NCBI GenBank assembly: GCA_000708835.1
Contig: DF237427.1
Span: 1 to 64,000 of the forward strand
Length of the DNA stretch: 64,000 bases
Reading direction: 5' to 3'
From: Klebsormidium nitens
Lineage: Eukaryota; Plantae; Klebsormidiophyceae
Under the pieces are notes generated by a model that saw nothing but the letters and a program-made list of their open reading frames with translations, had not been told where the DNA came from and searched no databases. Positions within the stretch are counted from its first letter, which is position 1, and every line of letters begins with the position of its first letter. Positions 1-64,000 of the stretch are shown here, piece after piece. A program made the translations under genes and the position numbers.

Positions 1-385
1 AAAACCTCCTCCACCTTTTCCTACGGTTGCTTCCCCCACCTCATCTTTTGCATCTTCCAACCCCGTAACAACAAGATTGGCTTCCCTCAACACCTTGTCA
101 TGTCTCTCTTGTCTGGCTTGCACCTTTTCCACCTCCGCTCTCACCACACCGCTGTAGGAGGCAACTTTCACTTGTTCCCCCCGGACAACGTGCAACTCCT
201 CATTGAACCGATTGCTTCTCCACCTCCATCAATTGCATCCGGGCTTTCAAACCCTCGTTTTCCTTCTTCAAAAGGCTTACTTCTGACTCTAACGTCTGCA
301 AACGGTCCAACACCGCTGTCATCTCATCTTTCTTCGGCCCCATGCCTCTGACAGCACAACAAATGTCGATATGCAGCAGCAGCAC
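1..385 (-). mobile_element. Decayed, frameshifted ORF1-like fragment of a non-LTR (LINE) retrotransposon; runs off the window start
   Basis: The minus-strand ORF 200-385 gives a coiled coil (TAVLDRLQTLESEVSLLKKENEGLKARMQLMEVEKQ). After a frameshift it continues as ...ASYSGVVRAEVEKVQARQERHDKVLREANLVVTGLEDAKDE..., and after a second shift as EKVEEVF. A coiled coil followed by SY-x-x-VV and NLVVTGLE is typical of LINE ORF1 proteins. No reverse transcriptase is visible in the window. Confidence 0.5.
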
Positions 386-2081
386 TCAGATGGTCATTAC
401 TTTCTCAATTTCTGATGGATCGGGATGATTCTTTAACATGCGTGTTCGTCTTTGCAAGAGCTTTCCAGCCGTATCTCTAACTCAAAAAGTTATGGAGAAT
501 TGCTCCTCCTATCGCAGTTGCTGCACCTCAGACTGGTTGCTGTGCTGTCAAACTCGCGCCTCTGACGGCCCGAGTTTGAGTCCGAAAATCGGCTCACCTA
601 CGGGCCACAATCACTCAATTGCTGCGTGCCATGTACACAACGCTCATGCATGCCAAGAGCGATGAAACTTCTTCGCAGGGGCACGTCTCTGACGTCTCCG
701 AGTCTGTCTCAGGTCACACACACAGTTGTTTGCTGGCGTCAAATTGAGGTGGTGATTAGTGCCCCAACAGAATATTCCTTTTCCAGTGACCCAGCCGCCT
801 GCAGCTGGCCCTTCGCATGCAGCGGAAAAGATTCCATCCGAAGGAATGTGGGTTTAGCATATAATACCGCCCCCTTGCAGATTGCCAGATTGGGCGCTTT
901 TTGCTGGGGCCAGGTACGGCCGCAAGCTGAGCCGCGAGGAGACACGAGGGCAGGTTGGCCAGGAGACCTGTGTTATCAATGCGCTAACTGAGAGAATGGG
1001 CATGTGCTTCGTCGGGAACATGGCGCTGCATTACTCTCGTCATGGGCTGTTCGTCCAATTTTATGATCTGCCAAGACCATCCCAATCAAGGCCGGGCCTG
1101 GCAATAGAATCCCCAAGAAACTCACGTACTGAGAAAGTTTCGAGGTTCTCTGGTTGCCCTGCGAATCCGTGCAGAAGCAGTGAACAGGTGGGGAAGCTGT
1201 GTGATTTGGTGGTGAGGAGTTGGTCCTCAATCAGGGCTTCACACAGTTGGGGGCCACTTCATCAAGTAAGGAAGGTGGGGCAAATGCTGTGTGCTCCCGG
1301 GGTGTATACGGTTTTCCTTCAGCTTCAACTGCAATGCTGATGTTGCCCCCTGCAGTATAGGACGGTTCCAAGCTGCTAAAGCGCGAATTGCAGAAAGCCA
1401 CCTAGCAACTAAGTGTAATCTGGCTGCGCGAATACACACACTAAATGCTGCCAGTAAACCCATGGGAGCTAAGTGCAGCAGGTGTGCTGAGTGGTGCAAG
1501 CTCAATTGAGCTAGCTTTAACCTCGAAGAGGAGAACCATTCCAGACGTTTCACGCCTATATACTGGCTGCATGCTCGCGACTTTAGTCTTCTGGATGAAA
1601 AGGATGCGGAAAAATTGAAACAGTTCTGTGGTTAATTTCCTCAAGAAGTCTCAACAGTGTGACAGCATTGGGATGCTGCCTGATTGCCTTCGTATTTGAT
1701 GCCCAAGAATGCTAACACGCAGGTGATGGTGTACTGCTTCTCAACAACAGCATTCTCTGAATTGCTAGAACTCTACTTCAGAGAGGCGTCAACCTTAGTC
1801 AAGCTCGAATCGCAGTGTTTCAACCAGTGAATCCCACAGGTGTCAAGATTCTGACACATGCAAGACGCCTGATCTCATCTCGCTGCCTGTCCCAATAGGA
1901 CGCAAAACAGAGTGAAGTGATTCTTCGTGTACTTCTCTGATCTAGTGCCCCTTCTCTTTGTTTTCACTTCTCTGAATCATTCAGGCCTAGCTAGGCCCAC
2001 ATGAATCAGACTTCAACACCTCCTCTCTTCATCCCTCTCATGTCACTCCAGTTTACTCAAAACTTGACTCCCACCTGCAGC

Positions 2082-2130
2082 ATGGCGGCATTGCCCGCGC
2101 TCTCTTCCTGCTGGCCTTCCTTTCTGCTGC
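2082..2130 (+). repeat. Degenerate upstream copy of the start codon and signal-peptide region of the purple acid phosphatase gene
   Basis: 2082 atggcggcattgcccgcgctctcttcctgctggccttcctttctgctgc aligns to 2212 atggcggccctccgcgcgctcctcctgctggccttcctggctgctgc with a 2-nt insertion. Both copies are preceded by ...gcag-N. Confidence 0.7.
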
Positions 2131-2211
2131 CCCTTTTCCCTCGTTCATCACTTCAAGGCCCAGCTCATCTTCACTCTATTCAAACCTTCATCCGTCTCTT
2201 CGCCTCGCAGT

Positions 2212-5200
2212 ATGGCGGCCCTCCGCGCGCTCCTCCTGCTGGCCTTCCTGGCTGCTGCTCAGTGCCAGACCAGCAGCAACCCCATCAACTCCACCAGTGG
2301 TGACCCCGTAACCCCCGCCCCTGGCCCCCTCAACAACGGCACTGCCGCTCCGCTTCCTGGACAGCCCGCTACTGCCGCCCCCACTGCTCCTGCAATGAAC
2401 ATCACGCTGTACCCCGCAAACACCAGCTTTTACACTGCAGGCGTGAGTGTCCCTGGGTCAAGAAAGGGGTACTTTTTTTGGGGGACAACTAATTGTATGA
2501 ATTCCGGAATGATTTGAATTACCGTCTGGCAATGCCGCTCGCTTTTCTACAGTATGTAATCTTTTTACTCTGCAATCTCGGGCCTACTTTATATGCACAG
2601 CTTCCGCCGTCCTGCGATGTAAGCGAAGTGTTCGCTTGGTGTTCACGAGTCTTATCTTTCCATATAATCGGTTCGGGAGGGCAATCATCTTAGCTTCAAG
2701 ACCTGCAAATCTATCCAACAATTGCCCTGGAAGTAGTGGTTTATAGCAAAGGAGGGGTGTGCATATCTGCTTTGCTCGCAATCTCAGGTGCATGCAACCT
2801 GTACGTGTGCGGTCTTGCCATTTGATCATGGACTGGCATCTTGACTTGTCAAGCAGAATGTGTCTTTTACAACGATAGATGACTTGAGAGTTGCACATTG
2901 CTTGAATTATCAGTTCAATGACTTTAGATCCGCATCCAATGTCTTGAAATGATATGCATCTGGAGTGCTGACTTGAGGGGACTTGGACACATTGTTAAGA
3001 AATCTCGAGATTAGCAAGGGTGTCACAACCAAAATCTGCTCTGATGAAGCGTTGGTAAAATCCGTCAAGTGTCAGGCATGCATGTGTCAAAGTAAGCTTG
3101 CTCATGTGATCAGCTTTGTCAGTTCTTGTCTTTTGCATGACCCTTTCTTTTAATCGTAAAGCTGATCACAAAGTTGCTCTTTTGCTTGCTGTACATTCTC
3201 AACTACCTTCGAGTTTCGTTGACCAGAAGCGCTTCTGTTCCCATTCGGCCTGGACCCTGAAATTATTAATCTCTTCGAATCCAGGTGCCACAGCAGAAGC
3301 TGTTCTCAACCCTGGGCCTCACCTCAGGTTCCCTGGATGTGCCCCTGACTGACCCGCGCTTCGCTCCCGGGAATGACACCAACGCTCCCGAGCAGATCCA
3401 TCTCAACTACGGGTCCCCGACCAGTGTCGTGGTGTCTTGGGTGACTGGTAATTTTGCAGGCCCGCTTGTAATCATTGCAGTTCACAAGGTTGTGCATCAG
3501 GGCTTGGAAAATGGTGCGAATGCGGTGTCCCATCTTCCCCTCCAAGAACGCGACTTTCGCTTTCTGTATCAGTGTACTTACAGAGCACCTCTGAGTTGGT
3601 TGAGGATATACGAGGTTTCTTGGATGACGTTATAAGAGGTTTCTTATGTTGAAGGCACACCTTCTAGCCGAGAACATTGCATTCTCATGCAAGTCTGTGG
3701 AACCTCACGAGACTACACTGTCTGACCCACGAGCTGACGTCACAACGTTCACATCCCAGGTACTCCGGGCTACAACCAGTCTGCGTTGCCGGCCCCCAAC
3801 ACGGCCGTCCCCTCGACCGTCACCTACGGCACGTCTGCAACCAGCCTGACCCTCAACGCGCCGGGAACCACCACGTACTACAGCCAGATCTACACCGCAC
3901 CCGGAGCGTTCAACTACACCTCGGCCGTGATCCACCACGTCAACATCACAGGTACGTCGTTGAGACGCGTTTTATAATGAAGCGTGTCGGGTGGAAGGAT
4001 TGCGGATGGGTCGAACTTCCGCAATTGACCGTTTTCGCTTTTCTCTTGCCTGCAATGAAGTTGTCCCTTGCAATTGGGTTGTGCCGTTTGATTGCGAGAT
4101 GGTGATACAGAGATTACTTTAGCTCTCTGGCGGCCAAGGACGACATATTCGAACAAACAACGCACTGTTTGACTTGTTTCATAGCATGTGAGCTTCCAGT
4201 GGTCCCTGTACCAGATTCCGCTGCTTCGCTTTCAGAGTTCCGAGTTTTGGTGCATCATGCAGACTTGTTTTGAGCGTAATTGAAATCTTTTCATCCTCGA
4301 ATATTCTTGCCCCCGTTTGACACAAAAGACCTTCCTTTGCCACGAGACGTCCAGCGATTGCGAGCGTCTGATCCTGCGTTTCTCGTGCAGGCCTGACCCC
4401 CAACACGACCTACTTCTACCGCGTGCTGGGCAACACCAACGTCCCCAGCGCGCTCTTCAACTTCACCACCCTGCAGGCGGTCGGGTCCACCTTCTCGCCC
4501 TACCGCATCGGGTGAGCGCAGCCTTTCCGACTTACCGTTCACATGTGCTTCGAAAGTTGGGGACAGCGGAGCCGAGCACCTGTGTAGTGCCGTTATTGGA
4601 GTAATGAGGTGCAAACGGTGCGGTTGAGCCAGACCTCTCTAGTGTAGAGCGTCTTTCCAGTTTGGCATCTCGATTGAAGTTTCCGAGCAGTCTCGAATCA
4701 CCTCACATTTCCGCTGTGACGAGATACGTTTTCCAACTTCTTCTTTGACCCGACAGCCAGTGCTTCTCGAGTGTTCCATCAACCGCATCCGGCTGCTTGT
4801 CAACTGCTTGAAACGAACCGCCCACCTGATTTCTCAAATCAGGATTCGACTGAAGAAAGCAAGCTAAAGAATGACGAAAGAAGGTCACGATACATACTCA
4901 ACCGTACAAGTGTGAGTCTCACCGAACGCGAAGAACCTTGAAAGTCAGGGTGGTAATCCTGCACCGCTGCCTCTTGTTGCAGCCTGGTGGCCGATCTTGG
5001 CAGCACGTACAACAGCACGACGACGCTGGACCACCTGATCGGCAGCCAGCCCAACCTAGTTGTCTTCGTGGGCGACTTCATCTACGCCGACAACTTTTGC
5101 TCCAACGGCTCCCAGAACACCGCGCCCATCACCGGCTGCACCAACCAGACGTACCAGCCCAAGTGGGACGGACTCTTCCGCTGGTCGCAGGTTAGCCGGC

Positions 5201-8200
5201 CGAGTGCCCATGTTTATTTGCATACCCAATCGCGCGGGTTGGTAGCTTCTTGACGGCCTTTTAGGTAGCCTCTGATGTTGTAGCTTAGGGCAGCAGTCTA
5301 AATGTGAAAAGGGTTAGAGCGGCTTTGTTTTGCGGTTCCCGGACCGGCTCGTTGCCTAGATATCTGGCCGGCTCCATTGCCCAAAAACAGCTACCCCTTA
5401 CTTTGTTGAGGAGCTTTGAGGAGCAGTCGTCGGCTCCAAGACGGTGGATGACTGTTTCTTTCCAATGGAATATATGACTGGTTGAACTAGAATGGAGCAG
5501 CTATTCCGTCAAACCAGCGACTGACGAAGCATTGAGTTATTTCGTCAAACCCCGTTCCTGATACTTCCGATATGACCGATCAGCTTCGCCAATCGACTAA
5601 GAGGTTACCCTAAGAAGTTTCATTTATCTTTATGTCACCACCTGTGGCCCCCACGAGCCGTTCCGCTTCCGCGGTTACCATCCTGTTCCCGACATTGTGA
5701 CATTGGCTGTTCTTTCGTCTTGCAGCCTCTGTTCAGCCACGTGCCGTTCCTGGGTGTGATCGGCAACCACGAGATCGAGTCCCAGAAGCCGCCCAACGCG
5801 ACCGACTTCCTGCTCTTCCAAAGCTATCTCGCCCGGACACGCTTCCCCACCACCACCTCCGGCACCCAGGTAGGGACCAAAAAGTTTTCTTCCCCCTGGA
5901 CGCGGATTCGCGATGGATTCGGTCAGTGACAGCTCGTTCAAACGGTAATGTGCCTTAGTGCTCTGCCTTCAAATGTGAAGGTCCCGTCCAGCTTTTTCCC
6001 TTTGCTTGCGTGTTCTCGCGGTCTCGTGCCAGCGGTAAGAGGAGTAGGAGTTCCTGTTTCTCGAGCCCAAACTCCGATTGAAAAGAGAGAAGCTACTAGA
6101 GGCGTGCAATCTTATGCGCAGTGGTGTTTTGAAAGTAGTTCCGGACCCATTTCCCTTTGAGATGCTCTCAAATCAGGGCAGTCGGGTTTTGCTGCTTTGT
6201 CAAACTTGCTGATCGATTTAGCCAAAGCGATTGATTGGTTGCTCAAGAAACTCTGCGCTACAAGTTTGTCAAAGGTATTGTTTTTGCATTTGACTTGCTG
6301 ACCTTCCCTCCTCGTCCATCCGCCATCGATCCTTTTCGTCGAAAGAAAGCCGAAGTCTTGAGCACTTGAAATAGATAAGCAAGTACTAAACGGTGAAATA
6401 CTACGGCCTGATCTGACGGTTGGGCTCCTTTCCGTCGTTCCTCCAGCTGTACTACAGCACGGACGCGCCGGGCGCGCACCTGATCTTCCTGAACCCGTAC
6501 ACGGACTACAACACCACCAGCGCGCAGATGGCGTGGCTCATGAACGACCTCAACACCTTCAACCGCACCAAGTGAGCTTTACGTCAAAAAGTTCCGCGAT
6601 TGTCGGACCACACGCGCTTTTTGTCAATGGTTGCAGAGTCAACTTGCTCAAGATCAAGGGACCCCGCTCTGGTGGATCTAGTTCCTTTAGGATTGCCGAG
6701 ATGCTGACGAACGAGATTACAAAGTCAGCTTGCGGCTTCTCCTGGACGATTTGTTGCTGGCCGGGGGCCCGTTGTTAAAGCTGCTATCAATGAGGACCAC
6801 GGTAGGATGGTTACATGTCGCGCCTCTCGCATATCATAGTATCAGGCAATAGTGTATGTTCCTCACAAGGTGCACGGAACGTCCCTCAATTTCTTCAGGG
6901 CTTTACTTCTTCTGTCTACTCGGTTTGCTACTCAGAAAATCAGCTACGATGAGTCGGCGCGCAATGCCAAACTTCAACCAGAAGTCCGTTCAAAAGCTAA
7001 GGGCCTCACTGCTCTTGATTGTCATTTCCCTGCAGGACGCCGTGGCTGATTGCCTTCTTCCACCCGCCCACCTACAACACGTACGTCAGCCACTTCAAGG
7101 AGGTCGAGTGCTTCCGCCTCGCGGTGGAGCCCACTCTGTACGCGTATGGCGTGGACCTCGTCTACCACGGCCACGTGCACGCCTACGAGGTGCGCGCCAA
7201 AGGCCGTCTTAGTTCGTTCATTTTCTCCCTATTTCTACATACGAAGCGACATTGCGTTGGTCGATTGATCAAACTTTTATATACGAAGCGACGTTGCCTT
7301 GGTCGATTCAATTTCTCCCTGATTCTCACAAACGAAGCGACGTTGCGTTGGTTGCGACTTGAGTGAACCGCGTGCCCAAGTCTTTAATATGCAGACTTCG
7401 ACAAGTCCCGCAGGTTGACGCGCATTTTTGAATGTTGCTGGACTTGCCTTTGCATCGCTCCTGCAGCTTTTTTGCAGTCCTGGTCATTCCCTCAGAACTC
7501 TACAGCGCATTATCTGGGGTATTTAAGCGGACAGGAGGCACGTGGTGCTGCAGGACCCTGTTTCTACGCTGAGTGTCATGCGCGTGCCTGAGGACTGAAA
7601 AGCTTCATTCTGAATGTAACTTTCTGATTCTCGTCCCGTCCTCTCCCTCCGCAGCGCACGAACCGCGTGTACAACTACACAGTGAACGCGTGCGCCCCCG
7701 CTTACACCACCATCGGCGATGGAGGCAACATCGAACAGGTCGCCGCCAACTTCACCGACCCGCCGTGTAAGTCAAGACCCTCCCGAAGCAAACTCGTTCC
7801 TTACTTTCTTCGCTTGGTGTGACGCACGGCGTACCGCAACGAGGCTGTGAGTTCTGCTTCCGTTCCTAATTTGTAAGCTGCACTGGCGTATCTATCTGGA
7901 TAGTTCGACTTTTCGCCAGCAGGGCCACGATTTGCTGTGCGCGACCCTTGGTCGGCAGTCGTGTGAGTTGAACAGCTTCGCAAGCTGCAAACTGTTTTCG
8001 GCTCTGGTTCGCGCGGCTGAAGCTGATATTATGCAAAAATCCGCGAAGGCTCCCCGCGCCGAAGGTTCCGAAATATTATGTACGTGGAATCTGAAAACAT
8101 CGGAGTGGACTGTGCTAACCCGGGAACCTGTTGTTGCTGCTGCAGCCCAATGCCCGTTGAACACCGGCGCTTTGGTGCGTTCTGGTTTCATTGGCAACTG

Positions 8201-9417
8201 CATGACCTACCAGGCAACAGACAATGGCAGCTACTGCCCGCTTTCTCAGGTGAACGACCACCCCGTCACATTTCTCTCGTTACGGACAATAGTCTACACG
8301 GAGCAGCGGTATCCTTTGTCGAATCCAAGTGTCGAGTTGGCGAGTTTGCGGCATGGCGATTGGCACTTTTTTGCATTTCGCTAAGCCGTTGTAGAAGCAA
8401 ACATACATGGTAACACGGAAGGAGCAAGTAACCTGCCTTCGCACCTTGTTCAAACTTTGAATCTGGTTTTCACAAAAGCGCAAATTGCGGCTCCGTTGTC
8501 CTTGCTGTCTCTACGACCCATCCTGCCATTAGAATGGAAACGAGAATTTTCATAAATTTTCAACCACGGACTCACATATATTTGCCTATTCATTACCTGA
8601 AATGTCAATCTTGATCGCAGTAGTTTATGTCCTAGACCGCGCTTCAGAATCGTATGAAACCAACCAGCCCGCATGCAGTTGTCCTACGCACCCGTCTGCT
8701 TTCTTCTCTTACGCCACTCAACCGATGCAAACAACTTTCCCATGATGTTGATCTAATCTTCTTGTCATTTTCACTCGTTGTGCAGCCGTCGTGGTCTGCG
8801 TACCGCGAGCCCAGCTTCGGCCACGGCACGCTCGACATCATCAACGCCACCACCGCCGTCTGGAACTGGCACAGGAATCAGGTGCGGCCCGCAGCATCTC
8901 GGAAACGTCCGACTGTTTGTTCGTTTGGATACCGAGCAGGCCCTCGTCGAGCAGAATTGGTATGGTGCTTGTTTTGGCTGAATGGTACTTCGTTGGAACT
9001 CTGGCTATAGAAACTTCTGTCGCGCTGACGCTCTAACAAGCAAGCCGTGGGCCGTTTTCTTTGCGGGAGAGAGTTGATTGGCAAAGCTGTACCCTCGCTG
9101 AATAAAGTTTCATACCTGTGCCTACACCAATGAGCATACGTGGAAGTGCACGGTGTTCCTTCTTGTTGTTGGCTTCGAACTGGCCTTCGTTGAGTGTCAA
9201 GGCATCAGTTTAGTAACGACTGGGTGGTTGTGTGCAGGACGGTATTGCCGTTGCTGCTGACACGGTGACTTACACCCGGCCTGTCGGAACTCAGTGCTCC
9301 AATCACCTTCAGTATGTCAACGGAACGGAGAGTGCCGGAAAGTCGATTGTCTCCTCGCGCAAGCTGCTTTGGGCAAAAGCTGAAGCAAGCATCAAAAAAT
9401 GCTTCGGCGTCGCTTAG
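2212..9417 (+). CDS. PAP: Secreted purple acid phosphatase (metallophosphoesterase, plant PAP15/PAP23-like), 12 exons, 609 aa
   Basis: Exons: 2212-2442, 3285-3447, 3760-3951, 4391-4511, 4983-5190, 5726-5869, 6447-6571, 7036-7189, 7655-7766, 8146-8249, 8786-8881, 9238-9417. All introns are GT-AG and phase-consistent; total 1830 nt. The protein has a signal peptide ([18 protein letters not shown]), an N-terminal FN3-like PAP domain (PEQIHL...VVVSWVTG; [19 protein letters not shown]), and all five metal-ligand blocks: ADLG, GDFIY, GNHE, FHPP, GHVH. The C-terminal motifs GDGGN and REPSFGHG are present. Confidence 0.93.
7241..7352. repeat. Three dispersed copies of a 21-nt motif in PAP intron 8
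   Basis: acgaagcgac(a/g)ttgc(g/c)ttggt at 7241, 7283 and 7332 (spacing 42 and 49 nt). Confidence 0.8.
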
Positions 9418-10761
9418 ATGAAAATGCATGCATTTGGTGTAATGCTCTGGAACTTAAAACCACTTCGGCATCAAATGCCGGAGGAAAGTTTTGTCCAATC
9501 ATTATTATTGTCAGGCAGTTGAATTCGGTAAGCTCAGTGCCTTTGCACTGTTTGGCAAGCCCCGGCCCCAGGATAGAGCTCAGGCACTCTAGTATGTATG
9601 TATTCACTATCGCGCTTATTCGTTTTTCATTGATTATTCGTAATTCCAGAAGTTCCTCTTCCTCTTTGAATCCACTAGCTGCTCATGCGTTGGAATTCTC
9701 GTCGTGTATGGATTGTAGTTATCAACCAGAATTGAGCTAGGGAGTGGAATTTGACATGATTGGCTATTTCGAAATGAAGTCATTTGCATGCACAGTTCTA
9801 ACTGGACAGCCGAAGGGTTATTGCATAACGGATTGAACAGTGCATAATCGATCAAACACGAATCTACTTTCCGATTCTTTTAACTATCAAATTACTATTG
9901 AATACTTTAATCCGTATGTCATGTGAGCTTAGCGCTTGGAGAGGTTGTTTGATCAACACGCAAAGCTAGGAGTCACACGAATGTTTTAGGGTCATGCAAC
10001 TCAGGCCGAAAGTTTCAATTTGAAGCGTGGCTGAATTGAACAAATGATCAAATAAGGATATGATGCGTCAATAGAGTGATTCAAGGAGCCTTGGTCGCTT
10101 CGATCGGGTACGTTCAAGAGTAGTGGTTGTCAAACAGTACGGTAGTGCGGGTTCAACGTCACCCGGTTGCATCATGGGGGTCGCATTATGCCATGTACCG
10201 GTCGTACGTTTGATCCGACGAATTATTATGGTAATGTTAATTGAATATTACACAAATTTGATGCAATCGAGATCATGATAAAAAGATCGAGACAGTCATA
10301 GATGATGCATGCCATGATCGATCGTTCAATCAATTCAAATACATGCGCTTCGATCGAATGATCATGTGTGGCACATACACTAAAAGCTCGGCAAGTTTAG
10401 CTACCTTTTGACCGTCAGCCTGTTGACTGCAAGTGAGTCCATTGACCCTCGGACTAGGCTAAGTGAGCTTGCTAAATGTTGGAACGTACATGTAATTAGA
10501 TTGGCATGCACCTCATTGGCATCATTTGCATGCCAGTGAATTTGCTAGCTAGCTTTTACTCCAAAACCCTAAAATCCTAAAAAGTGGTCTGATCAATAAT
10601 ATACGTAAATCATATTGTATGAATGATTTGAGGACTCGGAACCATGGTTGCGCAATATTACATACCTACACGCACTATTGCACTCTGTATCTGGACAATG
10701 ATACATAGTCGGCGCTACGTACAATATATCACCGCACAATTGCCGTAGTCAGAAACGCCAC

Positions 10762-10890
10762 AAGACACAAGACAGTAAGGCGCATATTTTGGGGAAGTTT
10801 CTGGGGATTCTCGAGATCGTGGCGGATCTGGATCGTCCATCGGATTCTGGGGAACTTTCAAAAAAATGCGTCTTACTGTCTTACTGTCTT
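10762..10890. mobile_element. MITE-like or foldback element, about 130 bp, with imperfect terminal inverted repeats
   Basis: Left end is aagacacaagacagtaaggcgcat. The reverse complement of the right end (atgcgtcttactgtcttactgtctt) is aagacagtaagacagtaagacgcat. Weaker symmetry continues for about 15 more nt. No clear target-site duplication. Confidence 0.55.
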
Positions 10891-11778
10891 AACTGACATA
10901 TTCAGTAGAACGGTGCTTGGCTCCTCGTCGGCCCTTATGGTTTGCTCGTCGGGACCTACTTTGCCATGATGCCTTATTTGATGAATTCATGTTCACGTTT
11001 GAACGGCCTGTTCGACGAGATGGCTGCAGGCTGCGTTGATTAGGGCCAAGAATCTATGATGCTTCCCTACTAGGAAAGAGCGATGAATTGTATACATCCA
11101 CGTTTCCAACACACAAAAATCCGATCTACGTGCTGGAGAAAGTAGTGACATGAGCGGCATGCAGAGTGCCTGGCATAGCGCCCAGATGTGACATGCGTCA
11201 TGCTCCAAGCACGGATGACCAAAGACGCGATATTCTCGAGAGATGAAATGACTGCAAACATGATAGACGTTACCCTTTGAGCAGAAATGATGGCAAACGT
11301 GATGGCAAACATGACATTCGTCTGTTTATGATCATACATGGCTGCAAACGTCATTATGGAGAAGACATCCAGCGAAACTGACTACAAAACTGGCCGCAAA
11401 AAACCCTAAAACCCTAGAGCATCCATCGACTCTACCCGAACCACATGTCTGAGCGTGTATCCAACCAGTGCAGCAAGACTGGCAACAAAAAAACTTCAAA
11501 CAACACAGCTTATGGCAAACATTGTTGGTATGTTTGCTTTTATTTGAGGGCAACGCCTGAATGTAACATGTCTCTTGTTATTGCACTTGCACATGACATG
11601 TAGCATACATATGTGAAAAAGGGCACAGATGGAATTCTTTTGCGGCTACAGGTTTCACCTCTCTTCTACCGTAGCTCTTAAACCCTAATCACCAAGATGG
11701 GAATCTACCGCCTTCACCTAAAGGTACGGACGCCCGGGAATTCTACTACGGTGTATATGCCTTTGAGGACATTTGAAG

Positions 11779-12219
11779 TCACCATTCAGCCCATCCAAGG
11801 TACCCAAGAAACGCCAGCAGAAGTAGGATGCGATACATGTTTGCTTCTAGAAGGAAGAGTGCTGGAGCGTTTGATGCGGATGTCGGAGGAGGGGCAGAAA
11901 AACTTGTTGAAGGTGCCCTACTGAAGCTGGTTGGACTTGGAGGGGTTGTGGCCGATTTACTAGGCGGGGGTGCATTAGCACAAGCGAAGGAGGCTTTAAC
12001 TGCGCTCTGACAGCTGGTCGTACAATCGAAAACGTTTCCATATGCACTGCTTTTTTGGCAGTCAGTGAGACACTGGTATAGTGCATTTGTACAGGCCTGG
12101 TAATTGTTGAGTTCCTGTTCCGTGGAACTTGCAGACCTGACCACAGAGGCCCATGCCAGAAGCATTCCTAATGAGATAAGGAGCCGGCGCTTACCGATCC
12201 ACCGACGACAGACTGCCAT
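11779..12219 (-). CDS. Small secreted Cys-rich protein with Pro/Ser/Thr linker and C-terminal hydrophobic (GPI-anchor-like) tail, 146 aa, intronless
   Basis: From ATG 12219: a signal-like N-terminus (MAVCRRWIGKRRLLISLGMLLAWASVVRSA), a six-Cys block C-X6-C-X3-C-X11-C-X3-C-X9-C, a linker (APPPSKSATTPPSPTSFSRAPSTSFSAPPPTSAS), and a terminal hydrophobic stretch (RILLLLAFLGYLGWAEW). Confidence 0.7.
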   Translation of the reverse strand: MAVCRRWIGKRRLLISLGMLLAWASVVRSASSTEQELNNYQACTNALYQCLTDCQKSSAYGNVFDCTTSCQSAVKASFACANAPPPSKSATTPPSPTSFSRAPSTSFSAPPPTSASNAPALFLLEANMYRILLLLAFLGYLGWAEW

Positions 12220-12399
12220 TTCAACGGTTGTCGAGTTTGAATGGTTGTCTGACCTTCCTGTTGGGACAACTGAAGCAAGCAGCTGCCTGATGCAGAGAAC
12301 AATTGCGCACAAGCTTAGGAAACTAATCGTTCTGGAATATTCAAGAGCCTTCCGTATTCGCTCTCTTTCTCTCTTGAGCTCTTCAACAAATCTCAAAAA

Positions 12400-12436
12400 C
12401 GGTACCTCGCGGTACTCCGATAACCGCGAGGTACCG
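12400..12436. other. Perfect 14-bp stem, 9-nt loop inverted repeat about 180 nt upstream of the Cys-rich gene ATG
   Basis: cggtacctcgcggt (12400-12413), loop actccgata, accgcgaggtaccg (12423-12436). Confidence 0.85.
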
Positions 12437-13588
12437 GTACTGTGAATGCTAGCCTTGAGCAGATGTTGACACACGTACTTTGTGCAGCATTTGCTCCGAT
12501 AACTCGTCTTCATTGGCGAAATCATGTGGGGCCGGGCAGGCCTCCTACTTCTCTCTCTCAGCTCCGATGGAGTCGAGGGGTTTGCCGCATACGGCGATCT
12601 GTGTCAAAAGCGGGCAGCCGTCCGATGAGGGGTTCGCCGTCTTTCGCCGCATCCAGCAGCATATGACGTTAGCAACAGCTCATCAAATTGATATTCACGA
12701 GATTGTCACATCAAGAGCGGTAAAGGTAATTTTTATAAGACTGAAAAGAGTGTGCGCCGATAACTTATCCGTATGATCAAATCAGTAACCCGAAAAGACG
12801 GGGTTCGGTATATTGTTATTTTCTGTTTTGCCAAGCTTTGACACTGCAGCTTTTATTGTTGTTGTATGAGCAGTGGTCAGGGTGCCCGCATTAGCAATGT
12901 TACCTCGGGAATTTTTTCGTATGGAGGGGTCTGGCAGTCCGGCGAGAAACTCTGATGAGCATTGTGAAGCATCATGGGAGTGCTAGACAGCTCTTCGTTT
13001 GTTCGTATTGGAGAAAATCTGCAGCAGACAGGAAGCGGAGCTTGAGGGGAGCTAGGGGTTGTCAACTTGAGTGCGCAGAGGTTCCATACCTCCAGGTATG
13101 GCTATCTTGTCAAGAGAACGGTTCTGCTTTGCTTGATTATTCGGTGACTGGGGTTCCTGGGGAACCAAGCAATTCTCCATCCTACCTGCTTTGCCCGCGG
13201 CACTACACGTTTCCTGCCCTGAAAGCTTTGGTTGATTCCCAACATTGCTCTGGTAGCCCGGTAAGGGCCACTCGCTGTTGTCGGGCACTTTCTTCATTCA
13301 AACGGAGGGCACCCGTGCGATCAAGGCGCTCGCTTGCGTTTCATCAGCTGGTTCAAGCAATGGCGCGCCTGCACTCAACGGGCTCGCGCGTGTTCTCACA
13401 ATTCCTGCGGACGCGCCACCTGCGGCGCGCGTCTATAAGGCGGCCTCAGTTGATCCACGTGACCAATCAGTGTTGTCGATTTAAGTCTTTACCCGCAGCG
13501 CGCGCGCGTCTACGGTATAGCCAGCGGGCGACGCTGGCGGCGTCCGCGGCGCCCTTGCAGCGCGCGCGCATAAGCTCCGAGCGCTCAC

Positions 13589-15475
13589 CTGGACATGTAG
13601 AAGGACGGCGCCAAGCCGCTCGTGTTTCCTACAGAGAATCGTTGAGAGGTTTATGAGTGCGACTTGATTGTGCGGCAGGCCGGCGGGGATGATTTCTGAT
13701 GTGAACCGTAACAGCTCTCTTCTCAACTTAAGGGTTTTGTTCAGAAGAGAAGGGTCTTCCAGGAGATGGTTAGTCGCTCAGTAAGGCAAATACGGCTTGA
13801 ACCCGCACAGAAGCGTTATCTATCAGATGGACTTTGGAACATCCTTGAATCGACAGCTTCTCTAAAACGATGGCCAAGCTTAGGTACTCATATATAAGTG
13901 TTGGAGAACGCTGGTCCGGCGACTATTGGGCAGGGACGCCAGCCAAAACTGCGCAAGACTCGCCTTTCTCGCCCAAACAAAAGAAAAGCGCAACGCGTGA
14001 TCGACAGGGCAGATCCAGCAAGCCAGGCCTGAGCTTGGGGGCATTGCATGTCGGCTGAAAAAGCGCCGTACCCGTAAGAACGAGCGCTTTGTATCAGCGC
14101 GCCGCCGTACTCATTCTCTTCTAGGGTCACCCTGTTTCCGTGGATGCTTGCCTGGCCACCGCCTGTGGAACTCGATTGGCCAGCATGGAAAATTTTGTTG
14201 CTTCACTGAGAGCTAGGCTAAAATTCAACCCAAAGGTACAAAAATAAATCAGCAATCGAGGAAATTGTGGAACGGCTCCATGGCACACACTTCAAGACGC
14301 AGTGTTTCGAAAGACTCCAGACAAAGATCTCTAAATCAGAGGCTGGCTTAAGATGGTTTTGGGACAAGACGGGTACACACGTTGGATGCTTATACAGATT
14401 GAGCGTCGAACTAAGGAGGAGACGGGAATGATTCACGGCATGACCGCGGCCAAATAAATGACAGAGAATCTCCGTTAACCACCTGCTGTCACAAGAGAAT
14501 ACTCGAAATGAGACTTCAGCAGAATGCATTGAGGTATGGGCAGAATTGGACTGAAGTCAACTTCAAAGGGACACTCCTTGAAACCGTTCGAAAAAAAATG
14601 GAGTTGAACGGGCAGCGTACTTCCACACAGCAGCGAGCCATGCAGTTTGCCTTCAAGCTCTTTCTCACGTCAGGACAGCCGGTTCGTCTGAGCATCATTT
14701 TGGAAGGACGAAGCTTCTTGTTATCGACGTATATGATAGTCCCACTCCATTCATCCATCACACGAGCAGCAAGAAGCCATCAATGCACATGAAGTGCAGC
14801 CAGGCCATCGTTTACGATGCCTCACCATATTCCGCCGTCCAAGAGATTGGCTCGCTTTGTACTCCGGTACGGTAACCAGAAGGGCACTTAACAGACGTCA
14901 TGCGCGCGCACGGCCGCTCAACCAGCTGCAGTGCACCCTGGATATGTCCATTTTGGAAGAATTGAGAACGAAAAAGAAACGCAGAAACGCAGTCATACAG
15001 AGGCTTGAATCCGGAACCAAGTACCCGCATATAAAGGAAAAGCGCTTGACTAGCAGCCACTAGCAGTCATGCAGGATGCATGCAAAGGGATGGTACCTTT
15101 GCAGAGTGGGCATGAAGTGCCTCCTACTAAATTAGTCTGATGCTGCGGTCCATTTTGTCCAACCTGTGCTTGCAAGAGTCATATTTCCTCTGTTTCCAAG
15201 CACTGAAACCGCACGGCGCCACTCGAGATCAAACCGTATAATGTTGCAATCTGAGAGCACTCGCCAAAGTAGCAAGCTCCGTTAAATCCGAGGCCTAGTG
15301 AGCGAAATCTGATGAAATTTTCAGAAAAGCTGCCTTGCATGGAGTCTGCCAGTGCTGATAGAGTAGCATCAACCTGCCACAAGCGTCCGAAATTGAAAAG
15401 GTCTCTGAGAAGCGGTGGCAGGGGCATTGTGAGCCAGTTTGCAACACTCTTGGACCGTCGTACTAGGAAATCCAT
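13589..15475 (-). pseudogene. Partial glycoside hydrolase family 16 gene (EG16/XTH-like N-terminal half); probable pseudogene or assembly-damaged gene
   Basis: Exons 15475-15374, 14925-14826, 14162-14034 and 13628-13589 join to ...EPISWTAEYGGGQASIHGNRVTLEENEYGGALIQSARSYGYGAFSADMQCPQGNTSGLAPSFYMS. This matches the GH16 strand pattern and the EG16-type CPxGNTSGL motif. The donor expected after 14034 reads CT instead of GT. I found no exon encoding an ExDxE catalytic motif downstream. Confidence 0.55.
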
Positions 15476-17579
15476 GGCATTAGCAGCTTGATTTCAAATC
15501 GAGGCTATGCAATGGTCTGGCGCCAGCAGATCTCACAGATTATTCATCGATCAATAGAGCCGCCACACCCAATGGGCGGTCAGCTCAGCTGCAGGCCACG
15601 TTAATTAACTACACAATTCATGACCAACATGCCAAGCCTGCGCATGAGGAGGCTAGCTGATGAGATGTACACAGGTCGCCGAGCCGCGAGTCTTGAGTCG
15701 GGCGGTCGGCCATACCTGTATTAATTAAAAGAGGAAGACAGGTAGGCTCGCGCAAGCTGATCGCAATCATTCGCGAAGAGACGACTGACGGGCTTGTTCT
15801 ACAAAGTGCATTCCTGAATCTCAGTCGGCCAAGGGTCGAATACAAAAGAAGAGTAAAAGTATAAGTCAAGCAGTGTAAACAGAGGTGGAGGGATGCGAGT
15901 GTGGAAAGCTACAGAATTAGGCGCATTGCGGCCCCCGCTCCAACTAGTTTGAAAATAATTGATTGCAGACACTGCTTGTTGGAAGTTCGTTGAACTAGGA
16001 GGTGGCTTGGGAGCAAAGAGAACACATCTTATGTTCAGCTGCATATGCATACTGGCACCTTCTTTCAGGTGACTCCAACCTGCTGGCTAAGCCTGGTTCA
16101 GGGCTTAAGACAAGCATACCGCAAAATGTCATGCCAATCACTGAAGCAATAGACGCCTTGCCCAGAGAGTCAGAGACAGGATTGCAAGGTGGAGCGAAGG
16201 TTTCGAAAAGACCAGCGTGGGCATGAACATTCAAACAATCAATGATTTAAACAAATAAATAAACTGGCCATTCAAAAAGCTCATCAGGACCGTGAGAATC
16301 AGGTGTGAACAACACGCCACCAAGTAGAGTCTGCTTTTTGGATATTAAGGGAGCTGCAGGGCTTGGCATCTTATTCGGCACAAGTCATCCCAACCAATGT
16401 ATCAATCTAAGAAAACGAATAAGGTTATATAGCCCTCCTTTGCGGCATTACACCTCATTCCTTGTGGTCGCATTTGAACTTGGTTTTCTCAAATAGTGGG
16501 AATCGAAGGCTTCTTCGGCTCTGATTGTCCTGGTTTGTTAATAGTGAAAGCCCACAGTTCAGTATTGCTGGGTGATAATGTAAAGATTTGGCAACAAACG
16601 CAGCTTGCACACGGTGACTAGCTGATTAACAGACTGACAGACAATCCTGCGTATAGCATCTCAAGTGCTCCTGACGCTCCCAAAGGTCCCACCTTTTCTT
16701 GATCCCCACAGTTGGAAATAAAAGTGGGAGAAATTGCGACTAAGCTGAGCACACAATAAGCTGACTCCCACCCTTGACTTCGATCTGGCCAGAAACCAAA
16801 CGCAACGTCGCTGACTCTAGTGTACAAGGCTCAATGAGACAGTCAAGCTCAGGCTGACTAATCTCCAATAGACGCAGAATTTAGTTTTGTTGGCCAGATT
16901 GTCCTCACTCTGAGGGGTTTGGTTGTCACCGGAGAGACAAGCAAGTGCGGCATTACCACCTGGCGGCCCCCAACTTGCCGCGCTGCGCGTCAAAGCTGGT
17001 TGGGCTAGCTTGCCCTAAATTGCAGTGGCCGCGATCCTCCTCACTGCTCCCGCCGGGGGTACACCTGCTGACGTCATGATCAGTCTCCTGGAAGAGTTGG
17101 AAGCCGTGTCCATCATTGCCAGCTGCCCACAGAGGCCGCGGGCGCAACTTGCAGATGCCGCCATTGTCACTGCAGAGGAATGGAGCGAGGGTGACACAAG
17201 CAGCTAGCGGTGCGACGCAGCGCCGCAAGAAGAAGGACTGGAGCTTGGACGCCTTACAATGCCCAGCTGCTCAGCTGCCAGCTGCAGTTCAATTGTCTTT
17301 GAAGGTTAGAAGGTGGTACTCTAATAGTATTAGTAATGATGATAGTATTAGTCGTAGTGGTACAGTACTCTTAGCCTTTAGGTATACCGGGTAGTACCTA
17401 GAGGCTAGATGGGTCTTGCATGAAGTGAGCAAGGACGAATACACAGTGCACACTGAAGCGGGCCGGGTGGGACTTGGGTGGCAAATATACCGGTAGTAAT
17501 CAACAATCACGACGGCTAGAATTAATTTCTCAGTAATAGAGGTATTCGTGACGACACGGTATTATGTACCGGCAGGAGG

Positions 17580-17630
17580 AGCCAATCAAAGTCAGGAGTC
17601 AGGACGCTCAGCCAATCAAGAGCCAATCAC
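17580..17630 (+). promoter_or_regulatory. Cluster of three CCAAT boxes (AGCCAATCA)
   Basis: agccaatca at 17580, 17610 and 17621. No associated gene could be assigned. Confidence 0.3.
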
Positions 17631-19886
17631 AATGGCACAATCGGCCGGCCGTTGCGGCAGACTACCGCTAGCCGCCGGGAGCTGCCGGTAGCTGAGCGCT
17701 AGCCAGCTGTTAAAGTAGTTTGCCACGCGCCATGCCGTCAGTGCCGGCATGACACCGTTTTAAAACCGGTATTTGATACGGGAATGTGCGCTGTGTTTGC
17801 GATGTTTGCGGTGTTGCACGATACTGGCAACCGCCTAGTGTCTCCTGTTTATAGCCTGGGCTTGTGACTTGACTCCTAGGATTCAGAAGCCCCGGGCAAC
17901 ACAACTAAAAACCCTAATACCTTTGATACGCGCTCCGCACGCTACCCGCTCTTAGTAACCACCAGACTAACCCTACCCATTCGATCTTCTGATTCTTACC
18001 TGGCATCCCCTGAGGCCTTTGTGTGCTTTTGAAGACAAGCCTCTTGCGAGACAACTTGCAGTTGCCACATATGCGCCATGCGATGTCACTGTGTTCGCTG
18101 TTTATCCTGGCAGGCTCAGCCAATCACACTGAGACCGGTCCGGATTCGAGGCTTCAGGTTTTTGAATCCGAAGTGATTCAATCGCACTCAGTCCGAAATA
18201 TGTTCCAATTCACCGTCATTTACCCCGTGGGTGCTGAAGCCGGAAGTCATCGAGGATGAGAGGATCCCGCAATGGGGACCCAATGGGAATGAGGACCTGC
18301 AGAACGATGGATGCAAGTTGCAGAAGTTGATGATGAGATGATTCAACTTGCATGATTCAACGGTCAGTTTCAACACCAGAATTATATTGTATCTCATTTG
18401 CGGACGATTTGGATCGGATTCTGGATTCGTAGTACTCTGCTGCATGCCGGGCAGACGGTGTATATATGTGACACCGTGATCGCGAGTTGTTCTGATCTCG
18501 TTCTGCAATCCGCTCAGTTAGCTTCTTGTATCTGTAGTACACCTGTCTGAGTACTATCGACAGGGACTCTAACAAAACGGAACGGAATACTCATGTCATA
18601 TACAAGAGCGAGGGAATGTCATCGATTGGCATATGTGAATATGTTGAATACCCGTTGAATATGTATTGCTCATAATTTGCTCTCAATCAGAGTCTCTTAA
18701 AGGGGACCACAATTCCGGCCCGGGATAGGGCACCTTCTCCCTAGTTTCCTCTCGACGTTGCAGTGTTGCAGCCTCAGCAATCTGCATACAGGCTCCGGAG
18801 AGTCCGATCTTACCAAGGTCTCAATTACTTAAGCCTAGGGAGTCGAAGTTAAAGAGCAGGCTAGTGACCATCAGTGACCACGTAAAGGAATACGCTGAGT
18901 CGGCCCCAATGAAGCCTGCTGCCCGATACTGCCAATATAGTCGCCGCCGCGCCGCTGGCCCACACGCGGGCCCGCTAACTAGTATCTGTGACTTCGAGGT
19001 ATTCATGCAGCCCGCGGCCACCCTCCGGCTCATGCCCTGCCTCATGCCACCCATCCATGCACCCAGCTGTATCTGACAGAAATGATTAGTAATTAGGGCC
19101 GAAACAGGCCCCGGCTGCAGCCGACACCACTGGGGGAGTACGTACTACAATTGTACTAACAAGTGCGACAGGCGGCCGTGACCTTCAACAATATATTCAA
19201 CTGACATGCAACATATGGTGCCGGCCAGTACGTGTGGCACGCGGCGCCGGAATGCCACAAGACCTGGCATGCATAATTTAACGTCTACCGCATGCCAGGA
19301 CTCTACCTAAGCTAGCACGCACGGCAAGACGTACCAGTTCAAATACTATTGACGTACCAGTTCAACTATTCGATGGCAACCGGACCGCGGCCGCAGTCAC
19401 GTTCCCCGCGGCGCAAATGACCCGCGGCGCCATCATTTGCACGTCTACTAAGCTCCCACGTCGTTACGACGACCGCCAGGCTACGTGGTACGTCAATGTA
19501 AGTCGAGCTGCAATCAGCTAGTGGCAGGAGCGGCCGGCTTTACTTAGGCGCCATGCAAGATTGAACATGATGTTTGTGATCGAACTCAACGGCTGCGAAC
19601 ACGCACCGAGACTCCCGACCAGCTAGAGACTTTCAGTCTACAGTGGCTGCTGCGCCATATTCACAAGATCGGCCGTTTAATTCCTTCCACAAAAACCCAC
19701 AACGCGTTTTCGCCCGTTGCGCCTTAGTCCCACTAGTTTCTTCCCATCAAGTTCTTCTTTAGACACCGCCGATTCTATATCTACGGTGGGCACTCAATTG
19801 TCTCGACGGAATGTCGCTGAAGCTGTCTCCGGCACCGTCCGACACTGCGCAACGAGAGCATCATGCAAGCTCCCTATTCGAGATGA

Positions 19887-22800
19887 CTACCTTGTTTCAT
19901 CTTGCAAGGCTCTTGCGGCTTGCTGGATCCGTGCGCGCTCCTCAGCGACGAGCCTAGCCGCCTCGCCGGACCCACTCCCTAACTCAAGCTTCCGCTTCAC
20001 GACATCCCGGTATCCTGACACCGTATCACTCCTCGTCAAGCCCCGGGCAGTTCTTCCGAGCGGGCTCTCACCCTCACTATACTCGACCAAGGGCGACTTG
20101 GAGAGTCGCCGGTAACCATCCTCCGAGTCGGACGTCGCGGTTCCCCGCGGCACCCAGTCAGGGGACAGCATCGACTGGGAGTGATTAACTGTCCCCGGAA
20201 GAACGACACCAGGCCGGTTGCCAGTCTCCCTCCGTTCCAACACCGCGGCCGCAGCCGCTAACCGCCCCGGCGTCGAACCCTCAGCTCCTAGTGGGGGCCG
20301 TTTCGGTGTGCTCTGCTGACTCGCCGCCCGAGAGGCAGCTTGCAGACCTTTTATCGCCTCTAGTTGCTGTTGTAGCCGCTCTTCCCATTGAGCCCTCGCC
20401 TTCTGCTGTTGCTCCAACCGAGGAATCAAGGCCTCTCCCCCGGGGGCGTTCGCGAGCTCCGCCAACTCCCGGTCCTCTTCCGCCATCCGCTCGAGGTCGT
20501 TCCGGAGCTCCGCCAGAGCGGAACGGACTTCCTCTGCGTCCGCCATACTCTTGACCACCGTTTCCACACGTGCTAACCGCCCCTCGCTAGCGGCGGCCGC
20601 GCTTGCTAACGCCCGGAGCAGGCTCTCCACACCGGATTTGCCGCTCCGCTTGAACGACCGAGAAGCGGAAAGCGAGGATGACGACAGATTGTGACGCAAA
20701 GTGCTCTCCCAAGGGTCCGATGCCGCCTTGGGTCGTGCCCCGCCTTCGGCCGCGCTTCGGTCTCTCGGGGGGGGCAGATCACGGGTGTTTAAAAGGGGGG
20801 ACTCAGGGACCGGAGCAGGGGGGGGACGGCTAGCGGAATCGAGGGAGGAGTTGGGAGTGCGACGGCGGGTAGGGCTGGTGACGGACCGGAGGCGTTGCAC
20901 GACCTGTAAGAAAAGGGCGCGAAATGCTCAAAAGATGCGTTGGACAGAGAAGGCGACATGGGGGCAGTAGGTGCTGGTGGAGAATTCGCCGTAACAATAT
21001 GACGGCATGACCAGAACGGCAGGGCTCAGAGACGGTGATTTGTGTGGTGTAGAAACGAGTCTGAGGACCAGCATCCGGCGGATGTCATCCAACAAAGTCA
21101 GTTTAAAAACCACAAGCGACTAGAAAAGTCCTGCTTCAGCCAGAGCTAACAAGGAGAAGTCCCGCTGATCCTGCTCGATGACGGGCCCGGTGAGTCTGGA
21201 ACAAAGAACTCGAATGCTAGAACGCAAAACAGCATAACGGCGAATTGGGGAAAGGAAAGGTTGCACAACTGATACTGCCCTTGGAGCAATATTCAGAACT
21301 CTTGATCTCCTGCCCCTGATTTTCTAAACGAAAATCCTTGTCGACGGCCACCTGACGGCTGCGCAGGTCCTTGTTAAGCGGGAGCCCAAGTATCTCCAGA
21401 CTAGAGATAAAACCCATAAGTCTCAAAAAGCCCGTAAGACTTGACCTCTGTTTGCTCAAATCCAAAGAGACGACACACGACAGACCTGTTCTTCGACCGC
21501 CCCTCTGTCGATGGCCGCCCGTCGGCTGCGCAGCTCCTCGTCGATCTGCTGCTCTTTCAACTGCAGCCGAGCCGCCTCCTCTTGGAGACGCGCCTCCTTC
21601 TCCGCCAGCTTTGCTGCCAAGCGCTCCTGTGTTTATAAAGGCAGAAGATGAACAGTAGGTCGGGCAGAGACGACTATCTTTGAGCAATTCCTAATATCAT
21701 GGCTCCTTCGCGAAGCGTTTATTGAAGTCGAGCGTCATCAAAGACATGTATCCTTTCCTGCCAGTTTCGCTTGAGGGTGCTCCTGGATTTGGCAAACAAA
21801 AGAAGAATGTAAGGATGCGATCTCGACTAGGTATCCCATTTTCCAAATTCTGAGTGCTCATCCTCAGTGTGCGTCCCAAGCGCTGATCCTGGATCGAAGC
21901 CGGGCTATTGGAGACGCGCTTCGTATCCTGCCAGTATTGGTGGCCGAGCGCTCCTGTGTTACATGCCCGGAATTAGTGCGCCATTCATATAGTATCACAA
22001 CGTCCGCCGCGGTCAAGTTGCTAACCCTATATCAGACGTCAGAAGGACGAAATCAGTAGATCGACTTGGAAGCGACATCATGATAAAGGTTGCTCACCTT
22101 CTCTCTCGCCGCTTCCTGCTTGACCCGCTGCTCCTTATCCTGGACCGCTTTGAGCTTCTCCCGCTTCTCCTCCTCCACAGCCGCCCTCGCCCGTTCCGCC
22201 GCTTCCTTTTCCGCTTCCGCTTCGTTCCGCTCTGTCCGGGCGGACTTCCGCTCTTCCTCTATCTCTCTCTGCCGGGCCTTGACCGTCTCTTCTCGTCGCG
22301 CGAGCTCCGACCGCTTTGTCTCTAGGTCTGCGGCATGCTCGCGGAGTTCCGTCCGCTCCTTCCTGAGGGCGGAATGCTCCGAGCGGAGCCGCTCTTGCTC
22401 CTCTTCAAGCTCCGCCCACCTGTCAGGGGAAAAACATGATCTTATGCTCTTTTTTGGGAAGAAAAGTGAAAAGCTTTCCCATGGGAAAGAACCGAGCACT
22501 TGGTCGATCAATAAGCTTCGTAGCAGAACCAGAAACCAATCAGTGAGGGAAAGAGCTTTTGAAGTCCCAAAATAGCTGGCGAAGTGGAGCCAACCACCAG
22601 CTCAGCAGATTTGTCTAGCAGCGTCTCCTCCCTCAAAGGTCTGGCCGCTGTTGTATCGCCTCAATAGAGTCGAAGCTTCGAACTTACGTACAGAAACGTG
22701 TGCGTTCTTTATCACTTAGAGAGTTCCTTATCCAGCACCGCCCCTTCTACTTCCGCCTTGGCCACCTTGAGTCGCCGCGTGTCAGCTTCAAACACAATAA

Positions 22801-25800
22801 GCATGTGGGAGGGGGAGGGAACTTTGATAACGAACTCCAGAAGATTGTGCGTCGGCTTTCCTCCTCACTACTTCCGCATCCTTGTCTAGAACCGCTCGTT
22901 CCACCTCCCCCCTTGGCCGCCTTGAGTCGCCGCGTTTTCAGTTTTGAAACAAAACGAGCATATGGGCGGGGGTTGGGAACTCAACAAGGAACTCCAGAAC
23001 ATTGTTCGTCGGCTTACCTTTTAGCAAGTTCCGCATCCTTGTCCAAAACCGCTCCTTCCACCTCGGCCTTTGCCGCTATGAGTTGCAGCGTGTCAGCTTG
23101 AAGCAGAATGAGCCTCTGAAGCAAGGGGGCGGACACAGAAAAAGTAACCAAAATTTTGCGCGTCAGTTTACCATTTAGCGAGTTCCGCATCCTTGTCCAA
23201 AACAGCCCCTTCAACCTCCGCCTTTGCCGCCTTGAGTCGCCGCGTGTCCCCCTCTATGCGTTCCCTCTCCCGCGCCTGCCGCTCTGCAGTTGCCTGCGCC
23301 TCGGCGACCATTCCCCGGGCGGCCTTCAACTGCGCCGCGGCGGCTGCTTGAGTCTCGGCGACAGTTTTCTTTTCTTCTTCCTGCAAAAGGAATCAAGGCA
23401 TATTATCACTTCTCTCTACTCTTGAATCTTCGGGTGTTCAATGAGCAACCTGTTTGGCCAGGTCCAGCGCGAAAAGGTCAGGACAGATACGCTCGGAGAA
23501 GCCTACACTGCGGTGACCATTCCTGGGCAGCCTTCTATCTGAGCAGTCGCCAGCCGCTTGAGTGTTCATGACCGCGCGCTTCACGTCCTTTGATAAAGAA
23601 GACGAAACCAGTTTCCCAAGATCGCGCACTTCTTCCCCAAGCCGTAAAGCTGATCACCCTGAAACCCTTAACTCTAAGAAACATAGTCATTCCCAAAGAA
23701 AGGAAAAACAACCGATGTTAAGAATCTATCTAAGTTTGGACAGAGGACTGGGAGCAAGTAAAGGCATATGCTTATGATGGCCCCGTTCCGGAGGAATCGT
23801 CTCTGCACTTGTCCGCACTTCGGCGACCAATACCCGAACGCTGCAGCTGCGTGTTCAATTTAAATGTTTGAGCGACCAACAAAGAGGAGACAAAAGCCCT
23901 GGAAAAATGAAACAAGACTTACCAGCTCCTTTTTCTTCCCCTCCAGTTCTTCCTCCGCCCTCTGCAGCTTTGCCTTCAGCCGCGCCTGTTCCTCCTCCCT
24001 CTCTTTTCTCCTCTTCTCTAGTTGTCGCTCCTTCTCTTCGACGACCTCCAGCCGTCTCGCGGCCGCCTGCTGCGCCTCCTCCGCGCGCTCCTCCAAAGCG
24101 CGCGCGCGCTCGGCGCGCGCTTCCAGCTCCTGGCTGCGGAAGGAGGTCTTCTCCTCGGTGGTCATGAACTCCCGCTTCATCTGCATTTCAAGATGTGCTT
24201 GCTTGATTGTACGTACATGTTATTAAGAAAATCGTTTTACTTTTTCGTTATCTGTTTGAGAAGACAGGAACGCTTTGATTATGTATATTTAGACAGTCCG
24301 TTCCAAACGGTTCCAGCTCCGGGCTGCGAAAGCCGGTCTTCTCCTCGGTTCCTATGGATCCTCGCTATGTCTTTAAAGTCGGAAACGCTGGCAGTAATGA
24401 TACAGTTGCGGAAAGTGGCGGCGCTATCTGATAGAATGAAAGTCGACTTCAGACACGAACTGCCGGTTTTTTAGCTGAGGAAGGCGGTTTCCTTGGTCGG
24501 TGATACTGAATATCCCTCACATCTGCAAGCGGACTCAAAAGCGAAAGCATTTAAATTTTGCGAGGTAAGCCGAGAGGTTACGGTGATAAGAACGAGAATG
24601 TCAACACGAGCGTCGATTCAGAAAGCTTTCACCTCGCGCCCTAACTGCACAGACGGGCCTTCCACTTTGAAAAACCTCTGGTACCGGGACCCTCGGCCGG
24701 ATATATCCCATCCAATGATCCAAAAGAACATCAAAGCAGAGGTTCGCCTCAACAGTTGTGAACAAACGCCATCAAGAGCACCGCAACCAGTTACCTGCGA
24801 CTCTCTCTGCGCCATCTCCTTCTCCCGCCTCGCCATAAGTTGCTCCAACCGGGTAGCCGCTTCTTCCCGGTTAGCCACTTTCGCAGCCAGTTCCTCCACC
24901 GCTGACTCTCGGGCCCGAACCTCCGCGAGAGCCCCTTCAAGTTTCCGGGCCTCCTCTTTCGCGGCCGCCTCGCGCAGATTGGCGTCCTGTAGAGAAACGA
25001 GCTGACGTCTCAGCAACTGTCCTTTCTTAGGTTCCATACTGTTACTGCCAACTTCCGGGCACAAACGCCTGCGAGAGCCGCTTCGAGCTTTTTGGCCACT
25101 CCTTCTGCGGCCGCTTCGCGCAGATGGCGTTCTAAAAAGCAAGGAGGGGACGTTCAAGGCAAGCAGCTGGCGTCTAAGGGCATTATCGTGTTCGTCGACG
25201 TGTGTGCTTTGACGTGCGCCAGATACGCTTCGAATATCAAATAGGCAGGTCTCTTCTTTCGCGACTGTCTCGCGCGTTTTACCGCCTAAAGACGTTGTGT
25301 GAGCGCAAACTAAGGTCAGCGTATGTCACAAGTCTGGTGCCCTGGATGTGCATCAATCACGGCTTCGCATCCGCCGACAGCCGCCTTCAGAGAGTGTCCG
25401 GACGAGCAAAGAAAGGTCATTAGAGAGCATCAGCGTATCGACGCAGCAACGCATGCAACCACCGAGCTCACTGAAGAGAAGAAGCGAGCGAACTGCAGTG
25501 GAAGCTCTCGCAGCCGCTCTCTCACAGCAAGCTCTTTGTCACTTTGCCTCCCGCCTTCTCTGGGTTTGATTCGTACTTTGATTCGTAGTTTGATTCGTAG
25601 TTTGATTAGTAGCTGCAAGTATATGCTCCTAATAGATTGGAATTTTTGGACTGCGAAGCCAATCACAAAATCGGTCGCACGCTCTTCTGTCATAGCAGCC
25701 AGCCCTTCTTTTCGCTAAGCTGGTCGCTTCCGCTGCTGCCCACTTCGGCTTTCCAGCAGCTGAAACCTTCCCCAAACCAGAGCGGCAAGGCTTTCATAAG

Positions 25801-28800
25801 GAGTCCCGATCTTAGAGAGCATTCTCACCTGCTCTCTTTTCCTCGCGGCCAGCTCTTTCTTCTCTGCTATGCTTCCCGCCTCCGCTGCTGCCGCCTTCAA
25901 CTTCTCGGCCGCCACCTTTTCGTCCAGTGCCCGCTCCTCTGCTTTCCGCGCCTCGGATCGCAGAGTCTGTCCTTCTAGTTCCAGCTGAAGAGAGCAGACA
26001 AGGAATGACGTCAGAGAACCCGTCATGGTCTGTAGCTTGGGAACCATTTCGAGCGCGAAGGTCGTGATTACGGCCGTTTGAAGAGCCGAGAGAGAAGCTA
26101 CCCTTCAATGCCCACCTCTGTTTCACAAGGCGTGACACAAGCATGTGAGGAGTGCTGCTTGTTCAACTCTCAAACGTGTCTAACTCCCGCTTTGCTGCAC
26201 AGTTTCAGTGTTCAAGACCAGGAGTTTAGAGGCCCCAAGGGCTCGACGGGGTGCATTGCGATCGATTAGACGTGTTCCAGCCTCCAATGCTACTCATACT
26301 TGATTCCAATGCTTTTCACATCATTCAGAAGAAGGTAGTCCTTCCATAACCCGGTTGACTATCGTCTCTGGGTCATAAAAAACGTTCCTCGTGCCTTTGC
26401 GAGGAGAAACTTTTCAAACAGTGGCGACAAGCCTCTTTTTGGATTCTCTGAAAGAAACGCTGGTTGTCTCGCGCGCTCTCGTCGATTTTTGCAGTGTCCT
26501 GGAGCTTTCCCCCTGACCTGGAGATCCTGAGATAGAGTTGAGCAACCTTTGGTTCAGCAGAATAGAAAGCGACTCGCTCCTCACCTCGTCTCGATCTAGC
26601 CGCAGCTTGTCCTGTCCGCTCTTGAGCGCCCTCTCCCGCTCTTCGCACTTCTCTTCCCGCACTTTCATCAGCTCGCTGCTCCCTATAGCGTCCCGTTTCA
26701 AGCGCTCCTCTTCCGCTGCTACTGACCGCTCCCGCCTGGCGACTTCCGCTAAAGCAGTGCCAGTTTCAGCGCGTTCTTTCCTCGCTGCTTCCAACGCCAA
26801 ACGACCCTCTGCAGAGCGGGAAGGATCGATGTTTAGGCCTGCTTTTCTTCTGATGATACTCAGCTTTTTATGCTTGGAGTTTTAGGTGTAACATCTCTTT
26901 TTCTGCTGTTACTGACCACTCTCGCCGTGCCACCTCAGCAAGGACGGTACCAGTCTCCGCGCGTTCTTTTCCGGCGGCTTCTAAAGGCAGACGACCCTCT
27001 GGAAAGAAAAGAAACATCTAGTTTGGAGCTATTCAGGGTGTAGATTAGTCTCCGTTCGATGTTTCGAGCCTTCTGACAGATGGCTCTATTGCTGTCACTG
27101 ACCGCTCCCTTCTTGTGACTTCCGCCAGACCAGTTGCGCTTCAGAGCGTTTTTTCCTTGCGGCTTGGAACGCGAGACGACCTCTGCAAAGATCAAGGGAT
27201 GTGATTTTCGGACTTTTCGAAATATTGGATACTTTGTTCCAACGCTCGAGCTTTTGGTTAACGGGTCTTCATTTGCTGCCACGGACCGCTTTCGCCGCGT
27301 CCCGTCACCAAGGGCGGTACCCGCCTCAGCGCGTTCTTTCCTAGCGGCTTCTAACGCCTGACGACCCTCCTGTTTAAGGTTGGAAAGGAGGTTTGAGATA
27401 AGTTGCGTGCACATTTCGTGTATTTGAGGAACGCAAACGGCTTTTCTTCCGCCCATACCGAGCGCCCTCGCCGTGCCACGTCAGCAAGGGCAGTGCACGT
27501 CTCAGCGCGCCCTTTTCGTGCGGCTTCTAAAGCCGGACGTCAATTTGGAAAGAAAGAAGCAACTATTCATGGTTTGAATGGTCCGGGTATACGGCTTTGG
27601 CTTCTGGTGCACCGCTCCTCTTCCGCTGCTACATAACGCTCCGGTCGCGCCACAACCGGGCGATTGTCTTGCGGCTTCATACGCCAGACGACCCTTTGAT
27701 CGAGGTTGGGAAGGGCAATCTGACAACTGAATAGGATGACGGATTCTGCTTAATGGTTAATGGCACCTCGTGTGAGCGACTAGACACTCCTGCCGGGCCA
27801 CCTCGGTATAGGCGACTGGCTCAAAATCTCTTTTTGCGCCGCTTTCAGAGCGGCTGACATGATGAACGTTACGACGAAGCAACTTTTGGGCAAGAGTAAC
27901 TCGTAGGGGTCAGGCGACTTTGACGAATTTGCAGCCGCAGCTTACAAAACATAAATACAAACGGGTCGAGATAGCGGAAGTACGCACCACGGATTCTTGA
28001 ATCCAGGCTGACCAGCCTCTTTTCCCGTGTGCGGTTTCCACGATCAGGGGACGATCAACTGAAACAAACCGGATGGTCCGGCTTTCTAAAGATAACGACA
28101 GCAAAAACGTTGCCCAAGTGAGGGGAGCCACGTGCCCTTACCTGCCAGCATCTTGGCAGCCTTCTCCTCCCGTCGCGCGTTTTCTTCGCCCATTGACTCC
28201 TCCCGTGCCTCGATCTCCCGCTTCAGCGACTCCATCTCCTTGCTCTGGAAAAACAGAAACGCGGTGTCAATGTAAGAGATGCTCAAACATGACTTGGGAC
28301 TGGATCTGAAGTGCGACGTTGTTGGACGGACGGTCGGCCAGCATCTTTCTTTCAGCGACTCCATCTACTCGTTGAGGAAAGCAGAAATGTGGTGCCAAAG
28401 GAGCTGGTCTGATTTGGATCACAAGAGAGGGTTGCCGTTAGAGGACTCTCTCGTTGAGCAGGAACCGAGAAGAGAGGTTTCGCTCCCGAAACACCCTGAA
28501 AAGAGAGTTTTGTCACACGATTGTGATAGTGACCAGCTTCGAGATCAGAAACGTCGTTGTGGAGGTCGTCCGTGTTGAGAACCGGGTTCTCCAGCAGAGA
28601 CCGCCCGGTCGAAGCCAACGAATTTGCGGTGGAAAGTACCGGGATGGCTCCCGCTGTATCTTAGCCGCTCCTCCCCTTCCTTGGACGTTCTGCCGGGACT
28701 TTCGCAGTCGCTTTCAAAAGCCGACTACTTTTGAAGCTCTGACATGTTCAGCGGGCAAATGGTAAAGGGAACAAAGAACAAACATGTTTTTTTCGTTGTC

Positions 28801-31800
28801 CAGGAAACTGATAATGGTACGAAGTTCCGTACCCATTCTTGAGCCTCCACCGCTGCTTTGGCCCTCTCGTCCTTGAGCGAGCGCTCCCGCGCCTCTAGTT
28901 GCTCGCGCGCTTCCTGCAGACGCGCCTCGTCCGCACGTGCGGCATCCATGCGCGACGATGCTTCGGCCATCTGCAGAACAGAAAGCACCTGTTAGCCAAG
29001 CTTGTCTCGATCCTGTTAGAAGATGTACTGCATGCATACGCGACGATGCTTCTGCCATCTGCTGAAACAGGGCTGCATTATTCAAATCTTCCATCCATCA
29101 TAAAGCGGTATCTTGGAATGTTTATTGGACAAAAGTAACTCGCCCGATTTCAGGCACACCAGCGTCTATTAGGGAGGGAGGTTTCACCGTACGGGGAATG
29201 ATCTTTACATTTGAGTCATACTTCGCGTGCATTTCTCAAGTGAAGCCCGTTGCGAAAGCCACACCTCGTTACAAGCATTTTAGGGGGCCATATGCAAGGT
29301 CACCCATATACCAAATGCATCAGAGAAGGTGCCATTCTTATAGAGCTGTCTTGACCTTTCAACCTGTCACTGAAATGGGGTTCAGTCTCAATCTTTCTAA
29401 CGCGCAAACACTAAAAGTTTCTCACCATCGATTTTGCGGCCGCCACCTGTTTGTTCCGCTTCTCTTCTTGCTCCTTCCACTCCCTTCTCTCCTTCAGTGC
29501 GTCATCCTGTTCATTTCGCGCGTCATCTAACCGCTTCTTGAGCTCCTCCTGTTGCGCCGCCACAGCTCTCTCTCGCCCAACCAGTGCGGCCTCTCTGCAA
29601 AGAGCCGAAATCCCGTTCAGACATTCCGTTGAGCTTACGGTTTCATTTTGTTCAGCCGCTTCTTCGGATCCTCCTGTTGCGTCGCCACCGCTCGCTCTTG
29701 CCCAAATAGTGCGGCCTCTCTGCAGGGCACCGGATATGGATTCAGCGTACTGGCAAGTCAACCCCGAAATCTTTACCGGTATCGTAAGCATGAGGACAGC
29801 TGCCGTTTCTTCAGCTCTTCCTGTTGAGCTGCCGCCGCTCTCTCGCGTCCCACCAGTGCAGCCTCACTGCAAAGAGCCAGGATCCCGTTTCAGACATTCC
29901 GTTGATCTTCCGTTTCCGTTGCAGAGATAGAAGTCTGTCCAGCGGCTTCTTCAGCCCCTCCTGTTGCGCCGCCACAGCTCGCTCTCGCCCCACCAGTGCG
30001 GCCTCTCTGCACAGAACCAGAATTCAAGACAGACGTTCGGTTGACCTTCCGGTTCCATTTTGAACTAGAAGTCTGTGCAGCCGTTTCTCCAGCTTCTTCT
30101 GTTGCGCTGCCACAGCTGGCTCTCACCCCACCAGTCCGGCTCTCTGCAGTGAACCAGAGTATGTTCCGCTGATGTTCCGTTCCCCTGGCGTTCAGTCAGC
30201 TGCAGTTTCGTTTAAATGGGACGTTACAATATAAGAGAGATAATGCATCAATCACCCCTGTTGCACCGGCCCGGCCCGCTCTCGTCCCAGCAGCGCAGCT
30301 TGTGAAAAGTCCGGGCATGATGTGCAGGAAACTACGTTCAGAACAGCCTGACTCTCCTAAAAATCCAGTCATGAATGTCTCAGCTCTTCTCAAAGTGTGT
30401 GCCTGTTTTACGGACTTCAGGATGCAGATACCGATCAGGGACACCCGCAAGCTCCTTTCTGTCGCCCTAGCAAAGTCCTCAACCTGAAACGTGTCGCCTC
30501 TACGCCCGTGCTCGGAGCTGCAACGAGTGCCCCACACCAGAAAGTTCTTTCACTTAAGAGAAGGTTGCAGGTCTGCTACCGGACAATTTGACGAACTAAG
30601 CGGCTGGCCTGCACCACAATCAGACCGAGATTAAAACCAAGCTAAGACCAGGCAGAAACTACGGTCCCAGGACCTTTTTCTGGGCAGATTCGCACCCCAA
30701 AGGTCACCATTCTCTCACTTACGGCTCCACTAGCGCAGGCGATCTCTCACCTCACGCCCAGCACGCGCTTCGCTTCCTCGATCTGCTGCATCGCGCGCTT
30801 CGCCTTCTCTCCCTCCGCCTCCAGCCCCCTCTCCTTTTCTCCCACCCCTAGTTCGCGCGCCACCACCTTTTCGTGCATCTTCTCCAAGGCCCTGTCCCGA
30901 TCGTCCAACGTCTTTTTCCGCGCCTCTAGTTCTGTCTCTTTCTCCCGCGCTCTTTCCAACAGGGCCTCCGCCTCTTCCGCTTGGCGCGTGAGCTCCTCCG
31001 ACCGCTTGTTCTGCGCCTCACGCAGTTTCTGCAGCGCTTTTTCCTCCCGCTCTAGTTTCTGGGCGTGCTGGAGTGCCGCGGTCTCGGCGGCGGCAGTGGA
31101 TTTTTGAAGCGTCTCAATGCGCTCCATAAGCATCGCGCGGTCGATGTCCAGCTGCGCGTGGCGGGCCGAGACGCGCGCTTCACTAGCCTGCAGAAACAAA
31201 GGTCGATGTCAGGTTCTGATTGCCCCGATAATCCTTGACAAAGTGCTCTCAAGATGTACCTCTCAATTGACACTCGAGAAGAGGTAAGAGGCAGGTCAAC
31301 TTTGGCGATATGAGGCGCTCTATGAGGATTGCGCGGTCAATGTTGAGCGTGGCGGCGGAGACGCGCCTTCGCTAGCCTGCAGATGAGAGTGGTGTTCCTT
31401 TAGGGTTTTGTCCTTCGCAAAACTAACCTACACCTCGTTTTAAACAGGCCCTCTCTTTCTACAAGCCGTAAGATGGTACAGTGTCAGCCGTTTCTGCGCT
31501 TCCGAAACGCGTCGTGAGCATATGTAAGGTCGAGGAAAGCATATGCCAGAACGCCTTTTGTACATACCTGGACAGAAGACGGTCGTAAGTAGGTCTATTA
31601 CTTCCTTGTACCCTTTTCTGAGCACCTCTCTCCTCCTTCCGAAGAAGCAGAAACAACGGAGCAAAGGAGGGTGTTTTTCACCCACCTTCAAGGCCTCGTT
31701 CCGCGCCTCTAGGTCGTCTTCCGCCGCGGCCAGCTTCCGTTCCTTGTCGGCCACTTCCGTTTCCCGCAGCTCGAGCGCCGCGCGCGCACCCTCTACCATC

Positions 31801-34800
31801 TCCTTCGCGCGCCGCTCGCGTTGGCCAGCTTCTTCTTCTCGTCGCTCTAGAGCCAGCTCGTGTTCTGCTGCTTCCTGTAGAGAGACGGAAGGGGTAAACG
31901 TCGTGAGATGAGAACGAATGACGTAAGAAACGTGACAGATTGCAGTCTCTGAGTAGGAATCAGCATTTCAAGAAATATCCAATCGCTGCTTCATCTCCTT
32001 TGCGCGCCGCCGGCCTCCTCTTTTTTGCGCCGCTCTAAAGCTAGCTCGTGTTCTGCCGCTTCCTGTAGGGCGGAAACACGACAGAGTTTAGGACAGATGC
32101 AAGCGATTATATCGAAGGTCCAGTTTGAGCAGCTCTTAAGCGCCACTCGCGCACTCTCCCCCATCTCTTTCCGGCGCTGGCTCGCGCCGCCCCGCCTCTT
32201 CTTTGCAGTACTCCAGCACTAGCTCGTATTCCATCCCTTCCATAGGGCGGAAAGTCTTAGGGACGTGCAGACAGAACGATGTACAAAGCGAGGACAGACT
32301 GCAGAATAATTGGACACTAAAAGAGGGCCAGGTCTGAGCTATCTTGAGCGCCGCTGGCCACACCTAGTCTCCCCTCTACTCCGCACACTCCACCACCTAA
32401 ATCACGCCGTCCCTCTTGTTGTTACCGCGTCGTACTGTTTGTCGGAAACCTGAAAAGTGAGTCCTTCACTGAAACGAAGAGGAGCAGACTTCGGCACGCC
32501 ATGTTCAAGAGGCGGCTCATCGTCTCTTCTCTTTCCGCGCACTCCGCGCCTTTGCTCGCGACGTCTCGCTCCCAGTTCGTTGTCGCCTCATGCTTTCGTG
32601 AGGGACCCAGAAAGAGGTACCCAGAAACTTCGTCGAAGAAATGTAAAGAGCACCCTACCTTCAAGTGACGACTCATCGTCTCCTCTCTTTCCGCACACTC
32701 CGCCTCTCGGTTTGCGACGTCTCGTTCCCGCTTCGTGATCGCCTCGACGGTCTCCCGGCACTCTCGCGCGGCAGCTTCCGTCTCCTGACGTTGCATGTCC
32801 ATTTCGCTGACGGCAGCCTCCATCGCCGTAAACCGCTCCGTTAAGGCGGTCTGGGCTGCGGCGATCTCACGTCGTTGTTCCTCCTGATTGAGAGTCAACA
32901 GAAACAGGGTTAAGAATTTTGGACACGCGCGGAAATATCACGTCTCGTATTTCGACGATATCACGGTTTTCTTGACGTTGCATGTCCATGTCACTGACGG
33001 TTGCCTCCATCGCTGAAAACCGCTCCTTCAAGCCGCTCTCAGCTGCGGCGATCTCGCGCCTCTGCTCCTTCCGATGAAGAGTAGACCAGAAACAGACTCA
33101 ATAAGAGCGACTCGCGTCGCCACGTGAAGTCTCAGATTGTGAAACATGTCTAAGGCTGACGAAATCGATCTGTCGCTGACGGCAGCCGCAATTGCCGTAG
33201 ACCGCTCCGGTCAGGGCGGTATTGGCTGTGGCAATCTAGTCGTTGCTACTTCTGTGAAGAGATACATTTGCGAGTTTGCAAAGGCAGCTCTATGGATCAA
33301 CCAGAACTTGAGAATGTGGAAGTTCTCAATCTGCCGCAAGTTCGATTCGATGCAACCTGCTTCTGGCCTGTGTGCATCCAGCAATATTCCAACTTCGACC
33401 GTGATAGAGCTAAAAGGAGGACCGGAAAATCAACGTATCAGAAAAGAACACTAGGACTCTTTTTCTGTTTTTTTTACACACACAAGAACCAAAATGAACA
33501 TTAGGATGCCCCACCAGCTTCTTGGCTTCCAGGGCGAGGCTGTCCCGCTGCGCCGCGACATGCTTGTATCGCTCTTTAACGTCTTCTTCTCTTTTACGCA
33601 GCAGCTTCTCGTTTTCCTCCTCTTGCCGCTGCACGTTCCGGATCATCAGCTCCATCTCTTTTCGCCGCTCCTCCAATCTGAAAGCAGACGAGAAACAGTC
33701 GCGTCAATGGTGCTATGCCGTTATGTTCAGCAGTCGTTCGTAGCCCTCCCTCGCATCATTTGAAAGCGCAAAACCGGAGCCTTCTCATGATCTGCTCTAT
33801 TGTCCGTTGTTTCGCCCCTTCTCCAATGGCGTTCTTCCTTCGTGCCCGCTTTCGGCGCCTCCAAAGCGAAACGCCTCCGATCTACGTGAATGCGAGAATC
33901 AAGAACTGAGTACCGATACAAACACTTCAATTCTCACCTGATTTTAAATCTTTCCTTCTGCCCCGACCCCTCCTTTCCGTCCCACTCCACGCCTATAACT
34001 CTTTGCGATGCAGAAAGCTCACCCTAATTCTAGGGTGTCAGAGCAAAAAGCCTAAAAGGTCAGGTCCTCAAACGTTTCAAACCTTAGCTGTCTCGGCCCT
34101 TTCTTTCTGCCTTGCCCTTCCTTTCTTTTACTTTCCACGCCCTCCATCTCGACCTTCGCCGCCTCCTCCAATCCCGACACCCAAACCCCCGTCACACAAC
34201 TAAACCAAACCAAACCGAACCAGACCAAACCAAACCAAACCAAACCTCGTTCGAAGTTTCAGAAGCCTCCCATGCTTACCTCGTTTCCGCCCTTTCTTTC
34301 TGTTCCCGCCCTTCCTTCCTCTCCCGTTCCACTCCCTCCATCTCGACCTTTGCCGCCTCCTCCAACCGTCTCGCGCTCTTCTCCTTCTCGCTCGCCTCCA
34401 TCAAGAGCGCGCGCGCGCGCGCGGCCTCAGCATGCGCGCGCTCGGCGTCGGCGCGCGCGCGCTCCTCCTCGCTCTGGAGGCGCTCCTCCCGGCGGCTCAC
34501 GGCGATCTCGCGCGCGCTCAGGCTGGCCTGGCGGTCCTTGAGCTCGCGCACAGCAGCGTCCAAATCCTGTAAATCAGGAGATTGGTTGTCAATCACTCAC
34601 TTCTCTTTCGTTTATCGTTGGGTTTTTCAGATGGTTGAGGTTTTCCGAGAAACGCTGACAGGCCGTCACAACATGGGGTGGTTGGTTTGCCGTACTTCAA
34701 GCTTGGGCTCTGCTGCATTGACATCGGCGAGTTGGAGTAGATTCATTGCATTCCGACATCCTATCCAACCGGAAAGACCTTAAGAGACCAAACGGGATTT

Positions 34801-37800
34801 TGGGCTCCATAACCTTCAAACGAAGTACCGCTCGCCACGCGTCTTGAGTGCAATATCTCATCGGCCGTCTTTTATGTGAAACCTTTTCCGCTGAATATAG
34901 GGCAGCCAGCTTTGGAGTGACCTCAGCACACTTCTCAGGCCTGCTCAGCCCTGAAGTTTGGAAGGAGACTACAACCCATTCTCACCCACCTCTCGTCTAG
35001 AGTGCAGTTCTTCCTCCAGCGCCTCTTTCTCCTCCACCAATTTGCGCTCGACCTCCGCCAGCCGCCCCTCCTGTGACGTCAGCCGCTCCTCTCGCCGTCG
35101 CGCGCGCTTCTCCGCGATCTCAAACTGCTCTTGCGCGGCCTCAAATTGACGCGCTTGCTCGTCGAACTGCGCCGCTTTGACGTCCATGGCGCGAGTAGCG
35201 GCTTTTGCTGCGGCCTCCATTTCTTCCAACTGCAAGACAGAGAAGCAATAGACGTTGCACGGCATTGGTCGGCGAACCAAAATATGCTGGAGTGAGGAAG
35301 TCTTGAGTCGTCGAGCAGACCACGCATCCTCAAACTGACGCAGTTGATCTTGGAAACGGGCGCTTTGATTTTTAGAGTGCGGGTGGTTGCTACGCCGCGG
35401 CCTCGATCTTGAGTAAGAAGATTGGAAAAGAAGCGATCCCGTGATGAAGTTTCTCCATCAGGGAGAACGTGAGCAGCATTCAGTTGACAGTGTTAGGTCG
35501 CAAACCGTGCGGATGACATGGAAGCTTCTCGGAATTCACTTGGATGCAGGATTCGTCGAGGCATAACACATCGAAGGTCAGGACGCGCAGTCCCGATTTC
35601 GGGCTTGCTTCAACTTTACCTCCGCTTGGGGCGGCTTGGCCATGGTCGCGCATCGCTTTCAGGAATGCAGAACCGTGACGGCGATTTGCAGCGCCGTTTG
35701 CAGGCAAAGCCCTCGAATTCGAATCACAGATTCACAGAGCACGAAAAAAATGGAAAAAGTGGAATACACACATGAAAGTGGTCAAGGAACACTACCTTCT
35801 TCAGCTTGCTCTTTTCCTCTTCCAAAGCCTCCCCCTCTCTCCGCAGCTCCTTCTTCGCGTCTTTCAGCGCCAATTTCTCCCGCTCTAGTTCCTCCTTCCC
35901 CTGCGCGATTTCCTCCTCGTGCACCGCCAAAAACTGCGCCGTCTTTTCCGCTCTGCTGACGCGCGCGCTCAGCTGGCCCTCGCGCGTGCTGAGCTCAGCG
36001 GCCTTCTCCTCGAGGGCCACAGAGCGCTCCGCCAAATTCCGTTCCGTTGCAGCCTTGGCCGCGACTGCAGGGGGCGGAGAAAGGGTTCAACACCTGCCCA
36101 AGAATCAGACTCTAAAAGAATGTAATATGCGATGCTCCTATGATCCTGGAGCAGCTCGGCGAGCGTTTTCCTCAAGCGTTCCGCCTGCTTCGTTTCCGAT
36201 CCAGCCTTATTCGCGACCGCAGGGGGCAGAATGGGAATCCAACAACGCCCCACAAAATATAAGGCTTGTGCTCAGCATAGAGCTAGATTTTGCGGTCGTG
36301 AAGCAGCACAAGGCAATCCGATCCTGAAGCAAGTTTTCTCACCCCACTTTCGTTGCGCCGCCCCATGCTCTTCTTGCGCCTCAGCCAATGCCGCCTTCAG
36401 TCCTTCTAGCGCCTTTTGAGACGCTTGCACAGCGGCTTCGCGCCCCTCTAGTCCTTCCAGTTCAGCTGCCCGAGTCTTGACCTCGCTCGCCTGCACAGAA
36501 ACGCTGCGTGTCCGAAACCATAGAGTAGTATTGTTTCTCGGAGAAAACGTACTGTGGAAAAAGGACAAAACGAGTGCAGATAGCCGTAAAATGACATTTG
36601 AGACGCCTGCACGGGTGTCTCGCGCGCTTCCAGACCCTCCAACTTGGCAGCTTGGGTCCTGGCTTCGTCCATCTGCGAGCAGTCGCCTACGTTTCAGCCA
36701 CGACGCACTCGGACTGGCCAAGATCATTAAGTCGTAAAGTGATCAGCTTCACTAATGACCAGCAGAAGCATCACAAGCACCCTTTGCCACCCGTCCTCAT
36801 CGCATCCGATAGTAGAGCAGTCTGCAGAAGCAAAGCACGTCAAAATGTTGTTCTACAGCCCTGTCTCAGTCCGCGTTTGGCAGATTTGTCGGAATTTTCG
36901 CACTGTATCTTCCTTTCCGACGTAAGTAGAAAACTAATCTCGGAACTGATTACTGAACAACACACGTGGCGAAGTTGAAAAAAAGCAGCAAGCCCCACAA
37001 GCACCAGGACGTCTCAGAAGTACGGCGGAAAGCCTGGCAATCAGAAGCCCCTTTCTGCTTCTCCCTATCTTCTGTTCATCATTAAACGCTAAGCCGGGCA
37101 AGAGCAAAACATTGCTGTGGCCGTCAAAGTTTGGATTGCAGTCTGCACAAGAATAGTCGGAAGAATGACTCCCAACAACAAAGTTTTCAGAACGGGCAAT
37201 CCCAACAGCAGAACGGTAGGAACAATGTCCTACAAACTGACACCTCGAAACTCTGTTCGTCCTCACCAGCTGCCTCAAGCGCTTCTCTTCGGTAGCCATC
37301 TTCTCCTCTTGTTCTCGAAGCCCTTCTTCCGCTTCCTCGATCGTCTTCTGTTTCTCCGCAAGAGCTTCCTCCTTGGCAGCTAACGTTTCTTCCAGCGCCG
37401 TGGCTCGTTTCTCGCACGCAGCAAGGGCCTGAACAGTGAAGACCAGAATTTCAGCTCTTTCGACTTGAACTTCGATGAAGCGCACTAGCGCTCGCAGAGA
37501 GGTGAGTCCCTCAAGAGAAGGCTAGCGGTTATCTTGCCTAACGCTTCTCGGATGGACAGCAGTCTCAGAAGAGTCTAAACGACGACATGATGCCTCCCCG
37601 TCTTGAGTGACTTCTTCATAAGCTTGCCATCGTTCCCAAGCCGAGACCGGATGCACTTTGTCCTATCAGGGTGACAATTGACTTGTTCCACTCTCGTGCT
37701 TAATCAAAGCATCTCTTCTACAGGAAACGTTTTGCCATTACGGCTGTGACAATCAAACATCTCGTTTCCTTGCGACAGCCTTCTCTTGTTATTACCCCTT

Positions 37801-40800
37801 GTATATACACTCCTTATCTCGACAAATTCTTGCAACAAGCGGTCTTGTTTCGACAAATCCTTATGACCCAAAGTGGGTTTTAAAGGAAGGACGGGCCAGC
37901 CGGTAAGCTTGATTCTCACCTCCTGTTTTGCGGTTAGCGTCTTATCCCACTGGGTTAGTCGTTGCGTGTCGTTTGCAATGCGGTCGCGCTCTGCAGTCAC
38001 CTCTCTCTGCCGTACGGAAACCTCCTCGGACGACGCTCGGACACGTGCTTCGTGGTCCGACACCGACTGCAAAATCGTACATACATTATCAATCATCCGG
38101 CATTTCACAAGGTGGCAGTATGTATAGTATGACAGTCTAGCAGTCATCATCTTGCTTTGCGGGGCAGGAGACGGGCACTTGACATAAGTTCGCGCTCTGC
38201 GCTGAGCTCTCTTTGTCATACGGAGACTTTTTCGGACGACGCTCGGACACGTGCTTCGTGGTCCAAACCGACTGCCAAAGGGAACACGATTTTGTCCGGA
38301 CTTTTCAGCAACCCTGGCGATCTGAGACTCGAGAGTCATTTAACGATGACTTTGCTTTGCAGGACTGTGCTTTGGTGTTCAAGAATGGATTGCGCGATCG
38401 ACCAGAGATTGTCTGGACTATGCAAGATTCCTATCTGGCAGGCAATGGAGATATTTTGAGGGTTTCTGCTTTGCAGGGCAGAAGACCTTTCGACCGTCTC
38501 CTTGCCGGTTGCTGAGATGCTGAGACGAATTTGCAGCCTTCTCGCATTTAGTACAAAGAACGGATTTAGAACAGGGCGGAACGAGACGGCTTTGACTCGA
38601 ACGAGTCAGTTTGCGGTGCGCTGGTTCGGACAAGGCAAGAAGCCCCTCAAGGCATGGTTCCGACGAATTTAAGCTTGGAAGAGCATTTGTAACAGGAAGA
38701 TGAAGCGAAACTCCTCATATTGGATAAGCGACGTTCCATTGAATCAAAGAGTCCTCGTTCAGCGAAACAAATGCTGAGAATCAAGGGGAAAGGTGAACTG
38801 TGGGACGCTCGCGTGCAACTCGTCACGATCTTCCTGCAAGCTGCAGCAGTCATCTCAAACAAAGACATGCTTCTAGAGTCTGTCTTCCTTTAAGAGGAAG
38901 TGGGGATGGAAGCGAAAGCGCAATTTGAGCGGAACCGAGTACGGAAGCGGAAGCGGAACAGGAACAGGAAATAAACCGGAACTCACCGCCGCAATCGCGT
39001 CCCTCCGCCTCGCCTCCCCGCTGAGCAGTCTCAAGAACTGAAGCCGTGAAACGGAAGCAGTGGAAGCAATAGAGAAACATCAGCGGAAGCGGCCCCGAAA
39101 CCGGAAACGGAACCGGAAACGGAACCGGAACTTACCGCCGCAATCGCGTCCCTCCGCCTCGCCTCCTCGCTGAGCAGCTTCGCCCACCGCTGCAGCGCCT
39201 CCTCCCGCCGGACCAGCTCAGCGGCCGCCACGTGGCGCCCAACCAGAGCCTGCCACGTGTCGTCCCCTCCTTTCTCCGCCTCTCCCTTTCCGACTTCCGC
39301 GAAGAGGGGCTCGGCGGAGTAGCCCAGGTCTTCCAGCCGTAACGGAACGTGGCCTTTTCGACCCGGCGGCAAGTGGGAACCATATCCGTCTTTGATCTGA
39401 CCTCGCTCTAGTTCCCACGCCTTTCTGCTTCCTTGGCCCTCTGATTCCTGAGAATGGACAACCATCTTTGCCGCATTCGGAACGGCTCCGTCAGCACCAT
39501 CGTGCCTTTCTTCTCCGCTCGGCATCCGGTTTTGAGCTTCGCCCCACCGGGCCGATTTTGCCGCTTGTCGACCTTGGCCATTGGGATTCAGTGTTTCTTG
39601 AGATTGAGCGCCGCGTGTTTTTTGAGATTGTGCGTCGCTCAAAGATTCTAGATTCCGATACTCTCCCCACGCCGCGTCGCTTGAGGGTTCAGGGTTTTGG
39701 GCTCCGACCCACCGCTCCCCGGTTTGCGACTCGCGCCTCGCAAGCGCGCCCAACGCTTCCTTCACAACAACCGCTGCTTTCTCGATCTCGGCCCTTTCTT
39801 TCGTCGCCTTCTCCGCGTCTCTCCTGGCGTCGTTTCTCAGCCGTTCGATTACCTGGCGCTCGGCGGAGACCTCGTTTCTCTCGCGCGCTAGTTGCGCCTC
39901 CTTGGCTTCGAGTTCGGAAGTCCGGGCTTCGGCGGAGGTGTGAACGCGCCGTGCCCGCTCCTCCTGTTCTCTTGCTAATTTGGCAGCGCTGCTGGCCTGA
40001 AAGGGCAGCAGAACGAAGCTTGTGAACAAGAAGACCTTCTGCTGACTGTCAAACCTGCAAAAACGAAACGTTCAGACGAGCACCGCTCTTCATTCCTCTA
40101 GTTCAAGTTGCCGTGATGCCAAATAGAAAATGCAGCGCAGGTGCTGGACTGGGGCGAAATTGGCGACGAATCATTGGGACCATAATCCGCTAGCTCGACT
40201 TCGACCACCTTCCCGCTGCACTGTTTCAAAAGCCATTTCTCCTTACCGAGCAAACTCGCTAATGATAGGTTAAAGCGGACTTTGCACTCTTTATTGACGG
40301 TCGCACTTCCTGCCATTCGTTCAACGCAGCCTGGCGGCCTGGTAAGCCAGTTTCGCAGAGCTCTGGACTCGAACCTCAGAATTTCATAGTTGTCTGCCGC
40401 CATTGGTCGATGTCTTTGCTTACTTCGAAGCCCAAGCAGTAAGTTCACGAAACCCGAGACACAAGCTCCCACAGACTACAGCTCTTTGCGTCAAACTTAT
40501 CTTCAAGTGCCTGGAGCATGGTCCTCCATCTTGGAGTCCAATCAAATTGGAAAGATATGCGACAACTCGAGATGCGTAGCAATACAAAAAAGATCATACG
40601 TGTTGATAGAAGGATGAAACAGACAGCGGTAGTGCGGACAAATTGAATCAACCCACCTGCGCTGCCTCCTCCTTGGCCGCACGTTCCCGCTCCCCCACAA
40701 CCCTCTCCGCCTCCCGCACCCTCTCCTCTCTAGTTTCCACCTCGCGCTCTCGTTTCTCTGCGCGCTTGCGCGCCTCCTCCAAGGCGCGCGCGCGCTCCTC

Positions 40801-43800
40801 CGCTTCGACCGCCGCGATCCTTACCGCTTCTTTTTCTTTCGCAAGCTCTTCTCCCCGCCTGACTAGTTCTTCCCGCGTGCTTGCGGCGGATCGCGCCGCG
40901 CGATCGAGCTCGGACGCGCGCGTCATGGAGGTGTGTTCGCGTTCGCCGAGGTTTTTCTCCCGCTCCTCTAATTTGGCTTGGAGGACTGCCAGTGCGGCGG
41001 AGTCCTTCGAGAGGCGTTCGGAGCGGGAGGCGACGTCGGACTCGCGGGCCGAGAGAGATGTCTCGAGCTCGGACTGAAGACGACTGAGTGAAAATCAGTG
41101 AACTGACAAGGAAGGCTGGAAGCAGAAAGTTTCGGACCAAAGCCGTCAGATTTTGGTAGAAGGGCGGATAGCAAGGCATAAAACTCGCTCGAAGCGTGCT
41201 AAGAACAATCTTGAGCAGAGTGTCAGCAACAACAAGGTAAGGGGAATGGTTTCAAGAGCTTCGGCTAATGCGGCCTCTCTTAAAAGGGAAAAGATGGGGC
41301 GAGTGAACCTTCAGAAACAAGATTTTGATTAGAGAGTACGGACATCAAGGATGCAAAGGAGATGTAAATATCATGCGCTTCTAGGCTTTCAATTGGGACC
41401 CTTGTCTGTTTGATTTGGACGGTACGTCCGCCGATTCCCAACGCGCCTCGCTATCATGAAGTAAAACAAAAATTCTGAGGAAAGGACTGAAATGAACATG
41501 AAGTCGTTCTGGGTCCTTACCACCTTCTTGTCTGCTACCGCCTCCTCCCTTCTAAGCCGCTCCTCCCACTCTGTCAGCACCGCTTCCCGCTCCTCAATGT
41601 GCCTCATCGCTTCCGCTCTTACTTCTTTTCGCCACTGTTCCATCCCCTCCTCCTGAGCCACTAGCTCCGCGGCACGTGTCTGCACCGCACGCCGTTCTGA
41701 CAGAACGGCTGCCGCCTCTGCTTTCGTGTCGGCAGCTTCTTGAAGGGCGGCCAAAGCAGATGCTTGGATCTCCTCCGCCTGGTGGACCAGCAGAAAGTAC
41801 ATTCAGCTTTCGTTTTGAAAGAGAACAATCGTGATCTAGTTATTGGAAGCACGTGTCTGCACCGTGCGCCAGTTCTGACAAAACCGCCGCCGCCTCCGCT
41901 TTTGTGTCAGCGGATTCTTGGAGCGCCGCTAGAGCCGATGCTTGGATCTCTTCCGCCTGAATCAGGGAAAGAAAGGTAGTGAAACGCCTCTAAATTTCGC
42001 CTTCGAATTTTAGTCCAAAATCAAGTTGTCCTGTCGATCGCAGAGGTGTGTGTTTCCACACCGCGCCGTTCTGACAAAACCGCCGCCGCGTCCGCTTTTG
42101 TGTAAACAGCTTCTTCGAGCGCTATTAGGGCAGATGCCTTCAATCCCTACGCCTGTGGGCAGAAATGAGATGAGTAATTCTCTTGTTGAAATCATTCGCC
42201 TTGAGGTACTCTCGGCGGCACGTGTCTGCACCGCACGCTGTTTTGACAAGAACGTTGCCGCCTCCTCTTTCCTGTCGGCGGCCTCTTGGAGCGCCGCTAG
42301 AGCGGATGCCTCAATGTCTCCTGCCAAGAAGCATTCATACAAACCAACGTCACCTTTCCTTCGAAATAGCAAACGCCTAAACTGCTAATCTGTGGAGCTC
42401 TTGCACCTGAAGAGACAACCGACAAGAGTTCGTTGCTAAGACCAAAAACGAGCCCCGTGCAACTATATCGGAACGTCACTCGGGCCTCTTAATGCTGCAC
42501 CCAGGATGTGTTCGACGGAGTTTTCGAAACCTACGACAAAGGCAGGGAGTATAGGATATCATCGGAAATTATCGAGTTCGTACTTAAGGAATTGCAGACT
42601 GGCCATGCAACATCCTGGAAGCTAGATTGAGGTGCCCGAATCAGGCTTTCAGGCTGCTGATGACGCCCCTTCCCTTACCTGCTGTTTCGCCTTCCGTGCA
42701 GCCTCTTGCGCCTCCCCTAGTTCCTTCCTCTTCTTCACCGCCTCCTCCTCCCACTTCGCCTTCGCTTTCGCCCAGTTCTCCTCCCGGTCCGCCAGTTCCC
42801 GTTCCGCCACGCTCGTTTTCCGCCGGAATTCCCTCAGCTCCCGTTCGAGAGCTTGCTGTTCGGACGCCATTTCTGCGCGCGCTTGCTCGCGCTCGACTTC
42901 GAGGCGCGCTTTCATCGCGCCCCGCTCGCGGATCAGCGCGGCGAGTTCCTCATTGGCGGATTCGACGGCCTGGCGAAGGCTGGCGGCTTCCTCGCGAGCG
43001 CCTGGAATGAAGAGGGTGACGCAAGAATCGTTTTTGCAAGTCTGGTAACTAAAGAGTGACTTAACAGCGGGGTGACTTAAGATAAGCACCCGGGGGACGG
43101 GTGGGGTTAGCATGGTGGTTAGGGTGGGTTCGGGTGCGGAGCGGGTGATTATCTGGGTTAGGGTTTTTAGTTTGTTTGGTCGGGGATTGTGAATCTTAAG
43201 TCACTCACCCGTTAAGTCACCCCGGAGTTACCAGTATGTTTTTGCATCGTAGTTTCGCAGGCTGTAGCGCCTCTTCGTGGCCCGCCGCGAAGTAACACGC
43301 AGATTGCGTTTCCGGAATCGACGGCCTGTCACCATCGCGGGGCATCCTTATGGGCACCTTAGGTAGAGTTGGTCATGTCAGAAAGTCCATACAACAAGGT
43401 GGCAACATATAACACGGAGACAACGGGATGAGTCTTCTAAAGTACACGCTTGTGGAGTCGATGGACGTCCTGGCGCAGGCGGGATGCTTCCTCTCGCGCA
43501 CCTGGTAAGAAATGATGGTCATTTACAAACTTAAGTGACAGTTTCCCAGATTCTTATTGTTCCTAGCGCCCCACTTTGAAACAAAGCGCCTTCATCGCGC
43601 CCCGCTCTCGGATCAGCGCGGCAGGCTCACAGAGGCGGGACGGCTTCCTCCCAAGCGCCTGAAGGAGACGATAACGTGAGCTGATAGGTTGCATAAGAGG
43701 CTCGAAATTTGGTACGGCTCCCGCGCGACTTGAAGGCAGAGCGATTTTTTGGAACACACTAATGGTCCGGCGGATTGACTTTTCCCTTAGCCCACGCGAC

Positions 43801-46800
43801 GGCCTGGCGCAGGAGTGAGGCTTCGCTCTCTGCACGGTGAATACGGTGTTGGGAATGGAGGACGTACCAAGTAATCTGGCGAGCTGCTGGAGGGAGGGAG
43901 GAGACAAGGATTCAAGACTCGTCACGGTCGCAAGGTCCTTGTGCGTGGACAGAAAGAGAAAACAAAGGCGGGGACACGTTCTCGTACGGACATGCTGAAC
44001 CCAAAAGGAGATGTGGGGTCCGGACATTCTCGCTAGACGAGGAGAACGACGCGCAGAGCTAGGAGTTCACAAAGTTCGTCGAACGACTCGACACCTGACC
44101 TTCTGTACCTTCGCACCGAGATGACAATCATTCTCACCTGCAAGGATACGCTCCGCCTGTGTTTTCGCCTCTTCTCTCCCCGCCCTCGCAGCGCTCTCGG
44201 CCGCCACTGCTGCGGCGCGGGCCCTATCTGCTGCGGCCGCCTCCGCCTTCATTCGTCGCAGGTCGTCCTCTATCGAGCCTCGATTCCCGTCCAACAGCTT
44301 CGCCTGAAGAAGAAAAGGTAGACAATTTGGTGGACCTACTTAAGCGTGAACTGCGCTGCCGCATTCAACTTCGCGTTCGACTGTGGCAAATCTGTCGCCA
44401 ACCATTGTCCACATTTCTTCCAACTTTGCCCGTGGAAAGCGGAAAAGATAGAGGGACCAGCGCAAATGTGTGGCGTACACGAAACGCGGAATCCTGCAGC
44501 TGATCTTTTGGAGGTATTGTTCGTCTTAGCCTTCAGATTGTTGCAGCAAATTTGTCTGCAATTCGCCTCGTTCAATTATGGCACCTGCAGAACGATAGGG
44601 ACAGTGCTGATATCAAGCCGCACCCGTACCACAGCACCGTCTCGCACCGGGACTCTTTCCGAGTTTATTTTGTTCAACCTGAAGCCCACGGCCACAAAAT
44701 CTAGACTCTGACGTCCGGGTAGCTAGACACCAAAAGACGGGAGCGAAAATGGAATTACATTTTCCGGAGCGCACCTGCATGGACGCATCCTGCATCGCGG
44801 CTTCCGCCCGCTGCATCTCCCTCTGCACCGCCACCTTCTGCTTCTCGATCTCCGCCCGACTTTCCGCCAGTCTCCGCTGCGCGTCTCTCTCTGTTCCTTC
44901 CAGTAACGCCTGGCGTTCCGCCAGCCCCGCTTCCCGTTCCGCTAAATTGGACTCCAGTGCTTGGACACGTGCCCACGTCGAGCGGAGCTCTTCCTCGGCG
45001 GCAGCACGCGCGCGCTCTGCCTCGGCGCGCAAAGATTCAGCGGCAGTGATCATCTCGTCGGCGACCTGCAGAGTTAACGGACAGTTATTCGCCCAAGTAC
45101 GGTAGAGCGACGGATTGAAAGAAACGAGGACCGGACAACAAGTGGAGTGGCGCGCGCGCGCTCTGCCTTGGCGCGGAGAGATTCGGCTGCGGTGATCATC
45201 TCGTCGGCGACCTGCGGGAGAAAACGACGCTCTTATTGATCGCTCACTCACGGAAGAAAGCTTATTGAGAAAGTCAAGCACTATACAATGAGAGAAGTTC
45301 TTTCTGGTGGCGCACGGGCGCGCTCAGCTTCTGCGCGGAGGGACTAGGCTGCGGTGATCATCTCGTCGGCGACCTGCAGAGTCAAGGGACCGTTACTTGG
45401 TCGCCATCCACGGTAAGAAGCGGATTAACGAATTCGAGCACCATACAACGAGAGGAGGTCTTCTCAGCTTAGCGCGTGCGCGCTCCGCTTCGGCGCGGAG
45501 CGATTCAGCTGCCGTGATCGTATCGTTGGCGACCTGCAGAGTCGAGGGCCACCAACTCGGTCGCCCAGAAGCGGATCGAGAAATCGAGCGAAGAAATAAG
45601 CAGAGTTCCTTTTTTAGCGGCGGCGTGCGCCCTGCCTTGGCGCGGAGCGACTCCGTTGCGATTATCATCTAGTCGGCGACTTGCGAAGTCGATTGCCAAA
45701 CATGTGCTCCCCCACCCACGGTAGCGACAAGAATGAGAAATCGTAAACGAGCGGAGCTGTTCCGATCGGCGGCCCCACACGCCCGCTCTGCCTCAGCGCG
45801 GAGCGATTCAGCTGCGGTGATCATTTCGTCGGCGACCTGCGGGGGAAATTGATAGCCATCTGGTCGCCCCCAGTATGACAAGCGACTCGAAGAGATCGAG
45901 CCACGTCTCTTGATCGGGATGGAAGACACAATGGCAACGTAGTATCGGGATGAATCGAGTAAGAAGAGAACAGGTGAAATTGCAAACCTTGCGGCGAGAA
46001 GGAGCTTTGGAGACCGGAGTTGATTGTTGCGACCTTTGCTGTATTGTACTTTTCAAAGGTTATTGACCAGGACGAACTTTGTTGGTGGTGATGAATGGAG
46101 TCGGACCACTCTGAGATCACACACTCCGGGTGCGTCTCCCTTGCTTATGACCAGAACAAGCTTTCGTGACTCTTCCCGTCAATAGTCCAGCTTAGCGACC
46201 AACTCTTTTAAAGTGTTTCTTTCAAGCTTACCCACCGCATATAGAGGAGGCCCCTTTTCCGGAGAATTTCAAACGACGTTGATCAAGCATAACAAGAGAA
46301 TGAGGCTACCGCCTCAAACACACCAGCTCATTCTCGGCAGCCGCTTTCTCGCTGACCTCCAGCATATGCGCCCTGACTCCTGATCACACTCCCAGAAAAT
46401 AACAAAACCCTCGACTTCTCCAAAACTTCGATGACTTCCACCACGAACCAGAAGTAGAACAAGATTACTCCTCTGGACTCACCAGCTCATTCTCGGCAGC
46501 CGCTTTCTCTCTGACCTCCAGCATATGCTCCCACGCAGCCAGCTTGCTCCGGTCACTTCCCCCCTGGATGTGAAAAGCCGCGGTCTCTAGTTGTTGCCGG
46601 GCCGCAGCCAGCTTGGTTTGAACTCCGTCTTTGGGGTTCTTCACCCCGGGACCTAGCACAGTGGACACTGCAGTATAGGTTGCCGACCGACAACGAAAGC
46701 ATTGGAGTCGTGGGTCAGAGTCATTCAGTAGAAATGTGCCACAGCATGACACACAATGAAGATTGAAATTTCTTTTGCAAAGAATAATCGTACGTCATAC

Positions 46801-48486
46801 CACCGACTTGAGATGTCCCAATATGGGCCCCAATATGCTACGACACCAGGTCCCAGGACGGTCCCGCTTCCGCTTTTGCAGAACTTATCCCCTCGCGAGC
46901 GGTCCTTCCTCGACGCCCAAGCAAAGGCGCTTCTATACGTACTAAGCTTACTCATTCATATAAGACCTCACCTCTTTGAGCGACATGATGATGGTCCCCT
47001 TCTCCCCACGCAGGCTGTTCCGCGCCCCTCCTCTGCTGCCGCTCTTCCTGGTGTGAATACCCCCTCTCTCCGCGTCCATCGAGGTGTGAACTGGCACCAT
47101 CCTGGACCTCACTTCGCTGGCCCCCCTGCCAAGAGTTCGCTTGCACTTTCTGCTGCAGCTCCTCCAATAAGTCCGCAGAATGCGCCTGACCAGCGGCACG
47201 GTCGGCCCCCCTTTGAGTTGCACGACGTTCAAATGACGCCCACTGAGAAAAGGTTAGAACCAAAGCTTAGGGCCACAGGTTAGAATCAAACCAACATCGA
47301 GCGTGTAAAGCTTTTGCTTATCCAGTAAATGCGCTGTACGGGTCTGTCCGGCTGCACGGTCGGCCCCCCCCGGAGATTCAAAGACGCCCGCTGAGAAAAA
47401 GGTTCGAACCAAAGGTTAGGGCCACAGGTTAGAGCGAGAGGTTATGCCAAACTAACACTGAGAATGTAAACGTTTTCGCTCCTCTGAATCCGCTGTACGC
47501 GCCTGGCCGGCGGCACGGTCGGCCCCCCACTAAGTTGCGGGACGCTCAAAGGACGCCACCTGAGGAGGTTAGAACCAAAGTTTAGGGCCGAAGGTTAGAG
47601 CCAAAGGTTCGAGCGAAACCAACACTGAGAGTGTAATTCTAACGCTGCTTAACGAAATTTGCTGTATGGGCCTGGCCGGCAGAACGATCGGCCCCCCTTG
47701 GAGTTGCGCGAATGACGCCCGCTGAGAAAAAGGTCAGGACCAAAGGTTTGAGCGAAAGGGTAGAGCCAAATCAGCGGTGAAAGTGTAAACCCTTTGCTCC
47801 TATGATCAGTTAGCAGTGTGTGGGCCTGGCCGGCTGCACAGTCCGCCCCCACTGGGTCGTGCGGCGTTCGAAGGACGCCCACTGAAAAATGATTATAACC
47901 CAAAGGTTCAGAGTTAAAACCTAGAACCAAACCAACATTGAGAGTTGAAACCTTTGACTCTTCTGAAAAGTCAGGCACATGCCTGGCATGGGAGGTCGGC
48001 CTCCCGCTGAGTTGTGTGGCGCTCGCACGACGTCCACTAAGAAACAGGTCAGAACCAAAGGTTGGCGCAAAAGATTCGACACAAACCAACACCAAACATA
48101 AAGACCTTTGGCGCCTCTAACAAGTCCGCGGTATGCACCTGGCTGGCAGCTCGATCGGGGCCCCTCTAGGCGGCGCTACATCCAAGAAATGGCATCGTGC
48201 TAGGCAGTTGGACATGGACTGGACTAAAAGCAGTCAAATGCCCGAAAACTAAAGTCTGGTTGAGGTTCGTGGGATTGTGTGCGTCATGATCAAGCATAAT
48301 GGCATATCTCCTTCCGGGATGAGCAAGCTAAAGGCAGAGGGCACCTCAAAGAAGGCTTCGATGGGATAAAAGTGCTTAAAAATACGGACATGATGCTCTC
48401 ACCTGCTTCTCTAGCTCCTCAAACTTGAGGAGAGCCGCGTCGGCCCCCGACGGCAGCTGGGTAGCTACGTCCCCCTGGGAGCCCAT
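19887..48486 (-). CDS. Giant E/A/R/K-rich coiled-coil protein of unknown function, 30 exons, about 2683 aa
   Basis: Exons 5' to 3': 48486-48403, 47242-46972, 46667-46483, 45065-44775, 44303-44138, 43001-42679, 41778-41521, 41073-40657, 39996-39136, 38066-37920, 37428-37267, 36490-36343, 36064-35796, 35229-34990, 34566-34280, 33677-33515, 32883-32659, 31874-31686, 31187-30751, 29594-29426, 28970-28833, 28244-28142, 26808-26585, 25984-25829, 24986-24795, 24180-23923, 23380-23172, 22419-22098, 21626-21486, 20903-19887. All introns are GT-AG and phases match at every junction; total 8052 nt. It starts MGSQGDVATQLPSGADAALLKFEELEKQ and ends RARIQQAARALQDETR. A few donor choices are ambiguous by 1-2 codons, and small missed exons are possible. 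Confidence 0.85.
22715..23235 (-). repeat. Tandem array: 3' end of exon 27 plus donor region, 1 functional and 3 decayed copies
   Basis: Anchor ccttgtcc/cctt at 23191 (exon), 23037, 22880 and 22726; spacing 154, 157, 154. Copy 2 still encodes AAKAEVEGAVLDKDAELAK and keeps an AG|gtaagc donor at 23017. Confidence 0.9.
25564..25612. repeat. 12-bp minisatellite, 4 copies, in intron 24
   Basis: (g/c)tttgatt(c/a)gta four times. Confidence 0.85.
26700..27700 (-). repeat. Tandem array: acceptor region plus 5' end of exon 23, 1 functional and 5 decayed copies
   Basis: Anchor acgaccct at 26801 (exon), 26991, 27176, 27361, 27537 and 27688; spacing 190, 185, 185, 176, 151. The copies translate to variants of GRLALEAARKERAETGTALAEVARRERSVAA. 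Confidence 0.9.
29520..30150 (-). repeat. Tandem array: acceptor plus 5' end of exon 20, 1 functional and 4 decayed copies
   Basis: TGCAG acceptors at 29595 (used), 29720, 29867, 30007 and 30144; spacing 125, 147, 140, 137. Intronic flank cagacattccgttga is also repeated. Confidence 0.9.
31790..33260 (-). repeat. Decayed copies flanking exons 17 and 18 (5' copies of exon 18; both 3' and 5' copies of exon 17)
   Basis: Exon 18 5' anchor cttcc(t/a)(g/t)ag at 31871, 32059 and 32237. Exon 17 5' anchor accgctcc at 32832, 33019 and 33201. An exon 17 3' copy at about 32500-32590 encodes ERDVASKGAECAEREETMSRLL. Confidence 0.85.
34202..34246. repeat. (AAACC)n microsatellite in intron 15
   Basis: aaaccaaaccaaaccgaaccagaccaaaccaaaccaaaccaaacc: 9 units, 2 imperfect. 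Confidence 0.95.
41690..42330 (-). repeat. Tandem array: acceptor plus 5' end of exon 7, 1 functional and 3 decayed copies
   Basis: Anchor gatgc at 41759 (exon), 41937, 42133 and 42305; spacing 178, 196, 172. The outermost copy still reads IEASALAALQEAADRKEEAATFLSKQRAVQTRAAE. Confidence 0.9.
43042..43234. mobile_element. MITE-like element, about 193 bp, with 40-bp imperfect TIRs and a G-rich core, in intron 5 of the coiled-coil gene
   Basis: Left end ctggtaactaaagagtgacttaacagcggggtgacttaag versus reverse complement of the right end ctggtaactccggggtgacttaacgggtgagtgacttaag. The internal core is shared with 61181-61255. Confidence 0.7.
44990..45850 (-). repeat. Tandem array: acceptor plus 5' end of exon 4, 1 functional and 5 decayed copies
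   Basis: Copies of VADEMITAAESLRAEAERA start at 45065 (exon), 45211, 45373, 45533, 45680 and 45836; spacing 146, 162, 160, 147, 156. All keep CAG acceptors except 45680 (CAA). Confidence 0.92.
47180..48190 (-). repeat. Tandem array: acceptor region plus 5' end of exon 2, 1 functional and 5 clear decayed copies (a sixth is faint)
   Basis: AG acceptors at 47243 (used), 47391, 47560, 47722, 47882 and 48037; spacing 148, 169, 162, 160, 155. Each unit has about 60 nt of exon-like sequence (cggtcggcccccc core) plus intronic aggttagaaccaaag repeats. Confidence 0.9.
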
Positions 48487-51400
48487 GATTCCTGACCACC
48501 AATTTATCTAGCGGGAACTTCCCTGTGGTTAAAAGGTATATGATTGGAATGAGTTTATTTCCCCACCAACTACAGTGTGTTATGCATGGGAGGTCGCTCG
48601 TTAGCCAAGTCCGAGACAAACCCAAACGGTTGTTCAATCGAAGCGGTCAATATCTTCTGTGTAAGGGCGGGAGCTCCTTGGTAATCAGTTCAAATTTGGA
48701 GATCTCAACTTGTAGAATTGATTGCAGAAGCGTTGTGGTCCTGTGATGGGCTATGTACTTTGTACAAAGCCAATGGCAGGGGAGCTAGCAATCCTAGGTC
48801 CAACGCAATAAGAAGCGATGATGCTGGGATGAGTGCATTTGCCAGTTCACACTCAGGTGAGTCGTCTCTATGACACTTTCTGTAGGAAAGCAAGAGATTA
48901 CGGGTGAAAAGCAATGCATAACCTTGATTTGTGGCGCGCTGACTATTCTCCAAACATGGATAGCTTTGATTGCGACGGAACAGAGTTGGCGTACCAACAG
49001 ACTTTTCACCCATCAGAAGCTATCCAGATCGCTTGCAGTAAAGGGTTACCTATCATAAGCAGACGTGAACCTTTTAAAAAGACTGATGGGTTACCCTTGA
49101 GGAGGTATTGAGTGGTTGGTATCCATATAACATCAGGAAGGCAACAAAGACTCGAGTACGACAAGAATGTAGAAAGCTTCTGCATTGATATTTTTCATCT
49201 CAGAAGGGAAGACCATGAGATTGAAGCTGCACTCACCTCTGAAACTCTGTACCTTAACCTACGGAGGCCCAATGAAGGCACCAACTCCCTAGGCAGTTCC
49301 CAGGCGATTGCGAGCTCTGGCGAAAGCTACGGGGATCAATTGGTGCACCCTGTTACTAAGCCAAAACACAGCTGGAGGAAATATCCAGAGCTCAAAATTG
49401 CAGAAGGCCTGGGCTTCAATATTTGCGGCATACGATGCATAGTGTGCTGTTTTGGGCCCTTGTTCCAGAACTTGTTGGAATTTTGAGCAGCTGCTTGCGA
49501 ACACAAGTGAAATTACCAGCTGCTTAGACCGTTCCACGACCTTTTCGCTCATGATAGCTCAATTCTCTACGCAATGGAGAGCTGTGCATGTCAAAATCGG
49601 AAGCTGATTGCGCAGGACGCCAGCTGTGCTGTTGACAGCTTCTGCCTCTATTGCTTCATAAACACATGAACAGAGCTACCCAGAAATCACACTCCCAGTT
49701 GCTGGAAGGGGCCCCATCTCCCAAGAGCCCGGGGGCCGCCTCGGGAGGCTTCAGGGAGCTCCCTCGCGCCTTTGCCGGGTTTTGCCTTCGTCCTTCGTCC
49801 TTCATTCTTGGAGCTCCTTCCAGCTCCTCCTTGAATGCGCTAGCTTGCAAGCTAGAGCCTAGTGGCAGTCTAGTGCGTTCATAGAGAATGGTTGCAAACC
49901 CTAATTTCAAGGCCGCCCCGGGTGAGACGTATTACTGATTCTTACCCGGAAAAAAGGCCAAAAAAGTCCTCACGAAAAGGGAAACACACCTTAGGCTTGA
50001 TGAGAAATGTTTAGAATCCGTTCCCTTCAATGTCAGGAAGGCTGTCGGGTAGCGCCACCCAGCTTGAGCCTACACAATGAAACTCGTGCATTGTGCTGGC
50101 TTCGCTTTAGAACTTAGAAGTTCAAGTTGTATTAGAACTCCTTTTGACCTGGAACTGCAATTTGCAAATTCCGTGCAAGCGAGAAGTTGCCTGCGTATCG
50201 CTCACAACTTGGAATCAAGGAGCTGCCAAGGACGGTTTCTTTCAAATAGCTGGCTTCCCGTGGGCTTCTCAGTTGGCGCTGCGAGGCGCAGGGCATTCCG
50301 CTCTGGCTAGCGTCGCCCATTTCCTGATGGGCAAAGTGCAACCAGAATTGCAATTGTCCTTTAGTTGGAGCTCAGCCCTATGCGAGTAGGAGGCATCCCC
50401 CCAAGGCGTGCAGGCCGGCAGGTGCTTCTTGCGTCCCTGGCTGAATGATTGCAGAAGGCTGGGTTGCCGCTGCCTACTGCAAGGCTTCTCCAGAGGAGCA
50501 GGAGTGGATATGGGCAAGAAAGACCAGCGTTGCGCCTGTTGTTGCAACTCAGAATTCTGCTTCTCACCAGAGCTTTACACTGACGTCCCCTCCCAAGGAC
50601 CCCCAAGATTGGGCCTCTAGCTTCAGACGGTTCTCCCCGCTGGACCTGAATAGGCCCTTGATGTTTAAGGTATTGCCGTCATCAGGCCTGGGGCGCCTTC
50701 CACTCCAAGCGTCAGTGGTAAGTCGGAAGAAGGGCACGCATCAGACACTTGCCAGCTGAGCTGGGTCTTATTTGAAACTTGCGCTTGGAAGCTTGGGTTC
50801 TGGGCCCGCTCGCCGCGCAAATTTCAATGCTTCCATTTAGCATGGCCAAGGAAGCTTGAGCAACTGACAACCTGCGCCGTGGGGTTCAAGGGCCCTTCCA
50901 GGTGAGTATCAGAGGTGAGTTCCAGGAAGCATTCATTTATTAAGACAGGAGGAGGTTGGAATTGCGCTTGTAATGCAGTTGCAAGTGACTGAAGGATAGG
51001 AGTCAGACTGGCGCGACTGGGATCGCTTGCAAAGGTCCTGGAACAAAGAGGAGGAAATTTCATGCTGACCAAGTCGAATATACTCTCAGAAGAACAAAGA
51101 AAATGCTTCGGAAGGACTTCGGAATTGCAATTCCTGTTGGACGCTGAACGGTTAGAACCAAAGAAAAGGGGCCTTCGTTTTAGACATCTCCTTGGAAGAC
51201 CTGACCGCGTTGGTTGGAAGCTTTTCCAAGCGGTGCAATCCGAGGCAATCGAGGCGCGCTCTCTCAGCACAGAGCAAAGTGAGTGCCATCCTCGAAAAGC
51301 GCCTCTGGCTCCATGTATTGAAAGATGAGGCGCCTGGATCAAGAGTTGCAGAAGGATTTGATAGAAGAGCTTCATGTCAAAGAGGCATAAGGCCGCAGCA

Positions 51401-53953
51401 CCTGAGTCAGCGCCCCCCGATCCACTCCTGGTAGCTGAAAAAGACTGCTTTTTTCCAGTACATGCTGACATTAAAGTTCGGCACTTCTGTGCTTGAATCC
51501 AGTATCTCATGGTCGATTTTACGTTGACTAAGGGGGTCGCTCTTAGGACAGACTGAAGAAGGTCGTAGTGATCAACACAACAAGCTCGCTTTATTAAGAT
51601 TGATTAGTCAAAGAGAGTTGTCATAGGGAAGTGTCTGATGTAGTTTGGCACTGAATATCCCTATAATTTGGCCATCATCCTTGTTTTCTGACGGTTCATC
51701 ATGTTCTTTAGAGGAGTCACGACGTGCAACTGCACGAGAACAGATAGTGGCGTACATGTTTGTCATCTATTGTTCCAGCACCCAAGATGGTGCGAAAAAG
51801 ATATGTAGAGCGTTACGCGCATGCCTCCTAGGACTGAGGCATTTGCAAGATGATCGAACAAAGCGCGGCCATTCTGGTCTTTGGTTCGTACTATAGGAGT
51901 CTGTTTGTTCGGGTTCAAATTGGGTAATTAAGCCAGCTTTAGACAATAAACTCTTAAAATATATGCCGCCCTTGACACAACGCAACTTCACGTTGAAGTT
52001 TTTCCTCGAACCCAGGCCTGAAAAAAATCCCCAAAACGGGGCTCTGGATTCGCCAATTCAAGTTGAAGCAGTGATTTCAATGATAGCCTGCAATTCCTGT
52101 TACTAGTTGCTTGCATCCTTTTATACAAATCTTGAAACATTCATTAGGGATAAAACAGGCCGGTGTCTCTTAATTGAAATGGGCCGTCCTCGTTGGCATG
52201 GTCGCTCGAGTGTTTTAGGGCGGGAGTGCGAAGGTGGATGGAATATAATTGTGTGCCGGCCGTCTAGCTCCGGCCGCGCGCTTAAGAATACCAGAGTGCC
52301 CATGTGCATAAGATTAACTGACCCGTTTTGAATTGAGTGGGGTCGAGCCAAACGATGAGTACTTTAGCAGAACGCTGACATAATAAGGTAGCTAGATTCA
52401 ATTGAGTGCGTTGAAGCGCCGCGTGCTCGGCCGACATGAGCACAAGCTTTTCCGTTTGCTATCATAGATTGTGGACTAACTCCATCGGGCTTATTAGCCT
52501 TGGGGTAATTGAATGATTTAAATAGTTGACCGGCCCGGCCCGGGCAACATCTCTTTCTAGTACTGAGAACGGGCATGGCAGGATCGGCATGCAGATTTAA
52601 TCATTCTAGCCATGATGAGCAAAAATGGTCGACCGTATCAATGGATCTAGTCCGGTCGTGGAAGTCTACTTCAATTCCTTGACCGGACCGCGCCAGGCTA
52701 TAATTTTAGCCTTCAACTGAAGCGCATCATTCACTTGCATATCCATCTCATCATCGGATTCACTGAGTCATATTCTCATATTCTGCATGTGGTCGATCAG
52801 TACACCTAGTGCATATGCCTACGTATCGGCCGCTAAGTTGATGCAAATGTTACAAATCGTACCTAATCATACAGTGACACACATTGAAGCGTGCTATTTT
52901 TTCAACTAGCTAATTCAATAACCTATGGGCCGCCCGGATTTAGTCCAAAACGTGACCGCGCTGCGTAGGAGACGCGCGTCTTCTACGTACTGCGTATCCG
53001 CGACCGTGGAACTGTCTCTTAAGCTTTCGACTGGTCACGAGTTAATAGCTTAATCACCTGGATAGGCCATTATTGTAAAGTTAATTCAGGATTGGCGTGC
53101 AATATATACTTACCAGTACTACCTACGGTAGGTTTGATCCAATTGAACTGAACTTGTGCGGCGGTCTTACATTCGATATACAACATTTTGGCGGCCACAC
53201 CTATGATGCTAGTACGTGTACAAGACTCTGCACTAGCATCGCGCCAAACTAGGTATGTATGGATGTCGATCGGAATCTCGGAATGAATGGAGTTTAGTCT
53301 TGTCACTTCGGAGGCCGGGTCAGGTTGACTCCAAACGCGCACGATTTACAGCCTCCACTGTCGCGGACGTATATAGATGCTGGTCAATTAGAGCTATTCG
53401 GATGCGCCAAAGATCACGCTTCGTGATTACTTCTACTAATAATGTGTGGCAATAAGGGTGTTCATAGATAGATGAAAGATATCACGGTCGACTTTTCTCA
53501 TATTCTCATACGTATCTTGTTCCTTATTTCCGCAGGTCGCCTCGTGGATGGTGTATACGTCTGAATATAAGGCCGGAGACGGGAGACGAAGTTGAATGGA
53601 ACAGTAATGGATACCCAAACTTCTCCAGTCTGAGTGGGGGGACTGTGTTCTGAGCGAAGTCATCGAAACGTTCATTTCAATCAATTCTGAGGTTGCACCT
53701 CGATGAGCTTTACGCCAAAAGCAATGTCACTTATTTGTCTTGCTGCGCAGCTGAATTGTCTCAATCTTATTATATAGCCTGTACTATGTCACACATGCAG
53801 AAAACAACCTGTTCATGTCTAACTTTACCACACGGTCAGAGGACTGATCTGAAAAACAGTCCCAGAAACTCTCAAATCCTTTTGGCACCTGTCAATGCAT
53901 TTATGATTGTCGGCCGGAACCTGATTTTATGCTCAACTCGAATGTACAAGTAT

Positions 53954-56900
53954 CTAGTCAAGGCCGAGCCTCTTGAAGAGGTGCTCAAAGATGCCCTGTC
54001 CAGAGACCAACTCTTGGGCGACGAACCCAGCAATGGCGATCATAGCCAACCGGCCGTTGTTCAGCTCCTTGCTCTGCATGTCCTTCTTGGCCGCGGGGTC
54101 GGTGGGCAGGAGGCCGAGGGGGTCTGCGGAATTTGGAACAAGGGCTTGTCAGTCTCCGTCAAAGTGAAACCAAAGCGAAATTTATCGTCACATCGCCATG
54201 CCTATTCAAACCGACAGAGATAGTTTGTTGATGTGAAAGAAGCTCACTTTATCTGAAGGTCAATGGCAATTTGGACCAGTCAAGTCGACTTCCAAAATAT
54301 GAAACTGGGCACCAGAGTTGAGGTCCGGGACGGTGTGCGAAAGCGACGAGAGATAGACCCGTAATGTCCGTTCCTTCCATCACCCAATATGTATGTTCAG
54401 GTTCGAACCTTGAAAAGAAAGCAGGGTATGCAAGTCGGTCGATAAGATCACGTTGTAGCCGGTGTTAGACCAAATCAGGCAAGGTAGCGGAATCGAACAT
54501 GCCAGCTTACTAGTTTCGAATTTAAAAGGTGGGGCCCACAATTATGTCCATACCCCCAGGGGATGCAAACAACTCGAGGAGTTAACCCAGATTGCGTAGC
54601 TTGTAAAACCTCAGGGTCGTTAGAATCTGGACTGAGATACATTGCACTATGCCTCCCTCCAAAGTTCGTCGATTCATGAAAACGTACCACCTACCCTTTC
54701 GTCCATTCTGATTCTAAAAGTTTCTCCGTTTCGAATATGAGAAGTGGACAAATCCACCATACTCACCGAAGCCCAGGTTGCCGGGCTCATAATCCTCGCG
54801 GAGGGTGTTGAAGTTGGTGGAGTCGGGGGTGGCCCAGCCAAGGCCCACACGGTAAGACTCAGCAAGCGCAATGGCGAAGATCAGGGGCTCCCAGAAGATG
54901 GCGCCTTCGTTCTCGACCTGCTGGAAGTGGTAGATGGCGGGGCCTGCAAAAACGAGACTTTCAACCAGAGTTAGAATACTTGCACCGGAGGTTCCGATTT
55001 TCTCAAGATGAAATCTGGATTTTGATTGGGTAAAGCCAGGAGAATATATGCAGTTGACCCTTGGCTAAAAATGATGGATAGAATTGCAGCATGTGTGCGA
55101 TGCTTTTTAGTTGACACCTCTGATATTAGGAATCTCAAGAATACCAAGGTCTTGAGGGGACCTGAGATCCACACAACCTGATCAATGTTCTGTATTCTGT
55201 TCAAAGAGTATTGAGTCTCTCGATTATGACTTCCTCAACAATGAAAAACGACAGAAGATTCGCACGAAACAGAATCAGTGTGCTCCAAAGCCGCAAAGCC
55301 CAAGACCATATCTGGAATCCCTAGAAGCAGAAACCCAAACATTGGTTTGTTGAAGAGCACCTTTGAAAAAGGGACCAAAACCAGAACCTTTTTGACCACT
55401 CACCAGTAACGTGGGGGAAGAAGCGGGCGGGGAAGTCCTCGACCTGCTCGCCGACAATGAAGCCAAGGGTGGCAAGCATGGCAACGCGGCCGTGGACAAT
55501 CTCAGACTCGCGCCACCTCTTGAGCTCCTTGACTGCAGAGTATTGCAGACTTTGGTTTAGTATGTGGGTTAGGGTTCGGCCAGGAAGAGCTACTGGCAGA
55601 AGTGGCACTTGATGAATTGCAATCCAGAGGGTAGATCTCTGCGACGAACGACTGGCCCAGAGTAAATTGTGAGGTCAGTTTCATGGCATAGGTTTGGTTA
55701 TTTACTGCAGGTCGGGGGTACTCCGGCTCAATACAGTGTTCAGTTGCTCTGAACACTGCCGGATGACCAAGTTGGTTGGAAAAATCTTTGGGGCAGTAGT
55801 GAGGAGTTGTCTTCCTATGTGCAGGGAAGTTTTCCTGAGCATAATCTCCTCGCGCTATTGAATTGAATCAGCTTGGAATAACCTGCGCAAGTGTTACTGC
55901 TCTTCTTTCTTGATGACGATCATACTGTGTAAATTTTGGGGTATCCAAATCTGTCTTAACTAATACGCTCTTCTGTCTCAACCTCGTATTGTATAAAGCT
56001 TGGGACATCCTCAATCTGCATTCCCTAGGTTTGCTTGCCTTAAGCTCTTGCAACCGGTTAATCACAAAGGCTTGGCAACTCCTCATATCGAGTCTACAAC
56101 CAGGTTGTACTGCAGGTATCGACCAGCACTATCTAAGATATAATGTACTTTGTCTTGACCACATTGGCAGACAGCCAGTCAAAGAACCGACCAGCGAACT
56201 TAAGCCTCTGAGCACGAGACCCCGTATTTTCATCCCATGCTTGAAGCAAGCCTCAAAAAGCCTGTACATCTGAAGACTAGACCGAGGGCGATCCAGGAAT
56301 GCAAGCATAAGAAGAAGAGGAACCACTTACTGGGGCGGGCGCTGGAGGCAGCGCGGGCGAGGAGGGTGGCAGGGTCCTGAAAGAGAATAAGTGACCACAA
56401 TAAGAAACCGAATGTGGACCGATTGCAATGCAGGGTTGTGTGAGTTACTTATGAGGATGAAAACCCTCACTAAGGTGCCAATGCAAAGCTTTACAACAGA
56501 ACATGGCTGCAGCATATGGCTCCACCACAGGGAGAGGAAATCAGATCCTTGATCAATGAGCGCTGCAGAGATGCTCCACAAAGAAAGCGCAGAGGGACAA
56601 GAGCATACTAACTATGCTTTCATCTGGGGAGTGCTCTCGAAATTCGTAGCAAACAAGAAACATCCAGGAGGAATGCAGATTATCTGAGGACTCGACAACC
56701 ACGTGGTCTCAAGAGTGAAGGTGGGACTTACAAAGATGTTGGGGAAGGGCAGGGTCACACCGGGCAGATCCTTGGCACTGGAAGAAAGAAAGAGACTTGT
56801 TCAGCTCAGTGCATTCATTTCAGGTGAACGAGATGCGGATGTCCATGTCTTAGCAGCACGTGACTGTGCTTTTGAAAAGTGGAAAGTGTCTTAAGACAAT

Positions 56901-57623
56901 CTGAGAGTGAGGCAAACAAGCTTTGTCTGTGAGCGCCGTTCTTCATCCTGGAAAACAGATCTCTTCATGAGACCCTAACTTGTGTCAGCTGCTGCTAAGT
57001 TCCAAGGATTCAAATCTCCCCACTGAAAGGCATCATTTCATTCCAGTGATGGCCGACAACTCAGGTGACTTTATTCTTACACACAACTGTCCGAAATACA
57101 TTGAGCATCTGAGCTGCAGGCCTGGAGTGAGTGTCTGTCTACCTACATTTTCACCTAAGGATGTCCCAGGATCACTTGATTCTGCAACTTATGTGCTATT
57201 CACTGATCCAACTCGCCCTGACCGCACATATCAGCCAAATCAGTCACAGAATGCATAGCGCAGCACCAGGGACACCTTATAAAAAGAGAGGACTGAACAA
57301 GCAAATCTGCTCACTACAGCTTCAGATCTAGATCTCGAAGGTCCAGATACTGACAGTAAGACACATTGCCGCAGTTTAGGGAAACAAAGTTACATTGCTG
57401 CACTCAAGACCAGGCATTCGGAGGTATCATTTGTGCTTGGAAGATAAAAAACTCACTACTTCAGCACATCAGGGGGCGTGACCGTGGCATCGGGGGCCGC
57501 CGGGTCATCAGCAACCGCGCGGATGGGAGCGAAGGTCCTGCTGGAGGGAGCAGCAGTCCTGGAGGCCGTGAAGAGAGAGGCGCCAGAGAGGCGGGCCACA
57601 GAGGCGAGGGCGGAGGAAGCCAT
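53954..57623 (-). CDS. LHCSR: Stress-related light-harvesting complex protein LHCSR (LI818), 6 exons, 244 aa including chloroplast transit peptide
   Basis: Exons 57623-57457, 56777-56732, 56376-56331, 55532-55404, 54943-54767, 54123-53954; GT-AG and phase-consistent, 735 nt. Transit peptide [14 protein letters not shown].... LHC helices [15 protein letters not shown] and [26 protein letters not shown]-diagnostic motifs [19 protein letters not shown] and FWEPL...[13 protein letters not shown]. Confidence 0.96.
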
Positions 57624-60113
57624 GGCTGCTAATGCTTGCGAGGTTGCTTCCAGTTACAATGCAATGCAAGGTTTCAGATTGTGACTGACTTTGTCTGCTC
57701 AACTTGAGATCTGATCTAAGTTTCGACAAGACAAAGCTGAACCTTGGCTTATCTTCCAGATCTAGCTAGATTCAGAGCAAGTTGCTGATATTTGGTACGT
57801 ACCAGGCGGACAAGTTGTGGGGGATCACTGGAGAGACTCCGGCCTGGTACGTACCAAAAGCAGTTGACTGAGCTAGGGCAGTAAAGATGCTAGGCTGTGG
57901 ATCTGTGGAAACGGAGGGCTGAGCACAAGCCGGAACATCGCACCTGACGCCCTGACGGTTGGCCGCCACTTTTTGGAATGTTTCTCTTCAGAAGACGGAC
58001 CTTTTTGCACCTCCCCGTGGGTCCCCAACCAATGCATGCGCCTAATTTCAGCCAAACTGCTTTCTACAGGCGACGCGTGTCCTTGATTCAAGAACAGGGC
58101 CCTCCGTGAGCCACGATGCTGGCTTTCAGCCGTCCGATGAGGTTCAGATTTCTCCTCTTGTCCTGGAACTGAATATTATCGGGGGCAAGTTGACCAATCA
58201 AACTGCTTTGTTCACTTTATGTCGACGTGGTCTCTTCCACGGCTGCCATCTAGGATTCAAGAGATCAGCAACCATCTGATTTGGCGGAATCCCTTCTCCG
58301 ATCCGCGTGCCGCTGTGCAGCCAGGGTGGCAGTTCCGCCGGAATCCGCAATGTGGTTGCTCCTGACTTTCACAGTGACACGCACGTTCACTTCGTAAATT
58401 GTAAGCAAGACTGTAGCCTTTTGATCAGCTGTGGTTTTACAACCGTCTTCTTTGAGCTTCTTTGACCTTTCTCCAGCGCTGAGCTTTTATCAAATGTATC
58501 TTGGTAATCCACTGAGAATGTTGTATGAAACCACGAGTCTGTTCTGGGGCCACCATGTGACAATGGTGAACAAGAAAGATGCAGCTTTTCAATGCTGTGC
58601 GTACAAGCAGACACATGCAAGCTGCATTCGGCCAACTTCACTTCTCTCTGAGGCCAACTCCTGAGACTCCCGGCTTTATCGTAGGCCACACAGCTGCAAC
58701 ACCAATCGTCTTGTGGCGCAGTGCCAGAAAACGTGGAGCCAGACGGTGAGCGCCTATGGATCGATGGACAGGAGGGGGTAAAGCAATGCTCTAATAAGCT
58801 CTTTCCAAGCATTCAAGGCTGGTTTTCATTTAAAGAGCTTGCTGTCGGTCAATCTGGAAGCCTGAATTCTCGGTCAATCTGAAAGCTTTAATTCCTTCGA
58901 AGATTGACTGCACAGGGTTTTCAGTTTCTGAAGTGCACTGGTTCTCCTTGATCAGCATTGATCGGCTCAAAGCCAAACAGGTTCAGCGGCCCCTTGTGCG
59001 GCCCTCAGAAGAGCTCATCGTGGGAATTGGAAGAAAACTTTCTCTGAATCTCAGCCAGCTTATGCCCGTTTTAGAGGAAGAAGTCATCCAGCTTCTGAAC
59101 CTTTCTTCAATGATGAGCGAGCGGGCACTTGCACATGTGCTATCAGACTTCTGCTTGTGCCAGACTGAAAAGCTCCATAACTTATGCTGGTGCTGGAAGT
59201 GGAAAGCTTCATTGCACCTGGTTACCTATACAGGAGGGTCCTAAATTGGACATGTAGACTGAGGACGAGTTCGATCGATTCTTGCATTGGAAGGGACTAA
59301 GGGATACCTTCACTCGAAGCCGCTTCTGTATACACCAGATTGCGATGAAGCGCAGCCAGCAAAGACAAGATGGCCTGGCTCAACCATTCAGCGATCGTTT
59401 CAATTGGTTGAACAGTAGCTGCCCTTCACAAAGTCCCCAAGAGCCAACGCCCCATCATTTCAAAGGATTTGACCCTTTGAGATGGTTCTCTTACCAGGCA
59501 CTTGCAGTTGTCATTCAATATTCCATCAGTTGGAGACTTGAACGGGTTTTATCAACTTGAAAGTCCAAGATGCATGCTCTTTCTCACCTCTTACTTCAAA
59601 TTCCCTGCAGGCTGTCAACCGTAAGTCCTCTGCAAGCTTCGCAAGGCAGTGCGGTAACCCCGACAGTAAGGCCCAGAGTTTCCATTCTCTTGCGCTCAAT
59701 AATAAAGCGATCAGTCCCAGTTTTGTGCTTTTGCATACGGGCGTCTGTTGTTAGTGAAATCGTTGAACCCCTCGCTGATGACTATTTGTAATCGAACCAC
59801 TGGGGCACAAACTCAGTTGGTGCAGAACGGTTTGTCTCAATGAGTTGTAATTGACACAAATGCCGCACTGTCCTTGGCAGGACTGGTCTCTAGACTAGTT
59901 GTAAAAGCTCAATTATATATAGCATTCAGGCGGGTGTGGCTAGTGAGGGGGTTTCGCGTGGGCAGTGGTCTGGAGCAGGTAGGTGTTCGAATTTTTGTTT
60001 TGGGTGTTCGATGCAGTCTGGTTTGCGATTAGGCTTCCTTTGATTGATGCTTACTATATGACTGATCAGTGAAGATAATTCAATCTAGTAAGTTTTTGCA
60101 GGGAGCACGAGCC

Positions 60114-61679
60114 ATGGATTCCGAGACTGCGGATCTTCGGGCGTACATCCAGAACGGAATCAGCAACGTGTGGTACACAAGCAGCGAGGATGCCATCATT
60201 CCCGGTGGAATGTTCATCCGCGCCTCAGGAAACCCTCTCAAGATGGAGGTGGGAACTCTTAAGAAGAGCGAAAATGTCTTGCTGGTTGGGGAATGCTTGA
60301 GGCCCAGTCGCAATTCCTTTTAGATCGTCGTACCTCCTTGAGTGTTCATTCTCATTTTATTCACAACCTCTTACTTTTGTAGTCCCCCAGCCCCGTGCTG
60401 ATGTAGTTTCAACCTCTCACTGACTGCTAAGACTGTTGCCTAAGTCAAGGCTGTGATCTCGCGCCGGCTGACCGTGCATCCTCACACCTGGATTCTGAAC
60501 CGAAAGCCTCCCTAGCACCGTGCACTTTCTGAAACGCTCAGAGAGACTAAGCTTTCTAAGGGTAATACTGATGTACAAAAGGCTACAGTGTCCACTTCTT
60601 CAAATTGCCAGGTGTCAAGATTTCGCTCGATCTGGAATAACAGGGACGAGTTGGATCTCGTACATTCAACCATTGCAGCTCTTTTTGGTAGTCACTCCAA
60701 GCCCAGTTCACATGAGTCCAAGTTCGAGGCAGAGGCATGCTTGCCGATCAGACCAAGCAACCAATCACAAAACTTGTCCCTACCCTATATTCACCAGAGT
60801 GACTTGGAACACCAAACCACTGGCCATGAGCGAACTTGCACGGACCGGCTACTTTCTTACCTCCTATGAATCGGTCCGTGATTCTCAGCTCTTCGAAATA
60901 CAGGGGCTGGCAGCGTTCGTCGAAGAAAACGACGAGCTCTTCGAAGAGAAAGTCCTGGACATTGAGAAGTTAGAGGTAGGTCCGTATCTGATCGAAGTTC
61001 TCGAAGCTAGCAAGCCGAGGGGATCAGTCAGAATGCTCCAGTCGAAAGCCACTCGTGATCTGGAGTTCACCTGAACAGTGTCACTGCCCGGATGCAAAAC
61101 GAGTCAGACAAGCGTGTGAAGGAGTTAGGCCTTCGATTCAGGTAAAGTAAGCTTCAAGTAAAGTAAGCCAAGCAACCTGGGACGGGTGGGGCTACTTTGG
61201 GGGTTAGGGTGGGTTCGGGTGCGGAGCGGGTCATTTTGAGGGTTAGGTTTTCAGTGTTAGGCTGGGAGCTTACTCTACTTAAAATGAAGAGACATTAGAA
61301 GGAGGACCACCGCTTCTAGAAAAGAAGCCTCGAGGAAGTAATTTCTCGGAAATAACAGGACTGAAATAGTAGTTGCGCTTAAGTTGACGACTTGCTTGTT
61401 TGCCACTTTGATGAACTGCAGGCAATCTTCTTCAGTGTGGAAGCGGTTCTCGTGTTCTAACAAATGCAAAGTGTTGGAACTCCCTGAAGCTCCGTGTTCT
61501 TGGTGCAGATCCGGGGTGACGTGGCATGGACGGTATTGAAGATGTACCAGGACTTTTCGTATCGTGGCACTCGTCACAAGGACACATTCAGGTACACCGT
61601 GATCCTTGAGAGAAAGCCACTTGAGAGATGGAGGGTTGCTCACATGCATCGAAGCTCACCTTTAAAGGAGGCGCCTTGA
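60114..61679 (+). CDS. NTF2/SnoaL-like fold protein, DUF3804-like, 3 exons, 125 aa
   Basis: Exons 60114-60248, 60904-60975, 61509-61679, all phase 0, GT-AG: MDSETADLRAYIQNGISNVWYTSSEDAIIPGGMFIRASGNPLKME-GLAAFVEENDELFEEKVLDIEKLE-IRGDVAWTVLKMYQDFSYRGTRHKDTFRYTVILERKPLERWRVAHMHRSSPLKEAP. GDVAW...RYTVILER...WRVAHMHRSS is the NTF2/SnoaL strand pattern. FIRxSGNP and FxYxG...D...WxVAxMxRS recall DUF3804 (from memory, not searched). Confidence 0.75.
61156..61280. mobile_element. Short MITE-like element in intron 2 of the NTF2-like gene, related to the 43042-43234 element
   Basis: 13-bp TIR aagtaaagtaagc / gcttactctactt (1 mismatch). It contains 30 nt identical to 43117-43146 (ggttagggtgggttcgggtgcggagcgggt) at 61202-61231. 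Confidence 0.6.
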
Positions 61680-62944
61680 AGTGAAGCTCCAATATGCATG
61701 TGTATTATCAGTAAGTATCCATCGAGCTTACTTCTGAAGTCCTCTTTAGAAACTTCCGCTAGACAACGTGCCATCTAGGAGAGGAGATTGAGTGTGCACT
61801 GGTTAATGTTGTATCACGGGGTTTTGAACAAGCTTGAAAAACTTGGAACACAAAACGGACGGCATTGTCTAGAATCCATCAGAACCTAAAATTCCCTGTT
61901 TCGACGTAAGACTCAGCGGGGACACATGGTGTGCGACTCACTGGCAAGCTAGACTTGGATATAGCAAGCCTGCCAGTTTTAGTTGGCGGCCTGATCGACA
62001 TTCGGAAACACGAACGAAGCTTCGAAGCTGGTGGAACAAGAGGAATTTGGCTAGCTTTCAGAATCGATTTCAAAGTTACCAGCAGGATCACAAGCTGATC
62101 ACAAGCTGGCTGTTCGGTTGCTCTAAGGAATGATACGCGAACCATACACGCAAAGTGTACTATCAGTCTGACATGGGAGTGATTTCGACAATGAGTCGTT
62201 GACAGTAGGATCTGTTTCTAAAGACTTAAATTAGATATACTCGTGAGCTTTCATTGTGATTGAATAATGCGCAGCGCCAGGACATTGGCCGCAGCGCATG
62301 AGGCCCATCATTGCATCGTCGCACGTGCCCATATCAGACTTTCAAGGGCTCCCACTGCATGAAGACTCATGCCCATGGGCTGTACGAATGAAGTTTCTAC
62401 ACGGTTAACTATGTTTTTTCATAGATTCCGACAACCACGTTAGATTGCGCGCGCCGCGCATGGCCGGTCATAGAGGACCCTTGCAAGACATTCAATAGAG
62501 ACCGGACACGGCATGTACGTAGGATCACCACAGCTCTCGTGTAAATAAAGATAATTGAAACGGACGACATCGTGGCCTTCAATCTCAGCTACGCAATATT
62601 TAAAAGGCTACGGTCCCCGCTTGGTCTAGCTAGGCTATTACAACCATATATGCGGCGCAAACATGCAATCCTTGTCGACTCGGACTCTGTAACTGCATGA
62701 ATGTGGCCACGGGTATAGCTTTCACCGATGCGCCCGCGTCGAAGCCATGATGCACACTGCTACGACCGTACGTACTGCAATCAATCAATATGACTCTTAG
62801 AAATTAGCGATATATGATACTAATTAGATAGTGAATCGAGAAATGGAAACCTTTGGATGAATTGGAGTCCTCTGATTACGATTACGGTACTCGTTCTGTC
62901 CAGCCTGGCTGCTTGGCACACACTCATCGGTCCCAATGACAATT

Positions 62945-63054
62945 TAACATTGAATAACAATCTACTAATCTACACTCCAGACACTCCAGGCTTTCAGGCT
63001 TAAGAATAACGGGAGAATAACATTGAATAACAATTCACTAATCTACACTCCAGA
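62945..63054. repeat. 37-bp direct repeat, 2 copies, intergenic
   Basis: taacattgaataacaat(ct/tc)actaatctacactccaga at 62945 and 63018. Confidence 0.85.
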
Positions 63055-64000
63055 ACGTAACTCCAAGCCTGGTTTTCGTGGAGGTGGCTCAGTGGACTCA
63101 CGGTACCACGTGATTGTAGACTCACTGTAGGTATAGGAGATGTCAACATTCTGTTCACTTATGCTCTGACCTGTCGCTACGGTTCTAGTTTAACAGCATG
63201 GAGACCGCTTAGATCGTTACTATTACTACGGTACTATTAGTCAACGACACTGCACAGGCAAACCCGCTTCCCGGGCCATGCAAGCTGGAGCTAGCTGCCC
63301 AGTGCCCAACGATACATACATGTATGAGATGTTAACCATAGAGTTAACATTCTATCCTGTTTGGGTTGTTCTACCATATGGAGTTTTGTCCAGCTGCCGG
63401 CCCCATGGGTGCCCCTCGGTTTGGCTCGGTTTTGCCGGCTCCGTATATATATAGTCCGCTTTCATTGTTTCACACTGTGAATGGCAGAGCCTGAGAAGCA
63501 TCAAGCATGTCAAGACCAAGTCATGAAGTCATGCTTGAAATATCTCATCTTGTATTAACAGGTCGAGATAGCCTGTCACACCTCCTTTAGCATCACTATT
63601 CATATGTGACATGAATTGTGGATTGCACACTGACAGCATGGAAACGAGCATGTGTGAACCAGACATCATATAAAGATCTGGCATCCTCACTTATAGCTGG
63701 CAATGCAATCTTGAGATGGCAAAAGAAAAGCTCAACAAACTCAATTGGGCTTATGTTTTTGATCATATCGACTGTACAAAAATTGATCAAAATGAGCAGC
63801 TTAGTTCGTCTCAAACGGTTCTAGAAGTATCCCTTTATCTGATCAACATGAGAACGTGTCCCTAACCACTACAGCTGAACTAGGCTCGGATGCTGAGTCC
63901 TTCTAGCAACAACGGCTGCAATTATGATTTTGAAATTTCAACCAAGCAATCGAGAGAAAGAGGCATCCAGATCAAGGTGGATATTCAAGCAATGCTAACA

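Follow-up and report, generated by a model that had tools for sequence, protein, structure and literature searches.

Decayed tandem copies of exon edges recur in the introns of a coiled-coil gene of Klebsormidium nitens

The window analysed here, a stretch of 64,000 nucleotides from Klebsormidium nitens (contig DF237427.1 of assembly GCA_000708835.1), carries a 30-exon gene encoding a coiled-coil protein (Table 1). No Pfam match was obtained, in a Pfam scan, for the C-terminal domain of the predicted product or for five other ORFs of the window, and ~50-aa exon-internal tandem repeats are absent from the protein beyond generic coiled-coil similarity. Exons 2–7 and 18–23 (12 exons, 11 introns) are confirmed by RNA contigs from four runs, and the introns confirmed in this way are GT..AG on the minus strand. 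The other 18 of the 30 exons rest on modelling, a length check and conservation in an orthologous gene, not on direct RNA joints: exons 8–17 come from a dynamic-programming model whose total length is an exact fit to an 8,812-nt RNA contig once an intronic copy that can pass for an exon is left out, exons 24–30 are based on conservation in the orthologue, and the acceptor position of exon 26 was set with RNA, the length check and the orthologue together.

The introns of this gene contain what we call echoes, an echo being a decayed tandem copy of the adjacent exon edge or splice junction that lies inside an intron. A sequence-only reading of the window had reported junction copies in at least 22 of the 29 introns. 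Self-BLAST and nhmmer bear this count out, placing echoes in introns 1, 3, 5, 6, 9, 11–20, (21), 22 and 24–29, that is, 22–23 of 29 and every intron listed previously. That reading had also called for a self-comparison in which junction-straddling duplications are set against purely intronic ones. Self-BLAST placed 23 clusters of local direct repeats, spaced at 88–206 nt, in the part of the gene from 21.3 to 48.2 kb; all 23 include a real exon edge and none is purely intronic, whilst the 35 kb of the window outside the gene hold just three small repeat clusters. When 58 exon edges (120 nt each, exon sequence only) were compared with the 29 introns, 48 HSPs fell in the adjacent intron and four elsewhere, the latter being weak matches of 15–28 nt. 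Profile searches with nhmmer gave 53 matches in the adjacent intron against one in a non-adjacent intron (E<=0.01), and an adjacent match for 26 junctions at E<=0.1. As had been proposed, the arrays thus stem from many local duplications that arose independently, none shared between junctions, and are not members of one mobile family.

Both of the forms described earlier are present, with ~18 arrays on the acceptor side and eight on the donor side of exons, each made up of one to six echoes. The copies are direct and lie head-to-tail beside their source, with the junction contained in them and with multi-unit alignments of up to 788 nt; most have AG or GT at the homologous position. Unit length ranges from 88 to 205 nt (median 158), the exon part accounting for 30–115 nt, and copies differ from one another by 5–30%. 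Each array has one fixed exon-side boundary, which points to a single founding event followed by array dynamics. Identity to the exon does not fall monotonically with distance from it, which argues against a simple ‘conveyor belt’. The intron-derived parts of the units, or spacers, show homology in five arrays, those of exons 2, 4, 20, 23 and 27 (z up to 13), but in most single echoes spacer homology is not detectable, even though the exon parts are 75–97% identical. Spacers diverge faster than exon-derived parts, a difference that we ascribe loosely to indel-prone pyrimidine tracts and to conversion. Recognisable arrays cover 8.15 of 20.6 kb of intron (at least 40% of the intron DNA of the gene), and the median intron is 752 nt long with arrays and 516 nt without.

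Table 1. Coordinates of the coiled-coil gene, its echo arrays and the echo in the neighbouring PAP gene (positions in the window)
Feature	Positions	Strand	Details
Coiled-coil gene, 30 exons	19887..48486	-	CDS 8,037 nt, 2,678 aa
Exon 2 acceptor array	47158..48186	-	6 echoes, spacing ~151-171 nt; fills most of intron 1
Exon 3 donor echo	46318..46532	-	50-nt exon tail + GT, 96% identical, 159 nt downstream
Exon 4 acceptor array	44979..45848	-	5 echoes, spacing ~146-162 nt; AG kept in 4/5; RNA joint 45063->46481
Exon 6 acceptor array	42906..43824	-	3-4 decayed echoes; 37-nt patch (95% identical) in one
Exon 7 acceptor array	41665..42325	-	3 echoes, spacing ~177-196 nt; skipped by RNA joint 41777->42678
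Exon 9 donor echo	38907..39177	-	42-nt exon tail 98% identical; spacer only ~70%
Exon 10 acceptor echo	37984..38279	-	spacing 205 nt
Exon 12 acceptor echo, intron 11	36587..36667	-	nhmmer E = 4e-14
Exon 13 acceptor echo	36023..36252	-	spacing 152 nt
Exon 14 weak echoes	34838..35408	-	donor side 34838-34937 (E = 9e-3); acceptor side 35322-35408 (E = 2e-5)
Exon 15 donor echo	34083..34365	-	spacing 192 nt
Exon 17 echoes	32357..33254	-	donor side 1-2 copies, spacing 156 nt; acceptor side 2, spacing 187 nt
Exon 18 acceptor array	31766..32231	-	2 echoes
Exon 19 acceptor echo	31119..31383	-	spacing 196 nt; RNA joint
Exon 20 acceptor array	29531..30299	-	5 echoes, spacing 125-154 nt; RNA joint 29594->30751
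Exon 21 acceptor echo	28942..29066	-	spacing 88 nt
Exon 22 acceptor echo, weak	28222..28398	-	spacing 129 nt; E = 0.002
Exon 23 acceptor array	26703..27851	-	5-6 echoes, spacing 156-187 nt
Exon 24 donor echo	25681..25898	-	spacing 150 nt
Exon 25 acceptor echoes	24910..25275	-	1-2 copies, spacing 146 nt
Exon 26 5'-part echo	24118..24349	-	spacing 190 nt
Exon 27 donor array	22708..23248	-	3 echoes, period 154 nt
Exon 27 acceptor echoes, weak	23497..23851	-	nhmmer
Exon 29 echoes	21339..21960	-	donor side (spacing 167 nt) and acceptor side
PAP (purple acid phosphatase) gene echo	2077..2258	+	acceptor + ATG + signal-peptide start, copied 130 nt upstream

The pattern is not confined to this gene. 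The orthologous gene, found on a metagenome contig from a different sample, is equally loaded: 23 exon-edge queries yielded ~40 echo copies, some of them at junctions without echoes in the present gene, and the intron positions that bear arrays are all common to the orthologue. The same kind of echo occurs in K. nitens KFL_001360110, and the PAP gene, in whose introns no obvious arrays had been noted, in fact carries one (Table 1). Only two such echoes were found in ~57 kb of neighbouring and control DNA. The idea of a locus-specific junction hotspot therefore holds in part: the bias towards exon edges is borne out by the founding arrays (below), and echoes are much denser in the gene and its orthologue than in the ~57 kb of controls, but the echoes are not specific to the locus.

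The bias might be no more than the mark of selection, with tandem duplications of ~160 nt arising uniformly and only those that are neutral to the mRNA persisting, the null model offered by the sequence-only reading. Such a filter certainly acts, in that whole-exon and exon-internal duplicates were not seen anywhere in the gene and the intron part beside the live exon is never shorter than ~59 nt, which leaves room for a branch point and a polypyrimidine tract. Purely intronic duplications are also harmless, however, and a simulation combining uniform duplication with survival leads one to expect 48% of survivors to be of this type. None of 25 founding arrays is purely intronic, at most one small cluster of 21 is so in the orthologue, and the introns and spacers of the ~57 kb of neighbouring and control DNA yielded no such duplications. 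The probability of 0/25 is 7e-8; allowing for a two- to threefold easier detection of anchored arrays raises it to between 7e-5 and 1e-3. Survival alone thus fails to explain the lack of purely intronic duplications of echo size, and we regard it as an unlikely explanation of the arrays. As a separate candidate we considered a hairpin or cruciform formed at junctions by the pyrimidine tract and the purine-rich exon; DNA folding of 160-nt windows (-22.3 kcal/mol at acceptors, -18.7 at donors, -18.9 in introns and -26.7 in exons) gave no junction-specific structure.

The manner in which the echoes have decayed bears on whether they serve any purpose. Changes unique to one echo amount to 7.7, 6.5 and 11.7% at codon positions 1, 2 and 3, whilst exon-unique changes number 4, 0 and 15. 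With the orthologous exon as outgroup, 33/42/49 changes at the three positions fall in the echo lineage and 11/4/39 in the exon lineage, and the same polarised test made inside the orthologue gives 86/78/108 and 15/10/55, respectively. An apparent ‘synonymous recoding’ of the echoes (12.7/9.1/31.7%), which would have meant coding constraint upon them, was rejected on this basis: the third-position excess maps to the live-exon lineage and arises because the live exon drifts at synonymous sites, a result replicated within the orthologue. At 39 third-position sites the orthologue agrees with the echo and not with the live exon. GC-biased conversion was likewise rejected as the driver of third-position change in exons, the directions of change being mixed. 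Codon position 3 is still mildly over-represented among echo-unique changes (1.65-fold, p = 0.012), which we attribute to GC-rich third positions being more mutable and to uncertainty over the oldest echo of each array, although weak constraint is possible.

At the RNA level, the main mRNA in four runs drawn from several studies skips all of the echoes, confirming the earlier view that the innermost copy is the functional one. The sole echo site seen in use is an acceptor at ~27182 in the exon 23 array, used at ~4% in one run (depth 2.3 versus 58), in evidence that consists of assembled contigs, which drop rare isoforms, such that low-level or conditional use of echoes could escape. Might the arrays nevertheless constitute a functional bank of decoy or alternative splice sites, or of poison pseudo-exons, through which the splicing or NMD of a very long transcript would be controlled? 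Most echo acceptors retain a good pyrimidine tract and AG, one of them is used as just described, and several echoes are readable as in-frame pseudo-exons. Yet AG is intact in 24 of 31 acceptor echoes where ~25 would be expected from ~10% neutral divergence, decay is nearly even over codon positions, the sites are essentially unused in RNA contigs and the sets of echo-bearing junctions differ between the two species. The signature of recursive splicing or of decoy exons, a regenerated AG-GT together with a conserved site, was not found among the echoes: those that start with GT occur at exon 4 only and make poor donors, AG retention is neutral and, again, the junction sets differ. The suggestion of a splice-site bank made from the sequence therefore fares poorly, and we consider such a function very improbable.

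A further proposal, that the arrays are an adaptive gene-conversion reservoir from which echoes donate variants to the coiled-coil exons, has one element in its favour. In two donor echoes (exons 3 and 9) the exon parts are 96–98% identical to their source and the spacers at most 70%; in the exon 20 array it is the third echo from the exon that most resembles it (93.5%), and the patch in one exon 6 echo (Table 1) is of the same nature. This patchy identity suggests that conversion between exon and echo occurs. Nothing shows a function, however: neither a direction nor a benefit is evident, the echoes contain frameshifts and stop codons, and the changes in the exon lineage are of the ordinary synonymous kind. 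Conversion is thus the part of the proposal that we retain, and the chance that it is adaptive appears slimmer even than that of a splice-site bank.

That genuine small exons, belonging to a repetitive protein or used in a mutually exclusive manner, were misread as intron is scarcely credible. Our first dynamic-programming gene model did take five echoes as in-frame exons, and the exon 17 acceptor echo at 32942-33067 can be read as an in-frame 126-nt pseudo-exon. RNA joints skip the copies, however, and the length of the 8.8-kb RNA contig leaves no room for the 126-nt echo exon, which is accordingly absent from the mRNA; moreover, the echoes are partial exons with a single splice site each, and their unit lengths are not generally multiples of three. 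Translated in-frame extension of exons was rejected as an origin for the arrays, with just 4 of 21 units a multiple of three and with stop codons and frameshifts present, as was copying from spliced cDNA, since what lies upstream of echo acceptors is a pyrimidine tract homologous to the true intron end and not the upstream exon. An assembly artefact, rightly thought unlikely at the outset, or a mobile element family can be discounted, for repetitiveness itself is all that speaks for either, whereas the copies differ by 5–30%, echo regions are matched, with 0–1 mismatch, by intronic RNA contigs of low depth that come from independent studies, each array matches its own exon only and the orthologous contig from a different sample has the same architecture.

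We therefore favour, with a probability of roughly 0.7, the view that local tandem duplication across splice junctions has occurred repeatedly and that the echoes are what it left behind, without function, decaying neutrally and enlarging introns. This view takes as its starting point features that were directly observed: the anatomy of the arrays, the splicing outcome, neutral decay, recurrence in two species and a strong exon-edge bias. A duplication would copy a segment of ~90–205 nt (median 158) spanning a junction, and the duplicate would survive because the partial exon copy has no partner splice site and because the spliceosome stays with the copy that adjoins the exon body (of the acceptors the one furthest downstream, of the donors the one furthest upstream). 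From a two-copy junction, further duplication or unequal exchange with the live edge, along with patchy gene conversion, could then drive growth and turnover of the array; neutral decay of the echoes would go hand in hand with synonymous drift of the live exon. An array would in effect be a time series of fossil exon edges, and the net outcome would be intron growth.

As regards the mutational mechanism, and the reason why this gene is richer in echoes than its neighbours, we can only infer. Our best guess is that a chromatin- or replication-sized unit (approximately one nucleosome or Okazaki fragment) sitting on the exon edge is duplicated, perhaps by fill-in of staggered single-strand breaks, with selection removing exon-internal events. 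In a bolder form, to which we give somewhat less than even odds, a duplication process of this algal lineage is physically targeted to exon edges, copies about one nucleosome length across junctions and is a major undescribed driver of intron growth, with the arrays forming a dated fossil series of ancestral exon sequence. Such a targeted process could be tied to nucleosomes positioned on exons, lagging-strand units or co-transcriptional splicing.

Intron growth is usually put down to transposons and random insertions. In this gene, at least 40% of the intron DNA consists of copies of its own junctions, and the copying is found in two species with a regular unit size and an exon-edge bias beyond what survival alone would give. 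Should the bias prove mutational, chromatin, replication or splicing would be linked to a specific structural mutation, offering a testable route to intron expansion. The arrays also amount to a natural experiment on splice-site choice, in which the site attached to the exon body prevails over dozens of pseudo-acceptors and pseudo-donors that are still intact, and to a built-in fossil record for polarising exon evolution.

Our search of the literature found no report of pervasive junction-anchored arrays, but several known systems resemble them in part. Introner elements, or intron-generating transposons, add intron DNA to many genes of some algae by inserting one sequence family at many sites. 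Like them, the echoes extend introns by stretches of about nucleosome length; unlike them, each array derives from its own adjoining exon and no common family exists. Tandem exon duplication gives rise to clusters of mutually exclusive exons, which are complete, alternatively used and under coding constraint. Here too exon sequence and its splice sites recur in tandem within one gene, but the echoes are partial, absent from the mRNA and changed near-uniformly over codon positions. Short tandem duplications are also known to arise from staggered nicks, one on each strand, with the distance between the nicks setting the length of the duplicated segment; for the echoes this is a candidate mechanism only, and it leaves a nick spacing of ~160 nt round exon edges unaccounted for.

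Other parallels involve splice signals themselves. Intron gain by tandem or segmental duplication across AGGT, the Rogers model (Hellsten et al. 2011, PMC3265369), has been described for potato RdRp (PMC4974935) and in Drosophila (PMC2891723). It shares with the present case a local, locus-unique tandem duplication of splice signals that is tolerated since splicing removes the extra copy. Those are isolated cases in which a new intron appears within an exon, whereas here existing introns have been enlarged repeatedly and at most junctions; no former exon was found to have been split by a new intron bounded by duplicated AGGT sites, and the intron positions are common to the orthologue. A further likeness is to the minisatellite of intron 7 of the human F7 gene, a 37-bp VNTR whose first unit spans the exon 7/intron 7 boundary (PMC1557585). 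There, the first element of the array is the real junction, a row of silent pseudo-donors, identical or similar, follows and the site nearest the exon is used (PMC1557585). The same is true of the echo arrays, in which the authentic junction is the first unit and the pseudo-sites are silent save for the ~4% use seen in one run. In F7, nevertheless, just one locus is involved and its 37-bp unit is confined to the donor side, whereas here ~26 junctions of one gene are affected, on both sides and with units of ~160 nt, and the pattern recurs in the orthologue and in other genes.

Self-BLAST of the window identified 23 clusters of local direct repeats in the 30-exon giant gene, compared with three small clusters in the other 35 kb, and all 23 include a real exon edge rather than being purely intronic. 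When each of the 58 exon edges was represented by 120 nt of exon-only sequence and searched against all 29 introns, 48 alignments fell in the adjacent intron and four, short and weak, elsewhere. Profile searches with nhmmer (E ≤ 0.01) gave 53 adjacent matches and one non-adjacent, bearing out the claim of the sequence-only reading that each array is unique to its own exon, and also recovered outer, more decayed copies at even spacing (six each for exons 2 and 23, for example). With all evidence combined, 22–23 of the 29 introns contain these decayed tandem copies of the adjacent exon edge (echoes), including every intron named earlier. Around 18 arrays are acceptor-side, comprising the intron end, AG and the first 29–114 nt of the exon, stacked upstream; around eight are donor-side, with the last 42–87 nt of the exon, GT and the intron start stacked downstream. 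The distance to the nearest copy is 88–205 nt (median 158, SD 27). Recognisable arrays make up 8.15 of the 20.6 kb of intron (40%), median intron length being 752 nt with arrays versus 516 nt without. Other studies yielded low-depth RNA contigs from introns that show 0–1 mismatch to echo regions, and copies differ by 5–30%, so that an assembly artefact, already thought unlikely, is not credible.

The G+C content of the window is ~52% and its plus strand is C/T-rich between ~20 and 48 kb, as expected for a minus-strand gene. Four public runs supplied RNA contigs that map to 26.5–32.4 kb and 41.7–47.7 kb and confirm 12 exons and 11 introns with CT..AC plus-strand ends (GT..AG on the minus strand). 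The other exons come from a dynamic-programming gene finder trained on the RNA-confirmed exons, with the exon 26 acceptor set from the orthologous contig. An 8,812-nt RNA contig from one run (X9) demands exactly 3,053 exonic bases between two RNA-mapped stretches, a requirement satisfied by the model only without a 126-nt ‘exon’ that is an echo; three more echo ‘exons’ chosen by the gene finder were ruled out by RNA contigs. The final model has 30 exons and a CDS of 8,037 nt, encoding a long coiled-coil protein of 2,678 amino acids. Exon 9 (861 nt), for which the sole support is the transcript length check, encodes a middle region of ~200 amino acids that is not coiled-coil and is rich in G, S, Q and W. 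An RNA contig reaches 743 nt upstream of exon 2, compared with a coding exon 1 of 84 nt, and there would therefore be either a long 5' UTR or extra upstream exons past 48486. A Pfam search with the C-terminal 337 amino acids gave no match. Among 1.84 billion representative proteins the giant protein has just two relatives, a metagenomic ORF and K. nitens KFL_001360110, indicating that the C-terminal domain is a lineage-restricted family. KFL_001360110 is a short gene (187 amino acids) that has this domain alone (63% identity).

Coordinates of features in the window and at related loci
Feature	Sequence	Position	Strand
Giant gene	window	19887-48486	-
PAP echo	window	2077-2258	+
Purely intronic PAP minisatellite (period ~42-49 nt, 3 copies)	window	7217-7352	
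Dispersed repeat, copy	window	17870-17978	-
Dispersed repeat, intron 5 copy	window	43039-43143	
A>G difference in RNA, intron 5 copy	window	43085	
1-nt deletion in RNA, intron 5 copy	window	43122	
Dispersed repeat, copy	window	61164-61255	+
Exon 26 acceptor	window	24180	
Used acceptor of second exon 23 echo	window	near 27182	
Echo rejected as 126-nt exon	window	32942-33067	
Microsatellite, start of intron 9, within exon 9 donor echo unit	window	39084-39131	
Exon 9	window	39136-39996	
Region of 5' RNA extension	window	47243-48486 and upstream	
KFL_001360110 locus	DF237085.1	10001-12142	
Equivalents of exons 18 and 19	orthologue, rebuilt coordinates	12392-13495	
Minisatellite, period 33 nt	orthologue, upstream part	2373-2703	
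Minisatellite, period 22 nt	orthologue, upstream part	5893-6217	

The orthologous gene was rebuilt over 39 kb (exons 5–30) from a 53.6-kb metagenome contig. Its exons are 70–87% identical to those of the window gene, with third positions differing at 42%. Across orthologue exons 10–30, 20 of 21 repeat clusters lie at exon edges, and the upstream 9.4 kb contains 18 further repeat families, clear acceptor and donor echoes among them. Affected junctions are only partly common to the two genes: exon 15 and 16 acceptor arrays are found in the orthologue only, whereas those of exons 19–22 are either confined to the window gene or different in the orthologue. The duplication process therefore ran independently in both lineages. 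Orthologue introns also contain ordinary minisatellites unrelated to exon edges, and the counterparts of exons 18 and 19 fall within a single unbroken tblastn alignment, where the intron between them may have been lost or be open to read-through.

Applied to 57 kb of control DNA, comprising a 22-kb K. nitens locus and all of the window outside the giant gene, the same repeat tool found one echo-like family. It copies the acceptor, ATG and beginning of the signal peptide of the purple acid phosphatase (PAP) gene, in whose introns no obvious arrays had been noted. BLAST adds one acceptor echo, with a spacing of 178 nt, at exon 2 of KFL_001360110. The pattern is not unique to the giant gene, but it is very unevenly spread. 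The proposal of a locus-specific duplication hotspot focused on junctions holds in part: none of 25 founding arrays is purely intronic and the giant gene and its orthologue are far richer than the control, but echoes in PAP and KFL_001360110 count against specificity to one locus. A short dispersed repeat of a different kind, in intron 5 and at two other sites in the window, has RNA depth 2–3 times that of the gene; many contigs continue into unrelated sequence and the RNA differs by one substitution and one deletion. The repeat probably represents a small interspersed element, with transcripts arising at many loci.

The null model offered earlier was a survival filter, in which junction-straddling duplications persist because they leave the protein unchanged. 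Such a filter clearly acts, as the intron part beside the live exon is never shorter than ~59 nt and the giant gene contains no whole-exon or exon-internal copies. In a simulation, duplications of 160 ± 27 nt were scattered uniformly over the giant gene with arrays removed, and events that fell within an exon or took in a whole one were dropped. Purely intronic events made up 48% of the survivors, compared with 0 of 25 founding arrays observed (P = 7e-8; allowing for anchored arrays being 2–3 times easier to detect, 7e-5 to 1e-3). The filter also leaves the upper size limit of ~205 nt without explanation, and is not enough on its own to account for junction-spanning echoes. A hairpin-at-junction idea was tested and rejected. 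Just downstream of the PAP exon ending GHVHAYE lies a purely intronic minisatellite: short-period intronic repeats exist, therefore, whereas ~160-nt intronic ones do not.

Within each array all echoes have one common exon-side end point, implying one founding duplication per array. Differences common to subsets of echoes are overwhelmingly at third positions (50 of 63), so echoes took live exon sequence at different times instead of being copied from old echoes. Identity to the exon does not fall steadily with distance (for exon 20, 93.5% in the third echo and 86% in the first), and in the exon 3 and exon 9 donor echoes the exon part is 96–98% identical, against 70% at most for the spacers where they align at all. 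Taken together, these patterns point to unequal exchange with the live unit and patchy gene conversion; a simple conveyor belt of copies is inconsistent with them. Spacers in larger arrays are homologous (z up to 13), yet more diverged than the exon-derived parts; provisionally, we put this down to pyrimidine tracts being prone to indels and to neutral change on both sides. Much of the spacer divergence of the exon 9 donor echo is due to a TTCCGG / TTCCGT-type microsatellite.

It had also been suggested that echoes form a bank of decoy or alternative splice sites. The dominant mRNA in all four runs joins every exon via its innermost site and skips all echoes. Among echo sites, use was observed solely for the second exon 23 echo, whose acceptor has a depth of 2.3 in one run versus 58 for the main joint. 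AG is intact in 24 of the 31 acceptor echoes aligned through the junction, many keeping a good pyrimidine tract, and GT in three of five donor echoes; ~25 of 31 AGs would be expected intact at ~10% neutral divergence per site. Echo splice sites are neither preserved nor purged. Much the same is seen in the human F7 intron 7 minisatellite, where intact pseudo-sites were shown experimentally to be silent, the site attached to the exon body being chosen (PMC1557585).

Differences between echoes and exons affect 12.7% of first, 9.1% of second and 31.7% of third codon positions. A reading as ‘synonymous recoding’ of the echoes gave way once these differences were split per lineage. Where an array has at least three echoes, 7.7%, 6.5% and 11.7% of positions 1–3 carry a state private to a single echo, and the live exon has 4, 0 and 15 private states. 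When the orthologous exon serves as outgroup, changes number 33/42/49 on the echo lineage and 11/4/39 on the exon lineage; at 39 third-position sites the echo still matches the other species and it is the live exon that has changed. Repeating the test within the orthologue, with the window as outgroup, gave 86/78/108 versus 15/10/55. Echo decay is almost uniform over codon positions and therefore neutral, and the surplus at third positions comes from ordinary synonymous drift in the functional exon. Echo-unique changes retain a mild third-position surplus (1.65-fold, p = 0.012), consistent with GC-rich third positions being more mutable and with uncertainty over where the oldest echo is rooted; weak constraint on the echoes is a less likely source. 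Unit lengths are divisible by three in 4 of 21 cases, with no enrichment, and stop codons and frameshifts are present. Skipping in four runs, neutral AG retention and near-uniform decay all argue against the splice-site bank, and a function as a gene-conversion reservoir is without support.

We consider it fairly likely (probability roughly 0.7) that a recurrent duplication process with a bias to exon edges enlarges introns and has left the echoes behind as neutral fossils. Our leading guess is that a nucleosome- or Okazaki-sized unit might be duplicated at exon edges after staggered breaks. By their defining tests, echoes are neither mutually exclusive exons nor introner-type mobile elements nor recursive-splice sites, and full-text literature searches turned up no account of junction-anchored ~160-nt arrays across a whole gene or genome. 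Tandem duplication across splice signals is a known route to new introns (PMC3265369, PMC4974935, PMC2891723) and human F7 provides a known boundary-spanning minisatellite (PMC1557585), but these are isolated cases, whereas the echoes described here are gene-wide.
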